NCBI GenBank assembly: GCA_963699755.1
Contig: CAVOVB010000003.1
Location: 1 to 64,000, forward strand
Direction: 5' to 3'
Length of the DNA: 64,000 bases
Origin: an uncultured delta proteobacterium
GTDB lineage: Bacteria > Myxococcota_A > Polyangia > Polyangiales > Houyiibacteriaceae
Part shown: piece after piece, positions 1 to 64,000 of the stretch
Layout of the letters: each line of letters begins with the position of its first letter
How positions within the stretch are numbered: position 1 is the stretch's first letter
Program-made: the position numbers and the translations under genes
Notes under the pieces: model-generated
The model's database searches: none
What the model was told of the DNA's origin: nothing
The model's input: the letters and a program-made list of their open reading frames with translations, nothing else

Positions 1-18
1 AATCCGGCCCCCGCAACC
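1..18 (+). tRNA. 3' end of initiator tRNA-Met (partial, window edge); also the attL core GGCCCCCGCAACC (6-18)
   Basis: AATCCGGCCCCCGCAACC matches the T-arm/acceptor end of bacterial tRNA-fMet; longer copies at 22735, 25634 and 45411 carry the CAT anticodon loop. Cannot tell whether this copy is the intact gene. Confidence 0.75.
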
Positions 19-1685
19 CACAGCGTTGACCGCTCTTCAAGGCCCTCGGTTTGCACCGGGGGCTTTGTCGTTCCGCCAAAGAAAAGGGCGCCTCCGCGAA
101 CGGTCCAGCGGGCCCGATAGCGCCCGTCTTCGAGGGGGTGGAGCTCAACGCCATCGTCGAGCAGATGCTTGAGCGCTTCTCGCGCGTCCTTGGGGCTCTT
201 GTCGAAGAGCGCACCGAGGTCACGAATCCGTGCGACGACGTCCTCGGGCCCGGGTAGGTCGAGTGGCGCGAGCATCGCTCCGAGCTCTTCGACTCGGCGA
301 CCTTGTCTGCTGGCGAGGACTTCGAGCTCGCGGATCTTCTCGAGGATGCTAGCCGGCGCCGTCCCGGTGGAGGCGAGGTCGACGAGGTTGTCGATCTTGG
401 CTCGAGTCGTGGCAAGCGCCGTTTCGGCCCCGGCGCGCTCGTCGGGGACGGTGCGCTGCACCCTCGCGAGCTCAGCTCGGGCCGTCTCGATGAGATGTGC
501 GACGACCTCGGGCCGATTGAAATACAGGAGCATCGCGGACGTGAAGGCCTCTCGTAGGGCGTCTTCCATCACCGTGTGGGAGTTGTCACACGATCCACCG
601 TTGCCGCGGCTGGCATCACATCGGTAGCGAGGCTTTTGCGTCTTCTCGATCACCATCGGGCCGCCACAGACACCGCAGCGGATCAAGGTAGACAGAGGGT
701 AGACCCGGCGCGCGGTGCTGGCCCCGCCTTTGCGGCAATAGGCGGATCGGCCAAGGGCCGCGTACCGCTTTCGGGCTTCGTCGTTGCGTGCTTGGACGAG
801 GGACCAGGTCTGTTCGTCCACGATGCGGAGCTCGGGCAGCTCGACCTCGACCATCGGAGACTCGCCTGGGCGCACGACGCGCTTGCCCGTCGTGGGGCTC
901 TTCTTCCAAGCGCGGGCGCCGAAGGTCCAGCGGCCAGCGTACTTCGAGTTCTGGAGCATCGAGCGGACTCCGGACATGGCCCACCCGTTGCGCCGTTTTC
1001 GCGAATCCTTCTGTCGTCCTCGAGGTGGGGGCACCCCTTCGTCGTTGAGGGTCTTGGCGATGTCCCGGTAGCTCCGCCCAGCGGCTCTCATCTGGAAGAT
1101 GCGTTGAACGACCGTCGCTTGCGCCGCCATGATGACCGGGACTTTCCCGTGACCGTCCGCCGCAGCCGTCGACGTGTACCCGTAGGGCAGGGCTCCCGTC
1201 ACCCGTCCGATCTGGGCCCGGTCTCGGAGACCCCGGCTCGTTTTGTCCCCCAAGTCTTTGAGGTACTGTTCGCTCAGGATGGATTTCACGCCGTAGAGGA
1301 GGTCACCCCCATTACCCAGGGTGTCGATGCCGTCGGCGATTCCAATGAGCCGCACCCCCGAAAACGCGAACCGCTTCCGGATGGACGCGGAGTGCTCGAT
1401 GTCTCGAGAGAGGCGCGAGAGGTCTTCCACGACGACTATGTCGAGCTCCCCGGAGTCCACCGCCGCCATGAGCGAAATCAGCCCCGGCCGCTGATTCGTG
1501 GCGCCGCTGATGCCTTCGTCGCGATAGGTGTGCTCGGGGCAGAGCTGACCACCCCGTGCCTCCACCCACTGCCGAAGACGCGCAATCTGCGCGGACGCGC
1601 TTGTCTCCGATTGCTTGTCCGACGAAAACCGGGCGTAGGCGCCGATCCTCAGTCCTGCGAGTTGTCGGTCCATCGCAGGGCGCAT
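1..1685 (-). CDS. Large serine recombinase (resolvase + recombinase + Zn-ribbon + coiled coil); runs off the window through the att core
   Basis: Manual translation (absent from the ORF track as no stop in window): MRPAMDRQLAGLRIGAYARFSS..DEGISG..RPGL..EDLSRLSRD..LPYGY..CGVCGGPM..YRC..LEERSTLWVAGAG; AAGGA RBS upstream. Confidence 0.93.
   Translation of the reverse strand, partial: MRPAMDRQLAGLRIGAYARFSSDKQSETSASAQIARLRQWVEARGGQLCPEHTYRDEGISGATNQRPGLISLMAAVDSGELDIVVVEDLSRLSRDIEHSASIRKRFAFSGVRLIGIADGIDTLGNGGDLLYGVKSILSEQYLKDLGDKTSRGLRDRAQIGRVTGALPYGYTSTAAADGHGKVPVIMAAQATVVQRIFQMRAAGRSYRDIAKTLNDEGVPPPRGRQKDSRKRRNGWAMSGVRSMLQNSKYAGRWTFGARAWKKSPTTGKRVVRPGESPMVEVELPELRIVDEQTWSLVQARNDEARKRYAALGRSAYCRKGGASTARRVYPLSTLIRCGVCGGPMVIEKTQKPRYRCDASRGNGGSCDNSHTVMEDALREAFTSAMLLYFNRPEVVAHLIETARAELARVQRTVPDERAGAETALATTRAKIDNLVDLASTGTAPASILEKIRELEVLASRQGRRVEELGAMLAPLDLPGPEDVVARIRDLGALFDKSPKDAREALKHLLDDGVELHPLEDGRYRARWTVRGGALFFGGTTKPPVQTEGLEERSTLWVAGAG
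42..67 (+). terminator. Terminator-like hairpin in LSR left arm, downstream of tRNA end
   Basis: GCCCTCGGT-TTGC-ACCGGGGGC-TTTGT; also at ~25890 and ~32432. Confidence 0.5.
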
Positions 1686-1686
1686 C

Positions 1687-1869
1687 CTATCGTTCCTTGA
1701 TCAGACTTGCCACCGCCGAGCGCACCAGGATCGTCAGCGCGTGCCGCTCGGGCGCGGAGAGCCGCTGGTGCGGACGCGGGGCGTTGAATCGGTTGCCTTG
1801 CTCGCCCTGGTCCTTCGGCAGGCGGCGTGATGTGCGCGTAGGTTGGCTTGTGCGAGGCGTTCCGGCCAT
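1687..1869 (-). CDS. Small protein upstream of LSR, candidate directionality factor
   Basis: 60 aa, stop abuts LSR start; same position as xis in the tyrosine element; no recognisable motif. Confidence 0.35.
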   Translation of the reverse strand: MAGTPRTSQPTRTSRRLPKDQGEQGNRFNAPRPHQRLSAPERHALTILVRSAVASLIKER

Positions 1870-1974
1870 TCCCCGTTATCGGTTTTGCCCCCGAAAAAGT
1901 TGCTCGAGCCACCCAGTGGGCTCCGTAGCGTTTTCTGTCGCAAAGTGGCGCACAGTGATTCGTCATGCCGCACT

Positions 1975-2230
1975 TTGCATCCTTTTGCTCAATTGTGATT
2001 CGCTCTGACTCAAAATGGAGAACTTTGCTTCGTTTCGCGTCAGAAGGATTCACTTTGCTTCAGAGTTGCGCAGAAGGATCCAAAATTGTTCATCGTGCGG
2101 CAAAAGAGGTCACGACTTGTTCGGGCAAGGCATAGTTTTGGCAGACACCAAAAACTGCGCGGCACTCGCTTCGGGTCTTCGTCCCGAGTTCGACCGTGGT
2201 TGCTGCGCTCAACGCCTTCGGCTTATTCGC
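1975..2230 (+). repeat. Origin-like backbone module copy 1 (short direct repeats + oriT-like IR/nic)
   Basis: GGGCAAGGCATAGTTTTGGCAGACACCAAAAACT at 2123-2156; inverted homologue 4182-4436; homologue 19678-19792. Confidence 0.8.
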
Positions 2231-2505
2231 ACCCGGCCGATCGCGATTGCACTGCTGACATCGACTGACTACCAGCGCCAGCGGCTGCATCAATGATGGT
2301 GCGGTGATCGGATCTCGTTGGCTGTCAACGCACAAAGCGAACCAGTGAAGAATTACGTATGGCGCATTCTTTTCGCGAGCCGAGGCAGTCTGTGAGGCTG
2401 CAAGGCGCATGACTTGCTGGAAAAGCACGGCATGTAGCACGTGGCACGCTTGATGCATGGAGATTGCCTCAATAGCGCTCTGCGCTCGAATCCGGGAGGT
2501 GGACC

Positions 2506-3087
2506 ATGCGTGACGCATTCGGATTTCTAGGTGCCTTGGCACTGAGCCTGATGCTGTCCCTTGGGTGCAGTGAAGGCGGCGGCGAAGGCGGCAGTGGTGG
2601 CACGGCTGGAAGCGGTGGCACGGCTGGAAGCGGTGGCACGGGCGGCATGCCCGAATGTCAGTGCGACTTCGGGAGCGACTGCCTGAGGGGTGGTGCTTGT
2701 CGGGTACTTAGTTGCGTCGGTGAGGACGACGAAACCCCTTGCATCTGGACTTTTATTGGCTCTGGCTGGTACCCTGGTCTTTGCGTCGGTGGCACATGCG
2801 AGCGTGCCGTGGAGGATTGCACCGGCCAGGAGGACAGCACGGCATGTAGTGCGTTCGATGGCGCGGAGGCCTATTGTCGGCTGGAGCAATGCGCCACGAA
2901 TGAGTGCACCGGCCTGGAGGACAGAACCTATTGCGTGTTCGCCGTACTCGGCGACGGGACATTGGGCGTTTGCGAGACTGGCAAGTGCACGAAGCCAGAG
3001 GATTGCGCCGGCCTTGTCGACGGCTGGGATTGCCTAGACGTCGAAGTCGGTGTTTGCGAAGGTGGCGAATGCATCACTGCTCCGTAG
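2506..3087 (+). CDS. Cys-rich lipoprotein with Gly/Ser linker
   Basis: GGAGG RBS, lipobox LSLGC, GGTAGS 18-bp repeats, Cys-rich repeats. Confidence 0.85.
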   Translation: MRDAFGFLGALALSLMLSLGCSEGGGEGGSGGTAGSGGTAGSGGTGGMPECQCDFGSDCLRGGACRVLSCVGEDDETPCIWTFIGSGWYPGLCVGGTCERAVEDCTGQEDSTACSAFDGAEAYCRLEQCATNECTGLEDRTYCVFAVLGDGTLGVCETGKCTKPEDCAGLVDGWDCLDVEVGVCEGGECITAP

Positions 3088-3274
3088 TGCGTCCAACCGG
3101 CGCGGACGTGGGTGCGTTTGAGGTGCAGCCGTGGCCGCGCACCGGCTGCGCACCGACGCCCCAAACGCAAGACTTGCGCGTCGCGGAAACGGAAACCGCT
3201 GCGAAAACGGGCTGGCACGGCTGATGCTTCCCCTTAGCGCAGTGGCGCTCTGCGCCGAGCCAGGGAGGTGGGTT

Positions 3275-4096
3275 ATGCGTTACGCATTTGGTTTGCTCTG
3301 CGTCTGCACGCTGGGCCTCGTGCCTTTCGTAGGGTGCGGTGACGCCAATGGTGGTGGCGGCGGTAGCGGCGGCTCGGCCGGAACGGGCGGCGTGGGCGAG
3401 CCTGTGCGTGTCGCCTTCATCGGGGACTCGATCACCGAGCGCGTGGGGACGGTGGATGACCCTGTGAACTACCCGGAGCATCTGGAGACGCTTCTCGGAG
3501 ATGACTTCGATCTAGGCAACTTCGGCTATGGCGGCGCCACGATGAGCCATGGCGGAGGGTTCTTTTCCTATTGGAACCTCCCCGTGTATGCCGAGGCGAA
3601 GGAGTTTGAAGCGGACATCGCCACGATCATGCTCGGCACCAACGACACCAAGCCTCAGGTGTGGGACGCGACCGCGTTTGAGTCGGACTACAATGACATG
3701 ATCGAAGAGCTGCAAGACCTGCCCTCCAATCCCACGATCGTGCTCCTGCTACCAGCGCCGGTTTTTGGTGACAATGAGTTCGACATTCGAGGCGATGTTT
3801 TGCGAGACGAGGTGATTCCGATCATCGAATCACTGGGAGCGGAGCACGCGCTCAACGTCGTCGATCTCTACACTCCTCTTCTCGACCAGGGCGAGCTTTT
3901 CCCCGATAACGTTCATCCCACCGCTGAAGGTGGCTTGCTCATCGCACAGCAGCTGGTCGCTCCACTCGAGGCGGCCGCGAAAGCTCGCGGGTTCGAGTTG
4001 GCGGATGAGGAGCAACACGCCGCGACCCTTCCCCAAGAAGCGAAGCACGAAGTGGGGCCGCTACGCGACGTGGGTGCGTTTGAGGTGCAGCCGTAG
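3275..4096 (+). CDS. SGNH/GDSL hydrolase lipoprotein
   Basis: FIGDSIT, GNFGYGG, MLGTND, DNVHP blocks; lipobox FVGC; start at MRYAF after GGAGG. Confidence 0.9.
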   Translation: MRYAFGLLCVCTLGLVPFVGCGDANGGGGGSGGSAGTGGVGEPVRVAFIGDSITERVGTVDDPVNYPEHLETLLGDDFDLGNFGYGGATMSHGGGFFSYWNLPVYAEAKEFEADIATIMLGTNDTKPQVWDATAFESDYNDMIEELQDLPSNPTIVLLLPAPVFGDNEFDIRGDVLRDEVIPIIESLGAEHALNVVDLYTPLLDQGELFPDNVHPTAEGGLLIAQQLVAPLEAAAKARGFELADEEQHAATLPQEAKHEVGPLRDVGAFEVQP

Positions 4097-4181
4097 CGCA
4101 CCAAATCAAGGCAGGGGCAGCGACCTTCAGATCACTTCTGGGGTCGCCGTCTTCATTGTGAGCTCGACTCTGTCGCAGCGC

Positions 4182-4436
4182 GCGAATGAGCCGAAGGCGT
4201 TGAGCGCGCGACTCGCGCGACCGCTCGCGCGATCAGCGGGAGAAAGAAGCGCGTGCAGTTTTGTTGGCAGACAAAACTATCCCTTGCCCGAACAGAGTCT
4301 GGTTCCTTTTGACGCACGATGAACAATTTTGGAGCCTAATGCCCAACTCTGAAGCAAAGCGACTCCTATTGAATCGAAATGACGCAACCTGGAGCAGAAT
4401 GAGTCAGACCGAAGCACTTTCGTGCAAAACGATGCA
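4182..4436 (-). repeat. Origin-like backbone module copy 2 (inverted)
   Basis: Reverse-complement similarity to 1975-2230, including AGTTTTG-N8-CAAAACTATCCCTTGCCC. Confidence 0.8.
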
Positions 4437-4647
4437 GTATGAGGCAGAAGAGAGCAGAACGAGTCACTATGCATCAAAACGCGTCAGCAAAATGATGCAG
4501 CGACTCGAACTACTTCTTGAAGCGCGCAGTCGTGGGGCGTCCCAGGGATCTAGTCGACGTGACGCGTCTCGAGACGATAAGCGAGGAGAAGCGCTGCCAG
4601 AGACGGCCCGCCCCGGTTCAGCAGGATTCCATGCGTTCTTCGACCAG

Positions 4648-4722
4648 TTACGCGGCGATCACCACTTCCATCGGCAGCCCGAATTCCAGCGGACAACGCT
4701 GTGCGTATCGGGCCCCCGCAAC
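4648..4722 (-). repeat. LSR attR arm copy 1, encodes VAGARYAQRCPLEFGLPMEVVIAA*
   Basis: 75-bp repeat ending in tRNA core; stop TAA. Confidence 0.92.
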
Positions 4723-4733
4723 CAAGGAAGTCA

Positions 4734-4768
4734 GGCACTTAGCGAACTGGCTAGGTGCCTTTCTTTTT
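4734..4768 (+). terminator. Terminator in tyrosine-integrase left arm
   Basis: GGCACTTAGC-N6-GCTAGGTGCC-TTTCTTTTT; copies at 17953, 40266, 49849. Confidence 0.7.
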
Positions 4769-5078
4769 GCTCGTTGACGCGTGGTTGACATGAGGTGGTG
4801 CGAGCGGCGCCAACGCCTCGACCAAACGTCGTTGGGCACCCGATCCGAGGTGCGCGTACATGTGCGTGCTTTGCTCGGAGCGATGCCCGAGCTGGGCTTG
4901 TACGGCCTTGATCGAATGGCCTCCGGTGACCGCTTGGCTGGCGATCGAGTGGCCTCCGAGGGCGTGGTGACTGAGCGGCCGAAGGCCAAGCATGCGCTGT
5001 ACTTCGCGGGCCGGCCGCTTGTAGCCAGCGATGTAGCGAGGGAACGTGCCGTCTTTGCTGAAGAGGAACTCGGGCCCG
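4751..5078 (-). pseudogene. C-terminal remnant of tyrosine integrase
   Basis: GPEFLFSKDG..HHALGGHS..LGHRSEQSTHMYAHL..KKKGT*, very similar to 17970-19058 but truncated, catalytic Arg changed to Gly. Confidence 0.9.
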
Positions 5079-5128
5079 GTCCGAGCGGCACCCTGCTCGT
5101 CGCGCCGAAACATCGTACCCTGGCGTTC

Positions 5129-6022
5129 ATGACGGCAGAAGATCACATGGGCTCGGTGGCGGAGCTCTGGCGGTTTCCAGTGAAGTCGATGGGCGGAGAG
5201 CGGCTCCGCGAGGCCGACATCGATGGTGGCGCTTTGCGAGGTGACCGCGCGTACGCCCTGATCGAAAAGGAGACTGGAAAGGTGGTTAGCGCCAAGAGCG
5301 CCAAGCTCTTTCCGGACTTGCTCGATTGCCGCGCCGAGTTCCTCGAGCCGCCGCGCCGCGGCGGTGTCATTCCGCCGGTCCGGATCACGCTTCCAAACGG
5401 AATCTGGGCGACGAGCGAAACCGACGAAGCCGACCGGGCGCTGTCGGAGTATTTCGGGCGCGAGGTCACGCTCGCACGCGCTGCGCCTTCCGATTTCACC
5501 ATCGACCAGTACCACCCCGACGTCGAAGGGGCCGACCCCAGTGGCCGCCGGGACACCACGAGTGACCAGAAGCTTGGCTCGGCCTTCTTCAGCGAAATGG
5601 GGATGGACTCGCCCGTGCCCGAGGGTGCTTTCTTCGACTTGTTCCCGCTGTCACTGATCGCCACCTCGACGCTCGAACGACTCGGCGAGCTCGCACCGCA
5701 GAGCCAATTCGACGCGCGACGCTTCCGGATGAATCTGACCATCGCCACCGAGTCAGACGGATTCGTCGAAAACGGCTGGGTGGGAAGGGAGCTCGCCATC
5801 GGCGACTCGGTGATGCTCCACGTGGCCATGCCGGATCCCCGTTGCGTCATGACGACCCTCGCTCAAGGGAATCTTCCGAAGGACAGCGACATCCTCAAGA
5901 CACTTGCCCAGCACAACCGCCTCGACGTGGGCGGAGGCGCCCGCTTTCCATGCGCAGGCGCCTACGCCGTGACAATCGTTACCGGGACGCTGCGCGTCGG
6001 CGACCCGGTGATTCTTCGTTGA
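5129..6022 (+). CDS. MOSC domain protein
   Basis: LWRFPVKSMGGE, RRFRMNL, PRCVMTT motifs; start trimmed to MTAED. Confidence 0.9.
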   Translation: MTAEDHMGSVAELWRFPVKSMGGERLREADIDGGALRGDRAYALIEKETGKVVSAKSAKLFPDLLDCRAEFLEPPRRGGVIPPVRITLPNGIWATSETDEADRALSEYFGREVTLARAAPSDFTIDQYHPDVEGADPSGRRDTTSDQKLGSAFFSEMGMDSPVPEGAFFDLFPLSLIATSTLERLGELAPQSQFDARRFRMNLTIATESDGFVENGWVGRELAIGDSVMLHVAMPDPRCVMTTLAQGNLPKDSDILKTLAQHNRLDVGGGARFPCAGAYAVTIVTGTLRVGDPVILR

Positions 6023-6193
6023 CCGACCAGTCGGCCAAAGGGCCGCCGGCCTGTTCTTGGGGCTCAGTCGGTTCGTTGCCTTGCATGCAAGCGGGGAGCT
6101 GGCCGAGCGCCGCGGACTCCGGGAGGGCTCCCAGCACAGGTTGCTCAGTGTGCTTCTGGTTCTCTTGAGGAGGTCATCATGAAGAGTGTTCCA

Positions 6194-6649
6194 TCATTTG
6201 ATCCCTGCGCCGGAGGCGCGCCTCAGAAAACCGACGACGAGCAGCGCCCACGCGATGATCAGCCCCAATCCCGCGGTGATGTGCGTGAGTGTGACGACGA
6301 GCTCCTGCCATGGTTCGCCGCCCGTGACGCCTGCCTGACTTGCAGCAATAGGCAACGTCTGCGTCGTTCCCCACCAAGAATTCGCTACTTCGGACATCGC
6401 CATGGCCCACGTCAACCAAGCCGCCACCACCATCACCCAGACGGACTTGAGCCCGACACTGTGCGGGAGCGTCAGCATCGCAGTCGCCAGGACAATGAAC
6501 AGCATGCCGTTCGTTACGAGCTGGATGTGAGCCCCAAGCGCGAGCCTTGGGTGTGGAGTTCCAGGGATGGCAAGGCCCCACACCAATCCGACCAGCACGA
6601 GAACCATGCCGTGAATCAGAATCTGCCGACTGCCACTGTGAACGCTCAT
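6194..6649 (-). CDS. Membrane protein, styrene-oxide-isomerase (StyC)-like
   Basis: HG-x-VL first helix, PRLALGAH..NG motif, 4 hydrophobic segments. Confidence 0.6.
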   Translation of the reverse strand: MSVHSGSRQILIHGMVLVLVGLVWGLAIPGTPHPRLALGAHIQLVTNGMLFIVLATAMLTLPHSVGLKSVWVMVVAAWLTWAMAMSEVANSWWGTTQTLPIAASQAGVTGGEPWQELVVTLTHITAGLGLIIAWALLVVGFLRRASGAGIK

Positions 6650-6814
6650 CGATGCTGCCCTCTCTGTGCTTGGCGCTGCGCCGAGCCGGCCGAACCGCTC
6701 GCGGCTCACCTGCGGCCGCCCGCGCGAATATGCCACGACGGCGGCCGGGAGCATAGTCGGCATGAACGCCTGGTGACCACGGGTCAGCAAGCCTCCCTTG
6801 CGTTCTTCGACCAG

Positions 6815-6889
6815 CTACGCGGCGATCACCACCTCCATGGGCAGCCCAAACTCCACCGGACAACGCTGTGCGTATCGGGCCCCCGCAAC
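6815..6889 (-). repeat. LSR attR arm copy 2 (..RYAQRCPVEFGLPMEVVIAA*)
   Basis: Mostly synonymous differences from copy 1; stop TAG. Confidence 0.92.
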
Positions 6890-7163
6890 TAATCATAACG
6901 AGCAGTTAGCGATCATACGCTCTCTGCTCGTTTTTTCTTTTTGACGCGTATTTGACATCAGCAATCTCGACGTGAGTCAAAACGCAGTCTGCATCGCGCA
7001 GCAGCGGTCAACTTTCCAAGCTTTTTCGCAGCTGGAGTTCGAGGAACGCGCGTCCTCCCGGGTGCATAACCCGAAGGTCGGGCGTGTCACTAAGTGCTGC
7101 GATTCGCGGGAGACGAAACGCGCGAGTCTCCGCGACCTTCGGGCAGAAGACCCGAAGGTCGCG
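6890..7163 (+). repeat. Integrase-less left arm ('type 3') copy 1: terminator, TTGAC direct repeats, symmetric core-like sites
   Basis: Homologous to 38142-38402; AACGAGCAG..CTGCTCGTT-T-tract at 6897-6942. Confidence 0.8.
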
Positions 7164-7349
7164 AACGTGTACCTCGGGCGAGGAACCCGACAGTCCCAGT
7201 AAGGACTGTTCCGGCGCTCGCTGGCCAAAGCGAACGGCGATCGGGATGCGCGACCCTTGTCTGCTAGCCACGCGCACAGGGTTCACGACGGAGCGGACAA
7301 ACTCTCTAGGGATCCGTTCACAACCATCGGACAGTGGCTCAAGAAAAAC

Positions 7350-7725
7350 GCGTTGCTGCGCGATCGAGCTGCTTCCCGACGCGCAGCAGCGCCAAGTGCT
7401 GCGCCTGATGTACGTCGATGGTTTGGCGCAGAGTGAGGTTTGCGAAGTGCTCCAACTCAGCAAGACCCGCATCTCACGCTTTCACAGCGCGGGCGTCGAG
7501 ACGGTGCAGAAGCTGCTGCTCCTAGGAAGCGCTCTCGAAGAGGAACACGTCGCAAAGAGTGTGGCGCAGCTCTCCGAACGGCGTCCCAAGGAGCTACTCC
7601 TCGCACTTTATAGAGATCGGCTCGACTACCCGAGTGCCCGATCCAAGCTCGGCGTTGCAGCGACGGAGCTTGAGGAACTTCATCAAGCCGCGCTTGAGGT
7701 CCTACTCCAACACCGTCGAAGTTAG
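7350..7725 (+). pseudogene. Sigma-70 region-4 HTH fragment
   Basis: AIELLPDAQQRQVLRLMYVDGLAQSEVCEVLQLSKTRISRFH plus second degenerate HTH; no credible start. Confidence 0.6.
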
Positions 7726-7951
7726 TTGCAGCGTTTCTGCCCGGACCATGCGCCCGTGACTGCGTTTGTTTGCCAGTCTCCTGGCCCATCGGGCTCATGC
7801 TGAGCGCTGATGTCAAAACCAGACGTTCGTGTCCGGTGGTTCTGCCAAGCACAGATGTCCGCTTCCAGATGGGGACCGTGGGGCAGGGGGCGTTTGTTCT
7901 TCCTAGGCTCTGACCACTGGCTGCAGTTGCGAAGCTCCTCAAGTTGGTCCC

Positions 7952-9439
7952 TCACTGCTTCAACGAACTCAGCGAGCCAGGTTCCAGGACGAGTCCTCCG
8001 TCCAGGTCCATGCGTCCGCGCTGGTTCCCAGCGTGCAGTCGAGGCTCCTGGAGCCGCTCAGAGAATCGGGATTGCTGTATCGGGGAGGCGACTCGTCGCC
8101 CTGGCAGAACATCTCGTCGGCGGTCTGGAAGCTCAGAATCGAAGTACAGCTCCTCGTCCAGGTTGGTGCCGTTGATGACGCACTTCTTCATCGCCTGAGC
8201 GCTGCCGTTGAAGCTCAGGGAGTAGGTCCCGTCATCCGAGAGCGCGAGGAGGCCGGTGAGAGGCCCCGTTGCACCTCCCATGACCGTGCACGCCCAGTCG
8301 GGGCCGTTCTCGGCGAAGCTCAGCATGGTGGCGGTGCCGCTGACGTCGTAGATGTTGACATCCGTGGCATGGGCCTCGAGGGTGGCCGACCAAGACTGCG
8401 TGCGCACGAAGCCGGGGGCGGGGTCGTTCCTGTCCTCGAAGCTCACGGTGAAACCACCGCGGAGCGCGTCGCTGGCGCCGACGATACGAAACTCGGTGAG
8501 GTAGATGGCGAACGCGTCTCCGGCGCCGGTGTTCTGTACGCTGACGGCGACCACCGCCGGGTCCGGCACCTGGTTCGGCGCACGGTAGACCGCGGACACA
8601 TTGCCGCTGTCGGGCGTCACCGTACCGAACGTCCCGTCCCCTCCCTCCGCGCCGTTGACCGACCAATGCCCTAGGCGCGCGCCAAAGTCGTAGACGTGAC
8701 CGTTGCTAAACGTGTACGTGCTGGGAATCCTCTCGCACTTACGAACGGCGAGTTCGGGGTGGTAAATAGCGTAGTCCGGGTTGAACTCCACCGCCTCGAT
8801 CAGCTCGTCCGGGCCGATCAACCGCTCCCCGGTGCTGGGGTCGAAGTACCAGCATCCCGAGTAGTACACCGCCTGGGTCTGGCCGACCCGCACCTCGATA
8901 GGACCCTGCGTGCTCGCAGGCAGCAGCTGGATCGCGTACAGCCCGCCCCAGTCGCTGAAGTGGGTGGTCTCCACCGACAAGGTGGAGGCGCTCTGGTCCA
9001 AGGAGGAGCCCAGGAGGACCCGATTCCAGGTGCGATCCCTGGTCTGGTAGCCGATGCCCAGGTACTCGGGCGCCGTGCCGGCCAGCATGGCCTCGGTCCA
9101 GCCCAGCGTCACCCTGGCCGGGGCCGCCAGAGTTATCCCCTCGGGTCCCAGCCGGTACGCCCCCCCGAACCCCGTGGGCGCCTCATTGCTGATGGGTGTG
9201 ACAGAGATCTCGGTATCCGCAGCGAGAGCGCCCGGCGGGATCTCCAGGGTGAGCATGGCGTCGCCGCTGACCAGCGAGCCGCCCTCGGGGCCGATGGTAG
9301 CGGTGACCGCCGCCCCCATGGGCGTTCCGATCGCGGTCGTAAGGGGGCCGTCGGGGGTGGGCGCAGAGCTCCCGCTGCCGGAACAGCCGGCGGCGAGGAC
9401 GAAGCCGAGAAGCCAACCGAGAAAATCCTTCGAGCCCAT
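7952..9439 (-). CDS. Secreted lipoprotein, ZU5-like N-terminal region
   Basis: GGAGG RBS, lipobox AAGC, IGPEGGSL..LEIPPGAL..YRLGPEG..TTHFSDW. Confidence 0.8.
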   Translation of the reverse strand: MGSKDFLGWLLGFVLAAGCSGSGSSAPTPDGPLTTAIGTPMGAAVTATIGPEGGSLVSGDAMLTLEIPPGALAADTEISVTPISNEAPTGFGGAYRLGPEGITLAAPARVTLGWTEAMLAGTAPEYLGIGYQTRDRTWNRVLLGSSLDQSASTLSVETTHFSDWGGLYAIQLLPASTQGPIEVRVGQTQAVYYSGCWYFDPSTGERLIGPDELIEAVEFNPDYAIYHPELAVRKCERIPSTYTFSNGHVYDFGARLGHWSVNGAEGGDGTFGTVTPDSGNVSAVYRAPNQVPDPAVVAVSVQNTGAGDAFAIYLTEFRIVGASDALRGGFTVSFEDRNDPAPGFVRTQSWSATLEAHATDVNIYDVSGTATMLSFAENGPDWACTVMGGATGPLTGLLALSDDGTYSLSFNGSAQAMKKCVINGTNLDEELYFDSELPDRRRDVLPGRRVASPIQQSRFSERLQEPRLHAGNQRGRMDLDGGLVLEPGSLSSLKQ

Positions 9440-9735
9440 TGCGCACCTCCGTCGAACGGTCATTCCGAGCACCTAGCCCGGCTGAACGTACTAAGTGTAA
9501 AGTGTAGGACATTTTTAGTGTAGGACCTTTTTAGTCAGAAAACGCTAGCTGGTTCGGCGTAGGGCGCTGGAGCTCGGCGGAGTTCCGCGGCGCTTTGGTG
9601 GGGCGGTGAGCGTCAAATGGCGAGCTGGCTCACGAAGATGCTTATGGCTGGTGGGTCTCTGGACGTACATCGGCATGGTCGCGCGCTGGGCGTAAACAAC
9701 CTGCCCCGCTCTTGGGGTTCTCACGGCGAATCGAG

Positions 9736-9948
9736 TTACTCGGCGTGGGCACCGACGCGGGTCACGAAGCTGTCGCCGTCTGCGTGGTCGTCATCCCAGC
9801 CGAAGACGACCTGCGGCGGCGCACGCGCGGGGGCGATTTGCGGCTGGTCATTGGGCCAGCCGAGATGTGCGAGGATTCTGCGGATGGGCTCGGGCTCGGT
9901 GAGAAACGCGAGGACCTGCTCGCGTTCGCCGCAGCGCCTGCAGCGCAA
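9736..9948 (-). pseudogene. IS91-family transposase C-terminal remnant
   Basis: CRRCG..VLAFLTEPEPIRRILAHLG..IAPARAPP is the typical C-terminus. Confidence 0.7.
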
Positions 9949-9980
9949 GACGTCGTTGCGGAAAACGCGTTTGATAAGTT

Positions 9981-10126
9981 GCGCTCTCTTAGCCCATCGA
10001 GCTCAGTCTCAGAGCCGAATTTCGCCGCACTAGCTTGTTATGTCGACTTGCGGTGCACTTCGTCCCGCATTCCGATCGCCGGACAGGATCTCCACTCCGT
10101 CTCTGTGCAACTCACAACTCCCTTCC
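9981..10126 (+). repeat. Repeat family D (CTCTTAGCCCA..GAGCCGAATTTCGC.GCACT)
   Basis: Copies at 16291-16431, 38837-38885, 14633-14648 (partial), 19860-19909 (inverted). Confidence 0.75.
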
Positions 10127-10315
10127 TTCGTTAGAAAGGCGTCGTTCCCGCTCTCGTAGAAGGCGAATCGCACGGGCGTCGCGCTACGCCGCGTGGTTGG
10201 CGACGATGTGGCGCCAGGTGCCCGGATGCCGGGTCCTCTGAATCGCTCTCCGTCGGACCGCGAGCTTTCTCTTGAGCGCCGAGTCGAGACGCGTCCAACA
10301 CGAGGTGGCTTGGAT

Positions 10316-10477
10316 TTTGACACGTATTTGGCGCGGAGATCTGGAATGGCCTGATATGGGATGATGGTCCCGAGCGCCGGCCAGGCATCTAAGTCTCAGT
10401 TATCGTTTGCGAAGTGTCTCAAATGTTGGGATTGACTGAAGCTAAGAAATGGGTCGTTGTAGAGCTCATAACCCGAA
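10316..10477 (+). repeat. Right arm + truncated tRNA anticodon-loop att junction
   Basis: TTGACACGTATTTG at 10317 and GAGCTCATAACCCGAA at 10462-10477. Confidence 0.6.
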
Positions 10478-10672
10478 AGCTCAGCAAGCGTGACGAGCTC
10501 AGGGAAGGGCCCGTTACAAAAAGCGAGCTTCGTTGCCGCTTCCGGCGATCGACTCGAACGGTGTCTCGCTGCGCCACCTGCGCCCCCATGCGCCAAACGC
10601 GGGTGTCACGTGTTCTGAGCCGAGCGTCGCCCGAGGCGGCGTGCACAGTCTCTCCGTGACCCAAGAGGGCCT

Positions 10673-11221
10673 TTGATGTTAGGATGGGCCGTGTTCACAC
10701 TCACTCCACGTGATGCCGACTTCATCGACCAGGCCGCGGAACGGATCACGACGATCACGACCGTGAACGGCACCCCCGAAGAGGTGTGGGCGGTGCTCGT
10801 CGACAACGAACGCTGGCCCGATTGGTTTGCGGCGGCGAAGGACTGCCGCACCACCTCCGATCGGGCGGAGGGGGTTGGCGCCACCCGCTGGATTCACATC
10901 GACTTGTTCAAGGTCAACGAACGATTCATTGCCTGGGACCCCGGGCGTCGTTGGGCGTTCACGATTCTGGACGCCAACCTGCCTGGGATCATCTCCGTCG
11001 TCGAGGAGGCCCGGCTCGAACCGATTGGTAACGACCGGACCAGGGTGACCTACGTCATGGCCGCTGACGTGGCCCTGTACCTTCGGCCGCTGGTCCCTGT
11101 GTTGCGATGGCGCCTCACCAGAATGTTCGAGAAGGGTCTAGCGGGCATCGAGGCCCAGGTCGCACGGCTTCGCAGTGAGGCGGCTCCACGCCCGGAAAGC
11201 GTTATCACCGACTCGATTTGA
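10673..11221 (+). CDS. SRPBCC/polyketide cyclase family protein
   Basis: TPEEVWAVLVD..WPDW..GVGATR..ERFIAWDPG. Confidence 0.85.
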   Translation: MMLGWAVFTLTPRDADFIDQAAERITTITTVNGTPEEVWAVLVDNERWPDWFAAAKDCRTTSDRAEGVGATRWIHIDLFKVNERFIAWDPGRRWAFTILDANLPGIISVVEEARLEPIGNDRTRVTYVMAADVALYLRPLVPVLRWRLTRMFEKGLAGIEAQVARLRSEAAPRPESVITDSI

Positions 11222-11275
11222 GCGCGCCGTCTCCGAGCTCTCTTTCGGGAGCATCGGCAGCGAATGAAGACCGAC

Positions 11276-11420
11276 CTAAGCCAGAAGCTCCGCGCGGATG
11301 GCGTCGAGGCCCTGTTGCAACCGTTCTCTGAAGAGCCAGACGATTGGAATGGCGAGCAGATAGGCGAGGGCGGAGGTCAGACACGAAGGTGTAGGTCCAG
11401 ACGATGCGTGTGCCGCCCTG
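11276..11420 (-). pseudogene. SRPBCC C-terminal remnant, paralogous to 46842-47360
   Basis: GGTRIVWTYTF / QQGLDAIR.ELLA shared at DNA level. Confidence 0.7.
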
Positions 11421-11424
11421 TTGG

Positions 11425-11575
11425 TCATGGCTGCGACGGCTTCGGGGGGCTGCGGCATGGCTCCGTGTCTGGCACACTCGGCTTTCCCGAGTTAGCTCGG
11501 CGATTTCATCTTTGATTACCGGCGTGTCGCAGTTGCGAACACGGATCATGGAAATGTCTGCGGATGCAGCAGGGC
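11425..11575 (-). mobile_element. 5'-end remnant of the DDE transposase element
   Basis: Homologous to 21600-21830 and 35860-36070. Confidence 0.7.
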
Positions 11576-11657
11576 AGTTCGTGACGGTCATTCGCAAGAT
11601 TCTAGTGCTTTCTTTGCCACCAAGTAGTGCGCTCGGACATCCGAAAGTGGGGCAGCT

Positions 11658-12896
11658 GTGACGGAGGAAAAAACGAAGACAGCCGGTGCCACCCAAGCCT
11701 CTGACTCGGGGTTGACTGAATCCATGGAAGAGATCCTTGGTTCGCTTGCGACTCGCTTTGACACATCGGTTCTCGATGGTTCCGAGCAGAACGCGCGAAT
11801 TCGGGCAGTCGTAGTCAACGAAGGAGAGTGGGATATTGCCATTCACGGCACGGAACTTCAGATCCGTCGAGCCATCCGGGGCAGCGTTTGCGATGCGCGA
11901 CTCATCGCCGATCGGGCCACGTGGTTGTCGATTGGACAGAATGCACGAGGCGGTTTGGCCGCTTACCGGGCTGGTCGCCTCATCGTCCGGGACAATCTTC
12001 ACTTGGGCGTTGCAATTCTGGCGGCGACCAGCGGTTTTCACGACACCAGACGCGTTCGATTTGAACGGGTGTCGACACCTTCCGGAACGCTGTCGGTAGT
12101 GCGGGCGGGCGCCGGTGAACCGGTACTGATGATTCATGGGCTCGGGGCAACCAAGATCTCTTTCCTCCCGACGGTCGCGGCGCTCGCTGGCCAATTCGAG
12201 GTCGTCGCTGTTGATCTGCCGGGCTTCGGAGATTCGGACAAGCCGCTCTGTGCGCGCTACGATCCACCATTCTTCTGCGGGGCTGTAGTCGAGCTCATGG
12301 ACGCACTCGGCATCGAGCGCGCGTCGATCGTGGGCAACAGCCTCGGGGGCCGAGTTGCCATCGAACTCGGACTTCGCCACCCAGACCGAGTTGACCGCCT
12401 CGTGCTCTTGTCTCCCTCGCTTGCTTGGCGGCAAAAACGCGGATGGATTCCTCTTGTTCGGCTCCTTCGCCCCGAGCTCGGGCTGCTCCAACTCGTGCCG
12501 AACGACGCCGTAGGAGCTGCGATGAGACTGATGATTCCCGGCGCTAGGAGCGGGTGGGCACAGGCGGGAGTCGATGAGTTCTTGCGAATGCACAGTACCC
12601 GAGGTGGACGCTTGGCGTTCTACTCGGCCGTTCGGAACATCTATCTTGAAGAGCCGGACGGCACAAATGGATTCTGGACCAGACTTGCGGGTCTGGACGC
12701 ACCGAGCCTTTTCATTTGGGGCAAGAACGACCGACTCGTCCCAGTGGCCTTCGCGCAGCATGTACGCCATGCGCTTCCCTCCGCGGAGAACATCGTCATT
12801 GAGTGCGGTCACGTGCCGCAGATTGAGCAACCTAAAACTGTTGAACACGAGATCTCGCGCTTCCTTGGCAAGCCGGCAATGACGACGACCCGATGA
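11658..12896 (+). CDS. Alpha/beta hydrolase with SCP2-like N-terminus
   Basis: IHGLG, DLPGFGDS, GNSLGG, WGKND, CGHVPQIE. Confidence 0.9.
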   Translation: MTEEKTKTAGATQASDSGLTESMEEILGSLATRFDTSVLDGSEQNARIRAVVVNEGEWDIAIHGTELQIRRAIRGSVCDARLIADRATWLSIGQNARGGLAAYRAGRLIVRDNLHLGVAILAATSGFHDTRRVRFERVSTPSGTLSVVRAGAGEPVLMIHGLGATKISFLPTVAALAGQFEVVAVDLPGFGDSDKPLCARYDPPFFCGAVVELMDALGIERASIVGNSLGGRVAIELGLRHPDRVDRLVLLSPSLAWRQKRGWIPLVRLLRPELGLLQLVPNDAVGAAMRLMIPGARSGWAQAGVDEFLRMHSTRGGRLAFYSAVRNIYLEEPDGTNGFWTRLAGLDAPSLFIWGKNDRLVPVAFAQHVRHALPSAENIVIECGHVPQIEQPKTVEHEISRFLGKPAMTTTR

Positions 12897-13165
12897 CCAA
12901 GGCACTTGAGGGATTTCGGACCAGTGGAAATCTGACAGGCGGCATCGTCACGAAGGGTCAACGCACGGAACACCACTCCCACAATTTCTCCCACACGCCA
13001 CGAAACAACCAGAAACGACACGCAACACCCGGAAACAGGTTCCCCTTTGTTTTGCAGGGATTTCTCAATGATCCTGGTCGCTCAGTTTACGTATGTCGCC
13101 TGGCGCGCGAACCTGAAAGGGCGTTTATAGGGACTAGGAGCCTCGTGCACTGAGGGAAGGTTGTC

Positions 13166-14344
13166 ATGAGGTACCTAGTTGCCTTTGTGTTCTTTGTCTT
13201 GGCCGTAGGGACGCTGCGCGTCGTGGGTTGTGGCGAGACGACGGGCCCCGGTGGCAGTGGTGGTAGCGGTGGTTCGACTGGTGCTGGTGGTGGAGGCGTC
13301 GGCGGGGATGGCGGAACCGGTGGAGATGGTGGCGTCGGAGGCGACCCCATCGCGGACCTGGTGGACAAGATCCGGACCGAGGTCGACCCCGCGTTCGTGT
13401 ACGCGTACGAGCAGACCAAGTTCGTGCCGCCGGCGGGTAAGACACTGCTGATCGTGGGGCAGACGTTGGAAGACATCAACGAGTACACCGCCAGCTTCCC
13501 CAATGAGCCGGCGCCGGGCGGATGGGCCATGGGTTGGGGCATCCCCAGCACCGATGGCCTGGCGAATACGTTAGTCTCCGATTACGGGGATAGTTTTAAC
13601 CATCAGGAGCTGGTGGATCGCTTTCCCAACACGGTGCTGCAGAGCGGGCTATGGCTGGTGGGTATGGGAGATGTTGCCAAGGACACCGGGCTCGGCGTGT
13701 ATGACGACGTCATTCGAGGGTTCAGCACCTGGGCAAAGACGATCAGCTGTCCCATCTACCTCCGGATCGGCTACGAGTTCGACGGCTGGCACAACGAGTT
13801 GGAACCGTCGGAATACGTGACTGCGTATCGGCGATTCGTCGACATCACACGTGAAGAGGGCGTCAACAACGTCGCGTTCGTGTGGCACTCCTACGCAGCC
13901 CCACCTTACAAGGGTTACCCGCTTGCGTCCTGGTACCCGGGCGATGACTACGTCGACTGGGTGGCAGTCTCGCTGTTCGGTCACCTCTACGGCGCCGACC
14001 CGGGTCCGGACGCCAACGCCGTGTTCGACTTCGCGAAAGCGCACAGAAAGCCGATGATGGTCGCCGAATCGAGTCCGTTCTTAGGGATCTTCGAAGACGA
14101 CCTGGATTCCTGGGACACGTGGTTCGTCAACTACTTCTCGCTGGCGTACGAAAGGAACATCAAGGCGATCAGCTTCATCAACGCAGACTTCAACCGGTAC
14201 CCTTTTTTGGTAGAGCTAGGGTGGCAGGATGCACGGCTACAGAACAACGAGACGGTGGCCAAAGCGTGGTTCATGGAAATCGCCAAGGATCGCTACCTGA
14301 AGCAGTCACCGCAACTGTTCGAGCAGCTGGGCTTTTCACCCTAG
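13166..14344 (+). CDS. GH26 lipoprotein (beta-1,3-xylanase/mannanase-like) copy 1
   Basis: IYLRIGYEFDG, WYPGDDYVDWV, MMVAES; lipobox VVGC. Confidence 0.85.
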   Translation: MRYLVAFVFFVLAVGTLRVVGCGETTGPGGSGGSGGSTGAGGGGVGGDGGTGGDGGVGGDPIADLVDKIRTEVDPAFVYAYEQTKFVPPAGKTLLIVGQTLEDINEYTASFPNEPAPGGWAMGWGIPSTDGLANTLVSDYGDSFNHQELVDRFPNTVLQSGLWLVGMGDVAKDTGLGVYDDVIRGFSTWAKTISCPIYLRIGYEFDGWHNELEPSEYVTAYRRFVDITREEGVNNVAFVWHSYAAPPYKGYPLASWYPGDDYVDWVAVSLFGHLYGADPGPDANAVFDFAKAHRKPMMVAESSPFLGIFEDDLDSWDTWFVNYFSLAYERNIKAISFINADFNRYPFLVELGWQDARLQNNETVAKAWFMEIAKDRYLKQSPQLFEQLGFSP

Positions 14345-14777
14345 TCCGCAGCGGCCTGTGGTCGTCCTTCGGACCTCGATGGCGTTCGTAGGCATGCAAC
14401 GGCGCTGTCCAAGCGTCTGCCTCGCTCGCTCAGCACCGCGAACGTGCAACTCGTTGCATGCGCATCCAATCCTATGTAGCGTCTCTTTTCCTATGCTCGG
14501 CAAGGGCATGTCGGGGTCGACGTAGATCTTGAAATTGACCTGGGTCTGCTTGCCGTCGACGACAGAAACGATGTCGTCGATCGGCTGGTCGATAACAGCA
14601 ACGGCGTGGCCCCAGGAAATGTCGGAGCCTAGCTCTCTTAGCCCATCGGTACCGCGCCCAGTGCAAAGACACTTCAGGAAGGTGGCGCGTCGAGCACGCG
14701 GGTGGGAACAAGCAAGCTGCGGTCCAACCCCTCGCGCGTCGGAGGCGTGAGGCCGCCAAAAGGTGACCGACCGCACG

Positions 14778-14897
14778 ATCGAGATGTTCGATCCGGGCGA
14801 ACCGTTCGATGCCCCGGTGTGTTCGTTGGTGCTCTGCAGGGTCGACGAACCGGAAACGGTGCTGCGCCAAGTGTTTTCGCTGCTGCGACCCGGCGGT
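14778..14897 (+). pseudogene. SAM-methyltransferase internal fragment
   Basis: FDAPVCSLVLCRVDEPETVLRQVFSLLRPGG. Confidence 0.6.
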
Positions 14898-15151
14898 CAC
14901 GGCGGAAGCTCCGGACGTGACCAACCGTGATCTCCGGTATCTGTCGGATGGATCGAGGCTTGACGATCCGGCACCAAGCATGCTGCCATCACCTCCTTGG
15001 CAGTCAGACCCTTGAAGGAGCTGTCGAGACCTTGTCTTCGGGGAGAGCGTTCATAGACAAGGTGTGCAGGAGGAAAGGGCTGTGTTTGGAGTTACGGCAC
15101 CGCGCTCACGTTTCCTAACCGTCCAGCTTCCCCAAAGCGAGACCAGAGGCT

Positions 15152-16111
15152 ATGCATACTTCAAACGCCGAAACCCGCTCCAAGACCTTCCCGCCCCATC
15201 GGCCGGTCAAGTTTCCCGACGCGAAACAAGCCCCAGCCGTGCCACAGGGCGTAAGCGGCCAATTCAACCGCTCATTCGACGATCGTTTGTGGCTCTTTAC
15301 CCGGCAATGGGAGCCCCCTGACGATCAGCCGGTGAAGGCCACGCTGATCATCAACCACGGAACAGTGGACCACAGCGGCGCCTATCAAGAGCTCGGCGAA
15401 CGACTGGCCCGGGAGGGCATCGCCGTTTTCGCCTCGGACATGAGGGGATGGGGCCTGAGCGACGGCGAGCCCATGTACATGAATGACATGGAGACATTCG
15501 TCCGCGATGTCGTCTCCCATTACGAGCGCATCCATCGCTCGGACCACCACGGCCGGGTCCGCTCCCGCTTTCTGCTGGGCAAATCCATCGGCGGACTCAT
15601 CGGGGCCATGACGGTTGCATCGCATCCGGATCTTTTTAGCGGTCTGATCGGGCTTTCCGGCGTGTTCAAGATCGACCCGGCCCAGGTGCCGCCGGCGCCG
15701 GTTGTTACGATTCTGAGACTGCTTGCTCGGATCTTTCCCAAAAAAGGATTCCGCCGGCCTTTCGACCCCAAGCTCATCACAAGTGACCCCGAAGCCTTGC
15801 GCAAATGGGAACAAGACCCCCTGGCATCCAAGCAGAAACTCACCTTTGCCTACGCGATCGAATTTGTCCGGTGTCAAGCCCTGCTGCCCGAGCTCGTTCC
15901 CGCCATCAAGATTCCCATGCTGATGCAGTGGGGAAGTGAGGACAAGGTGGCAACCCTGGCGGGACACAAAATGATGATTGAAGATTCCGGAAGCAGCGAC
16001 ACCACCCTCAAGATCTACGAGGGGGGTTATCATAATCTGCTCAGCGAACCCGCCCTGAAAGACCAGGTCATGACCGATATTCAGGAATGGATCATCGGAC
16101 GCAGCCAGTAG
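15152..16111 (+). CDS. Monoacylglycerol lipase-like alpha/beta hydrolase
   Basis: HG..DHSG.Y, DMRGWGLSDG, GKSIGG, YEGGYHNL. Confidence 0.9.
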   Translation: MHTSNAETRSKTFPPHRPVKFPDAKQAPAVPQGVSGQFNRSFDDRLWLFTRQWEPPDDQPVKATLIINHGTVDHSGAYQELGERLAREGIAVFASDMRGWGLSDGEPMYMNDMETFVRDVVSHYERIHRSDHHGRVRSRFLLGKSIGGLIGAMTVASHPDLFSGLIGLSGVFKIDPAQVPPAPVVTILRLLARIFPKKGFRRPFDPKLITSDPEALRKWEQDPLASKQKLTFAYAIEFVRCQALLPELVPAIKIPMLMQWGSEDKVATLAGHKMMIEDSGSSDTTLKIYEGGYHNLLSEPALKDQVMTDIQEWIIGRSQ

Positions 16112-16614
16112 CCGTGAGCCGACAGCTATCGACCCATCTTTTTCATGACACATGCGTTTCTCAGAACGCTCACCCGCGGCAATCATTGCGAAATCGAAGC
16201 CGAGACAGCCCAGGGAAGGGCAGACGTGGGAGACATGCTCACCGCCGAGATCCTCGGCAGCTTGGCGCGCAACGTTCTTTCGACCTCGAGGCTCTCGTAG
16301 CCCACCGGGCTCAAGCCGAGAGCCGAATTTCGCGGCACTGAATATCGTGTCGCGTGGCGCACTTCTTTGCCGCGTCTGGATCCGCTACCCTTAATTTGAC
16401 TCCATCTCCCTGCATCTCACAACTCCCTTCCGATGCCGACTGCGCCAACCTCTACCGCTTCCTCGTCGAGCGTCGTCAACTCTTCGCGCGGGTGGGGTGC
16501 TTCCCGAACGCGACGTTCTTCCACATGGATGTGGGTCGAAGCCGAGGGATTTGGTTTGATGGGAGGGTGGGGCGAGAGTGAGCGTGCTTCAGCTAGCCCT
16601 TCGGATCCTTCATA

Positions 16615-16629
16615 GGGCTCATAGCCCGA
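16615..16629 (+). repeat. Short tRNA anticodon-arm att remnant
   Basis: GGGCTCATAGCCCGA, ~190 bp after a family-D copy. Confidence 0.45.
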
Positions 16630-16668
16630 GCGTCGGATCTTCGTATTAGGCAATCTGAGACGGACGGC

Positions 16669-17010
16669 TCAGGACTCAGACCAGAACAAGGCGAGCCAGA
16701 CGGTGGGCGCGTCTGGGCTCGTCCACGTGACTTGGTGCTTTCTGTGCGCCGGTATGAACGCAGCGTCGCCCGGGCCGAGTTCAACTTCGCCATCCTCGTC
16801 TTCATAGCGTAGCCTTGCGAGGCCGCTCAATACGATTACCCACTCGTGTTCCGACTGGTCGTACCAAGACGACTCCGACGATGCATGCCCGGTCGAAACG
16901 ATTCGTTCAATCCGGAGGCTGGGCGTACGGAGGAGCTCGTCGATCTGCTCCTCGTCGAGTGACCTTGGAAGATCTTGGAGCAACCGAGGATGCCTCGTGT
17001 CGCGCGTCAT
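16669..17010 (-). CDS. Cupin domain protein
   Basis: RIERIVSTGHAS..WYDQSEHEWV..IPAHRKH.V.WT. Confidence 0.88.
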   Translation of the reverse strand: MTRDTRHPRLLQDLPRSLDEEQIDELLRTPSLRIERIVSTGHASSESSWYDQSEHEWVIVLSGLARLRYEDEDGEVELGPGDAAFIPAHRKHQVTWTSPDAPTVWLALFWSES

Positions 17011-17068
17011 TGCTCTAGGCGGGGCTTGCGGTTTGGCAACCATGGCGCGTCGACGAGAAATCTCGCCA

Positions 17069-17770
17069 CTACCCAATCCATGCGAGCGATGACGCGATGA
17101 CGTCTTTCGCATTTTCTCGAATGATAGGGCCGTGGGCGACAATGAGCTGGCGCGGATTCCAATCGAGCACGGTGTCGCGACCCGCCCGCGCAACCGCTCG
17201 CTTGCTAAACGTCGCCCGCCACTCGCGGGGAGTACTCCCGTCGGGGCCGACCATTCCATCAAGCTGCATGGCCCATCGCCGCCAGTCCGAAAACGCGCTC
17301 TTGTCATGCTTCTGAATCAAGTCACACACGAGTGCGCTCCGCGATGGGCGATGGAAGAACACCACTTCGTTCATGACGAAGCTTCCACCGATCACGGTCT
17401 GAACGATCTCGTTCTGCCACTCGGATGGCGATTCATCCCCGAGCTCGGCGGAGAACGTCAGGTCCGGCCGCTTCTTCGCGAGTCCGGGCGCTGCATACAA
17501 GCGAGCCTCGGGGTATCGCTCGGCCCACTCGGTCAGGAACAAGTGATGGAGCTTGTTCGGGGCGACGAGGTGGCGGACCTCGCCAAGCTTCTCCAGCTCT
17601 TCGGCTAACTCCGAGGTCAACGCAATCGGCGACCACAGCCAGAGCTGCCGGTTGGCGAGCCGCGCTATGGCCATCCGCGTCGGATAGGGAAAGCTGTAGA
17701 AGGACACGATCGGACCCTCGACGGTCCATAGTTCTTCACCGACTGGGTTGAGCACGGGAGGAGTATACAA
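17069..17770 (-). CDS. DUF4336-like protein
   Basis: YPTRM, LWSPI, VAPNKLHHLF, EVVFFH..CDLIQ, IVAHG. Confidence 0.8.
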   Translation of the reverse strand: MYTPPVLNPVGEELWTVEGPIVSFYSFPYPTRMAIARLANRQLWLWSPIALTSELAEELEKLGEVRHLVAPNKLHHLFLTEWAERYPEARLYAAPGLAKKRPDLTFSAELGDESPSEWQNEIVQTVIGGSFVMNEVVFFHRPSRSALVCDLIQKHDKSAFSDWRRWAMQLDGMVGPDGSTPREWRATFSKRAVARAGRDTVLDWNPRQLIVAHGPIIRENAKDVIASSLAWIG

Positions 17771-17866
17771 CCGACGGAGCGCATCGACAGGGCTGCATCG
17801 GCCGGTCGCGTCAACCTCGATCGGATCTTTGGTACCACATGGCCTTCATTCCCCGAGATTCCAGCC

Positions 17867-17941
17867 TTACGCAGCAATCACCACCTCCATCGGCACCCCG
17901 AATTCCACCGGACAACGCTGTGCGTAACGGGCCCCCGCAAC
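17867..17941 (-). repeat. LSR attR arm copy 3 (..RYAQRCPVEFGVPMEVVIAA*)
   Basis: 75-bp repeat; stop TAA. Confidence 0.92.
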
Positions 17942-17969
17942 CAATGATGTTGGGCACTTAGTGAATCGG

Positions 17970-19058
17970 CTAGGTGCCTTTCTTTTTGCTCGGTGCCCTG
18001 AGGGTGCCATGCGGTGCTGCAGCAGGTTGCAATCCCTCCACTAAACGCAGTTGTGCGCGCGATCCAAGGTGCGCGTAGACGTGCGTACTTTGCTCCGAAC
18101 GATGTCCGAGCTGCGCTTGCACAGCCTTGATGGAGTGCCCGCTCGTCACCGCTTGGCTTGCGACCGAGTGGCGGCCGAGGGCGTGGTGACTGAGTGGTCG
18201 AAGCCCGAGCGCCCGCTGGACGGCGACCATCGGGCGTTTGTAGCTGTCGATGTAGCGAGGAAAGCTCCCGTCCTTGCTGAACAGGAACTCCGGGCCGGCG
18301 TATCTCTGCCGCATATGCCAGCGGATCGCGTCGAGGATATCCTCGGTCACGTCGAGCGAATACGCCTCGTTGTTCTTGCGCGTGACCAGCATGGCCGGCC
18401 GGTCTCTGGTGCCGCGCTGGACCCCCCGGTCGATGATCAACTGGGGTGGGATGTCCCGGAGGCGGCTCCGCGCGATGGCGTAGACCTCCGAGGCGCGAAG
18501 CCCGAGTCGGGCCGAGAGGTAGAAGAAGAGGTACCATTCGGGTTGGAGCTCGAACATACCGGCCAAGAACCGGTCTCGCTCGGACTCCGAGTACCACTTG
18601 GGTGGCTTCTTCGCGGTGCGTTCCGTCGGCACGTAGGGCACTGCGGCCAGCAGCCCCCGTTTCCAACAGAACCGTAGGACAGCTCGCACCAAGGCGAGTC
18701 GATTGTTGACGGATTTGGGTCCGAGCCGGGAGGGAAGGGCGCGCTTGAGCGCGTCCATCGCCGAGGTGTCCACCTCCTCGATGAAGAGGTGCCCGAGCAC
18801 CGGTTGGATCTGCGGCCAGAGATTCGCGTAGGAATCCCGACTGCGATCTTTCATCGTCGTCGCCGACAGGTACTGCTCGTATGCGTCGGCGAATTGGATG
18901 CGCTTGTGACCTGAGATCAAGTCTTCGCGCGCCCTTCGTTCGGCTTCGTGCGCCTCGGCCCTCGTCTTGAAGCCAGCCCTTCGCTGGCGGCGGTAACCTT
19001 GGAGCTTGAAGTCGTATTGCCAAGAGTTGGCTCGCTTTCTAACGGCCATACGGTTCAT
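17970..19058 (-). CDS. int: Tyrosine integrase (start may be 19049)
   Basis: N-terminal arm-binding-like WQYDF..GFKTRAEA; GLRASE, HALGRH, LGH, Y catalytic motifs. Confidence 0.95.
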   Translation of the reverse strand: MNRMAVRKRANSWQYDFKLQGYRRQRRAGFKTRAEAHEAERRAREDLISGHKRIQFADAYEQYLSATTMKDRSRDSYANLWPQIQPVLGHLFIEEVDTSAMDALKRALPSRLGPKSVNNRLALVRAVLRFCWKRGLLAAVPYVPTERTAKKPPKWYSESERDRFLAGMFELQPEWYLFFYLSARLGLRASEVYAIARSRLRDIPPQLIIDRGVQRGTRDRPAMLVTRKNNEAYSLDVTEDILDAIRWHMRQRYAGPEFLFSKDGSFPRYIDSYKRPMVAVQRALGLRPLSHHALGRHSVASQAVTSGHSIKAVQAQLGHRSEQSTHVYAHLGSRAQLRLVEGLQPAAAPHGTLRAPSKKKGT

Positions 19059-19332
19059 TCCTTTCTGCCAGGAACGTCCGCATCGCCATGTCCGGGTTCG
19101 TCAGATAGAGGTCTAACATATCCCGGCGGAACCGGCGTACGCGGGCGCGACCGTAGACCGGAATTTGGCCCGCGGACACGAGATTACGGAGGTGGCCAAT
19201 CGACCATCCGGTGTAGGCCGCCGCTTGGGTGTAAGTGAGCCACGTTGCCGCCGGTTCGGCGTTCTGCGCCGTTCGCAGTTTCGCCGGGACGCCTCCCTGG
19301 CATCCATCGTGATCCGTGATGACCAATCGCAT
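19039..19332 (-). CDS. xis: Excisionase-like HTH protein
   Basis: WLTYTQAAAYTGWSIGHLRNLVSAGQIP..RRFRRDMLD; GGAG RBS; overlaps int start. Confidence 0.85.
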   Translation of the reverse strand: MRLVITDHDGCQGGVPAKLRTAQNAEPAATWLTYTQAAAYTGWSIGHLRNLVSAGQIPVYGRARVRRFRRDMLDLYLTNPDMAMRTFLAERNEPYGR

Positions 19333-19677
19333 GTTCTCCCTGGACTGTGATCGTCGCTGCGCGCCGATCCGCCCATCTCTGTTATCGGTTTTGCCCGTCA
19401 AAAAGTTGCGCGAGCCGGAGAAGTCTTTCGGACCGCGCGCCTTGGAGCACCACGACAGCGATGAGGATGGCGCCGGATGGCACTGTTTGGCGTCGTTCGT
19501 CGTGCGCTGTCGTTTTTCGGCGTCCACTGTCGTTCTTCTGACGCGTTTTGGCGTCGGTTGGCGCCATGTGGCGCGTTTGGTGGCAAGTGCGCCATCGCGC
19601 GACAGCGAGTGTCGCGAAAGTGCCAACCAGTGACTGTTGACGACAAGTAGCGCCGTTCGGCGCCAGATAGGGACCCA

Positions 19678-19792
19678 ACTTGTTGGGGCAAGGCATAGTT
19701 TTGGCAGACACCAAAACTGGTGGCGCCACCTTCTCTCGCTGACCGCGTGGTCGGTCGCGCGAGCTACGCGCTCAACGCCTTCGGCTTATTCG
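19678..19792 (+). repeat. oriT-like module copy 3
   Basis: GGGCAAGGCAT-AGTTTTGG-CAGACA-CCAAAACT and GCGCTCAACGCCTTCGGCTTATTCGC. Confidence 0.8.
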
Positions 19793-19972
19793 CCCGCGTG
19801 GCGCGGCAGATAGTCCACACAAAGAACGTGTCTGCGCTGCGAGCAGCTGGAGAGAACTTCTAGTACCGCGCAACTCGGCGCTGAAAATGGTCCCAACGGG
19901 CTAAGAGGGCCACCGCAAACGCCTTCTATCCGGAAACGGAAAGAGGACAGATGAGGGCCGACCATATGCGGA

Positions 19973-21417
19973 GTGACCGCGAGCTTTACCGATCCGCGCT
20001 CTCCAAATATGCTGATGCGCGTGACCGGTTCAAGGCGTTCGGGGAGGCTCCTCACCTTCGGCATGGCGTTTGCGATCGTGCTCTCGCCGAGTCTGCTGCA
20101 AACTAACGACCTCACCTGTGAGAAGACTGGCGATACGACACTTCTATCGTTGACACTGGAGGCCGATGGCGCAGACCAGATCGCGTTCGACGCAGCCGTG
20201 CGCACCTATCAGGTGAACATGGACACGAGGCTGGGCGTTGTAGTGTTGAGTGCCAGCTCGAACGACCCCGCAGCCGAGGTCTCGTACAACCTCAGCAACT
20301 TCGGTCGGTTCGTCGAAGGGGGTTTCCTCGGAGTTGGCTCCGGCGAGGCCACGGTGGACCTTCCGTTCGGATCATCCGCACTACTGGTCTACGTCAAGGC
20401 GCCGGGAGGTGCCTCCGACTACTACGAGCTGAGCATTGAGCACAGCGTTCAAAGCGCAACGACGATAGTAGTCCGGAGCCCCATGCCCAACGAGCGTTTC
20501 ATCAGCGGTGAAACAGTCGCTCTCGATTCCGTCGTAGTCAGCGATGACCCTCTCGATGGATTGGACCTAGCTTGGTCGTCGAGTCTCGATGGGTCACTGG
20601 GAACCGGAGCGACCCTCGCGGTGGGTCCGCTCTCAGTCGGAGAACACGACATCACAGTCGCAGGCTATGACGCTGCTACCACCACCCGTGTACGCATATT
20701 CTCGGACCTGGGCAGTTTCTACGAGGCCGCTCCGGCTGCGGGTGAAATCGAACGAGTGCGCAATGATTTCACAATCAACAAGATCAGCGGAACTGGCGTC
20801 GACGAGGATTGGCTCCCTTACGAAGGATTGTCGTTCGACCGATCGTCTCCGGATCCCACCGAGCTCGTCGTGATCGCCAAGCTCGACGCCCTCCGCCACC
20901 AACGTTTCGCCGAACCTCCACCATTCACCGGCGGAGCGAGCCTCTATGAGCACCTGAAGAGTCATGTTCACGCGCTCAATCTAAGCCTCGAGTGCCGCAA
21001 CGCCTGGGAATTGGGGGAACCATCCTCTTGGGCCGAACCTCGAGTGTATGGGACAAACGCAGCCAGCCGGCCGACAATCCAGAGCTATGCAAAGAGCCCC
21101 TCCCTGGCGCCCCACTCCAGGAGTACCTATGGGCGCTTGGGGGGATCCTGCACGAAGGAAGGCACAGCGAACCGGACGACCCGGGTCACACCCGTTGCGG
21201 CGGCCGCCCCCGGGATGCAACGCTCGAGAACGGTAGCGGTTACGCGCAAAGCATCCTCTACTACATGTGGGTCTACAAGTACGGCCTCTACGATCCGCCA
21301 GACCTAAGAGACCGCAGCAAGAACCAGGCCCGAATCATGATCACAGCGTTCCTGTGCGAGACCCCAACACACTCGAATCCCCTCGCACAGGCAATCCTAG
21401 ACGAGCTGCTCAACTAG
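19973..21417 (+). pseudogene. Secreted protein (cadherin-like/Ig-like domains), frameshifted near 21010
   Basis: Coherent protein passes from ORF 19973-21307 to ORF 20992-21417 (GILHEGRH) near a G-run; true start uncertain. Confidence 0.65.
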
Positions 21418-21599
21418 GCCGCCGCGACGCTCAAGCCGGGCCGATTCAGGCATGCCGTGGGTTGCTCCTCGTGAGAAGTGCGATTCACGATGCCCGAGGG
21501 CCGGCCGATACGTGTCAATGACTTTGAGACACTCCGGTCTCGAGTTTAGTGAAGCTTGATCTCGCTCCTGGTCTTGTCCTCCGGGGCGCGAAATGCGGA

Positions 21600-21830
21600 G
21601 GTGATGAAAGATCCGCGGGTTCCCTGTCTGGCACACAATCTCTCGGATCCGATGGTCGTAGCTACGACGGCTTCGGAGGGGCTGCGACATGGCTCCGAGT
21701 CTGGCACACTGGTCCCGTCCGAGCTAGCTTGAGTTTTGGAGGCAGGGGAGGGCGATTTCGCCTTTGATTGCCGGGGTGTTGCAGTTGCGAACAGGGGTCT
21801 TGTGAATGTCTGCGGACCTAGCAGGGCAAA
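21600..21830 (-). mobile_element. 5'-end remnant of DDE transposase element
   Basis: MSQPLRSRRSYDHRIREIVC matches 35938 start. Confidence 0.8.
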
Positions 21831-21953
21831 CACCTACCACCATGTCTCGCGATGGATGAAATCGTGACCCGGATTGAACGCCACGAAGCCCTGAATGCGG
21901 CACGACGCGCACCGGTGGCTCTCGGGCGCTCGTCCGACTACACTATCGACCGT

Positions 21954-22175
21954 ATGACTGAGTATGAGTTCACCGTGGTCATTGAGCGGGACGAAGATGG
22001 ACGCTTCCTGGTCATTTGTCCGGGTCTTCAGGGTTGTTACACCGAGGGCGAGACGGAAGCCGAGGCGCGCGCGCTGATCGAAGACGCCATCAAGCTTCAC
22101 GTCGAAGACAGGATCGCCAATGGTGAGCCTATCTACCAGGAGCACGGAACGACGAAGGTGCGAGTCGCCGTTTGA
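21954..22175 (+). CDS. hicB: HicB antitoxin (short form)
   Basis: FTVVIERDEDG..CPGLQGCYTEGET..EA. Confidence 0.9.
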   Translation: MTEYEFTVVIERDEDGRFLVICPGLQGCYTEGETEAEARALIEDAIKLHVEDRIANGEPIYQEHGTTKVRVAV

Positions 22176-22390
22176 GCCCGCGTCTTCCGACAATCACTGC
22201 CAAGAAGCTTTTGCGCGTGCTTGCCGCGCACGGTTTCGAGCAGGTCCGGCAATCTGGGAGCCACGTTGTGTTGAAGCACGCCGACGGTCGGCGCACAACC
22301 GTACCCGTCCATGGCGGCCGGGATCTGGGCAAGGGTCTCCTGCGACAAATCCTGCGTGATACCGGGCTAAGCGCGGACGACATAGCTTAG
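22172..22390 (+). CDS. hicA: HicA toxin
   Basis: GFEQVRQSGSHVVLKH..TTVPVH..DLGKGLLRQIL. Confidence 0.92.
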   Translation: MSPRLPTITAKKLLRVLAAHGFEQVRQSGSHVVLKHADGRRTTVPVHGGRDLGKGLLRQILRDTGLSADDIA

Positions 22391-22584
22391 TCGTTGGCAG
22401 ATCGTCGCAGCCGATCAGCGCGGTGACCACCGACTGCACCTACGACGAACTCCGACGCCACAAGCGCGTCACCGAGCCGGGACACACATCCACTACGTGC
22501 ACGATCAACACGCATTCGAAACTGCCCCACCCCCGAACTTGGGTGCCGATCCAAGCGGGTGAGCTGATAGCGCTCAAGCGCACC

Positions 22585-22778
22585 CGGTGACCTGACGGTG
22601 CCTTAACGATCTGAAATCGAATGATATGAAGTGACGAACCGTGAACATTGCCACGGGACTAACGCCTGGTCTTTGTTGAGGTTTCGGAGTGATTTCCGTC
22701 GGTTGTGTTGGTACACGAAACCGGGCCTTTGTGAGCTCATAGCCCGAAGGTCGTCGGTTCAAATCCGGCCCCCGCAAC
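22585..22778 (+). repeat. Tyrosine-type attR: arm B + tRNA-Met 3' half (22735-22778)
   Basis: CGGTGAC/CGGTGCC repeats, GATCTGAAATCGAATG, then GCTCATAGCCCGAAGGTCGTCGGTTCAAATCCGGCCCCCGCAAC. Confidence 0.9.
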
Positions 22779-23011
22779 TAAGAAAGTCAGGCGCTTAGCG
22801 AAACCGGAGCTCCCGAAAGAGAAACAGACGACCCTCGGGCTGTTGGAGCAAGCGGCGGAGAGCGATGCTGCCCCGAGGAGTGCGACGGAAAGGAAGCCGT
22901 TTCTCATAGTCGCGCGAACACTAGCGCCTCGTGGCGATCGCAGCCACACTACGATTCGGATGGCACGTCCATCGCGACCGACTTGGGTCTAGTCCTTCCT
23001 AGGGAGGTGCC

Positions 23012-25195
23012 ATGCACTTGACTCGCATCCGGATTCTGTCCCTTTTCCTTCGAAACGCTGCGACTTGGGTCGTGCTCGCAGCGACGGCAGCGCTGCTCGC
23101 TGCCTGCACCAGCGACGCGACGCAGTCGGCCGCCAACAGCGTCACGAACGATAGTGGACGCGTCCTCGTGTCGAGCGACCCCTTTGCACTAACGGTGGAG
23201 GACGGCGAGGGCAACGTCGTGTTGACGACGCTCGCGCGCACCGAGATGGTGGGTGGGACCGCGTACGCCCCTATCGGCTTCGTCACCGGTGACGACCCCG
23301 AGCTTCGCTATCCGGTGCTGCAAGGCCTCGGCGCGACGCCAGATCCCAACCCGCCGAATCCGGTGGACCCGAGCTACTACACGGCGACCGGCGTCCGTAG
23401 CTCGAGCAATGACGGCGAAGCGCTCGTCGTGGTGCTCGAAACCGACGATCCGCAGGGGCGCACCATTGAGCTTCGCGTCGCGCCGGACGACGCGGGGACA
23501 CTCGCGGTGGCAGCGTCCGTTGGCAACGCCGATGGCGTCTCGGCGGTGTTCGCGAGCTTCGCCTCGTCCGAGGGCGAGGCGTTCCACGGCTTTGGCGGCC
23601 GCCGAGAGAGCACTGACTTGAGAGGCGAGTCGTTTCAGAACTGGGTGCTCGACTATCGCTTTCCTGATGTGACGACGGCCTACTATTACACCCAGCCGCT
23701 CTTCGTCTCATCTTCGCGCTACGGCTTCTTTCTCGACACCGATGCCATGGCGAGCTGGCGGCTCGCCTCGGATGCCGAGGACGCGTGGCGGGTCATCGTG
23801 GCAGGGGCCGAGCTCGTCGCAGTGCTCGCGCCCGGTGACCCCGCCGAGGCCATCGGCCGAATCACGAGCATCACAGGCCGCCATCGCGTCGCACCGTCGT
23901 GGAGCATCGGGCCGATGTTGTCGCGCACCTATCAGACCGGTCTGAACCCGGAGAGCGCCGAGAGCTACCGCGCCAGGATGGAAGATGACCTCGCGCAGAT
24001 CGCGTCGCGGGATCTCGGCGTCGAATCCTACGCATTCGAGGGTTGGGCGGCCCAGCCTCGGGACTTCGTCACGGAGGTCATCGACGGATTGGCCGAGGAC
24101 GGCCTTCACGCGGTCCTCTACATCCGCTCCTTCGTTTCGGCGGATTTGCCCTCGTTCTTGCCGACCGGGCTCTACGATGAAGCCATCGAGAACGGCTATG
24201 TCGCGACGGACGAAGACGGCGAGCCGTACCTTTTCCCGAGTCCGTTCAACGCCAGCGCCGACGCCGCCGTCATCGACTTCACCAACCCCGATGCGTGGGA
24301 TTGGTGGAAAGCGCAAGTGAACGAGATGCTCGAGCTCGGCGCCGACGGCTTCATGGACGACTTCGGCGAGCAGGTGGATCCGCACATGGTCTTCTTCGAC
24401 GGAAGCACAGGCGCGACCATGCACAACCGCATCTCTGCGCTTCAGCACGAAGCAACGCGCGAAGCGATCGACGACTTTCTGGTCGACAAGCCGGAGCGCG
24501 AGATCTTCTTCTTCTCGCGAGCGGGCTACAGCGGTCGGCCGGGCGCGGCGGCATACGAGAATGCGACATTCCCGGGAGACGAGTCGGTCGGCTGGAGCCC
24601 CGAGACGGGCTTGCCTTCGATCGTCCCGGACATGTTGAACCGCGCGGTCGGCGGCCTGCACGGCTTCACGACCGACATCGGCGGCTACGCGGACTGGGTC
24701 GGGCTACCCGGCACGACCAAGGAGCTCTACGTACGTTGGTCGCAAGCTGCGGTGTTCACCACACACTTCCGCGTGCACGGCTCCGCCTTGAACGGCGTGC
24801 GCATGCCGTGGTTTTGGGAGCCCGATGACCCCGAGCCCAAGGCGCAGGCCCTTTGGAAGGCGGCCGCCGACCTCCACGTTCGTGCGCGCCCCTTGATCCT
24901 GGAGCTCTGGCAAGAAGCGGCCGACACCGGGATGCCGATTACGCGGCCGATGTGGCTGCACGATTCAGAGGCAGAAGGCAACCCGCACAACGACGACCAA
25001 TGGATGCTCGGCCCCGACCTGCTGGCAGCGCCTGTCCTCGAAGAGGGCGCGACCGAGCGCGAGGTCTGGCTCCCCGAGGGTTGCTGGAAGCTTCACGGCG
25101 AGGGACAGGAGCTAGATGGTCACGCGACCCTGACCGTGGACGCGCCCCTCGATCTGCTACCATGGTTTGCACGCTGCGGGAAGACGCCGATCTAG
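23012..25195 (+). CDS. GH31 glycosidase lipoprotein
   Basis: IDFTNP.A..WW, GFMDDFGE, DIGGY, ELYVRW, QWMLG.DLL.APV. Confidence 0.92.
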   Translation: MHLTRIRILSLFLRNAATWVVLAATAALLAACTSDATQSAANSVTNDSGRVLVSSDPFALTVEDGEGNVVLTTLARTEMVGGTAYAPIGFVTGDDPELRYPVLQGLGATPDPNPPNPVDPSYYTATGVRSSSNDGEALVVVLETDDPQGRTIELRVAPDDAGTLAVAASVGNADGVSAVFASFASSEGEAFHGFGGRRESTDLRGESFQNWVLDYRFPDVTTAYYYTQPLFVSSSRYGFFLDTDAMASWRLASDAEDAWRVIVAGAELVAVLAPGDPAEAIGRITSITGRHRVAPSWSIGPMLSRTYQTGLNPESAESYRARMEDDLAQIASRDLGVESYAFEGWAAQPRDFVTEVIDGLAEDGLHAVLYIRSFVSADLPSFLPTGLYDEAIENGYVATDEDGEPYLFPSPFNASADAAVIDFTNPDAWDWWKAQVNEMLELGADGFMDDFGEQVDPHMVFFDGSTGATMHNRISALQHEATREAIDDFLVDKPEREIFFFSRAGYSGRPGAAAYENATFPGDESVGWSPETGLPSIVPDMLNRAVGGLHGFTTDIGGYADWVGLPGTTKELYVRWSQAAVFTTHFRVHGSALNGVRMPWFWEPDDPEPKAQALWKAAADLHVRARPLILELWQEAADTGMPITRPMWLHDSEAEGNPHNDDQWMLGPDLLAAPVLEEGATEREVWLPEGCWKLHGEGQELDGHATLTVDAPLDLLPWFARCGKTPI

Positions 25196-25484
25196 GCATC
25201 GCTACTCGGGTTGCAGGCTGCGGGTCGCGTCGCTCAGTTGGCGCAGGCACTCGTCCTGCTTCATCGACTGACTCGCCTTCGATGGTCGCGCGCTCGCCCG
25301 TCAATCCATCTGGCAACGCGATTGTCCACTGCGATGCGCGCACGACTCGGTTCTCGCCCAAGCAGCGCGATGTGGGGCGCCGGCTACAGCCAGCTATCTG
25401 TGGACCGTGTGGTTGCGAGCCGTTGAGCAGAGGCGGTTTTCTCGAGCTCTGAATCGTTCGAGATTCCGGGGGTAGACAAAAGCC

Positions 25485-25678
25485 CGGTGACACGAGGGCG
25501 CCTTAAAGATCTGAAATCGAATGATGTGGAGTGACGACCCGTGAACATGGCGAAGGAACTAAAGCCTGACCTTCATTGTGGTTTCTGAGCGATTTCGATT
25601 GCTTGTGTCGATGCTTGGAAACCGGGTTCTTGAGCTCATAGCCCGAAGGTTGTCGGTTCAAATCCGGCCCCCGCAACC
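25485..25678 (+). repeat. Tyrosine-type attR: arm B + tRNA 3' half (25634-25678)
   Basis: Homologous to 22585-22778. Confidence 0.9.
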
Positions 25679-25686
25679 GCGAAAAC

Positions 25687-25716
25687 GCCCGCCGAGTATT
25701 CGGCGGGCTTTCTTTT
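25687..25716 (+). terminator. Rho-independent terminator
   Basis: GCCCGCCGA-GTAT-TCGGCGGGC-TTTCTTTT. Confidence 0.8.
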
Positions 25717-25810
25717 CGCGTCTGCGGGGGCCGGATTCAGCTGATTAGCAATCGAACAGCTCCACGGACTCGCGTCCGCTCCGCCACGTTCGATTGCACA
25801 ATGCAGAGGG

Positions 25811-25924
25811 CAAATCCGGCCCCCGCAACCCATGTGCCCGGAATGAAGTGCTACCTATCTCTCAGGAAGCACATTGACCGCTCTTCAAGGCCCTCGGTTT
25901 TCACCGGGGGCTTTGTCGTTCCGA
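25811..25924 (+). repeat. tRNA end + LSR left-arm remnant with 36-bp insertion
   Basis: Matches 1-74 except insertion; same as 32360-32465. Confidence 0.85.
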
Positions 25925-26113
25925 CGATGACCTGCGGCAAAGACAAAGTGGAGCATCGGGGTAGGTGAGCTTGTCCCCAAGCGTGGAAACGTCGCCGATT
26001 GTGGGGCCGACGAGGTCTTGAGGAGGCACAACGATTCGCGCGAGCTCCGTGTCGTTGCAGCAAGGGGTGCCCTCGGTGCAAGCTGCGGCAGCAATTCACT
26101 CGGGGGTACTCTG

Positions 26114-27088
26114 ATGATGCTGCTCGACTTGCTGCTGGTGCTCGCAGGCCTCGTATTGCTCGTGGGCGGTGCCGAATCACTCGTACGCGGCGCAAGCGGC
26201 ATCGCGCTGCTTGCACGAGTTCCACCGGCGGTCGTGGGACTCACCATCGTCGCAGCCGGGACCTCGACGCCCGAGTTGGTGGTGTCGGTGCAGGCGGCCC
26301 TCGAGGGGAGCCCGGGCCTCTCCATGGGCAACGTGGTCGGCTCCAACATATTCAACATAGGTTTCATCGTTGGACTGGCTGCGTTGCTTTGCCCTCTCCG
26401 CGTCTTGGGCAACACGGTCCGGTTCGAATGGCCCGTCATGATGCTCGCGGCGGTCCTGCTCCATCTGCTCGCACGCGATTCGGTCGTCGATCGATGGGAG
26501 AGCGGTTTCCTGTTCATGTGCATGGTCGCGTTCACGGCATATGCAATCTGGCTCGGACGAAAAGGGGTGGCCGCCGTCGAGCAAACTGAATTCGCGCAAC
26601 TGACGACCGCGTCCTTTGGTCGGTCGGGAAAGGCGGCGACCGGCCTCAACGTCGCGGCGGTCGCTGCGGGGGTCGGATTGCTGGGAGCAGGCTCTGCGGC
26701 CCTGGTGCGCGGAGCGGTCGGGGCGGCCAGCTCGCTCGGTGTCTCGGATGCGGTCATTGGCCTCACCATCGTGGCGGCAGGCACGAGCATGCCAGAGCTC
26801 GCGACCTCCCTCGTGGCGGCACGCAGGGGGCAAGACGACATCGCAGTCGGCAATGTGGTGGGCTCGAACATCTTCAACGTGCTCGGGATCATTGGCATCG
26901 TCGGGTTGATTCGCCCGTTGCCAGTCCCACGGGAAATCATCGCATGGGACAACTGGTGGATGCTGGGTGCATCCGCGCTCTTGTTCCCGTTGATGAGGAC
27001 GGACATGACGATCAAGCGCATCGAAGGCGCCTTGCTACTGGCGGGGTTTGCCATGTACGTGGTTCTCCTGATCCTTCGGTCCATATGA
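26114..27088 (+). CDS. Ca2+/Na+ antiporter (YrbG family)
   Basis: Two GTS.PE / [10 protein letters not shown] repeats. Confidence 0.95.
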
Positions 27089-27160
27089 ACCACCTCAGTG
27101 GTTCAGCATGAACACCCTCATGAACCTGCTGTCTTGGTCATCACGGCCGCTCTCGCGCCG

Positions 27161-27424
27161 CTAACCCCGCGTGAAGTAGCCGTATAGAACCAGCAAGACG
27201 AGCGGGATCGTCAACCACAACAGGGGCCAAAGCGCGCTCACCTGACGCAGCTTGGAGGGGTCGCTCCAGCCGTCGGCCCAGCCCCGGCCGTGCGGGTCTG
27301 CCGCTGTGGGTTGGGGTACCGGCGCAATCGGCTCACTTGGAGCGACGGCGGCTTCTGGCATTGGCGCCAGGGGGACATCGGCTGTGCTGGTAACTGAACT
27401 GCTTTTCAAATTCGTACGCATCAT
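27161..27424 (-). CDS. Small membrane-anchored hypothetical protein
   Basis: GGAGG RBS; C-terminal TM helix. Confidence 0.5.
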   Translation of the reverse strand: MMRTNLKSSSVTSTADVPLAPMPEAAVAPSEPIAPVPQPTAADPHGRGWADGWSDPSKLRQVSALWPLLWLTIPLVLLVLYGYFTRG

Positions 27425-27945
27425 AAATTCCTCCATTCGCCAGCCAACTCGGATGGCGATTCTTCGAACAGACCCGGACGTTCAGGACAGAGAACGAGGT
27501 CGTTCGGGAGGTTCGCCGCTCGAATGCGCGACTCTTGCACCCCGGCAAGTCAGCCGTATCGCTGGGCGCTGGTCCGAAATCACGCGGTGGCGTCGGTGAG
27601 ATGCCGACGGAGTCGACACACAACTCGCATGTTGATCGAACACGGTCTCTGGGCGCTCGAAAGCTCCCGAGTTGTCCGATCTCTGCGGGAGACGGACCTC
27701 CGAAGCTGGCGTTGCTTGCGGGGCAGCCAACAGCAGGGCCGATCTCACCTTCGCGGCACCGCGTTCCAATCGGGGGACTGGCTGGTGTGGCGAGAGGCAC
27801 AGAACCGCATAACCGGACGCGCCAACGATCAGAACCGTCACCACAAACAGCCGAAACACCGACCGCATCGCCTAAAGATGGATCCGGGCCTGCTCTTTGG
27901 CAAGTTAGCTCCCCGGCAGACCCGCTGGATTGCGCCGGTGCCTAC

Positions 27946-29520
27946 TCAGTCCTGGTCGGGCACGGAGTCCAGGTCTTCGGAATGCCCACGGTCTTCCTCG
28001 GGTTGCACCGCCCGGTCGACGTCCGCGTCGGGCTCGCCTTCGTCCAGCGCCTGAACCTCTCGCATCATCTCTTCCATGGTGGGCATTTCGTCCTCTTCAC
28101 CGTCGTTGCCGTCCGCGTCATCCGAGCCCAGCTCCGTTCCGGCTTCATCTCCCATGATGACCCTAGCGAGACCGATCGACAGCGCTGGATACCAAGTGAT
28201 GAGGGCGAGCCCAATCAACATGAGTCCGACGAATGGAAGGACGCTTCGTATGATGTGCCCCAACCCTTTCCCGTAGAGGGCGGATGCCACGAAAAGGTTC
28301 AACCCGACCGGTGGCGTGAGGTAGCCGATCTCGAGGTTGACGATGAAGATGATGCCGAAGTGCACCGGGTCGACCCCCATCGATGCCGCGACAGGAGCCA
28401 AGAGGGGAACGAAGATGAACATCGCGCTCAGAATGTCCATCAACATTCCGACCGCGAACAGCAAGACGTTCAGCAGCAGGAGGAACTGCCCATAGCTGAG
28501 GTCCTTGGCCTCAATCCATTCAACCACCTTCGCCGGAATGTCCTCTTTGTTGAGGAACTCCCCGAGCGCGAGCGCCATGACCATGATGACGAGGAAGGAA
28601 CCGAGAAACACACCCGTTTGACCGAAGATGGCCGGTATGTTCTTGAGGTCGAGGGCCCGATGAAGCCAAACTTCCACCACGATCGCATAGATCACGCTGA
28701 TCGCAGAGGCTTCGACCGCATTGAAAATGCCTCCGTAGATGCCCCCGAGGATCAGAACCGGGAACAGTAGCGCCCAGAATCCATCGCGGGTCGCTGCCAT
28801 CACCTTCTGGAAGCGGAACGCTTGGGTCGGGATCTTGTACACCAAGCCTTCGTAAAAAGAGTAGCCGATCAAGATCGAACCCATGACGAGGCCGGGGCCT
28901 AAGCCCGAAGCGAAAAGGCGCTCGACTTCGATCACCTCGGTCTGGTTGACAATCGGGTAGATGATCATCGGGATCGAGGGGGGAATCAGGATTCCGAGCG
29001 AGCCGGCAGAAGTAAGCAGGCCGTGCGAGAACCGTTCGTGATAGCCGGCCACGATCAAAGCGGGTCCCATCATCGAGCCGATGGCGACGACGGTTGCGGG
29101 GCTGGAGCCGCTGATCGCGGCAAAGAGCATACACGCGATGACGGCGCTCATCGCCATCCCACCGGGGAGCCATCCGATGAGAGCCTGAGCGAAGTCGATG
29201 AGACGCCGGCTGATCTGCCCCTCGCTCATGATCGCACCGCTCATGATGAAGAACGGGATCGCGAGCAGCGTCGGGCTGTCCGCGAGGCTTCGAATGCCTT
29301 CGATGACGATCGAAAACTGGTTGAGCTCTCGGAAATCACTCCACAAGTAGAGGCTTCCGAGCGTGCCCAAGCCCATAAGGACGAACAGTGGTGAGCCCGC
29401 GAGAGCCGCCGCGAGGATCACCGCCGCGAGGATGCCGCCTTTCCCGAGAAACGGAAGGAACACGATGATGGCCACAAAGATGAGGAATGGCAGCTTTGGC
29501 TCTTTGGCTTCGCTCGTCAT
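27946..29520 (-). CDS. dctM: TRAP transporter large permease
   Basis: LLAIPFF, AISGSSPAT, GILIPPSIPMI, GYLTPPVGLNLF. Confidence 0.93.
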   Translation of the reverse strand: MTSEAKEPKLPFLIFVAIIVFLPFLGKGGILAAVILAAALAGSPLFVLMGLGTLGSLYLWSDFRELNQFSIVIEGIRSLADSPTLLAIPFFIMSGAIMSEGQISRRLIDFAQALIGWLPGGMAMSAVIACMLFAAISGSSPATVVAIGSMMGPALIVAGYHERFSHGLLTSAGSLGILIPPSIPMIIYPIVNQTEVIEVERLFASGLGPGLVMGSILIGYSFYEGLVYKIPTQAFRFQKVMAATRDGFWALLFPVLILGGIYGGIFNAVEASAISVIYAIVVEVWLHRALDLKNIPAIFGQTGVFLGSFLVIMVMALALGEFLNKEDIPAKVVEWIEAKDLSYGQFLLLLNVLLFAVGMLMDILSAMFIFVPLLAPVAASMGVDPVHFGIIFIVNLEIGYLTPPVGLNLFVASALYGKGLGHIIRSVLPFVGLMLIGLALITWYPALSIGLARVIMGDEAGTELGSDDADGNDGEEDEMPTMEEMMREVQALDEGEPDADVDRAVQPEEDRGHSEDLDSVPDQD

Positions 29521-30333
29521 GGCGCTTCCTGCTTCTTGGCCTGCGCAGCAGCAAGCACAGCTTCTTCTTCGGGGGTGACGCCGTACGACCCCCCTAGGAT
29601 CGCGCTGAGGGCAGCGCTGACGTAGCGAACGGTCGTCATCGCAAACGCCGCCGGAACTGCAATGCTTGCGACCCAATCAGGAATGTTGGTTTGCTCGAAG
29701 CGTCCCTCCAGGGTGAGTGCTTCTTTCGCATAAGCGTAGGCGAGCAGCGCCATGAACAGGCAGAAGCCTGCGGTCATGAGGTAGCCCAGCGCCTGGACCC
29801 ACTGTGAGAACGAGGGGGGAACGATCCGTTTCAACGCGCCCAGCTGGATGTGCTTTCCTTCGTGCGCGCACACGCTCGCCCCGAGGAAGCCCACCCAGAG
29901 CAACATGATCAAGGACAACTCCTTGGACCAGCTGTATCCGTCGGGGAAATAGTTCACCGCGACAACGAAAAACAGCGCCGTCACGACGAAGGCGAAGAGC
30001 TTGGTTCCCTGGTTCCGCCGCATGGGCCTCCGCCGTCCAAAACGCGTAGTATACAAGCCCGACGGCGACAATGGCCGTCACGATCGGTCCGATTGTCGTC
30101 AGCAGCCGCATCGACTCGGGGTCTTCGATCCCGAGAATGCGTGCCGCGAGCTCGGCCCCCTTGCTGTCTGGTGCAGCGAGCCTCCGGTACACCACGTCTA
30201 AAAAGACCATCACGGCCGAGGCGCCGAGGAACGTCCAGAGGACGCCCATCTCGATTGCAAAGATCGCGTCGTCGATGCGCCGAAGCACGCCAAACCGACC
30301 ATCACACAAGTTGTCGCCATCCAGTGTTTCCAC
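29517..30333 (-). pseudogene. dctQ: TRAP small permease, frame broken near 30010
   Basis: N-part in ORF 29677-30333; WSKELS..LWVGFLGAS..HI in ORF 29517-30071; no dctP nearby. Confidence 0.75.
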
Positions 30334-30359
30334 GGCGCGGACGGTACGCCCGTGTGAAA

Positions 30360-30520
30360 TTACAGATCCGGCAAGACCAGGCTGGCCTCACCCCCGTGTT
30401 TCGGTTGGTCATGATCAGCTCCCTGCGCATGGGCGACCAGCGCCGGTGCAACCAGGATCAGCAGACCGAGAAGGCAAACCGAGATCAGCGCAACCCTGCG
30501 GGACGCCCGCGCACCGCCAT
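30360..30520 (-). pseudogene. 5' stump of membrane ion-pumping pyrophosphatase
   Basis: Signal peptide + HGGEASLVLPDL, recalled as the long-form HppA N-terminus. Confidence 0.5.
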
Positions 30521-30652
30521 GACAAACGCATCCTCGACCTCCATACGATGAGCGGTTAGCTCCCAGGCGAGAATCGCTCTCTGCCGGGTTCTGGTGGCGC
30601 GCATCCGAGCGTCCGAGTACCAGAAACTTGGCGCTTAGCAATGCGGAGGGGT

Positions 30653-31207
30653 TTAGGGGTCCATCGGCCCATGGGGTAGGCCTCGTGCCTCGCGAAGGTG
30701 ACGGACTGCGTTGATCGCCCAGCGTGTGGAAAAATACGCGGGAAGTCCGACGATGAGGCCGCAGAGTATCCCTCCCAGCCAAAGCTCTCCGGCGGCGGTG
30801 CCCAGCAGCGCGAGCATCTGGGTCCAGAACCCCTGATCGAGCAGCTGCGAGAGGCCTTCGTCGCGCAGTGTCTGACTCGTGTCGCCAAGCCAGGCCCTGA
30901 TCGTGGCACTCGTGACCACCGTCTTGGGATTCAACAGAGCAGCGCCGACCCACCAGGTGATATAGGTGACGGGAACCGCCGTAAATGGATTGCTGACGAA
31001 CAAGATGGGAATCCCAGCTACCTTGTTCGCGCGCAGGGCAGTCGCCAGTAGCAGGTAGATGACGATCTGAAAACCGGGAGTCGGCGTGAATGCCACGACC
31101 GAGCCGAGAAATACACCGGAAGCAATTCGATGGGGCGTGTCATCGAGGTGGAGGATGCGGTGGATGACGAGTTGCTGGAGACGTCGCCACAGGTTTGTCG
31201 CAGTCAT
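30653..31207 (-). CDS. DUF2062 family membrane protein
   Basis: DTPHRIA.G..LG..P.PGFQ..RAN..SNPFT. Confidence 0.85.
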   Translation of the reverse strand: MTATNLWRRLQQLVIHRILHLDDTPHRIASGVFLGSVVAFTPTPGFQIVIYLLLATALRANKVAGIPILFVSNPFTAVPVTYITWWVGAALLNPKTVVTSATIRAWLGDTSQTLRDEGLSQLLDQGFWTQMLALLGTAAGELWLGGILCGLIVGLPAYFSTRWAINAVRHLREARGLPHGPMDP

Positions 31208-31315
31208 CTGGGCTCTTGCGATGCGTCGAGGATTTTGGTTCCGGCTCCCATGCTTACCACGCCGGGCCGCGGCCCGCCGCCTGGTTCGGCTGCATCCGTT
31301 CCCAGTGCGCCCTGG

Positions 31316-32167
31316 CTACCAACGTATCCAACCAGCATAGGTGGTGAGTAGAATTACCCCTCCGAATGCGATCCGGTACCAAGCGAACGGGACGAAGTCA
31401 TGCGAGCCGACGTAGTGGATGAGCCAACGGATGCACAGTACCGCGGCGACGAACGAAAAAAGAAGACCGATGGCGAAGAGCACCGCGTCGGCGGCGACCA
31501 GGTGCTCGCGTTCCTGGTAGATCGAGTACACGGCGGCGCTGATCAGCGTGGGGATCGCGAGATAGAAGCTGAACTCCGTGGCGGCTTTTCGCGAAAAGCC
31601 CAACAGCATTCCGCCGATGATGGTTGCGCCCGAACGGCTGGTTCCCGGAATCATCGCAACACACTGGATAAGTCCAAGCTTGAGCGCGTCGAGAGGACGT
31701 ATGTCGTCGATCCTTTCGATCCGCGCGCGACGCGCACCGGCGAGATCGAGCGCACCGAATGCGCGCCTGTGCCGCGCCTCGACCCACAAGATGACCAACC
31801 CGCCGGCCACGAACGAAGCGGCCACCGGCACCGGCGCGAAAAGAAGAGTCTCGATCAGTCTGTAGAACAAGAGACCGGCGATTACCGAAGGAACGAACGC
31901 GACGACCACGTTGAGCGCAAAGCGTTGCGAAGCGGGGACGCTCGCGATGCCCGCCAGCGTGCCCAACAGGCGCCGTCGGTACTCCCAGATCACCGCGAGC
32001 ATGGCCCCGCTTTGGATTGCGATCTCGAACGTCTTGGCGTCGTCGCCCTGGAAGTCGAGCAGCGACGCGGCCACGATCAGGTGGCCGGTCGAAGAGATCG
32101 GCAGGAATTCGGTCAGGCCTTCCACGATGCCGAGGATCGCGGCCTTGAAGAGTTCGAGAGTGTCCAA
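31316..32167 (-). CDS. uppP: Undecaprenyl-diphosphate phosphatase
   Basis: [35 protein letters not shown]. Confidence 0.95.
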
Positions 32168-32296
32168 TCGAGCGCCGGGGTCGGGTACGGGCGACGGAGA
32201 ACTAACACAAGAGCGCCCTCGACCGCCAGGCCGCTGCGTGAAAAGACGCCTGCTCGCCGATGCAGTCATGACCTGCGCCGTTTCGTCGGACCGTCG

Positions 32297-32510
32297 TCAC
32301 GCCGCAATCACCGCTTCCATCCGCACCCCGAATTCCACTGGACAACGCTGTGCGTATCGGGCCCCCGCAACCCATGTGCCCGGAATGAAGTGCTACCTAT
32401 CTCTCAGGAAGCACATTGACCGCTCTTCAAGGCCCTCGGTTTTCACCGGGGGCTTTGTCGTTCCGCCAAAGAAAAGGGCGTTTCCGCGAACGGTCCAGCG
32501 GGCCCGGTAG
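32297..32510 (-). repeat. LSR attR arm copy 4 (32297-32371, ..MEAVIAA*, TGA) joined to LSR 3' remnant
   Basis: Remnant YRARWTVRGNALFFGGTTKPP matches LSR C-terminus. Confidence 0.9.
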
Positions 32511-32529
32511 CCTAGAGATTGCGCCCGAC

Positions 32530-32886
32530 TCACGGATCGTTTGCCCGCGCTCGAGAAGCAACCCGGTGGTTTCCACCTGGGCCTTTGCGCGCTCGAGCCG
32601 GGTCTCTGCCGCGCGCAGCGTTGCCTGATACGGACGGGGTCACGAGGAGCGGCTGTCCTTCCTTGACCATGGTCCCATCGCGGAACTGAATCGACCGAAC
32701 GTACCCAGGAACGCGAGCACGGATCTCGACTGCGTGGAGCGCGCCTGCGCGGCCGGTGTACTGGTCCCACTCCCTCATCGTTTCGACCCTTGGCGTCGTC
32801 GTGGTCACCGCCGGCGGCTTCTGCGCTGGATCGTTGGCGGCCCCCTTGCATGCAAGAAGGACGACAGTTCCCCAGCCCAGAGACAT
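32530..32886 (-). pseudogene. RND membrane-fusion protein 5' stump
   Basis: WDQYTGR..VEIRARVPGY..FRDG..VKEGQPL then breaks. Confidence 0.75.
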
Positions 32887-33018
32887 CGGTGCACCGGATT
32901 CATTGGCCTCGCGACCCTTTCGGATTGGCCGCGTGCTCGATCTCCCACAGGGTCCGACGGTCGGCCAGAAGGCGACCAGAGCGAGAGCCGCTCTGGAGCG
33001 ACGGCTCCGCTCCAGCGG

Positions 33019-33804
33019 TTATTGGGCTGGCTCGCAGTACGCGTACACGATCGTTAGCGACTTGGCCAAGAGTGGGTACGTCGTGCCCGGAGATTCGTCG
33101 ACGTAACAGTTGGTCACGCCCGAGGTCCCGGTGACCGTCGCCGTGATCGGGCCATCGGCAGGATTGATGCCCGTGAAGATGAGCTCGCCCCATCCCTGAC
33201 TCACTATGATTCCCGGTTGGACCACGGGAAGGCATTCGGGGTCATCGGGATTGAAGGTGAAGGGATCATCGCTGCTCGCGCTAATCGTGCCTGTTTCTCC
33301 ACCCTGGGGCCCATCGTAGAAGGAGATCACCACGATGCTGTCAGTGTCGCTGATCGTGCGTGAGAGCTCCGTTTCGTAGAGGTCGATCTCCGCTTGCGGG
33401 GTCACGCCGAGATAAACGTCGCCTTGCGTCTCCGCGGGTACCTCGTAGTAGTCGACGATGCCCCAGTTTCCACCTGCCGAGGTGGTAAAGAAGACATCTC
33501 CATTCGGTACGCCTTGCAGCGTGAACGCCGCGTTCGAATCGCTCGTCGTGGAAAGCGAGGTATCGTAGACGCCCACCGCCGCTCCGGGAATCGGGTCACC
33601 GAAAGAGCACCCGCGAGTTTCCACAAAGCCGCTCACGGTCGACGTGCCTCCGGTCCCTGCCATTCCACCGGTCCCGGCGGTTCCACCGGTGCCGGCGGTT
33701 CCGGCAGTTCCATCGCTTCCGCCTCCGCCGTTGCCGCCCCCCCCGCATGCCGCTGCCACAAGCGCACAGAGCGCAACCCCGATCACCTTGGCTGGAATTT
33801 GCAT
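33019..33804 (-). CDS. Lipoprotein with carboxypeptidase-regulatory-like domain
   Basis: Lipobox AAAC, GTAGTG linker, PIPGAAV..TTSD..FTLQGVP. Confidence 0.8.
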   Translation of the reverse strand: MQIPAKVIGVALCALVAAACGGGGNGGGGSDGTAGTAGTGGTAGTGGMAGTGGTSTVSGFVETRGCSFGDPIPGAAVGVYDTSLSTTSDSNAAFTLQGVPNGDVFFTTSAGGNWGIVDYYEVPAETQGDVYLGVTPQAEIDLYETELSRTISDTDSIVVISFYDGPQGGETGTISASSDDPFTFNPDDPECLPVVQPGIIVSQGWGELIFTGINPADGPITATVTGTSGVTNCYVDESPGTTYPLLAKSLTIVYAYCEPAQ

Positions 33805-34039
33805 GAACACACCCTCCCTGCCTTTACCGATGGCACAAACCACTGCATCAGACGTGCCAAGCGCTCCCGGCCCTCTTTGGCCACGATTACCCCGAAAATC
33901 CTCAGGAATTCCAAGGAAAGCCGATGGGGAAAGGCGCAGAATCTACGGCGGCGCAAGAGTTGCGCCGGCCGCGAACGCGGCCACCCCCCTCGGGACTTGC
34001 AAGGATATAAGCGACTCCGCCACGCGGGAAGGAGCCGCA

Positions 34040-34290
34040 GTGATCAAGTTCGTACAGTGCGTTCGCCGTCAGCCACGCCTTTCGCAACAAGAGTTTCGCG
34101 ATCAATGGTCCAATTACGCGGATAAGGTGAAAGCGGTGGCCGAAGCTTTCCACGCCAAGCGATGGGTGCTGAGCACCGCCCCCGTCGTCGACCAGAACTT
34201 GGACATCATGCAATCGCCCGGCACGAAGGCGCCCTACGATGGGATGGTCGAGATTTGGTGGAATCACGGTCGCGACGTCGCAAGGCCGAA
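34040..34290 (+). pseudogene. EthD-like fragment
   Basis: IKFVQCVRR.P.LSQQEF..W; PYDGMVEIWW. Confidence 0.6.
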
Positions 34291-34401
34291 ATCTCGCAGA
34301 AGCACGTTGATGCAGGACGCGCCGTCGTCAGTAGCTCGCCGAAAACCCGAACCGATCTCGAAAGCGTAGCCCGCGAGGTCGTAGTTGTAGAAAGCGGGCA
34401 G

Positions 34402-34615
34402 GGATGATCACGGTCGGGCGGTTGCACTGAGATGTGTATCACGAACCACGCGACGACGTTGTTGGCGACATCGCTCAGCGAGTGAAGCGCATCGCCCAAG
34501 ACCGCGAGCGACCCCGTGGACAAACCGACGATCAGCTTCATACCAAGCACGGCGATGTTGGCCAGACCTTCGATGATGAGGATTCGCCCGACTTGGCCTG
34601 CTGCGTCCGGGAACA
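34402..34615 (-). pseudogene. CDF cation transporter 5' stump
   Basis: KLIVGLSTGSLAVLGDALHSLSD..PPDRDHP. Confidence 0.8.
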
Positions 34616-34623
34616 TTCTGGAG

Positions 34624-36070
34624 TCACGGCGGCGCATTCGTGACAGCCGTGATAACACTCATGGTTCGCTGAGCCGGTAGAGCGCAAGCGCGACAGGATT
34701 CAGTTCGGTTTGCCTCTATCCTCGCTCGGCGAGTCTGATGTCGGGCGGCCGTGAGGCGGTCTCCGACCCGATCGGCTTGATCGAAGTAGACCTCGTCGGG
34801 CGTTTGTCCATCGAAAGCGTGATGGGGCATTTTCGTTTTGTGCCCGTTGACGTAGAAATCGATGAACTGCTCGAGCTGCGTGAAGCTTTCGAGCGAATGC
34901 AGGTAGAGCCATTGGTGGCGCAGAGAACGCCAGAATGCTTCGATCATGGAATTGCTGAAACTGACCTCGACCTGGGCAAGCACACGGCGGCCGATCCCGT
35001 CGGCCATCAGTTGGTCGATTCCGGTGTTGACGTTCTCCACGCCAGAATCGGCGACGGCGGTTGGCGTGTGGTCGAGATTCTTGGCGGTCTCCTTCAGGAT
35101 TTCGCACGTCGTTGTGGGTGCGAGCCGTTTCGCAAGGCGCCACGACAAGATCCGGCACGAGAAGTTGTCGATAACGGCATGCAGGTAGCATTTCGTGTCA
35201 TCGAGAAGTCGGATGACGGTGACGTCGATGTGCCAGTACTCGTTGGGGTACGCTGCCCGGATGCCGGTCTTGGGCTTTTCAGGATACACGCGGCAACGCG
35301 GTCTTCACCAACCACGTTGCCGGACGAGCTTGGCCCAGGTTGTCACCGATGCGAAAACTTGGCCGGCTCTCTGCGCATAGGGGGACAGAGCTCGAAGCGG
35401 CATGTACCGATACTCGGCAGCGGTGACCATCTCCTTGATGGTGCTCACCTCGGTGGGGGTGAGTTGCGTTGGATGAGAGCGCGGACAGCTTGATCAGTCG
35501 TCGAGCTCACAGCGTTTGTCGGCTCGCTTCCAAGCGTGATAGCGAGCTGGCGAGAGGCGCACCAGGCGCAGCGAGGACTTGAGGAAGGGTGCCTTTGCAG
35601 CGGTCGACTGCACGCAGAATCTTGGCCTTGGCGGCTCCGTCGGGCAACCGCTGCCCATCGAGACGAAACCCCGAGAGCTTGAGGAGCACGACAAGTAGCC
35701 GAATGATGGCGGTCTGCCGCTCGACACGGCGCCTGAGCTTGTCGTTTTCGTCCAATACCGACGCGATGTCGTGGTTCCACTCGAGGGAGACCATGCTCGG
35801 GCGTCCGCGTGACAGCCAGCTGGCGGTTGTCGACCGCGGGATGCGAAAGTGCTGAAAGATCCGTGGGTTACCTGTCCGGCAGACGATCTCTCGGATCCGA
35901 TGGTCATAGCTACGACGGCTTCGCAGGGGCTGCGGCATGGCTCAGTGTCTGGCACACTCGGCTTTGCCGAGCGAATTCGGACTCGGTGGGGAGGGCGATT
36001 TCCCGTTTGATTGCCTGGGTGTCGCAGTTGCGAACAGGGGCCTTGTGAATGTCTGTGGACGCAGCAGGGT
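34624..36070 (-). mobile_element. DDE (rve) transposase element, disrupted by frameshift and in-frame stops; CDS 34624-35938
   Basis: WHIDVT..IDNFS..DSGVEN..NSMIEAFW..PH..GQTP. Confidence 0.85.
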
Positions 36071-36124
36071 TAAGCGCTTCCGGCGTCGTTTGCCAGAACG
36101 GTGTCGGGTCGTGTCGAGCAGTCC

Positions 36125-36538
36125 ATGGAGACGTATCGAGGGATCGTATACCCGAGCCAGCTCGACCACATGGGGCACATGAACGTCCAGTGGTATGTGG
36201 CCAAGTTCGACGAGGCCACATGGAGCCTGTCCTCCCAGCTCGGAATCACCAGTGAGTACATTCGCGATCGCAATCGCGGGATCGCGGCCGTCGAGCAGAA
36301 AATACACTACCGTCACGAGGCCCTGGCTGGCGACCTCCTGGTCATCAACTCCACCGTGCTCGAGATGAAGGAAAAGGCGATTCGGTTTCGGCACGTCATG
36401 CGTCATGCCGAAACCCTCAAAGAACTCGCGGACACGGAGCTCGTGGGGGTTCACTTCGATCGGATCACACGGAAGTCGATACCGTTTCCCGAGGCTATCT
36501 ATGAAGCTGGGCGGGTCGCGAGCAGAACCGGACGATGA
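36125..36538 (+). CDS. Acyl-CoA thioesterase (hotdog fold)
   Basis: DHMGHMNVQWY..FDEA. Confidence 0.88.
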   Translation: METYRGIVYPSQLDHMGHMNVQWYVAKFDEATWSLSSQLGITSEYIRDRNRGIAAVEQKIHYRHEALAGDLLVINSTVLEMKEKAIRFRHVMRHAETLKELADTELVGVHFDRITRKSIPFPEAIYEAGRVASRTGR

Positions 36539-36662
36539 CCCATGAATCGGCCACAACTGCCACTGTGATCGCTTGGGCTGCGCGGCCGCAGCAGCGCCCG
36601 GCAATTCTCAAAGCAGTTGCGGTGCTAGCGTCAAGAGCGCTCGAGCACTGAGCGACAGGAGT

Positions 36663-37055
36663 ATGGCCATGGACGAAGCTACGATGTATCAGGTCGCGCA
36701 ACACACGCTGGACGCGTGGAGTCGACAAGACGTGGAGGAGGTACTCGCCTGCTACACCTCGGATCTAGTTTATGTCGATCCGAACACGCGCGGCCCGGTT
36801 GAAGGGGTCGATGGGATGAGGCGCTATCTGACCAACTTGTTCGGGCAATGGGACATGACCTGGCGCCTCAAGGAAGCTCATCTCTTTGGCAGCGGAGACG
36901 GTTGCGCAGTCCTCTGGGAGGCCACTTTGAGGCGTACAGGAGCCGAAAGAGAGGCAATCATCAACGGGATGGATCTAGTCATCGTGCGCGGGAAGCTGAT
37001 TTCGCGAAACGAAGTCTATTTTGACCGCGTGTTGCTCGCGCCCCTGATGGGGTAG
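36663..37055 (+). CDS. SnoaL/NTF2-like protein
   Basis: AWS..DVE..CYT.D..YVDP..GMD..NEVYFD. Confidence 0.85.
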   Translation: MAMDEATMYQVAQHTLDAWSRQDVEEVLACYTSDLVYVDPNTRGPVEGVDGMRRYLTNLFGQWDMTWRLKEAHLFGSGDGCAVLWEATLRRTGAEREAIINGMDLVIVRGKLISRNEVYFDRVLLAPLMG

Positions 37056-37196
37056 TACGGTCGCGCCTGCTCGATGCTGTGCGTCCCCGGCCCCCTCGGT
37101 CGGATCTTTCGGGTTCGAGTCCGCGTTGCAGCGTCTCTTCGAGAGTTGCGTGTCCCGCGCCGGAGCACCTACGATCTAGTGTAAAGGTTTCAACCA

Positions 37197-38144
37197 ATGA
37201 TCGATTCCACGCAAGACGACGAGAAGGTCCAGTCGTTCTGCGTTCGGAAATCCGGCTATTATCGCGACAAATGGAAGAAGTTCGACGAGAAGCCTGGCTC
37301 GATCACGAGCTTCAATCTGGCGGCATGCGTAGGCCAGTTGGTATGGCTTGCCTATAGAAAGCTCTATATGCCCCTGCTCTGGGCGGCGGTCGTTTCCATC
37401 GCGTGCGCGTCGCTAAGGAGCTGCGTCGAACACGAGCAATTCATATCGGGGAACTTGGTCGCGGCGTGGGATTTGTTCGCCGTGTTTCTGTACCTCGCTG
37501 TTTTCGGTCTTCTCGGTAACTACTGGTATTGGCGAAAGTTCCGACAGGTCGCCCAGCAAGCAGCTCTCCGAGAATCGGACAGAGACGCGCAACTTCGTTT
37601 TATTCAATCCAAAGGTGGCACTAGCACGGTTGCCGCATGGGTCGTGCTTGTGCTGCTGCTCATGCCGGCCTCCTACTGGGGCGTATACCAGGCAAGCCGG
37701 ATCGACGACTCGGCGTTTGTTCTTCAAGCGACAGGTCCGCTGACTCTCGCCGAGGTCGAGGCGAACTTCCTCGCTTTCATGGATGAGCCGCTGGCTGGCG
37801 AGCGCAAGCAGTGCGTCTTCAGAGAGGTAACGGAGCGCGCTCGTGTAGCCGGGGATCCGGAGGCGCTGGACCCGGCGGCGGTCGAGCTTCTCCCGGCCGA
37901 CGGATGGGATCAGCTGGATCCGTCTGGCAAGCGCCTCATCCTGGCACAGGCGATAGGCACGAAGGCCTTCTTCGTCTGCAAATGGCCTTCCCCCGGGGCT
38001 TCGGCCACTGAAAACCTGGCAGACAAGTTGCCCGCGAAACCGCCCGAGAGTCTTCGGAATCGGGGGCTACGAAGCAATCACCGCTTCCATCGGCACCCCG
38101 AATTCCACTGGACAACGCTGTGCGTATGCGGCCCTCGCAACTAA
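37197..38144 (+). CDS. DUF2628-like membrane protein; 3' end runs into attR arm
   Basis: YY..KW..SFNLAA..WLAYRKLY..GNYWY..KGGTS. Confidence 0.7.
   Translation: MIDSTQDDEKVQSFCVRKSGYYRDKWKKFDEKPGSITSFNLAACVGQLVWLAYRKLYMPLLWAAVVSIACASLRSCVEHEQFISGNLVAAWDLFAVFLYLAVFGLLGNYWYWRKFRQVAQQAALRESDRDAQLRFIQSKGGTSTVAAWVVLVLLLMPASYWGVYQASRIDDSAFVLQATGPLTLAEVEANFLAFMDEPLAGERKQCVFREVTERARVAGDPEALDPAAVELLPADGWDQLDPSGKRLILAQAIGTKAFFVCKWPSPGASATENLADKLPAKPPESLRNRGLRSNHRFHRHPEFHWTTLCVCGPRN
38067..38141 (-). repeat. LSR attR arm copy 5 (..MEAVIAS*)
   Basis: 75-bp repeat, one core mismatch. Confidence 0.88.
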
Positions 38145-38402
38145 TCAAAACGAGCAGCTGGCGATCATGCGCTCCGTGCTCGTTTTTCGTATCGACGCCT
38201 ATTTGACATCAGCAATGGCAACGTGCGCTCAAACGCAGTCGGCATCGCGCAGCAACGATCAATTTTCCAAGCGTTTTCGCGACACCGGTTCGACGCTCGC
38301 GCGACCTTCCGGGTGCATGGCCCGAAGGTCGGATGGGTCACGAAGTGGTGCGATTCGCGGGAGATGAGACGCGGGAGTCTTGCGACCTTCGGCCCGAAGG
38401 TC
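38142..38402 (+). repeat. Integrase-less left arm (type 3) copy 2
   Basis: Homologous to 6890-7163. Confidence 0.8.
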
Positions 38403-38963
38403 TTCCTCGCACGTGAAAACCGCAGCGCCTCTAGTCACGAGTGCCTACACGACGCGGGTAGATACGGTCTCGCTGCTCGGTCACGCGACGCTGACGCCCG
38501 GTTCGGCGGTTTGCGTGGAGGCTCAACTACTGATGAAGGCCGGTGCTGCTCTTGGCATCTCGCCCTCCACATCGCCGCACGGGAAAAGCAGCGAAGTGGA
38601 GTGCGTCGTACGTCTGCCCACCGTGGGCTAGTTCGGTCAAACTCGCGCAGGATTCCAAGGCTCACAGCGCCGCCGCCGTAGACATCGCGGACCTGGATTC
38701 TACTTTGGCTGGGAGATGGTGTCTTCTCGACCACATAGAGGTTGCCGTTCGTAGCTACACCAGCACCGAGCAGAGAGAACGGCACGGGCAGCGCACCGAT
38801 TAGAAACGATCGCGGCTTTCGCGGTCGACGATCGTGCCTCTTAGCCCATCTGGTGCATGTAGAGAGCCGAATTGCGCGGCACTGAATGCTATGTCGCCTG
38901 GCGCGCGAACCTGAAAGGGCGTTTATAGGGACCGGGAGCCTCGTGCACCGAGGGAAGGTTGTC

Positions 38964-40142
38964 ATGCGCTACCTAGTTGCATTCGTGTTCGTTGTCCTGG
39001 CCATAGGGACGCTGCGCGTCGTGGGTTGTGGCGAGACGACGGGCCCAGGTGCCAGTGGCGGTAACGGTGGCTCGGCTGGTGCTGGTGGTGGAGGCGTCGG
39101 CGGGGACGGCGGAACCGGTGGAGATGGTGGTGTCGGAGGCGACCCCATCGCGGACCTGGTGGACAAGATCCGGACCGAAGTCGACCCCGCGTTCGTGTAC
39201 GCGTACGAGCAGAGCAAGTTTGTGCCGCCGGCGGGTAAGACACTGCTGATCGTCGGGCAGACGTTGGAAGACATCAACAGGTACACGGCCAGCTTCCCCA
39301 ATGAGCCGGCGCCGGGCGGATGGGCCGCTTACTGGGGCATCCCCAGCACCGAGGGCTTGGCGACCACGGCGGTCAACGAGTACGGGTATAGTCAAAACCA
39401 TCAGGAGCTGGTGGAAGGCTTTCCCAATACCGTGCTGCAGAGCGGGCTATGGATGGTGGGTATGTGGGGTGTCGCCAAGGACACCGCAGACGGGGTTTAC
39501 GACGACGTCATTCGTGAATTCAGCATCTGGGCCAAGACGATCAGCTGTCCCATCTACCTCCGGATCGGCTACGAGTTCGACGGCCCGCACAACGCATTGG
39601 AACCGTCGGAGTACGTGAAAGCGTACAAGCGATTCGTCGACATCACCCGTCAACAGGGCGTCAACAACGTCGCGTTCGTGTGGCACTCCTACGCAGCCCC
39701 ACCCTACGAGCGTTACCCGCTTGAGTCCTGGTACCCGGGCGACGACTACGTCGACTGGGTGGCGGTCTCGTTGTTCGGTCACATGTACGGCCCCGACCCG
39801 GGTCCCGACGGCAACGCCGTGTTCGACTTCGCGAAAGCGCACAAGAAGCCGGTGATGGTCGCCGAATCGAGCCCGGTTTACGGGATCTCCGATGGCGACC
39901 TGCATTCCTGGAACACGTGGTTCGTCAACTACTTCTCGCTGGCCTACGAAAGGAACATCAAGGCGATCAGCTTCATCAACACGGACTGGCGCCAGTACCC
40001 GCCGGTGGCACCGCTAGACTGGCAGGATGCACGGCTGCAAAACAACGAGACCGTGGCCGAAGCGTGGTTCATGGAAACCGCCAAGGATCGCTACCTGAAG
40101 CAGTCACCGCAACTGTTCGAGCAGCTGGGCTTTTCACCCTAG
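38964..40142 (+). CDS. GH26 lipoprotein copy 2
   Basis: Close paralogue of 13166-14344, same length. Confidence 0.88.
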   Translation: MRYLVAFVFVVLAIGTLRVVGCGETTGPGASGGNGGSAGAGGGGVGGDGGTGGDGGVGGDPIADLVDKIRTEVDPAFVYAYEQSKFVPPAGKTLLIVGQTLEDINRYTASFPNEPAPGGWAAYWGIPSTEGLATTAVNEYGYSQNHQELVEGFPNTVLQSGLWMVGMWGVAKDTADGVYDDVIREFSIWAKTISCPIYLRIGYEFDGPHNALEPSEYVKAYKRFVDITRQQGVNNVAFVWHSYAAPPYERYPLESWYPGDDYVDWVAVSLFGHMYGPDPGPDGNAVFDFAKAHKKPVMVAESSPVYGISDGDLHSWNTWFVNYFSLAYERNIKAISFINTDWRQYPPVAPLDWQDARLQNNETVAEAWFMETAKDRYLKQSPQLFEQLGFSP

Positions 40143-40178
40143 TCCGCAGCGGCCTGACCCGGAAATCATCACGACCAG

Positions 40179-40305
40179 CTACGCAGCAATCACCACCTCC
40201 ATCGGCACCCCGAATTCCACTGGACAACGCTGTGCGCAACAGGCCCCCGCAACCAACGAATTTGTGCACTTAGCAGAAACGCTAGGTGCCTTTCTTTTTG
40301 CTCGG
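40179..40305. repeat. LSR attR arm copy 6 (40179-40253) + tyrosine left-arm stub
   Basis: ..CAQRCPVEFGVPMEVVIAA*; then terminator and KKKGT* stub. Confidence 0.9.
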
Positions 40306-40354
40306 TGCGATGACGTTGCCAAGGTGGATCGACATCCGTCGCCTGAGCGATGCC

Positions 40355-41428
40355 TCAGAGGAGCTCGTCCAGCTCGATCGCTTCCGAATCCGCAGGCAGC
40401 CGCGCGAGGGTGCCATCGCGTCCCACGCTGACCGAACCTGACCAGGTCTCGGCAACTCCGTCGAGAAAGATTTCCTCCATCGAAGCCAGCGGCAGTGGCG
40501 GCACGATATGACTGTAGAGCAAGTACCCGACACGCGCGTCGCGCGCGACCTCCGCGGCCTCTACTGGGGTCGTGTGGTAGTCGAGGATGTCGTCTGTGAT
40601 CTTCACGAGGCGGGGCCTGCCCGCGCGCTCGGCGCCCTGGTTTAACAGGCCCACGAGCTGCGGGCTGAGCGCCTCGTGGACGAGCAGATCCACGCCCGCG
40701 GCGAATCGCTGGAGGTTGGTGTTCTTCTTCGTGTCGCCGCTCAGCAGCACCGAGCGCCCGCGGAAGTCGAAGCGATAGCCAACCGCCGGGCGCATCGGGC
40801 TGTGATCCACCACGAAGGCGGTGATCGTAAGCCCATCGCGCTCGAGCACGATCCGGCCCTCGCCCGGCGCTGGCACCTCGAAGGGACGCGCCACGGCCCC
40901 AGCGCCGCCCGGGGGCATGGTGTCGGCTCCGTGGTGTGCGACTCGGTAGCGTTGGTCGTCGCGGTAGGAGAGATTGAAGCCCTCGACCACGTCGCCTACC
41001 CCGGTGGGGCCGTGCACCGGCGTCGGAGAGGCGCTTCCGGCGTTCGCCCAGCGCTGCATCAGCAGCTCACCCAGGCCATCGATGTGATCTGAATGGAAGT
41101 GGGTGAGCAGGACCCCCGCGATCTTCCCCTGCGGCAGCCGCATGCGCGAAAGCACGCGCGACGAGCCTGCGCCGACGTCGACGATATAGATACGCTCGCC
41201 GGCGATCACGGCGGTGCACGGCCCCGAGCGCTTTGGGTCCGGCAGCGGCGAGCCGGCACCGCAAAGCGCTACGTGGAGCCCGTCGGGAAGCTCGTCCAGC
41301 AGGCTCGAGGCCATGTTGCGCTCCACCAACCGCTCCACCAGTCGCAAGGTGATGGTCTTGCGCAGCGCGTAGCCCATCACTGCCAGCACGACTAGGAGAC
41401 CGAGCATCCCGAGTCCGAATCGTTTCAT
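40355..41428 (-). CDS. MBL-fold hydrolase (RNase Z/AtsA-like)
   Basis: CGAGSP, THFHSDHIDG, SGDT, VHEA, DYHTT. Confidence 0.9.
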   Translation of the reverse strand: MKRFGLGMLGLLVVLAVMGYALRKTITLRLVERLVERNMASSLLDELPDGLHVALCGAGSPLPDPKRSGPCTAVIAGERIYIVDVGAGSSRVLSRMRLPQGKIAGVLLTHFHSDHIDGLGELLMQRWANAGSASPTPVHGPTGVGDVVEGFNLSYRDDQRYRVAHHGADTMPPGGAGAVARPFEVPAPGEGRIVLERDGLTITAFVVDHSPMRPAVGYRFDFRGRSVLLSGDTKKNTNLQRFAAGVDLLVHEALSPQLVGLLNQGAERAGRPRLVKITDDILDYHTTPVEAAEVARDARVGYLLYSHIVPPLPLASMEEIFLDGVAETWSGSVSVGRDGTLARLPADSEAIELDELL

Positions 41429-41632
41429 TCGCTCTCCCTTCTTCGAGCGCAACCGCAACGCAACCCGACGTCGCCTTCAGTCCTTGGATGCTATGCGTGC
41501 ATCGATGTCGTGGCCTACTTCGCACCGCCCGAGGCGCTGCCACGAGGGGGGTAGGGAGTCCCCGTCCAGGGAAGCCATCTTACCGCATCAAATTTGGCCC
41601 GACGCAACCATGGTCAGAGGGTGTCGGATCGT

Positions 41633-43033
41633 TTAGCTCTCGGTAGGCTCGCCAGAGCGGCGAGCGAGCACCTCGACGCGCAGGCCTTTGGGTTGTGTGA
41701 AGGGCCGCGCCACCGCACGGACCTTTCGCCCGACAGGCACGACCTGCAGGTCAAACATATTCACCCAGTAGGAAACCATCTCGACGGCCACCAGCTCCCC
41801 AAGTATGGCACCGGTGCAGCGGTGGCTGCCGCTGCCGAATGGGAGCACCCGTCGCCTCAGAGGACCCGACTGCGGTGCAAAATAGCGCGTTGGATCGAAC
41901 TCGTTCGGACGCTCAAAGACTGCCTCGTTGAGATGGTCGCCCGCGATCACGACCAGGACCTCGTCACCCTTGCGAATCGAGTAGCCAGCGAATTCGAAGT
42001 CCCGATCAGCGACACGAAGGACCGCCGTACCAGGTGGGTTCAGCCGCACGGCCTCGAGGAATGCTGCGCGGAGATACTTCTGCTTGGCCGGCGCGACCGG
42101 GCCGGAGGACTCGCGAGATAGCCTTTCGAACTCCCGCCTGATCTGAGCCAGGTGCTCCGGGTGGGTGAGGAGCTGGTAGAGGAGAAAGGAAGAGGCCGAC
42201 GCGACGGTATCGAATCCGGCGAGGTAGGCGCTGTAAGGCACTGCGATGAGATCGCGATCCTCCCAGCGCTCCCGCCCGATGGGAGGTTCGAGATCGAGGT
42301 AGCGCCCCACCAGCGTGGTCGCGGCGCGCTCGGGGCTGGAGCGAATCCGGGCGACCAGGTCCAAGAAATGCGAACGCATGCGCTTCTGGACCGACCTGTA
42401 AACGGGATTGCGCAAGACCCATGCGGGCGCGTGCCCGAACGTGGCCCAGATCAGGGTGTGCACCACCAGCGCCAGTTCCTTCTTGCTAAATGGAAAGGGC
42501 TCGCCATTCAGGAGAACCGACAGGACGTCGACCGTTTGAACCTGGGCTTCATGAAGCACGTCCACTTGATCTCCGGCGCGCCATCCAGCGGTGTGCTCAG
42601 CGAGGCGGCTTTGGATGTCGACCCGGCGCTTCGCCTCCAAGCTCGCGGTCATGAACTCGAGATGCGCTTTGCGAAACATCCGGTGCTGCGGGCCGTCGAA
42701 GGTGCTGGGGAGACAACTGCCGAGCTCCGCGTCGAGCACGTGCATGGACTTGCTCGTCCGCAAGCAGCTTCCGGCTTCGAGCAGGTCGATGGCCTCGGGT
42801 CCAAACAGGCAGGTCATCTCGTTGTTCAGCATGCGGAGACGAAAGGCATCCCCGTAGATGGAGCGACTCTCCATGAGGAATGGGAGAACGTCTCCGAGGA
42901 ACTGCCGGAGCGGGCCGATGAACGGGAACGACTTCACGATCGGCGGGCGGCGTTTCTCGGTTGGGTGGGGTGTGCCGGGCAGAGCCGACTCACTTGCGGT
43001 CGTCGCGGTCATGGAAAGGCTCCCGTCGGGCAC
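41633..43033 (-). CDS. Cytochrome P450
   Basis: AGFDT, EAVR, FDPTRY, FGSGSHRCTG heme motif. Confidence 0.95.
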   Translation of the reverse strand: MPDGSLSMTATTASESALPGTPHPTEKRRPPIVKSFPFIGPLRQFLGDVLPFLMESRSIYGDAFRLRMLNNEMTCLFGPEAIDLLEAGSCLRTSKSMHVLDAELGSCLPSTFDGPQHRMFRKAHLEFMTASLEAKRRVDIQSRLAEHTAGWRAGDQVDVLHEAQVQTVDVLSVLLNGEPFPFSKKELALVVHTLIWATFGHAPAWVLRNPVYRSVQKRMRSHFLDLVARIRSSPERAATTLVGRYLDLEPPIGRERWEDRDLIAVPYSAYLAGFDTVASASSFLLYQLLTHPEHLAQIRREFERLSRESSGPVAPAKQKYLRAAFLEAVRLNPPGTAVLRVADRDFEFAGYSIRKGDEVLVVIAGDHLNEAVFERPNEFDPTRYFAPQSGPLRRRVLPFGSGSHRCTGAILGELVAVEMVSYWVNMFDLQVVPVGRKVRAVARPFTQPKGLRVEVLARRSGEPTES

Positions 43034-43038
43034 TCATT

Positions 43039-43074
43039 GTAACAGTCGTTAGGATAGAACCTAACGCTTGTTAC
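43039..43074. promoter_or_regulatory. Probable TetR operator
   Basis: GTAACAGTCGTTAGG-N6-CCTAACGCTTGTTAC between divergent P450 and tetR. Confidence 0.75.
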
Positions 43075-43127
43075 GTTAATATTCAAAGCAATTCTCTCGT
43101 CGGCGTTCAGCCGCTGGAGTAGGTCTC

Positions 43128-43748
43128 GTGAGGACGATGACAGACGCCGCCACTCGACAACGCCTGCTGAGCGAGGCCGCTTACCAGTTCGCTCGCTTTG
43201 GCTACGATGCCGCGTCGTTGCGCAAGATCGCCGAGCGGGTCGGGATCCGCGCGGCGACGGTTTACAGCCACTTCCCGGAGGGCAAGGCCCAGCTCTACGA
43301 GGAGATCCTGGCGACGGTATCGTCGACGCTCACCAAGCGGATCGCCCATCGCTACGGGCAGAACACAGGACTGTCGGCGGAGGACGTGATCGTTCAGATG
43401 TGCGCCGCGTTCTGGGACTTCTGCGAGGAGCACCCCGACTACGCAACCCTGTTGCTGCGCGAGACCTTCGACGCCGACAACTCTACGCTGGTGGGCGAGG
43501 GGGGACCGGCGCGCGAGGTCGTTGCGGCCTGCATCGGTTATGTCGAGGCGGCGCAGGCTCGAAGCGAGCTGCCCGCCTTCGACGTGGAGGCGTTTTCTCT
43601 CTGGGTGGCGAGCTACATGCTCAGCTACCACGGCGCGCCGGGGCTGAGGAGCAACCTGCAGCGACGGCCTTGGAGCCCGAAGCGCGCGCGAGAACAGTTC
43701 GTGGCCATGGTGAAGAACTTGCTGCAAAGTGCGATGGGCGGCGGCTGA
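43128..43748 (+). CDS. TetR/AcrR regulator
   Basis: FARFGYDAASLRKIAERVGIRAATVYSHF. Confidence 0.93.
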   Translation: MRTMTDAATRQRLLSEAAYQFARFGYDAASLRKIAERVGIRAATVYSHFPEGKAQLYEEILATVSSTLTKRIAHRYGQNTGLSAEDVIVQMCAAFWDFCEEHPDYATLLLRETFDADNSTLVGEGGPAREVVAACIGYVEAAQARSELPAFDVEAFSLWVASYMLSYHGAPGLRSNLQRRPWSPKRAREQFVAMVKNLLQSAMGGG

Positions 43749-44131
43749 GGCGAATGCTCGGGGAACGACGCTGACCGGGATGACGAATGAGCCGCGGGGC
43801 TGTTTTGAAGCTCGGCTCCTCGGCGACACGCCCTAAGGAGGAGAGTTGGATGACGAAGGCAGAGCAGGTTCGGCTTGCGCGACACCGCGGGTTCGGAAGC
43901 TCTGAACTCATTTGCAATCGAGATCTTTCCGGTTGCGCGGCGATAGAGCGTGACTTCGACCCCCTCGATGTGTCGCGCTCCGCGAACGGCGACTGACCGA
44001 GCATCCCCGCATCGAGCGACGCTGCCTGCTCGTCAAGCGCCTCCGGGAAATCACCAGGACCGCCAATGCAACGGTCGTGAGAAATCTCGCCATGGAATGC
44101 TCACGGCGCAAAGGGCGTCAGGCGAGCACTG

Positions 44132-45178
44132 TCACTGACCCCCTTGGGAGGCGCGATCATACATCTCCTTGATGGAGGGATCTCTGCCTCCGCGGTCGTA
44201 GATGCCATCCAACGTGATCTGCGCGATGCGGGGGCCGTCTTCTGTCATGGTCACCCAGAGGATGTGGTCCACGTTGCCCGGACCATCCTTGTGAAACGAG
44301 GCGCCCGTGGGACCCATGGTGATGTAGTCGCGGCCAAAACGCTCCTCGATCTCGTAGTAATGAAGATGGCCCGCGATAAACGTGTAGTTCCGGTCTTGAA
44401 GCAGTTGCTCGATGGCCAGAAAGTTCTCGGATGGGTTTTTCCACGCGGGCTCGTGCAAGAAGACCAATGTCCAGCGGACTTCAGGATGCTTGGCCAGCGT
44501 TTCCTCGACGTACGACACCTGCTCGTCGCTGAAGTTGGCGGGCTTTCCGAGAAAGCTAGCCACGCTGGCCATGAACTCGTTCAGCATCGCCTTAGCTTTC
44601 TCGGGGTCCTCCTTCTGAAGCTTGTTGTACAGCTCGATGTCTTCCTCCATGGTCTCCGGCGCTGGCCGTGGAGGGTCCTCGCTGTTGAGCACGAGGAAGA
44701 GCGCGTCGCCGTAGACGAAATGATAGTAGGTCGCGCCGTGTCGCTCGAGCCAGACCTGCTCCATCGTCTCGTTGCCAAGATCATGATTCCCGACCGTACG
44801 GAAGAACGGCATCTCCAACTTTGACAACATGCCGTCTACTTGCTCCCATTCTGCCGTCAGCTTTTCCTTGTCTTTGCTGTAGCCTTCAATGAGATCGCCG
44901 ACGTTGATCACGAACTCCGGTTGCACAAGGTTCAATTGCTCCATCGCTCGATCGAAGATGCCCCGGTGATCGGCACCCCCTGTGCGGTCACCAATGACCG
45001 CAAACTGAAAGTCACCTGGATTGTTCTTGAAGCTCTCTGAAGTCCATGGCTTGGCCTCAGTCAGAGCTGCCCGATCGAAATCGAACCTAGAGGCCGTTCG
45101 TGCTCCCTGTTGGTGGCAACCCAGCAGAATGAGCACCCCGGCGAGGAACACAAGAATACGCGGAGCAGGTGAACTCAT
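44132..45178 (-). CDS. Calcineurin-like metallophosphoesterase, lipoprotein
   Basis: GDRT, VGDLIEG, GNHD, GHLH. Confidence 0.9.
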   Translation of the reverse strand: MSSPAPRILVFLAGVLILLGCHQQGARTASRFDFDRAALTEAKPWTSESFKNNPGDFQFAVIGDRTGGADHRGIFDRAMEQLNLVQPEFVINVGDLIEGYSKDKEKLTAEWEQVDGMLSKLEMPFFRTVGNHDLGNETMEQVWLERHGATYYHFVYGDALFLVLNSEDPPRPAPETMEEDIELYNKLQKEDPEKAKAMLNEFMASVASFLGKPANFSDEQVSYVEETLAKHPEVRWTLVFLHEPAWKNPSENFLAIEQLLQDRNYTFIAGHLHYYEIEERFGRDYITMGPTGASFHKDGPGNVDHILWVTMTEDGPRIAQITLDGIYDRGGRDPSIKEMYDRASQGGQ

Positions 45179-45263
45179 GGTGGTGGACCTCAGTGGGCGG
45201 AGCATTACATACGCTGGAACGTGCGCATCCAGTCGTAGATTCGATCGACGTCGAGCTCGACTC

Positions 45264-45446
45264 GTTGACCTCAGGGTGCCAGGGCGATCTGAAGTCACGT
45301 GATATCGCCTGACGAACCGTGAACACGGCGATACGGGCAAATCCCCATCATGCCGAAGACTTGTGTGGTTCCCGTGTGGCGTGATGGCGTGCGAACCTGG
45401 GCCTTCGTGAGCTCATAACCCGAAGGTCGTCGGTTCAAATCCGGCC
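45264..45446 (+). repeat. Tyrosine-type attR: arm B + truncated tRNA half (45411-45446)
   Basis: GCTCATAACCCGAAGGTCGTCGGTTCAAATCCGGCC. Confidence 0.85.
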
Positions 45447-45524
45447 TTGAGCATGTGCGGCCGGATCTGGGCACACTTCATGCGATTGCATGCATTGAAC
45501 TTGGTGGGTTAGAGCCCGACGCGA

Positions 45525-46364
45525 TCACTGGTCTGGACAGCCCCACCGTTCCACCATCTGACAGTCGATTTCCTTCGTGATCCGGCAGCCACTCCTGGTG
45601 ACGGAGGGAGCTTCTCGCGCATCCAGGATCACGACGGTCCCGCACCGACCGTCGGCGCGGGGCTCGATGAGGGTCGCAAACGTCAAGAATCCTGGGTCAT
45701 GCGCGTCGCCGAATTCGCGGTACTCGGTGGGCGTGCAGGCCTTTCTAGCTTTCTCGATGCAAGCCCGGTGCGCCGGGAGGACCTCGGCGTTGTCGAGCCT
45801 GTAGTCGTAGCCGTCCGGGCAGACTTGGTAGTTGAGACCTGTCTGCCGCTTGTGGGCTTCCACGACATCATCGAGCGTGGGGAGCGGACCATCGTGCCAA
45901 ACCACCGGAATCGGCTTGGGTCGGTCGAGACAGCCACGCATTTTTCGAAACGCCCGCGTGGCTTGTTGGGCCCGGGCTTGTCGACTGACAGATTCGTTGG
46001 AGTTCTTGGCAAGAACCGAGAGCATCGCGTCGGTCACCGAGGGATTGCAGGTCATATTGCTCTGAATCCCAGAGTCCGAGTCGTGCAGCAGTCGCTCGAG
46101 GACATCCACAGGCGTATTGGGATTCCCCGCAAGCGACGTTCGCGCCGATTCGTCTTCGTACATCTGCCGGAGCACCTCGGGCTCGGTCTTTGGGTTTCGC
46201 GCAACCACATTCCTGATCTGCCAATGTTCGTTGGCGCTGAGCTTCTGGAGCAGCTCGGTGGATGAGCTTCGGTTGCCCGTAATCGCGACGGCGGTACGAA
46301 CGCCGATATGAAATAGGACTACCCGACGCCAAGGCCCGTGGGCTTTCGGGTAGTCCGATTTCAT
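45525..46364 (-). CDS. HEAT/LRV-repeat protein, probably 5'-truncated
   Basis: Repeated VA.NP.T motifs. Confidence 0.6.
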   Translation of the reverse strand: MKSDYPKAHGPWRRVVLFHIGVRTAVAITGNRSSSTELLQKLSANEHWQIRNVVARNPKTEPEVLRQMYEDESARTSLAGNPNTPVDVLERLLHDSDSGIQSNMTCNPSVTDAMLSVLAKNSNESVSRQARAQQATRAFRKMRGCLDRPKPIPVVWHDGPLPTLDDVVEAHKRQTGLNYQVCPDGYDYRLDNAEVLPAHRACIEKARKACTPTEYREFGDAHDPGFLTFATLIEPRADGRCGTVVILDAREAPSVTRSGCRITKEIDCQMVERWGCPDQ

Positions 46365-46658
46365 ATTTGCGTTCGCGAACCAAGGCTTTCAGTCGCGCGT
46401 GTTGCGGAGCGGGTGAAGGAAGGGGGACACGATGTGCCGACTGACAAAATTCGGAAACGCCATCGCAGAAGCGCTCCTCTGATCCGACAGGCCGCGCCCC
46501 TCGCCGATGTTGCCCATGTCTACGACAACTCTTCGCTGAACCAATCGCCTCGCCGCGTGCTGTCTTTCGACAACGGAAACGTGGAGTTCATCGCTGAGGC
46601 AATCCCCGACTGGGTTCTGCGAGTTTACCGAGGGCATCGCAAATCTAAGGGCCCATGA
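46338..46658 (+). pseudogene. Zeta-toxin-like ATPase C-terminal stump
   Basis: SVARVAERVKEGGHDVP.DKI..R..VYDNS; P-loop missing. Confidence 0.75.
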
Positions 46659-46764
46659 CGCACCCATGCCCGCGAACCTGCTGCAACAGGCCGGTGTCAC
46701 ACCGCTTCACATCGCGTTCCCGGCCGAGCTCGCATCCCGCTGGCTGCCAGCTGTGCTTAAGCGG

Positions 46765-46836
46765 CTACGCAGCAATCACCAACTCCATCGGCACCCCAAA
46801 CTCCATCGGACGACGCTGTGCGCAACGGGCCCCCGC
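46765..46836 (-). repeat. LSR attR arm copy 7 (..MELVIAA*), core truncated
   Basis: Repeat homology; stop TAG. Confidence 0.88.
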
Positions 46837-46841
46837 CTTCT

Positions 46842-47360
46842 TCATCTTGGCCGGGACTCCCTCAACTCCGCGGCTCGCGGGCTCGGCTGAGCGAGAAGCT
46901 CATCACGAATGGCGTCGAGGCCCTGCTGCAACCAGCCCTTGAAGAGCCAAGCGATTGGCATGGCCGGTAGATACGCGAAGGGGCAAGTCAGGCCGAAGGT
47001 GTAGGTCCAGACGATGCGTGTGCCGCCTTCGGTTTCGGTGAAGTCCCAGTTGCCGGTGCCGCTCCGGACCAGCAACGAGAACGGCGGCTTCACCCCGCCT
47101 GTCCAGCCATAGCGGTGCCTGACTGGCGGATCGTATTCGAGGATCGTCTCATCGAGAACGCTGTCGTCGGTCATGAAGATCCGGCGCTTCGAGCCCTTGG
47201 CGAGACTTTGCCCTTCGTGCATCTCGATCTTCCTTATCCCGGCGAACGGGCCGCGAGCGCGGATGGTGCGTGGAGCGTTGGCGCTGTCGGTGGCAAACGC
47301 GAACACCTCCTCGCGCGGGCGCGGGATCAAGACTGAAGCCGAGGTCGAGATGCTTGCCAT
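46842..47360 (-). CDS. SRPBCC family protein
   Basis: RPREEVFAF..ETILEYDPP..GGTRIVWTY. Confidence 0.85.
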   Translation of the reverse strand: MASISTSASVLIPRPREEVFAFATDSANAPRTIRARGPFAGIRKIEMHEGQSLAKGSKRRIFMTDDSVLDETILEYDPPVRHRYGWTGGVKPPFSLLVRSGTGNWDFTETEGGTRIVWTYTFGLTCPFAYLPAMPIAWLFKGWLQQGLDAIRDELLAQPSPRAAELRESRPR

Positions 47361-47907
47361 CGAGTGGTACGCTACCACGACACCGCGAGCCGTGGCGACC
47401 CGTCGCTTGGGTTCAGAACGCGCCCACACCAGCTCGCTGGTTTTCATACCAAGCCACAGCGAGCGCTACGGAGGCCTCCTCGAGGAACTCGAGCATCTCA
47501 GCGGTCGAGGAGCTCTTGTAGACGGCGCTGGACCTCGTTTCAGCTCACAGTCGCGGCCTCAGAAAGCTCCACGCCAATCAACGCTCGGTCTTTGGGGTCC
47601 AAGTTGAGCCTTCTTCAAGAATCTTGTCCGCAGGCCAAGCCATGGCTTCAGTCTACGCTCGGTCTTCGAAGATCGTATCCTCTATGGACCTCCGGCGGCG
47701 GCCGCGCAGATGTCGTTCGCCCACGTGTGCATGGTCACGCTGAACGGACCCGTGTACGAGCACGATGTTCATGGTGTCATTCCCGTGTGATGATTGCTTG
47801 TCCGCTGCGGTCGCACCGCCGGGCAAGTCCCGGTCGTGTTTGACGTTTCAGAATGATGACGAGTACTAGGGAAAGCCCCTCGCACACATTCGGCATTGCG
47901 ATCGGCG

Positions 47908-49494
47908 CTACAGAGCGATGTCGATCTCCCAAGTCGCCGCGGTCGTTTGGCCTGTCCAGATCTCTCCCGGGCCGATGGTGCGCTCGACTCGAAGCTCGCC
48001 GATCCCGGTCGTCTCAAAGGCAGACGGGTCCACCGCCTCCGGAAGGAAAAGCAAGAGCGCTTGGCCCGTGCTTGCGTCCTTGCCCGAGGCCGTGAATCGG
48101 CGGTTCTCGTAGTCCCATTTCACGCTTTCGATTCGGCCCGGCGCCGCCCGCAATAGGGGCCGGCGCATGACGGCGGCGAAGTCGTGGTCGAACCCGATGA
48201 TCTCGTTGCTCGGGCACTCGACCTCGTAGAAGCCCCAAAGATTGGGGTCGTCGCCCTCGTAGGCGTGATGCGGGTCGCCGCAGGCATCGCTCCACTGCCA
48301 GAGCGCGGCGCCGAAACGATACTGATCCTGAAAAGCCTCATGCTGCTGGAAATAGTCGTCTTCGGGGTCCTTGGTGCGGGCGGGGTCGGCTCCCCACTCA
48401 CCGGTCACGACCGGAACGCCACCGTACATCCTGGCCTGCTCGAGCGCGACCTCGAAGCCGCTTTCGTCTAGCGTCTCGGTGAACGTGCCCTGGTAGATGT
48501 GTGGCGCATACACCACTTGTCCGTCGTGCTCGAAGTCCGGGCGTAATGCGAGCCCCGGCACGACCACCCAGTCCGGCGACGGCTCGATGAAGAATAGGCG
48601 CTTTGGCGCACCGGCCCGCTCTTCGCCCTCGCGCACTGCGGCCAAGCCTCGCTGGTAGAATTGCGAAAGCTCCTCGGACATCTCCTCGAGCCCCTCGTCG
48701 CGAGCAAAGATCGCGAGTGCCACGGCACTCCAGGCGTTGGGCTCGTTCATGATGTCGTAGCCTGCAACGGAGTCGTGACGAGAGAACCGCGCGACTAGGT
48801 GGGTGAGCATCGCATGGTAGCGAGTCTGGATACCGACGCCGCCTGGACCCTCGGAGTCATCCCAAAATGCTTGAAACGCGGCGAGCACTGCCGGCGAGAA
48901 GAAGCGCGTGGTCGTGGTGACCCCGTCCTCGATGCAGCGTGGCCGGTCGCCGTCGAACGTGGCCCAGCCTGGCGCGCCATCCCAGCCGACCGCGGGTAAG
49001 GTTCCCTCGGGACATTCTTCGTCGGGCCGCGCTTCTAAGGTCGGCCCCCACGCATCTTCGTGGAGGTCGATGACTGTGTAAATCCCGCGGGTTTCGAGCA
49101 TGCGGACGACCGCTTCGACCTCATCGAGATAGCTTTCGTCGTACAGTCCCGGTTCCGGCTCGACGAGCGACCAGCTGACGATGAGGCGCACGAGGTTCCA
49201 GCCGATGCTTTGGATTGCGTCGGCGTCGTCCTCATCGAAGGGATGCACCGTCGGAATCTCGGGATCGAACGCGTAGTACTCGCCGAGCGCATTGACGTTG
49301 ACCCCTCGCAAGAGCACCTCGCGACCGAGTGCATCTCTGATACGGCCGCCTTCTTCGAGGTCGGACTCGGCGTGGAGTGCGCTCAGCGATCCGGTGATGA
49401 CCGCGGAGCCATCGGAGCCACAACTCGACATGCCTGCGACGGCGATGGTGAGCAATGCGCGAGCCAAGGATTCGAAGTTGCGGGAAGCACGCAT
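47908..49494 (-). CDS. GH5 endoglycoceramidase-like lipoprotein
   Basis: GREVLLRGVNV, VIDLH.D, YDIMNEP, VTGEWG. Confidence 0.9.
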   Translation of the reverse strand: MRASRNFESLARALLTIAVAGMSSCGSDGSAVITGSLSALHAESDLEEGGRIRDALGREVLLRGVNVNALGEYYAFDPEIPTVHPFDEDDADAIQSIGWNLVRLIVSWSLVEPEPGLYDESYLDEVEAVVRMLETRGIYTVIDLHEDAWGPTLEARPDEECPEGTLPAVGWDGAPGWATFDGDRPRCIEDGVTTTTRFFSPAVLAAFQAFWDDSEGPGGVGIQTRYHAMLTHLVARFSRHDSVAGYDIMNEPNAWSAVALAIFARDEGLEEMSEELSQFYQRGLAAVREGEERAGAPKRLFFIEPSPDWVVVPGLALRPDFEHDGQVVYAPHIYQGTFTETLDESGFEVALEQARMYGGVPVVTGEWGADPARTKDPEDDYFQQHEAFQDQYRFGAALWQWSDACGDPHHAYEGDDPNLWGFYEVECPSNEIIGFDHDFAAVMRRPLLRAAPGRIESVKWDYENRRFTASGKDASTGQALLLFLPEAVDPSAFETTGIGELRVERTIGPGEIWTGQTTAATWEIDIAL

Positions 49495-49710
49495 CGGGTA
49501 GCGCCTTTCATCAAAGGGCTGGTGGTAGCTAACAACGGACTCTCTTAGCGTATGGGGTGTCCTGCGCAATGGGGCCGATCGGGCGCCACGAGGCGCAATT
49601 CTTTGGCCGCGTTTGGCGCGCCAAACAGTCGTCCCATTCCTGCTCACCCAAGAGCTGGGCGAGTGGACAATCCCGCTCCGGGCGTGTGCGTTGACAAGCC
49701 TCATGCACAT

Positions 49711-49873
49711 CCGGCGACCCGACGGTGCCTCGACGATGTGAAATCAAATGATACGACGTGACGCACTGTGGACATGGCGAAGGGACCAACGGCCGGGTCC
49801 TCATGGCGGTTTCGGAGTGATTTCGGCCTCCGCAACCGATGATGTGACGCACTTAGCGAAACCGCTAGGTACG
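49711..49873 (+). repeat. Degenerate last junction: arm B, core GGCCTCCGCAACC (49825-49837), tyrosine left-arm hairpin
   Basis: Homology to 22585 arm and 17953 hairpin. Confidence 0.75.
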
Positions 49874-49892
49874 TGGTAACCCTGGCGAACAA

Positions 49893-50738
49893 ATGACGCG
49901 CACCTCATCCATTCTCGTTTTGGCATTCGTTCTGTCGGCATGCTCTTCCTCCGTCGTCGAGAACGTGCCCGCTGACGTCAGTGGCTGGAAGACCGACTTT
50001 TTCGATGACTTCGACACGTTCAACACCGACAACTGGCAGGACCAGATCCTCTGGGTCAACAATGAAGATCAGTGCTACGTCCGCGACAATGAGTACGGGA
50101 CTCGAGAAGTCAGTGATGGCTCAATCAAGCTGAAAGTCGTGAACATCGGGGAGGCGATCGACTGCGACAACCTGAGCAAGTCTGGCGTGAAGCATCCGGA
50201 CACCCAGTACGTGGCGGGTCGTATCGCCTCGAAAAACCGCAAGGAGTTCGTCAAAGGGAGATGGACGGCCAGACTCAGGACATGGGGCAACGGAAGCCCC
50301 GGCATGTTTCCGGCATGGTGGTTACTCGGTTCGCGCAACAACGAACCCCCGGTGGAAGAGGAGGACGAGAATATTTGCTGGCCGCTGACTGGCTCGGGGG
50401 AAATCGACATCTTCGAACACTACGGCAGCGGTGGCGCCGACCACTACGTAGCCCGTGCGATCAAGCATCTGGGCAGTTGCGGCGATGGCGATTGGCGGAC
50501 ACACCAGATCGATCTGACTGCCGGCCTCGACGAGTACCACGAGTACTCGGTCGAGTGGGCGGGAAGCGATCTCGTGTACCGCATCGATGGTGTCGAGGCG
50601 GGCCGGAACAAGGGCCTTGGCGACCAGTACCCCGAGGCTCTGTTCGCCATCCTCAACTACGCCAAGATCAACAGCGCGCCGATGAGCGGCGAATGGATCA
50701 TCGAAATCGACTGGGTGAAGCACGAGTACTGGCAGTGA
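49893..50738 (+). CDS. GH16 lipoprotein
   Basis: PAWW, GEIDIFE. Confidence 0.92.
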   Translation: MTRTSSILVLAFVLSACSSSVVENVPADVSGWKTDFFDDFDTFNTDNWQDQILWVNNEDQCYVRDNEYGTREVSDGSIKLKVVNIGEAIDCDNLSKSGVKHPDTQYVAGRIASKNRKEFVKGRWTARLRTWGNGSPGMFPAWWLLGSRNNEPPVEEEDENICWPLTGSGEIDIFEHYGSGGADHYVARAIKHLGSCGDGDWRTHQIDLTAGLDEYHEYSVEWAGSDLVYRIDGVEAGRNKGLGDQYPEALFAILNYAKINSAPMSGEWIIEIDWVKHEYWQ

Positions 50739-51292
50739 ATCGAGAACGCCGGCCTTTTTGCCAACCGGGCCCATTCGAGGCTTAGGTCGGCTCATGCGGC
50801 CCCCCAATTGCGAATGCCAAGTGTCAACCCCATGTGCCTTTCAGAACTATTCTCCGCGCTCGACGTGGGTAGGGTTCTCAGCCCAACAGGCTTCAGGTAG
50901 AAGGCAAACAGAAGGTCTCGACCTCGGGCTCATTTTTCTGAGAACTTCGGTGTTGCTGTTTGTGGCCTCTATTCTGATTGGAAGCGGCGCTGGTCTCGCT
51001 ATCACGCCGCTGATTTCGAGACGTCGGTAGCCCCAACTAGTTGCTGATACCGGGTTTGCCGGCTTCGCGGGTTAGGAAACACCGTAGAGCTTCCTCAAGA
51101 TCGCGCTCCGGAACGAAAAGCGCTCTCGGGTGCGCCGTCCCAGGCGCGGTCTACGTTGACCTTGGCGGCCGGCACATTCTTCGAGCGTGGGAGTAGCAGA
51201 CCGTCCGCATCAAGGCCCCATCTTCCCCGCGAGCTTTACTACGCAGAAGCGGCCGAGTAGAGTCCTGCATCGGTTTTGGGGACAGAACAGCA

Positions 51293-52696
51293 ATGAACAT
51301 CCAGAAAACGCTCACTTCAGCAATCGGCTTCACGGCGCGCACTGGTGCCATCGTCATATTCGTTTCGCTTTCGGCCTGTAGCGACAGCCCGACCGGCGAG
51401 AGCCCGCCCGTCGATGTCTCGATTGGCGGCACCGTCTCGGGCCTCGATGGGACTGTCGTTCTGCTGAACAACGGCGCCGATGATCTGAGCGTGAGCGCGA
51501 ACGGCCTCTTCACTTTCGCCACGCGCATCGCCAGCGGTACAGACTACTCGGTCACCGTCGGAACACAGCCCGACGGCCAGACCTGCGAGGTCACGAACGG
51601 CAGCGGAACGGCGACCGCCGACGTCACCGACGTCACGGTGGAATGCGAGGGCTTCGTGCTGCGGCCCCTGCCGGAGATCTACACGACCGGCAAGGCGATC
51701 AACTACAGCCCGTACCGGGCGCAGGGGCCCGAGGAGCAACCGCCGGAAATGCCCAGTGACGAAGACATCCTCGAAGATCTCACGCTGATCGACAGCGCCG
51801 GCTACAACCTGCTGCGCTTGTTCGGCGCAGACCCCGTGTCCGAGAGCATTCTGCGGGTCGCAGAGGAGAATTTCCCGGAGATGGTTTTCCAGCAGGGGAT
51901 TTTCATCCAGAGGGTATCTTCCAGCAACTGCGAAAACGAAGTCAACGAGTCGCAGATCGAGACCGGAATCCGGCTGGCCAACACCTATGACAGCGTCGTG
52001 ACGGTCAGCGTGGGCAACGAGCCATCGTTTGCGGGATCGTCCGTCGCGTGCCTCGAGGGGTACATCAAGCGGACGCGCAGCGCGGTCGCGCAGCCGGTCA
52101 CGGCCGACGACGACTACACGTTCTACGCGGGCTTGAGCAACGTGGGTCCACCGGACACCGTCCTCCCGCTGCTCGACTTCGTGTCCATCCACATGTACCC
52201 CATCACCTTCTACCGAGATTGGGATTGGAAGCAGGAAGCGGTCGAGGCGGGCCCCTTGCGAGCGGAAGCGATGATGAACGCGGCGCTCGGGCGTGCAGAG
52301 GACAGCTACCAGGTCGTCTACGATTACGAGTACCTCAACAGTGCGGGCGAAACCGTCACGGTCGGGGAGTCCTTGCCGATTGTGGTCGGCGAGACCGGCT
52401 GGAAGGCAGTGCCAACCGCCGCACCCGGCCAGGAGATCGAGATCTATGCCGCAACGCCTGTGAACGCGAAGTGGTACTTCGACCTGCTTCAACCTTGGGA
52501 ACGATCCGAGGGTGGGCCTCTGACCATCTTCTATTTCCAGCCCTTCGACGAGGTCTGGAAGGGCAGAGACGACGGCTGGGGCCTCTGGGATACGGACCGA
52601 GTCCCGCGCTACGCTCTGTGTGACACACTGGCAGCAGGCTCCCCCTGCAACGACCCTGTGTATGAGGGCGCGGGCTATTACGACCCTATGCCCTGA
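51293..52696 (+). CDS. GH17-like lipoprotein with N-terminal Ig-like module
   Basis: INYSPYR, SVGNE, VVGETGW, FDE.WK. Confidence 0.85.
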   Translation: MNIQKTLTSAIGFTARTGAIVIFVSLSACSDSPTGESPPVDVSIGGTVSGLDGTVVLLNNGADDLSVSANGLFTFATRIASGTDYSVTVGTQPDGQTCEVTNGSGTATADVTDVTVECEGFVLRPLPEIYTTGKAINYSPYRAQGPEEQPPEMPSDEDILEDLTLIDSAGYNLLRLFGADPVSESILRVAEENFPEMVFQQGIFIQRVSSSNCENEVNESQIETGIRLANTYDSVVTVSVGNEPSFAGSSVACLEGYIKRTRSAVAQPVTADDDYTFYAGLSNVGPPDTVLPLLDFVSIHMYPITFYRDWDWKQEAVEAGPLRAEAMMNAALGRAEDSYQVVYDYEYLNSAGETVTVGESLPIVVGETGWKAVPTAAPGQEIEIYAATPVNAKWYFDLLQPWERSEGGPLTIFYFQPFDEVWKGRDDGWGLWDTDRVPRYALCDTLAAGSPCNDPVYEGAGYYDPMP

Positions 52697-52901
52697 ACCC
52701 ACGCTTGGGCAATCGAGAGGCGAAACAAAGGCCTTGTTGGCGAGCAACACACCGAGGTTGAGCGGTGCCGCCGACAAGCCAACAAGCCCACCGAGGTCGA
52801 GCGTTGCGGTCTGTGGATTTCAGGGCTTTTCGGTGGACATAGGTACCCCCGCGGACGTAATCTCACGCAGATAATTCAGCTACTAGGGAAGAAGAGGGAT
52901 C

Positions 52902-53849
52902 ATGGCAGCCATACGGACTTCAATTTTGCTCTGTCTCTGCGCGGCGGCGGCGGCATTCACGTTTGGATGCAGTGACAACCCCACACCTCCGGGCAGCGGC
53001 GGCATGACCGGCAGCGGCGGCATGACTGGCAGCGGCGGTATGACCGGTAGCGGCGGCATGACCGGCAGCGGCGGCATGACCGGCACTGGCGGAGCAGGAG
53101 GCGAGGGCGGCATGGCCGGCGCGGGCGGCGCAGGGGGCATGGCTGGCGCAGGCGGCGCAGGGGGTGAAGGCGGCATGGCCGGTGCGGGCGGCATGGGCGG
53201 CATGCCCGTCGTTTGCGAATACACGCAGGACTTCGAGTCGCTCACCCCAGGAGACCCGCCCCAGCCTGTGCCGAACTCGTTGTCCCTCGATGGATGGCTG
53301 GTCGGCGGCAACGTGTTCGAGTCGGATGGCACCACGCCCGCGGGGAGCTACTTCGCGTTCCCGGCTCCGAACGGCGGTCCCGCGTTCTCTGCGGTCGCTG
53401 TAGGCGAAGGTGGCGCGGCTCAAGGAGCCCAACAGATGTCGATCTACAACGACTACAACAACGTGAATCACGGCGACGGCCCTCCTGACCTCAATCGAAT
53501 CATCGAAGCCGTCGTGTTCCAGGAGCGTGACGTTGTAGCCGCCGATGTCGGCAACACGATCTCCTTCACGTTCGATGCGAAGGTGGGCAATATCGAAGGT
53601 GCCTCGACGGCGGAGGCGTTCATCCAGGTGCTGGACAAGTTGGGAAATAGTTTCGCCGTGCTTGTGGACGACGTACAGGTTACGACGGACCTTCCGGCAA
53701 CATGGGGCACCTTTACGCTCAGCGTGCCCATTGCTGGGAGCCTGGTAGGCCAGGTCCTCCAGTTTGGCGGCCGGAGCCGGGCCTCGAACTTCGAGGGTGC
53801 CGGGATCTTCTACGACAACATGAGTGTCTGCAGCGCCCCGACGCCGTAG
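52902..53849 (+). CDS. Lipoprotein with GSGGMT x5 linker (52992-53081) and CBM-like domain
   Basis: Lipobox TFGC; 18-bp tandem repeats; jelly-roll-like end FYDNM. Confidence 0.8.
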   Translation: MAAIRTSILLCLCAAAAAFTFGCSDNPTPPGSGGMTGSGGMTGSGGMTGSGGMTGSGGMTGTGGAGGEGGMAGAGGAGGMAGAGGAGGEGGMAGAGGMGGMPVVCEYTQDFESLTPGDPPQPVPNSLSLDGWLVGGNVFESDGTTPAGSYFAFPAPNGGPAFSAVAVGEGGAAQGAQQMSIYNDYNNVNHGDGPPDLNRIIEAVVFQERDVVAADVGNTISFTFDAKVGNIEGASTAEAFIQVLDKLGNSFAVLVDDVQVTTDLPATWGTFTLSVPIAGSLVGQVLQFGGRSRASNFEGAGIFYDNMSVCSAPTP

Positions 53850-53903
53850 ACAATCGACCTCGATGATCCGGCCTGGGATTCGCTTCCCTAGACCACAAGC
53901 ATC

Positions 53904-55274
53904 ATGCGCTACGCGATCAGAGTCGCGCTCACGGTCGCACTCGGCGGCTTCCTGATGGGCTTCGACGCGTCGGTGATTTCCGGTGTGGTGACCTTCATCG
54001 AACCGGAGTTTGGCCTCAGCAAGATCGAGCTGGGCTGGTCCGTCGCGTCGCTGACGCTCACTGCAACCTTCGCTATGATGGTGTCCGGCCCGCTCAGCGA
54101 TCGCCTAGGCCGACGCCCTGTCCTAAAGATCGCGGCCGTGCTCTTTGCCATTTCGGCATTGGCGTCCGCGGTCGCGCCCAATTTCATCGCCTTGGTCGCC
54201 GCGCGCATGCTCGGGGGCTTCGGGGTCGGCGCTGCACTGATCATCGCGCCGATGTACATTGCGGAAATTGCGCCGGCCTCGATGCGCGGGCGCATGGTGT
54301 CCTTCAATCAGCTCAACATCGTGGTCGGCATCTCTGCAGCCTTCTTCACGAACTACCTGATTCTTCGCTTCGGGCAGTCAGGCCTCGCCTGGGCGGAAGC
54401 ACTTCACCTCGGCGAATGGAACTGGCGCTGGATGCTCGGCGTCGAGGCGCTGCCCGCGATCTTCTATTTCATCGCCCTGTTCGCGGTGCCCGAGAGCCCT
54501 CGCTGGCTGGCGATGAAGGGCAGGGACGATGACGCGCGGCGCGTGTTCGAAAAGGTGAGTGACGGCGCGCAGGCGCAGGCGGATATCGGCGCGGTAAAGG
54601 CGTCGCTGCACGCCGAGGAGGGTACCGAAGGCGCGGCGCTCCGAGAGCTCTTTCGGCCCGCGATGAGACCGGTCCTCGTCATCGGTGTCTTGGTCGCGAT
54701 CCTGCAACAGATCACCGGAATCAACGCGGTGTTCTTCTATGCTCCCATGATCTTCGAGCAGTCCGGAATAGGCACCGACGCTTCCTTCATGCAGGCCGTG
54801 CTCGTCGGCCTCGTGAACCTGGTCTTCACGGTGCTCGCGATCCTCTTCGTCGATCGCCTCGGCCGACGTCCGCTGCTCGGCGGCGGGCTCGCGGGCATCG
54901 GAGTATGCATGCTGCTGCTCTCCTACGGTTTCGGTTCTGCCGACATGAATCCGAAGATCATCCTCGTCGGCATCCTGGGTTTCGTGGCGAGCTTTGCCAT
55001 TTCGCTGGGGCCGGTGATGTGGGTGTTGTTCTCGGAGCTCTTCCCGAATCGCATTCGCGGGCTCGCGATCTCCTTCGTCGGTCTCATCAACTCCGCGGTG
55101 AGCTTTTCGGTGCAGTTGATCTTTCCCTGGGAGCTCGAGAATTTTGGCAACAGCGTCACGTTCCTGATCTTCGGTCTGTTCGCCGTGCTCGGCCTCGTCC
55201 TCGTCATGCGCCTCTTGCCGGAGACGAAAGGCAAGAGCCTAGAACAGCTCGAAGCGGAGCTGGTGAGCCGCTGA
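53904..55274 (+). CDS. Sugar porter MFS transporter
   Basis: GGFLMGFD, DRLGRR, PESPRWL, QQITGIN, PETKGKSLE. Confidence 0.95.
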   Translation: MRYAIRVALTVALGGFLMGFDASVISGVVTFIEPEFGLSKIELGWSVASLTLTATFAMMVSGPLSDRLGRRPVLKIAAVLFAISALASAVAPNFIALVAARMLGGFGVGAALIIAPMYIAEIAPASMRGRMVSFNQLNIVVGISAAFFTNYLILRFGQSGLAWAEALHLGEWNWRWMLGVEALPAIFYFIALFAVPESPRWLAMKGRDDDARRVFEKVSDGAQAQADIGAVKASLHAEEGTEGAALRELFRPAMRPVLVIGVLVAILQQITGINAVFFYAPMIFEQSGIGTDASFMQAVLVGLVNLVFTVLAILFVDRLGRRPLLGGGLAGIGVCMLLLSYGFGSADMNPKIILVGILGFVASFAISLGPVMWVLFSELFPNRIRGLAISFVGLINSAVSFSVQLIFPWELENFGNSVTFLIFGLFAVLGLVLVMRLLPETKGKSLEQLEAELVSR

Positions 55275-55293
55275 GCAATCCGCGCCGCTGTCG

Positions 55294-57093
55294 CTACTTC
55301 CGGACGAAGCGAATGCTGTCGAGGTAAACGGTAGCGTCTGGTCGCCGCCCGCTGAGGACCACTACGAAGCCCGTCTTGATGCCCGACAGGTCGAGCTTTT
55401 TCAGCCGAATGCGATAGCGTTTCCATTCCTTGCTGAGTTGGATGTTTTCGACGGTGGTCTCGCCCGAATCGGGGTGCGCCTTGTCCTGACCGAGGAGACC
55501 CACACCGATGTTGATCTTCTCGATGCCATATTCTCCGCGGGCCCAGAGCTCTAGATACTTTGCCCCGGTGAGGTCGTAGCCGCCCTCCTGATCGCCCCAG
55601 TTGTTGGCGGGGTGCTGCCAGGCAACACCGACCCAAGTCCCCACTTCGCCGACGAATTGCATCTTGATGCAGGCTTTGCCTTCATGGGGGTTGCCGGCAT
55701 GGTCGCCGTCCACCGTCAGCGACTCGATCGCGCCCATCCGGCCCGAAGGGGCCCAGGGCATGCCCTCGAAACCGTCCTGGTAGACGTAAAACGGCAGGGG
55801 CGTGCGCACGGTGCCTTTGACCAACAGCGGCACGTTCGCCGTCGCGGCGCGGCCGGCCGCGTCATAGGCGTAGAGGAAGAGCCGATACGGGCCCGGCTCC
55901 CTCGGCATGCGCAGCCGCGCGCCCTTGGCGCTACCCTCGAGGATCGCGCCCTCGACCTCGGGCGGCATGGGCCGGAAGTCGCCACCGGTCGTGTACTCGC
56001 CGGACTCGCGGTGCAGGACCCAGCGCACGCGAATCGCAGCCCCTTCGGGATCGGCGATCACTGCGCGCACGCGGACCTCGTCACCCGGATCCACGCGGGA
56101 CTCACCCTCGACGAGCAAGGGCTCCACCGTGGGCGCAAGATTTTTCGGCGCGCGGCCGGACCAGAGCTCGGTCATCACGTCGACCGCCCCGAGCGGAGCG
56201 CCGTCCGGCAGGAACATGCCGTACCAGGTCGGCGTGGCCTCCATCTTGAAACCCCAGCTGAAGACGTAGGAACCAAGGGCGAGACCCGGAGCGCCGATCA
56301 CGCCGCTCTGATAGCTGCGTCGGTAGAACGCTGCCTTCTCGGAGCTCGTCGGCTCGCTCGGCGCACCCCAGTCGTTCTTCGGGATCTCCCACACTCCAAG
56401 CGGCCCAAACTCGGTGAGGACGTAAGGTTTGGTAGCGCCCCCGGCGAGGTAGTGCTCAGGCACCGAGGGGGCTCCGCCGTAGGAGTTGATGCCGTGAATG
56501 TCGACCGCCGGGCAGCGCTTCTGCACGCCGTCGATGCGAGCGCCGCCGAGCTCGGCGGTGACGGTCATGGTCGGGTGCAATGGGTCGAGCTTTTTCACCA
56601 TGGCGGCGATGTCGTTGACTGCCGTCCAGATGGCCGGGTCATCGCCCTGGCCGAAGCCCTCCATCTCGTTGCCGATGCCCCAGAGGAGGACCGCCGGATG
56701 ATCTTTGTAACGGAGCACGGTCTCACGCGCCCGTTCGAACTGTTCGCGCACCTGGGCCTCGTCGCTGTAGTCGAACCCGTGGCGCTCGTGGCCGAGCCAG
56801 ATGCCTACCGTGACCGACAGGCCGAGAGCGTGTGCGGCGTCGAGGCGCGCGTCGATGCCATCCGCCCCCCAGGTTCGCACCGAGTTTGCGCCCGCCGCTG
56901 CGAGCTGCTCGAGCGAGCCCTCGCCGCCGGCGCCACGGATGAAATACTGCTCACCGCCACGAAAGAGCTGCCAACCCTGCTCCGTTTGACGGAGCTCTAC
57001 CGCGATGGGCTTTGCCGCGGCGGCCGAGGGCCACAGCGCCAGGCAGGCGGATGACAAGGCGAGCGCGTGCGCGGTTGCGTTCCGTAGAGACAT
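55294..57093 (-). CDS. GH2 TIM-barrel/GH158-like glycosidase with C-terminal CBM-like domain
   Basis: GANSVRTW, WGIGNE, GINSYG, LTEFGP. Confidence 0.8.
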   Translation of the reverse strand: MSLRNATAHALALSSACLALWPSAAAAKPIAVELRQTEQGWQLFRGGEQYFIRGAGGEGSLEQLAAAGANSVRTWGADGIDARLDAAHALGLSVTVGIWLGHERHGFDYSDEAQVREQFERARETVLRYKDHPAVLLWGIGNEMEGFGQGDDPAIWTAVNDIAAMVKKLDPLHPTMTVTAELGGARIDGVQKRCPAVDIHGINSYGGAPSVPEHYLAGGATKPYVLTEFGPLGVWEIPKNDWGAPSEPTSSEKAAFYRRSYQSGVIGAPGLALGSYVFSWGFKMEATPTWYGMFLPDGAPLGAVDVMTELWSGRAPKNLAPTVEPLLVEGESRVDPGDEVRVRAVIADPEGAAIRVRWVLHRESGEYTTGGDFRPMPPEVEGAILEGSAKGARLRMPREPGPYRLFLYAYDAAGRAATANVPLLVKGTVRTPLPFYVYQDGFEGMPWAPSGRMGAIESLTVDGDHAGNPHEGKACIKMQFVGEVGTWVGVAWQHPANNWGDQEGGYDLTGAKYLELWARGEYGIEKINIGVGLLGQDKAHPDSGETTVENIQLSKEWKRYRIRLKKLDLSGIKTGFVVVLSGRRPDATVYLDSIRFVRK

Positions 57094-57097
57094 ACGC

Positions 57098-59803
57098 TCA
57101 CCCCGTGTTCTTCAACCCAGCCGCGATGCCGTTGACCGTCGCCAAGAGAGCGTCCTGAAGCTCCGCGTCGTCGGCGTTTCGCTGACGCCGGAGCAGCTCC
57201 GCCTGAATCAAGTTGATGGGGTCGAGATAGGCGCGCCGAAGCTGAAGGGAGCGCTGCAGCGTGGGATCGGTTTCGAGCAGCTCGTCTTGGTCGAGCACCT
57301 GAAGCAAGACCGACCTCATCTGCGTGAGTCGCGCGCGCAGTCCCTCCCCGATTTCAGCGAGCTCCGCGGGAGTAAGCAAGGCGTCATACCGAGCCGCGAT
57401 CCGCTCGTCGGCCTTGGCTAGCGCGAGCTCCAAGAGTGAGAGCGTCGACTGAAAGAAGGGCCAGCTCGCGGCCATCTCACGCAGCTCCGCGAGCCCCCCC
57501 TCGTCGATTGCCTCCTGCATTGCGGTCTCGATGCCGAGCCATGCGGGGAGAAGCAGCCGGGTTTGGGTCCATGCGAAGATCCAGGGGATTGCCCGCAGGC
57601 CGGACAGCCCTTCGCCCGACTTGCGCCGGGCAGGGCGCGATCCGATCTGAAGCGAGCCGAGCTCGATCCCCGGCGTTGCGACATGGAAGTAGGGAACGAA
57701 TCGACTTTCGCGTGTGACCTCGCGGTAGGCCGCCATCGCACGCACGGCGAGGGCGTCCATTCGAGTCCGAAACGCAGGGCTCGGCGCCGCAGGTGGAGTG
57801 AGCGTCGCCTCTAACGTGGCCGTCGAATAGAGCTCGAGACTGCGGACGGCGATGTCGGGCGTCCCAAACTTCCACTGAATCATCTCCCCCTGCTCGGTCA
57901 CCCGAAGTGCTCCATCGATCGATCCGGCAGGCTGCGAGTGAATGGCGATGTGCGTCGGCCCGCCTCCCCGTCCGATGCTGCCTCCGCGTCCGTGAAAAAG
58001 GGTGAGGTGGACGCCGTGCGAATGACAGAGCTCGACCAGGCGCTCTTGTGCCAGGTATAGCTCCCATGCTGCGGCGAGCCGGCCCCCATCCTTGGACGAG
58101 TCCGAGTAGCCGATCATGATCTCGAGGCTGCCGCCGATGCGAGCCCGGTACCAAGGCAAGTCGAGGAGACTGGCCATGACTTCGTGGGACGCCTGCAGGT
58201 CCGAGATCGTCTCGAAAAGGGGAACGACGCGAAGCGGTTCAGCGATTCGTGCCTCCTTCTGCAGGAGCTCGACGGCCAGCACGTCGCTGGGCTGATGAGC
58301 CATCGAAATCACGTAGGCACCGAGCGACTCGCGGGGCAGGGTCGCGAGCATGCGGAACGTGTCGAGAACCTCTTGAACCTCATGCGAGGCCGGCATGTCC
58401 TGCGGAATGAGGGGCCGCTTCGAGCCCAGCTCGGCGATGAGAAATTTCTGACGCTTCGCTTCGTCCCAGTCGCTGTACGCGCCGAGCCCGAGATATCGAG
58501 TCACCGCGTCGAGGACCTCCGTGTGCCGGGCGGACTCCTGGCGAATGTCGATCCGCACCATGTGCAGGCCGAAGCAATGAATCCGGCGAATCAGATCGAG
58601 AAGCCGGCCCTCTGCGACGACCTGCTGCCCGGTCTCGATGAGGGAGCTGCGTGTGAGCATCAGCGCGTCGAGCAGCGATTGTCCGCTTGGGGCGGATGAA
58701 TCGAACGGCGGCGGCGCGGCTCCACTCGACTGCAGGGCGTCGAGCTCGTCCTCGATCTGGCGAAGCGCTGCAGCAAGCTGAGCGCGCTCCCGCCGAAGGA
58801 GCGCGCGGTAGGGCTCCCGCTCGGCGTCCGCCCGTTCGCGGAGCGCATCGGTCGCGGTGTCCATCGACAGCTCCTGGCACAGGGCGTCGACCTCGTCGTG
58901 GAGGAGCTTCGCCGCGGTCCAACGGCAGAGAAAAACCGCCTCCCGGGTGACCTTTGCGGTGACGTTGGGGTTCCCGTCACGATCGCCACCCATCCAGGAG
59001 CCGAACCGAATGGGGCTCGTGTCGATCGGGAGGCCGCGCCCCGTCTGCGACCGGAGCGCGGCGTCGAAACGCCTAAGGAATCTAGGCACGGCATGCCAGA
59101 GCGACTGTTCCAAGACCGCGAGCCCGCCACGCACTTCGTCGGTGGGCGTAGGCCGGCTTCGATGCAGCTCGTCGGTGTGCCAGACCGTCGAGATGTCTCG
59201 TCGAAGCTGCGATCGCACGGCATCCTGCTCGTCCGGGGTCAGGTCTTTTCGATCTCCGTCGCGAAGCGAATCCGCCATGCGATTGTAGCGTTGAAGGAGC
59301 GTGCGCCGGACCACCTGAGTCGGATGCGCGGTGAGAACGAACTCGACGTGTTGCGTGCTGGCAGCCTCGTGCACACGTCCTGGGTCGATCCCCGCGGCAA
59401 TCATCTTTGCAATCGCGTCGCTACAGGAATCGAGTCGAGGTTCCACGACCTCGCCCCGAGCCGCACGCATCTGGGCGGTGCGTCGCTCGCGCACCTTGTG
59501 ACGTTGCTCCGCCGTGTTGGCAAGCGTGAGAAAGAGAGAGAAGGCCCGGACGACTTCGCCCACCTTCTCAGGCGGTAGCGCCTCGACAATCGCGTAGAGC
59601 TCCGCGAGGGCCGGGTCTCGATCGCTGGCATCGGGTTCTCGGAGCGCCTTGCCCTGCTCGCGGATGCGCTCGACCGTCGCGTACACATCCGGCGCTGCCT
59701 GCTGCCTCAGGACCTCGCCGAGGAGGTCTCCGAGAACGCGAACATCCACGCGGAGCGCCTCGTCGAGCTCAGCGGGCGGATTGGAGGAGCTGCCGGCGGC
59801 CAC
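57098..59803 (-). CDS. ppc: Phosphoenolpyruvate carboxylase
   Basis: VLTAHPT, SWMGGDRDGNP, IGYSDSSKDGG, FHGRGGSIGRGG, LRAIPW, GLKNTG. Confidence 0.98.
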   Translation of the reverse strand: MAAGSSSNPPAELDEALRVDVRVLGDLLGEVLRQQAAPDVYATVERIREQGKALREPDASDRDPALAELYAIVEALPPEKVGEVVRAFSLFLTLANTAEQRHKVRERRTAQMRAARGEVVEPRLDSCSDAIAKMIAAGIDPGRVHEAASTQHVEFVLTAHPTQVVRRTLLQRYNRMADSLRDGDRKDLTPDEQDAVRSQLRRDISTVWHTDELHRSRPTPTDEVRGGLAVLEQSLWHAVPRFLRRFDAALRSQTGRGLPIDTSPIRFGSWMGGDRDGNPNVTAKVTREAVFLCRWTAAKLLHDEVDALCQELSMDTATDALRERADAEREPYRALLRRERAQLAAALRQIEDELDALQSSGAAPPPFDSSAPSGQSLLDALMLTRSSLIETGQQVVAEGRLLDLIRRIHCFGLHMVRIDIRQESARHTEVLDAVTRYLGLGAYSDWDEAKRQKFLIAELGSKRPLIPQDMPASHEVQEVLDTFRMLATLPRESLGAYVISMAHQPSDVLAVELLQKEARIAEPLRVVPLFETISDLQASHEVMASLLDLPWYRARIGGSLEIMIGYSDSSKDGGRLAAAWELYLAQERLVELCHSHGVHLTLFHGRGGSIGRGGGPTHIAIHSQPAGSIDGALRVTEQGEMIQWKFGTPDIAVRSLELYSTATLEATLTPPAAPSPAFRTRMDALAVRAMAAYREVTRESRFVPYFHVATPGIELGSLQIGSRPARRKSGEGLSGLRAIPWIFAWTQTRLLLPAWLGIETAMQEAIDEGGLAELREMAASWPFFQSTLSLLELALAKADERIAARYDALLTPAELAEIGEGLRARLTQMRSVLLQVLDQDELLETDPTLQRSLQLRRAYLDPINLIQAELLRRQRNADDAELQDALLATVNGIAAGLKNTG

Positions 59804-60065
59804 CGGGGAATCATAGGGCCGCCATGGCGGTGCGGCTTTGGAATGGCGGGAAAGCGTGGTCGACTCTGCCCTTTTTTCAATTTGGAAACATCGCCCAATT
59901 TGCGGTGCGGTAGGATTCCCGCGCTCGCGGAGGCAGGTCGCTGCGAACTCGCAATGAACCGACCAACGCCGTCCTACGGCTGGGACTCCTTCAGCGGATC
60001 AGGTTAGGCTTCGCTCGTGTTACGCTGTCGCAGCCGCGCGCTTTTTCCGCGGAGTTGGAGAGATT

Positions 60066-61022
60066 GTGTCAAGAGCGTCCGACAAGGATTTTTCCGTGAT
60101 CTCGCGGTCCAGCGCCGCCGTGTCGCTGAGACGATCGGGTTACAAAGTCCCAGGGTTCCCGGGGCTTCTCGGCACGGATCTCTCGCAGATGTCACGGGAG
60201 GACAAAGTCGAGCTGCTTTGGACGATCCTGCGACGCAAGATTCATGGCCTATCCTTCAGCCCCTACATCGAGGGGCAGTCTCCCGGGACGGAGATCAGCG
60301 AGGAGCAGATCCGCCAGCGGCTCCAAATCATTCAGCCGTACACGCGGTGGATTCGAAGTTTTTCGTGTCGGGAGGGCAACCAGGAAACGCCCCGCATCGC
60401 GCATGAGAACGGCCTGAAAACGATGGTTGGCGTCGGGCTATCGCTGGAGCTCGACAAGAACGAAATCGAGTTGCGCAATGGCATCGAGGTCGCTCGCGCG
60501 GGGCATGCCGACATCCTTGCGGTCGGCAACGAAGTCATGCTGCGCGAGGATCTCAGCGAAGACCAGCTGATCGATTACATGGAGCGCGCGAGAAGCGCAG
60601 TGCCCGATGTCCCAGTGGGGACCGTCGACGCCTATTTCCTCTTCGAAAATTATCCCCGCGTCGCCGCAGCCTGTGATCTGCTGCTGGTCAATTGCTATCC
60701 CTTCTGGGAAAGCTGTCCCGCGGAGTACGCCCTATTGTACATGAAAGAAATGTATCGGCGGGCGCAGAATGTCGCGGATGGGAAAAAAGTCATCATCAGC
60801 GAAACCGGTTGGCCTGCCGTCGGGTCTCCTTTCGGTTCGGCGATACCCTCGTACGACCACGCGCTCGAGTACTTCATCCGGACGTATCACTGGGCCCACG
60901 AAGAGGGTATCGAGATCTTCTATTTCTCGTCATTCGACGAAGCCTGGAAAATTGGCGACGAGGGCGATGTCGGCGCCCACTGGGGGCTCTGGGACAAAGA
61001 TGGCAATCCGAAATTCGTCTAG
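60066..61022 (+). CDS. GH17 glycosidase
   Basis: FSPY, AVGNE, NCYPFWE, ISETGWP, FDEAWK. Confidence 0.92.
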   Translation: MSRASDKDFSVISRSSAAVSLRRSGYKVPGFPGLLGTDLSQMSREDKVELLWTILRRKIHGLSFSPYIEGQSPGTEISEEQIRQRLQIIQPYTRWIRSFSCREGNQETPRIAHENGLKTMVGVGLSLELDKNEIELRNGIEVARAGHADILAVGNEVMLREDLSEDQLIDYMERARSAVPDVPVGTVDAYFLFENYPRVAAACDLLLVNCYPFWESCPAEYALLYMKEMYRRAQNVADGKKVIISETGWPAVGSPFGSAIPSYDHALEYFIRTYHWAHEEGIEIFYFSSFDEAWKIGDEGDVGAHWGLWDKDGNPKFV

Positions 61023-61779
61023 CCTGAGAGCCATCCTGTGTTTTGCGATCGCTATCGCCTTGGAGCTTGCACCGACGAGCGCTCTGGCCAAACGCCCCAG
61101 TCACGACCCAGGGCGCAGCGAGTACCGCGCTCCCAGAGCGATGCAAGCGCCCAAGGTCGACGGCGTCGCCGATGAGGCCATCTGGCAAAGAGCCCGCTGG
61201 CATGAGATCAGCCATCGCTGGCTCGGTCCCGAGTATTCAGCGAACGATTTCCAAGGTCGTTTCAAGGTGGTCTGGACCGCGGAACGAATTTACGTTCTAG
61301 CGGAGCTCGTCGACGACGTTTTGTTCGATAGCCACCGCGACCCGCTCGTCCAGTACTGGGATGACGACTGCCTGGAGATCTTCCTCGACGAGGACTATTC
61401 GGGGGGCAATCACCAGTACAACCACAATGCCTTTGCCTATCATATGTCGCTGGACAACCAGGCAATCGACATCGGCACCGACAAGCTACCGCACAGCTAC
61501 TCCCATCACGTGCAGAGCCAGTGGCGGCAGCACGGCGACAACGTCGTCTGGGAGCTCGCGATCGACGTCTACACAGACAACTACATAGACGCGTCGGACA
61601 AGAATGTGCCGGTGAAGCTATCCGCGGGCAAGGTGCTGGGGCTCATGATCGCCTGGTGCGACAACGATGGCAGCGAGCTCCGCGAGAACTTCATCGGCTC
61701 GGAGTCGGCGCCGGGGGAGCACAAAGACCGCGGCTGGATCGACGCCGGGCTCTTCGGCTCGCTGGTGTTGGTCGACTGA
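61000..61779 (+). CDS. CBM9-like sugar-binding protein
   Basis: P.VDG..DE..W, DDCLEIFLDED.SGG; start uncertain. Confidence 0.8.
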   Translation: MAIRNSSSLRAILCFAIAIALELAPTSALAKRPSHDPGRSEYRAPRAMQAPKVDGVADEAIWQRARWHEISHRWLGPEYSANDFQGRFKVVWTAERIYVLAELVDDVLFDSHRDPLVQYWDDDCLEIFLDEDYSGGNHQYNHNAFAYHMSLDNQAIDIGTDKLPHSYSHHVQSQWRQHGDNVVWELAIDVYTDNYIDASDKNVPVKLSAGKVLGLMIAWCDNDGSELRENFIGSESAPGEHKDRGWIDAGLFGSLVLVD

Positions 61780-61801
61780 GTCGCTCCCGACTGACGGTCG
61801 G

Positions 61802-62866
61802 TTAGTCCGGTCGACGGTTCACGTCCGGAAGCTCCTGAAGTAGCCGCTTCGGGGTTCGATCGACGTTGAACAAGCCCCAGTGTTTTTCGGCGCCGAATGG
61901 AGCATCCGGATTCCCTTTCCAAGGCTCGTCGAACGCCTCGAAGAAGAACACCGTCGTATTCGTGTCGCGCGCCCATTTCTGGACCTCGAGATAATGACGC
62001 GCCTGGTTTTCCTCATTCGCCCGGTCCCCAAACTCGTCCGCGATGGTTGCCCAGCCCGCTTCCAAAATCGCAATGGGCTTGTCGGGCAGCGCGGCACGCA
62101 CACCCTCGATGTTTTCGATCGTGTATGGAAGCGCCTCGTCGATGGTCTTACCTTCCCACTCGGCGTAGGTATGGACGCCAAGAAAATCGACCTCGGCCGC
62201 GAGCGCAGCGCCCTCGCGGATCCACCATGCGTAGTTCTCCGCGACGGTCACAGGCTGGTCGATGGCGGCCTTCACAAGCCGGACGTAGGCGATCACCTTT
62301 TTCACTGGCACCATGTGGTCGTTCCAATCGACGAGCGCTTCATTGCCGACGTTGACAGCGACGACGATGTCTTCGAATTTCTGCGCAAGCTTGATACCGC
62401 GGCGCAGCTCGGCGGCATTTCTCCAGGTGTTGGCGGTCAACTCGCTTTCCGGTATCGGCTCATCCAACCAGGGACAGCCCTCGTGGTTGCTGAGCTCAGC
62501 GTCCAGCCAGATGCCCAGCATCACTTTGATCGGGAGCCGGTGCCGCCGAATCAGCTCGAGGGTCAACGAGGAATTCTCACCGGAATCGTAGAGGCGGATC
62601 AGATTGAAATTATGAGCCGCGAGAATCCTGAGGTCCTCGAGGATCTCATCCGCGCTTGGATTTGCGGCGCCGTGACCACGATCCGGATACTGGCCTTGCC
62701 GAAACCCAGAATACGCAATAGCCATGACTTCTCCAGCGATCAATCCGTTCGGCGCCGAGTCCCGAAGCTCCGTCGAGATCGGCGAACGGATTGTGTGGGA
62801 TCCCGAGTAGCATCCGGCGACTGTACTCGTGAGTGCTGCGACTCCTTCTGTTGGTTTCATATCCAT
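61802..62866 (-). CDS. GH17 glycosidase
   Basis: AYSGFR.GQ.P, NVGNE, ILEAGW, FDEPWK..EKHWG; TGATG coupling to GH16. Confidence 0.9.
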   Translation of the reverse strand: MDMKPTEGVAALTSTVAGCYSGSHTIRSPISTELRDSAPNGLIAGEVMAIAYSGFRQGQYPDRGHGAANPSADEILEDLRILAAHNFNLIRLYDSGENSSLTLELIRRHRLPIKVMLGIWLDAELSNHEGCPWLDEPIPESELTANTWRNAAELRRGIKLAQKFEDIVVAVNVGNEALVDWNDHMVPVKKVIAYVRLVKAAIDQPVTVAENYAWWIREGAALAAEVDFLGVHTYAEWEGKTIDEALPYTIENIEGVRAALPDKPIAILEAGWATIADEFGDRANEENQARHYLEVQKWARDTNTTVFFFEAFDEPWKGNPDAPFGAEKHWGLFNVDRTPKRLLQELPDVNRRPD

Positions 62867-64000
62867 CAATACCTGCCGGTTTCTTGTTCGCTGGGGCCAT
62901 TGTAGACCCAATCATCGGTTCGAAAGCTCGCGTCCGCGGCCGCTCCGGGAATCCCCATCACGACGCCGGGTGGCAAGTCGGTGCTGTTCGGACGGACGGC
63001 AGCGCCCTCGAAGACGAACCTGCCGTTGCTAGATGGATTGCCATGTTCCATGGAGTCGAAGACGACGGGCGAGCCGGGCGTGTCGGCCGCGGGCTGCTGG
63101 TACACCCGGACGTAGTCGATGACGTAGTTCTGCGGAAACACGGTGCTGCCGTCCGGATCTCCGGGAAAATTTCCACCAACCGCCAGATTCAAGAGCAGAT
63201 GGAAATCTACGTCGAAAGGCGCAGGGTACGGTCCACCGGTCGAGTACCAATCTGTTCTAGTGGCGTACAGCTTGCCATCCAGACACCAGCGGATTTCGTC
63301 ATCGAGCCACTCGATGGCGTACTCGTGAAAGTCGGTGGCGGTTCCGGTCGGCAGCCGGGTACTGGAACCAGAAAGCTCATTGCCCGGCGCCGTACCGCCG
63401 TAGTGAATAGTGCCGAAGATCTGCTCTGGGTTGCCGCCGCTCGACTCCATGATGTCGATCTCTCCGCAGGCGGCCCACGTACCGTAGATCGACGGGTCGC
63501 TCGAGAACAACCAGAACGCCGGCCACATGCCTTGCCCCACGGGCAGGCGCGCGCGCATTTCGAAGCGTCCGTAGGTCCAGTCGCCGCGCCCGAGCGAGCG
63601 GAGACGCGACGACGTGTAGTTGAAAGGGCCGACGGATTCCTCACGCGCCTGGATGGTCAACACGCCGTTTGCGACCGTGGCGTTGTTGGCGGTGTACCAC
63701 TGCAGCTCGTTGTTGCCCCAGCCTGGAATGCCGAACTGCGATCCGTCGCCGAGCTGAAACTCCCACTTCGATGGATCGACCGCGCTGCCATCGAACTCGT
63801 CCGCCCACACCAGCTCATAATCCGGTAGCGTGAAGCATGGGAGGCCCCCACACTCCACCTCGACGCTCCTGGTCTGGTCGCAGGCTTCGTCGCCCTCGCT
63901 CACCAACACGCTGATCGTTTGTGTCCCAGGCGACCCGCAGCTGTACTCGGTCGACCGCGCTGCCGGATCCCGGAAGGAGCCGCTGGTCGCCGTCAACGCT
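62866..64000 (-). CDS. GH16 laminarinase-like (5' end probably outside window)
   Basis: WADEFDG, GWGNNELQWY, WPAFW, GEIDIME. Confidence 0.93.
   Translation of the reverse strand, partial: ALTATSGSFRDPAARSTEYSCGSPGTQTISVLVSEGDEACDQTRSVEVECGGLPCFTLPDYELVWADEFDGSAVDPSKWEFQLGDGSQFGIPGWGNNELQWYTANNATVANGVLTIQAREESVGPFNYTSSRLRSLGRGDWTYGRFEMRARLPVGQGMWPAFWLFSSDPSIYGTWAACGEIDIMESSGGNPEQIFGTIHYGGTAPGNELSGSSTRLPTGTATDFHEYAIEWLDDEIRWCLDGKLYATRTDWYSTGGPYPAPFDVDFHLLLNLAVGGNFPGDPDGSTVFPQNYVIDYVRVYQQPAADTPGSPVVFDSMEHGNPSSNGRFVFEGAAVRPNSTDLPPGVVMGIPGAAADASFRTDDWVYNGPSEQETGRY

Follow-up and report, generated by a model that had tools for sequence, protein, structure and literature searches.

Does a large serine recombinase (LSR) exchange its own C-terminus when its element integrates, and if so, what might the displaced end do? 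The question is raised by an LSR gene at the start of the window, by which we mean the whole 64,000-nucleotide stretch of DNA analysed here, and by copies of a short repeat that read in the frame of that gene. The original prediction held that integration replaces the 3' end of the gene and that the end made by the circular form is a likely ClpXP degradation signal.

The element, its recombinase and its att site

Positions 1-4723 of the window are a 4.7-kb integrative element at the 3' end of an initiator tRNA-Met gene. The left end, attL (1..32, + strand), was delimited from the sequence, the 15 bp shared with contig C11 at its tRNA-bearing start and the palindrome in natural junctions, and is made up of the T-arm/acceptor end of tRNA-fMet (1-7), a central CC (8-9) and the LSR-side half-site P' (10-32). 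The right end, attR (4690..4723, + strand), was located by sequence, core search and palindrome and contains the tail-side half-site P (4690-4712) and a central CC (4713-4714); positions 4711-4723 are the displaced tRNA 3' end, which the next base, A, completes to ..ACCA. A 13-bp block is identical in attL (6-18) and attR (4711-4723). The full att site, 48 bp long, forms an imperfect palindrome (23+2+23) with half-sites around a central CC/GG, 78-83% complementary to each other in the natural junctions L067 and L051. Serine integrase att sites are described as short (40-50 bp, a size range taken from an abstract), a central dinucleotide separating their two half-sites, and the site found here is built in this way. 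When up to 2 mismatches were allowed, the 14-nt core occurred 11 times against 0.99 expected.

The LSR gene (3..1685, - strand) has 561 codons in the window, reads ...EERSTLWVAGAG and stays open to the contig end without a stop before the att core, as originally noted. Pfam domains were found in the order PF00239 Resolvase (16-161), PF07508 Recombinase (189-303) and PF13408 Zn_ribbon_recom (330-385), all above cut-offs, and the protein matched the PHROG 95 integrase family (E 2.3e-88). Domain content and order thus classify it as a large serine recombinase. Assignment to the Mx8-type integrases was rejected, as serine recombinase domains only were found and no tyrosine recombinase domain. Of the long coiled-coil that large serine recombinases insert after the zinc ribbon, helices (352-417 and 420-444) were predicted in the model of a 38% identical homologue, P0054, only. 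The direct repeats that bound the element, and the existence of related two-ended elements, are indirect signs that the enzyme may recombine attP with attB; related elements with both ends were present at G019:C169 (7.3 kb), G026:C5 (4.7 kb) and G036:C7 (6.3 kb).

Directly upstream of the LSR gene the ORF list gave a basic ORF of 60 codons (1687..1869, - strand) that had no Pfam or PHROG match and was assigned to no family; it is a candidate accessory or directionality factor. The block 1-1921, which holds this ORF, was 86-92% identical in 7 of 8 related loci compared, and in the eighth (L062) the match stopped at 1716. The cargo is flanked by an inverted repeat (1976..2230 and 4182..4436; 75% identity over 260 nt in a blastn comparison of 1691-2400 with 4001-4660). 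It consists of a Gly/Ser- and Cys-rich ORF with a lipoprotein-type signal judged by eye (2506..3087, + strand; no Pfam family match) and a GDSL/SGNH hydrolase (3275..4096, + strand; Pfam Lipase_GDSL_2, E 1.8e-24). The hydrolase ORF starts at GTG 3131 in the ORF list, and the ATG at 3275 comes after a lipoprotein-type signal, again judged by eye. No replication gene was recognised in the element, and the 60-codon ORF and the two cargo ORFs matched no Pfam replication family. Just past the displaced tRNA 3' end lies a terminator-like hairpin with a T-run (4733..4770, + strand), which recurs after the cores at 17929 and 40241.

The two C-termini of the recombinase

The integrated C-terminus is unreadable inside the window because the window starts at a contig end. 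The upstream extension proposed with the original prediction was provided by contig C11, which opens on tRNA-Met(CAT) in reverse complement and shares 15 bp with the start of the window. Through this overlap the LSR ends ...WVAGAGFEPTTFGL, that is ...WVAGA-GFEPTTFGL, with 9 residues from the antisense tRNA and a TGA stop in the anticodon loop, giving a predicted length of 569 aa (homologues, 565-569 aa). Close homologues share this ending. The LSR frame enters the antisense tRNA-Met at nine related loci (L002, L004, L007, L010, L053, L055, L057, L058 and L061), and ARAGORN found the whole tRNA-Met at eight of them and the 3' half only at L061. Among 120 homologues listed, the C-terminal end was the tRNA-Met antisense peptide in 47 and another antisense tRNA frame in 17. 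The antisense-tRNA ending was therefore borne out by the C11 overlap and by contiguous homologous loci, but not from the window itself.

The other end of the gene lies at attR. Positions 4648..4710 (- strand) were identified by repeat and coding analysis, together with in-frame junctions at L051, L064, L066 and L067, as an orphan LSR 3' end of 20 codons (RYAQRCPLEFGLPMEVVIAA) followed by TAA, which becomes continuous with the LSR frame only where attP is formed, in a circular or tandem arrangement. It belongs to a 78-nt repeat family with seven window copies (starting at 4650, 6817, 17869, 32299, 38069, 40181 and 46767), whose identity to the reference copy is 83-100%. All seven read in the LSR frame as ..GA-R/C/A-Y/C-AQR-C/R-P-x-EFG-x-P/R-ME-x-VIA-A/S-stop and, as originally noted, use all three stops (TAA in 2, TAG in 4, TGA in 1); six end in AA.

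Repeat search placed the other orphan copies, all on the - strand, at 6815..6889 (…PVEFGLPMEVVIAA, TAG), 17867..17941 (TAA; followed by the hairpin and then a tyrosine integrase gene, 17970..19058, - strand), 38067..38141 (ending ..VIAS, TAG), 40179..40253 (TAG) and 46765..46839 (TAG, truncated core). At 32297..32511 (- strand) a tail with TGA is followed by the core, a 36-bp in-frame insert containing a stop, and then the 3' remnant of an LSR (32416-32511), which matches window 26-121 at 96% identity; this is a decayed tandem junction. A short tRNA end, core, 36-bp insert and LSR 3' remnant at 25814..25969 (- strand, repeat search) likewise form the decayed attL of another LSR element. The genome holds two further tail copies, at C6:9081 and C2:373796. 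The window has seven tails to one LSR gene, and among 36 genomes of the genus searched for both, tails were present in 14 of the 27 without a strong LSR match and in 7 of the 9 with one, these being counts of related copies and not of independent events. As tails far outnumber LSR genes and also occur in genomes without a strong LSR match, most counted copies are decaying orphans.

From these sequences, the LSR gene in a free circle or tandem copy would end ...WVAGA-RYAQRCPxEFGxPMExVIAA*. Natural junctions of tail, core and LSR agreed with the predicted attP inside the LSR 3' end and with an in-frame 20-residue tail supplied by the other att arm: four of six (L051, L064, L066 and L067) were open and in frame, and a stop preceded the core in L065 and in the window's own junction at 32297. 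All six carry LSR 3' remnants only, the longest joined product (P0121) being 123 aa. No full-length LSR joined to a tail was found among the six junctions or by protein search, and a word-based protein search returned integrated forms only (2 matches among 7 candidates). No circle junction was seen in the contigs searched; the single back-joint (4723 to 26, in one contig of X1) is better explained by the window's own 32.3-kb locus than by a circle. Very probably, then, the LSR gene runs across its own attP and integration swaps its C-terminal tail, leaving 20 codons 4.7 kb away at attR.

The original prediction knew of no LSR with such a switch, a claim overtaken by the description of DsiB of Dehalococcoides (McMurdie et al. 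2011, PMC3146451); the layout of an LSR gene across attP is real but already in print. In that published description the dsiB serine recombinase gene adjoins attL on the reverse strand and always overlaps it at the 3' end, a stop codon is reached only beyond the island, within the target RNA gene or the neighbouring island, and the islands are arrayed in tandem at a single small-RNA gene. The authors consider that full function of dsiB may require the circular element, and that the gene may be complete only there or beside an island supplying the 3' fragment (PMC3146451). The likeness is one of layout: here too there is no stop before attL, the stop is in the target RNA gene and the other arm continues the ORF. 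The target differs, being tmRNA (ssrA) in Dehalococcoides and initiator tRNA-Met here, and the small serine recombinase DsiA and six-gene module described for those islands were not seen here. The account of DsiB gives divergent C-terminal ends with no conserved alternative tail (PMC3146451), whereas the tail found here is conserved with coding constraint. Serine recombinase islands of Mesorhizobium also share the tRNA-Met 3' end, a 14-bp direct repeat and a serine recombinase ORF, but are 53-172 kb against 4.7 kb here, and the passage describing them is silent on a recombinase reading across att or an alternative C-terminus (PMC10990125).

The two phage precedents invoked with the original prediction held. 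In Mx8 (IntP/IntX) attP lies inside the integrase coding sequence, a layout also cited in the Islander paper (PMC4383910), and according to a review int acquires a new 3' end on integration, the resulting enzyme being still active but changed in specificity (PMC6070905). Mx8 Int is a tyrosine recombinase and the window enzyme a serine recombinase, so Mx8 is an analogy of layout and not of membership. The BPs integrase is a tyrosine recombinase, and its C-terminal feature is reportedly a degradation tag. In BPs, as described, attP lies inside the repressor ORF, integration removes a C-terminal extension with an ssrA-like tag, and the outcome depends on proteolysis of the free-form product (PMC4557955). 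The split gene is thus a repressor in BPs and an integrase here, and instability of the free form, demonstrated in BPs (PMC4557955), would here be a prediction.

Coding constraint on the tail

Selection on the tail was assessed with 64 non-identical copies. All 64 share the frame of the core, 58 share the position of the stop codon and none has an early stop. The first 7 tail codons lie within the att half-site and the last 13, which include the EFG..IAA part, lie beyond the 48-bp palindrome, as had been proposed. Outside the att site mismatches fell at codon positions 1, 2 and 3 in the ratio 50/34/144, in line with the third-position variation noted originally. Of the possible variant types, 22 of 29 synonymous and 37 of 88 non-synonymous ones were seen (Fisher p=0.0014), and the same synonymous test in the two shifted frames gave p=0.16 and p=0.98, so that the enrichment was confined to the tail frame. 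The loss of similarity at the stop that was originally noted stood in part: mean identity to the consensus fell from 0.91 in the tail beyond att to 0.84 at the stop, 0.57 over the next 12 nt and 0.45 at nt 13-30, but in 23 of 63 copies the stop is followed by a weaker CTGGTC... motif. Among distant homologues (30-40% identical), 11 of about 22 had tails of 16-21 aa after the same xAGA point. Very likely, the 13 codons beyond att carry the pattern of purifying selection on a peptide. The synonymous enrichment in the tail frame, the common stop and the in-frame junctions together support both the swap and the predicted protein-level selection.

Possible roles of the tail

Structure prediction left the tail and the preceding 20-25 residues unmodelled, with pLDDT below 50 at residues 81-123 of P0121 and at 515-547 of the full-length distant homologue P0054 (73-98 elsewhere). 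The tail would therefore be a flexible C-terminal peptide and not part of a folded domain, although the low pLDDT may stem from a shallow alignment of tails instead of disorder.

The degradation signal of the original prediction, by which an ssrA/ClpX-type degradation or unfoldase tag would make the integrase produced from the circle short-lived and the tag-less integrated enzyme stable, is possible but rather doubtful. Most copies end in [V/A/L]-[V/L]-I-A-A (IAA* in 45 of 64, VAA* in 4), as do all four tails on LSR-bearing elements with IAA (window 4648, L052, L053:7471 and L054), and the genome has clpP-clpX (C3:509146-509932) and a tmRNA tag ending ..VALAA, to be compared with the ..VVIAA of the tail. 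A predicted unstructured tail would be accessible to an unfoldase, and the tag shed by the BPs repressor is a precedent (PMC4557955). The terminal AA is, however, no better conserved than E18, G20, M23 or E24 and is lost in 11 of 64 copies, while all 13 residues beyond att are conserved, more than a minimal Ala-Ala signal requires. In homologues AA ends 4 of about 22 comparable distant tails and most lack it, against 72 of 3905 crude ORFs (1.8%) here, among which AA is the commonest C-terminal dipeptide of this G+C-rich genome. Some further tails from distant homologues terminate in basic residues together with Ala or Ser, presumably resembling a second class of C-terminal ClpX signals. The AA cue is itself weakened because the finding was picked for its AA end, and on reasoning only, a degron on the integrase would cut the chance of integration of a small element that has no recognised replication gene.

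It is improbable that the swap is real but of no consequence, the ORF simply running to the next stop and the tail looking conserved through constraint on the DNA (a longer att or a site for an accessory protein) or through recent common descent. McMurdie et al. allow a "trivial explanation" for dsiB (PMC3146451), the att half-site fixes tail codons 1-7, a weak DNA motif runs on beyond the stop in some copies, and because the copies are relatives their counts overstate independent events. Against this stand the codon bias in the tail frame only, the lack of any premature stop, the use of all three stop codons at one position, the sharp drop in identity there and the tails after xAGA in distant homologues. 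That the 75-bp repeat is unrelated to the LSR, being either a pseudogene resembling a tRNA or part of the tyrosine-integrase islands in the array (their att arm or 3' end), can be dismissed as very improbable. Repeat plus core has tRNA length (77 nt), and three window copies are followed by the hairpin, beyond which lies the tyrosine integrase gene in the case of 17929 and a weak remnant of one in the case of 4710. But ARAGORN found no tRNA in the window, the 45 nt preceding the tail cores on the left share only 22-31% identity with the tRNA, tyrosine-integrase islands use another repeat (the 45-nt tRNA 3' half at 22766 and 25665), the integrase ORF ends before the hairpin, and the reading is already contradicted by four junctions in which LSR codons run straight into the tail without a change of frame.

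We favor, tentatively, a role for the tail in the free-form enzyme itself. Because only the joined form exposes the tail to selection, we infer that the free-form LSR would need its conserved 20-residue tail. The tail may contact another subunit, a partner protein or DNA and so tune free-form recombination, in which case the resident isoform, having no tail, would differ in behaviour, as has been reported for the Mx8 tyrosine integrase.

The recombinase gene and its integrated ending

The 561-codon open reading frame at 3..1685 (minus strand) has no stop before the contig end, where its sequence is ...EERSTLWVAGAG. It contains Resolvase, Recombinase and Zn_ribbon_recom domains, each scoring over the Pfam cut-off, and also matches the PHROG 95 integrase, which makes its product a large serine recombinase (LSR). 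The source genome is 5.35 Mb in 11 contigs; the window is the opening 64 kb of contig C3 and starts within a tRNA 3' end. A tRNA-Met(CAT) in reverse complement opens another contig, C11, which shares 15 bp with the start of the window. Inspected by eye, this tRNA shows a mismatched C1-A72 pair and, in its anticodon stem, three G-C pairs, both of them features of bacterial initiator tRNA. Once C11 and the window are joined across this overlap, the integrated LSR ends in ...WVAGAGFEPTTFGL, with its TGA stop inside the antisense anticodon loop.

Relatives of the LSR were collected by a protein search that gave 596 matches, the best 120 of which were listed. Among the matches listed, all close homologues (83-91% identical, 565-569 aa) terminate in WVAGAGFEPTTFGL or WVAGARFELTTFGL. 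The tRNA-Met antisense peptide forms the C-terminus in 47 of these best 120 of 596 and another antisense tRNA frame (GGRI, GGWI, AGWN) does so in 17, so that 64/120 homologues, from several phyla going by source names, have an antisense-tRNA ending. About 22 of the same 120 (best 120 of 596) continue beyond the same xAGA point with other tails, which are 10-33 residues long (16-21 in 11 of them). In the distant homologues P0046, P0050, P0054, P0061, P0076, P0086 and P0113 the tail closes with an Ala or Ser preceded by two or three basic residues, an ending that resembles C-terminal ClpX recognition signals of the basic type. At nine related loci in whole genomes (L002, L004, L007, L010, L053, L055, L057, L058 and L061) the LSR frame continues into antisense tRNA-Met, with a whole tRNA-Met called by ARAGORN at 8/9 and only the tRNA 3' half at L061. 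At L011-L014, homologues 28-40% identical from other families of the order, the frame likewise enters tRNA-Met or tRNA-Glu. Three related elements of 7.3 kb, 4.7 kb and 6.3 kb have both ends, with the LSR on one side and on the other the orphan 20-codon LSR 3' end that we call the tail.

An LSR gene spanning attP is of a kind already known but little studied. The original prediction knew of no LSR with such a switch; the layout of an LSR across its att site is nevertheless already in print for dsiB of Dehalococcoides (McMurdie et al. 2011, PMC3146451). A passage of the 2014 Islander paper states that serine integrases were not known to target tRNA genes (PMC4383910), and a 2024 text describes a serine-recombinase island at a tRNA-Met 3' end with a 14-bp repeat (PMC10990125). 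A literature search on the theme found no serine integrase whose C-terminus is swapped or is a target of Clp.

The att site and the joined form

The tail (4648..4710, minus strand) belongs to a 78-nt repeat family with 7 copies within the window, where 11 instances of the core stand against an expectation of about 1. Translated in the LSR frame, all seven give ..GA-RYAQRCPxEFGxPMExVIA[A/S] followed by a stop (TAA, TAG and TGA are all used), and two further copies outside the window, on contigs C6 and C2, are both in frame and end in AA. These results confirm the original observation of an LSR frame open to the contig end with every repeat copy in that frame. Two other identities for the repeat were rejected: a tRNA-like gene, as ARAGORN called no tRNA there and the left flanks are unlike tRNA, and the end of a tyrosine integrase, as the tyrosine integrase ORF (17970..19058) stops short of the hairpin that follows the tail copy at 17867. 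At the element's own end, a terminator-like hairpin plus T-run lies at 4733-4760, directly after the displaced tRNA end.

The natural tail-core-LSR junctions L067 and L051 have 23-nt arms, 78-83% complementary, around a 2-nt spacer, the typical architecture of serine-integrase sites. Published abstracts put serine-integrase att sites at 40-50 bp. Here the tail-side half-site is at 4690-4712, the central CC at 4713-4714 in attR and 8-9 in attL, and the LSR-side half-site at 10-32, with a 13-bp identity between attL and attR (6-18 and 4711-4723). The tail-side half-site takes in the A-RYAQRCP codons but neither the 13 that follow nor the stop (4648-4689).

The predicted attP junction is present in one genus genome (G004:C14) and 4 metagenome contigs, making 6 with the window's own at 32297. 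Open, in-frame LSR-tail junctions were found in 4/6 (L051, L064, L066 and L067), the longest product being 123 aa (P0121), while L065 has a stop four codons ahead of the W and the window junction has a 36-bp in-frame insert carrying a stop. All six have only LSR 3' remnants and are therefore decayed tandem junctions, not circles. The junction-pattern search returned 4 metagenome contigs, 0 viral contigs and 2/55 genus genomes, including G031, which has no LSR junction; at G031:C4:359169-359260 (L101) 58 open in-frame codons that are not LSR-like (..HTMRWVAGARYAQ..) precede the tail copy. No full-length LSR with a tail was found among the 120 listed homologues (best 120 of 596) or by the junction search of the 55 genus genomes. 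Comparison of a tail-bearing fragment with longer proteins gave 2 matches among only 7 candidates, both integrated forms, which is weak evidence. When the contigs of four of the 24 listed public runs were compared, one contig of run X1 showed a back-joint from 4723 to 26. We read this joint as the window's 32297-32416 locus because similarity resumes exactly at 26 there, whereas a true circle is expected to resume at about 19 with 13 shared letters, and it is evidence neither for nor against a circle.

The C-terminal swap of the original prediction is well supported at the sequence level, with the integrated ending seen through the C11 overlap and the related loci and the in-frame junctions seen at four loci; the LSR would thus carry different C-termini when free and when integrated. 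The 36-bp insert with its stop (..EERSMCFLRDR) lies between the core and an LSR 3' remnant at window 25831-25873 and 32373-32415, its two copies being 97% identical to each other and found in remnants only. An LSR variant bearing the insert would terminate ahead of the att core.

Element cargo and the island array

A very basic 60-codon ORF (1687-1869, minus strand) abuts the LSR start. Across block 1-1921 (the LSR, this ORF and some 50 bp more), identity is 86-92% in 7/8 related loci compared; the match to L062 stops at 1716. Identification of the 60-aa product as a known excisionase or directionality factor was rejected, as no Pfam or PHROG family matched; it may be a directionality factor or no gene at all. 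Two cargo genes are flanked by 260-bp inverted repeats of 75% identity (1976-2230 and 4182-4436), which have many short TTTGC-type motifs and lower G+C and on which metagenome contig depth is highest. One contig of metagenome run X2 joins 2231 to 4178, and the cargo is therefore absent from it. A motif of about 30 nt, [DV]/[DA]GAFEVQP, recurs at the 3' termini of cargo ORFs or close to them, with seven copies genome-wide (window 3102-3131 and 4064-4096; C1:131222, C2:846576, C3:111042, C6:56 and C6:905). Six copies read DVGAFEVQP and C2:846576 reads DAGAFEVQP; a stop follows directly in 5/7 copies and one codon on in a sixth. The motif edges coincide exactly with breaks in many metagenome contigs (loose ends 4065 and 4096), and the motif may mark the boundary of a cassette or serve in C-terminal sorting.

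Over its first 50 kb the window consists of decayed islands arranged in tandem at tRNA-fMet, with twelve core-type junctions. The left side is a tail in seven of these and a 45-nt tRNA 3' half in two (22766 and 25665); LSR 3' remnants lie on the right side of two (25817 and 32359). The 45-nt tRNA 3' half is the repeat expected of tyrosine-integrase islands; a tyrosine integrase gene lies at 17970..19058 and a third copy of the half at 45365-45446. At L057 (G023:C5, 7690-7760) a hybrid junction joins the core and first tail codons (..VAGARYAQR) directly to an antisense tRNA 3' half; it has the appearance of an LSR tail into which a tyrosine-integrase-type att has cut. The window holds 7 tails against 1 LSR gene, and of the 36 genus genomes in which both were sought, tails occur in 7/9 with a strong LSR match and in 14/27 without.

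Selection on the tail and its possible role

Tail DNA was found in 29/55 genus genomes, and 64 non-identical copies were analyzed. The stop codon is at the same position in 58/64 copies (TAG 43, TAA 9, TGA 6) and earlier in 0/64. Outside the att site, mismatches to consensus at codon positions 1/2/3 number 50/34/144. Of the possible single-base variant types, 22/29 synonymous and 37/88 non-synonymous ones were seen (Fisher p=0.0014; p=0.16 and p=0.98 in the two shifted frames), these counts being of copies and variant types rather than independent events because the copies are relatives and mostly orphans. The copies match the consensus with an identity of 0.95 within the att half-site and 0.91 in the rest of the tail, against 0.84 at the stop, 0.57 in the next 12 nt and 0.45 in nt 13-30. 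Codon-position bias and the synonymous-variant test thus favor the proposed protein-level selection, with relatedness among the copies as its qualification, and judged by these patterns it is as a peptide of the free form that the tail is under selection.

As for what the peptide does, our tentative first choice, by analogy, is that the tail may act in recombination itself, as in Mx8, whose integrase, like that of SSV, extends across attP (PMC4383910). That the tail is instead a degron is possible but on the unlikely side. Its ends fit this reading, with IAA in 45/64 copies, VAA in 4/64 and IAA in 4/4 tails on LSR-bearing elements, two of which have a frame-shifted LSR; the tmRNA tag of the source genome ends ..VALAA, and clpX and clpP are both encoded. 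However, both terminal Ala are kept no better than tail residues E18, G20, M23 or E24, conservation covers the whole 13-residue stretch rather than the end alone, AA is the commonest C-terminal dipeptide in the genome's crude ORF set (72/3905), and AA ends only 4 of the roughly 22 distant-homologue tails (among the best 120 of 596 matches). In both AlphaFold models, of P0121 and of the distant homologue P0054, which is full-length and naturally bears a tail, the tail and linker fall below 50 pLDDT while the remainder folds well, in keeping with a degron; as regards docking of the tail on the protein, the low score is compatible with disorder or with lack of information. In phage BPs, integration strips an ssrA-like tag from the repressor (PMC4557955), whereas here the swapped C-terminus is that of the LSR. 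We consider rather doubtful the broader proposal that, throughout a widespread clade of serine integrases targeting tRNA genes, the intragenic attP serves to switch a flexible C-terminal signal recognized by an unfoldase or protease of ClpX type. That the tail has no isoform-specific role at all is improbable.

The 64 natural copies in the genus array are an unusually good data set for designing half-life and recombination tests. Since antisense-tRNA endings are common (64/120, best 120 of 596), automatic annotation gives the tRNA-derived C-terminus as native, and where serine integrases are mined for genome engineering a genome-derived protein may be without its natural tail. If the ClpX-type toggle is true, the recombinase would be destroyed or remodelled only while the element is free, tying enzyme lifetime to integration state. 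More generally, if the isoforms differ, the element would have a built-in means of sensing whether it is free or integrated, for which the position of attP inside the gene would suffice with no extra regulator needed.

What the first reader, a model, noticed from the sequence alone, without database searches (positions are those of the whole stretch)
1..49873. 50-kb integron-like cassette stack at one tRNA-Met, built by two recombinase classes
About 15 co-oriented junctions: 1, 4711, 6878, 10462, 16615, 17930, 22735, 25634, 25811, 32360, 38130, 40242, 45411, 46828, 49825. Right arms (serine arm A; tyrosine arm B with tRNA 3' half) join left arms (LSR end, Tyr-int end, type 3) in many combinations. 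Only one intact enzyme of each class remains, and many units begin with one system's arm and end with the other's. Inference: the intact LSR attL could pair with any downstream arm A, excising nested circles and reshuffling cargo as in an integron.
Basis: partly seen in the sequence, partly recalled or inferred. Interest (0 to 1): 0.85.

Follow-up and report, generated by a model that had tools for sequence, protein, structure and literature searches.

The report
Stacked mobilizable islands at initiator tRNA
About fourteen small mobile DNA islands inserted one after another at the end of one tRNA gene in a sediment myxobacterium and then mostly decayed; this is a known way of building genomic islands, not an integron, although this stack is unusually deep.

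Summary
In detail: 15 same-orientation junctions built from tRNA-fMet 3' sequence span 1-49.8 kb, with one intact large serine recombinase (LSR) and one intact tyrosine integrase. It is a tandem-accretion stack of integrative mobilizable elements (IMEs) and decayed passengers, seen across this Polyangiales genus (24 of 54 relatives). It is not an integron: no IntI, no attC, multi-gene units, cargo on both strands, and integrase stumps inside units. Of 14 units, 8 have matched arms, 2 are clearly mixed and 4 lack a start arm. New here: the LSR's attP lies inside its own gene; both intact elements carry an oriT-like site shared by islands genus-wide; unit 1 is 98.9% identical in a relative with 80% flanks; an integrase-less block is 98.8% identical between two other relatives, its identity ending at the att cores. 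Nested excision is plausible, but would move prefixes of the stack rather than shuffle it. No circle was seen. Closest precedent: Dehalococcoides ssrA islands. The scan has noted this kind of stack on other DNA.

The parts
1..17 (+). 3' end of tRNA-fMet (full gene at the end of contig C11); attL core
   Evidence: 15-nt overlap with C11
18..130 (+). arm A: LSR P' arm (CACAGCGTTG half of the attP inverted repeat), also encodes the LSR C-terminus
3..1685 (-). intact large serine recombinase, 561 aa, open at the contig end; relatives finish in the tRNA antisense (VAGAGFEPTTFGL*)
1687..1869 (-). conserved 60-aa ORF coupled to the LSR start; candidate directionality factor (inferred)
   Evidence: C-terminal ~25 aa conserved in 13 of 14 LSR loci examined; no Pfam hit
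2110..2230 (+). oriT-like site 1: inverted repeat, nic-like CCTTG|CCC on the opposite strand, 26-nt conserved motif
4182..4300 (-). oriT-like site 2, inverted relative to site 1
4648..4722 (+). serine arm T no. 1 (attR; encodes the 24-aa LSR tail); closes unit 1 (18-4722: LSR, lipoprotein, GDSL hydrolase)
4723..6889 (.). unit 2, mixed: arm B, 108-aa tyrosine-integrase stump (4754-5077), MOSC protein, T arm no. 2 (6815-6889)
6890..10477 (.). unit 3: arm C ... type-3 left arm with cut tRNA half (10342-10477); holds an IS91-like stub (9796-9984) and a relaxase C-terminal stub (10202-10360)
10478..16629 (.). unit 4, no start arm: hydrolases, GH26; ends in a ~15-nt anticodon stub at 16615
16630..17941 (.). 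unit 5, no start arm: cupin, DUF4336; T arm no. 3 (17867-17941)
17942..22778 (.). unit 6, complete tyrosine element: arm B, integrase (17970-19058, -), excisionase (19039-19326, -), oriT-like site 3 (19672-19793), cargo, left arm with tRNA 3' half (22582-22778)
22779..25677 (.). unit 7, matched tyrosine arms, no integrase: GH31
25678..25829 (+). unit 8, 152-bp 'D unit': terminator-like hairpin pairing back onto the tRNA end, conserved inner motif, T-loop repeat
   Evidence: 7 copies in 6 genomes; alignment; hairpin z = -8.9
25830..32371 (.). unit 9: disrupted arm A* (41 nt replace 5 nt of the P' arm), Na/Ca exchanger, TRAP DctQM, DUF2062, BacA; T arm no. 4 (32297-32371)
32372..38141 (.). unit 10: second A* (99% identical to the first over 110 bp) with a ~50-aa LSR stump, IS remnant (34598-36075); T arm no. 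5 (38067-38141)
38142..40253 (.). unit 11, mixed: arm C, GH26, T arm no. 6 (40179-40253)
40254..45446 (.). unit 12: arm B with ~8-aa integrase stump, MBL hydrolase, P450, TetR, metallophosphoesterase; tyrosine left arm with cut tRNA half (45260-45446)
45447..46836 (.). unit 13, no start arm: LRV-repeat protein; T arm no. 7 (46765-46836, core cut)
46837..49836 (.). unit 14, no start arm: polyketide-cyclase-fold protein, GH5; tyrosine left arm with the tRNA half deleted (49673-49836)
49837..49890 (+). last arm B; no matching right end found

Best explanation
A tandem-accretion stack of small integrative mobilizable elements at tRNA-fMet. Each newcomer integrates at the intact tRNA and pushes older units downstream, so every junction is the right end of a newer element joined to the left end of an older one (shown by anatomy). 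Tyrosine integrases cross in the anticodon loop and leave a tRNA 3' half. The LSR crosses near the 3' end; its attP lies in its own gene, so the integrated enzyme ends in 13 tRNA-antisense residues and the circular form in a 24-residue tail (fusion seen; regulatory role inferred). Elements carry an oriT-like site, sometimes with a NikA-like gene and a MOBP-type relaxase, and travel by borrowing a conjugation machine (inferred). Displaced units lose integrase and mobilization genes by deletion (shown), which also fuses neighbours into mixed units. An active front LSR can excise with any downstream T arm and carry passengers, then excise alone in the recipient and leave them at the tRNA (inferred). 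The array therefore behaves as a last-in-first-out stack that exchanges prefixes between cells, not as an in-place shuffler.
For: Integrase stumps end at staggered points: Tyr 108, ~8 and 33 aa; LSR ~50 and ~20 aa. All 34 T arms examined stay open to a stop at the same position, pN/pS 0.32. T plus arm A form a perfect inverted repeat, and the in-frame fusion is seen in L109 and G004. Unit 1 is 98.9% identical in G060, whose upstream host flank is 80.2% identical; the downstream neighbour differs and identity ends at the core. A ~6.2-kb integrase-less arm C..T block is 97-99% identical between G062 and G011 (flank 75.5%), beginning and ending at cores. Front position varies: arm B 10, A 8, D 2, E 1, cut 1 of 22. 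Intact LSRs displaced behind a tRNA half exist (L053, L055, L057-L059). T is followed by an intact arm A in only 1 of 33 cases, as expected if attL is a poor target. oriT-like motif: 14 copies in G000 versus 0 in 10 shuffles; within 700 bp upstream of 17 of 37 relaxase hits, chance ~0.0007 each; the gene between them is NikA-like. Hybrids of one integrase module with the other system's right end occur (G061, G014, G023).
Against: No excised circle was seen. No directionality factor was identified, only a candidate ORF. The helper is unseen: VirB4 in 1 of 55 and PF02534 coupling protein in 0 of 55 genus genomes (incomplete MAGs that lose plasmids). The window's nic-like site (TGCCTTG|C) departs from the published MOBP consensus (C/T)ATCCTG(C/T) (PMC3772185), and its fold is not consistently significant (z -0.6, -2.4, -1.4). 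Cargo also moves at a finer grain than att-bounded units: P450-TetR and GH5 are separate units in G019, G022 and G023 but internal here, so IS- or homology-driven rearrangement contributes. The two intact T|A junctions found (G004, L109) show that the attL block is not absolute. The scarcity of T|A could also reflect later loss of arm A.
Confidence: 0.82

Rival explanations
1. Integron-like platform: a domesticated front LSR excises and re-inserts one-arm cassettes (cargo plus a T arm) individually and reorders the array within a cell.
For: T arms outnumber A arms in the window (7 versus 1 intact and 2 disrupted). T arms are conserved. An integrase-less C..T block moved between species with boundaries at the cores. 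Integrase-less units sit at the tRNA front in G022, G051, G015, G003. An intact integrase is usually at the front.
Against: It needs non-canonical attR x attB recombination, whereas nested excision followed by drop-off explains the same block with ordinary chemistry. The front LSR element is itself mobile (98.9% in G060) and is replaced by a tyrosine element or by nothing in most relatives. Units carry integrase stumps. Cargo is 16 plus / 16 minus strand. No permuted order of the same units was seen among the relatives compared.
Confidence: 0.1
2. A dead scar field: all units except perhaps the first are fossils, and sharing between genomes comes from homologous recombination of chromosomal DNA, not from site-specific excision.
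For: No circles seen. Five junctions are truncated. G023 carries GH26 plus a T arm away from its tRNA contig, and G000 has stack fragments on C2 and C6. The helper is absent from the MAGs.
Against: Near-identical blocks end exactly at att cores between hosts only 75-80% alike. Both remaining integrases keep their catalytic motifs. Tails are under purifying selection.
Confidence: 0.25
3. Misassembly of strain variants collapsed at repeated tRNA fragments.
For: MAG with 9% contamination. The contig starts inside the repeat, so further units between C11 and C3 cannot be excluded. No listed contig spans the whole stretch.
Against: Repeats are short and diverged. The same architecture appears in independent assemblies. 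X1 contigs reproduce the junction contexts at 32360, 40242 and 46828 (my reading of three joints).
Confidence: 0.04

Closest known systems
Dehalococcoides ssrA-specific genomic islands (McMurdie et al. 2011, PMC3146451; passages and section 5 read)
   Same: Many tandem islands within 100 kb of one RNA gene; LSR on the reverse strand next to attL, with its 3' end running across the att site; a conserved motif upstream of each direct repeat; 15 of 31 islands without an integration module, read as cis-mobilizable.
   Different: Target is tRNA-fMet, not tmRNA. Serine and several tyrosine systems interleave here. There is no six-gene module. An oriT-like site with NikA-like and relaxase genes is identifiable here, whereas that paper proposed no transfer origin in the passages I saw.
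IME/CIME tandem accretion and cis-mobilization (review PMC5704250, passages read; Pavlovic 2004 and Bellanger 2011 seen only as citations)
   Same: Integration, decay to att-bounded remnants, accretion of a newcomer; composite excision from chimeric sites of unrelated integrases at a tRNA.
   Different: Fourteen units rather than a few; the helper conjugative element is unknown; one oriT-like sequence is shared by elements with unrelated integrases.
Integrons (IntI/attI/attC; definition recalled)
   Same: An array of cargo units with repeated recombination sites and an integrase at one end; variable between genomes.
   Different: No IntI, no attC, multi-gene units with mixed orientation, sites derived from a tRNA, units once autonomous.
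Myxococcus phage Mx8 integrase, attP inside int (recalled; search gave no paper on it)
   Same: Integration swaps the integrase C-terminus.
   Different: Mx8 Int is a tyrosine recombinase of a phage; this is a serine recombinase on a 4.7-kb element.

Membership tests
Integron | IntI-family tyrosine integrase | tested here: not met
   TIGR02249 32 bits against a cut-off of 265, over 60 residues only
Integron | attC sites with RYYYAAC..GTTRRRY ends | tested here: not met
   0 of 14 junctions and none in the 64-kb window; the same pattern finds 72 pairs genome-wide. Simple pattern, no covariance model
Integron | mostly single-gene, co-oriented cassettes | tested here: not met
   units of 0.15-6.5 kb, mostly multi-gene; 16 plus and 16 minus predicted cargo ORFs (own gene caller)
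Integron | cassettes never encoded their own integrase | tested here: not met
   integrase stumps behind arms
Integron | Pc promoter driving the array; reordering by excision and re-insertion | not tested
   no promoter scan run; no strain-level series available
IME | own site-specific integrase with attL/attR | tested here: met
   units 1 and 6
IME | oriT and/or relaxase, no full T4SS | tested here: met
   oriT-like by position and anatomy; only a relaxase stub and no T4SS genes in the array; nicking itself is untested
IME | excision and transfer by a helper | not testable with these tools
   indirect only: 98.9% copy in G060; no circle; helper not found
CIME / tandem accretion | att-bounded units lacking integration and transfer genes, in tandem with an active element | tested here: met
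   12 of 14 units lack an intact integrase
CIME / tandem accretion | cis-mobilization with the neighbouring element | tested here: inconclusive
   a near-identical passenger block bounded by cores in two relatives; not shown for this window's units 2-14
Dehalococcoides ssrA-GI | ssrA target and six-gene DsiB/DsiA module | tested here: not met
   target is tRNA-fMet; only the LSR and a 60-aa ORF

The most novel reading that the evidence does not exclude
The genus runs a shared cassette-exchange system. Any cargo block that ends in a T arm becomes a one-arm cassette that a front LSR can pick up, deliver and drop off, or even recombine alone. The 152-bp D unit and the disrupted arm A* act as resets that turn an occupied site back into a usable attB. 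One oriT shared by serine and tyrosine islands at many tRNAs lets a few relaxases move all of them and swaps integrase modules between islands.
Probability: 0.2. Interest if true: 0.68.

Novelty: new member of a known kind. Interest (0 to 1): 0.38.

Why it matters
It shows how an uncultured Polyangiales genus trades metabolic cargo (glycoside hydrolases, P450, transporters) through one tRNA hot spot. It also offers a compact test system: an LSR with a fully defined attP/attB pair, seven natural attR variants and a C-terminus that changes on integration. This makes two points left open in the Dehalococcoides paper directly testable: whether the att-overlapping tail controls activity, and whether integrase-less islands are carried along. 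The principle itself is known.

Tried and rejected
Circle evidence: the joint 4723->26 in run X1 looks like attP, but it resumes at 26 rather than 18 with unlisted letters between, which matches the chromosomal T|A* junction at 32360; rejected. Fifteen joints were shown and 12 were not. A metagenome scan for intact attP gave 1 contig, where the LSR is a stump and the ends show no repeat; not a circle. The idea that integrases occur only at the front was rejected by displaced intact LSRs. No Rfam match in the window. The oriT-like motif was absent from viral contigs, so a phage-packaging role has no support. My first guess that the repeat at 9983/16291/38835 is an IS91 end was not confirmed: at 9983 it lies between an IS91-like stub and a relaxase C-terminal stub. 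Integrases for arms C, D, E and F were not found in any array (17 genomes). Runs with small word shares were not used for habitat claims. Literature searches returned nothing; others returned no paper on this system. No look-alike among earlier notes on relatives. No structure or complex prediction was run. No supplementary files were read; the figures of PMC3146451 could bear on the comparison.
Full report
Setting. The window is the start of contig C3 of a 5.35-Mb, 11-contig genome. It begins inside the 3' end of a tRNA-Met(CAT) whose whole gene ends contig C11. That it is the initiator tRNA is my reading of its sequence. The close relatives of its serine recombinase come from records titled Polyangiales, Polyangiaceae, Myxococcales, delta proteobacterium or unclassified bacterium.

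Observation. All 15 junctions are real. Nine of the 10 exact genomic copies of the 12-nt core lie in window 1-50 kb, and 5 of the 7 copies of the anticodon 13-mer lie in the window. I name the arms by side. Right of a junction: A (LSR end), B (tyrosine-integrase end), C and D; relatives add E and F. Of 14 complete units, 8 have matched arms (units 1, 3, 6-10, 12; the C/type-3 pairing rests on this window and G060), 2 are mixed and 4 lack a start arm. One search's stricter patterns missed the window junctions at 16615 and 46828; I added them.

The serine system. The ORF 1685->3 has resolvase, recombinase and zinc-ribbon domains and no stop before the contig end. In relatives it ends in the tRNA antisense strand. 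T and arm A carry the two halves of an inverted repeat around a 20-nt spacer whose central CC survives in all seven T arms. T encodes a 24-residue tail. All 34 tails collected from the window, relatives and loci stay open to a stop at the same position, with pN/pS 0.32 and minor-allele fractions of 0.06, 0.03 and 0.17 by codon position (kin are not independent). The fused reading frame is seen directly in L109 and G004, both beside LSR stumps. So attP lies inside the gene. T is followed by intact arm A in 1 of 33 junctions, while arm A holds 8 of 22 tRNA fronts, or 5 of 19 without the three loci picked by the LSR search. The window's one T|A junction has 41 nt in place of 5 nt of the arm. This fits attL being a poor target, though later loss of arm A would give the same pattern.

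Decay. Stumps of both integrases end at different points. A relaxase C-terminal stub and an IS91-like stub lie in unit 3, and an IS remnant in unit 10. Among 17 genomes the only intact tyrosine integrase inside an array is this window's. Displaced intact LSRs occur in relatives. Units were therefore once autonomous.

Relatives. The T arm is found in 14 of 24 genus genomes and 0 of 16 other genomes of the order; a stricter pattern finds it in 24 of 54 genus genomes. Misses include fragmented MAGs. Order and content differ in every array mapped. Unit 1 is 98.9% identical in G060 against an 80.2% host flank, with a different neighbour. A C..T block without integrase is 97-99% identical in G062 and G011 against a 75.5% flank, bounded by cores. 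The B-P450-TetR-T unit is 92% identical in G022 and G019. The same P450-TetR pair sits inside unit 12 here with no junction around it, so smaller-scale rearrangement also acts.

Mobilization. A 26-nt motif at 2205, 4207 (minus strand) and 19768 occurs 14 times in the genome, 10 of them within about 2.5 kb of an integrase, and never in 10 shuffles. It is in 11 of 13 genus genomes and 0 of 107 others. On the opposite strand an inverted repeat is followed by TTG|CCC in 24 of 27 copies (a 25th match is at another site in a copy cut by a contig end). The motif lies under 700 bp upstream of 17 of 37 PF03432 relaxase hits (I used the 37 of 53 rows from genomes also present, leaving out one second fragment). 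The gene between them is NikA-like. Published MOBP oriTs have this layout, with consensus (C/T)ATCCTG(C/T) (PMC3772185, passages). One sub-family here reads CATCTTGC; the window's copies match less well. I call it oriT-like; nicking is untested. Relaxases occur in 16 of 17 genomes, but VirB4 in 1 of 55 and PF02534 in 0 of 55, so the helper is unseen. The same NikA-like gene follows the site behind a tyrosine module in G061 and behind an LSR in G062 and G019. Contigs of two runs join the LSR upstream region to the tyrosine-type oriT region. Both observations suggest module swaps at this shared sequence, one route to mixed units (inference).

How it works. Shown: serial integration by several integrase systems at one tRNA, decay by deletion, and recent movement of att-bounded blocks between distant hosts. 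Inferred: helper-dependent conjugal transfer, nested excision by the front LSR, and drop-off of passengers when the driver later excises alone. By established serine-integrase chemistry, a nested circle re-integrates in its original order, so the array exchanges prefixes and is not shuffled in place. No circle was detected; the one candidate joint is a chromosomal junction.

Comparison. Integron membership fails on four tested features. The structure matches IME/CIME accretion (PMC5704250, passages) and above all the Dehalococcoides ssrA islands (PMC3146451, passages and section 5). I found no paper on this system in searches of an open-access library, which does not show absence from print. 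Earlier notes of this scan describe the same kind of stack in other genomes; they are unchecked and came after my reading was formed.

Verdict. Real and well supported, an unusually deep and genus-wide example of a known process, with some testable extras: the in-gene attP, the shared oriT-like site and the 152-bp D unit, which remains unexplained. Interest 0.38.

Noticed in passing
G000 C1:463086, 1224971, 1229049, 1565758, 1570677, 1950953; C5:79116; C7:9231, 48761; C8:3440; C11:85037: The same oriT-like motif marks integrase islands at other tRNA and tmRNA sites; in three copies an IS91-like transposase or its remains follows it.
   Followed up: partly
window 25678-25829; G014 (two), G011, G015, G050, G054: 152-bp D unit: hairpin plus conserved inner motif between two tRNA-end repeats; sits directly behind the tRNA in G015 and G054; its integrase is unknown.
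   Followed up: partly
G000 C2:368320-373795 and C6:1-9160: Fragments of a tRNA-fMet-type stack (T, B, type-3 and tyrosine arms, shared cargo) away from the tRNA; the C2 piece lies about 10 kb from a tRNA-Thr island. Translocation or MAG contamination.
   Followed up: partly
window 49893-64000 and on to C3 ~76 kb: Beta-glucan utilisation-like cluster (GH16, GH17, GH2, sugar transporter, CBM9, PEP carboxylase) shared with G062 at 81-88% and partly with G050, but not found next to the array in the other relatives mapped; possibly an older fixed part of the hot spot.
   Followed up: partly
window 13092-14358 and 38890-40156: Two GH26 copies, 90% identical, in different units; G023 has GH26 plus a T arm on another contig.
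   Followed up: partly
window 7758-7850, 9983-10031, 16291-16360, 19862-19911, 38835-38927: A ~50-90-bp repeat, frequent genome-wide and lying downstream of relaxase genes on C1 and C7, often next to cargo starts; role unknown.
   Followed up: partly
window 10647-13093: 97% identical to C11:80772-83217, beside another oriT-like island.
   Followed up: no
window 26367-31194: Unit 9 cargo (Na/Ca exchanger, TRAP, DUF2062) are 70-80% identical paralogs of genes on C1 and C3, as if captured from a related chromosome.
   Followed up: no
window 21852-22175: HicB-like antitoxin in unit 6 with no HicA found by my gene calls.
   Followed up: no
window 52974-53209, 2572-2654: Gly/Ser/Thr-rich linker repeats in lipoprotein-like genes, common across the genome.
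   Followed up: no
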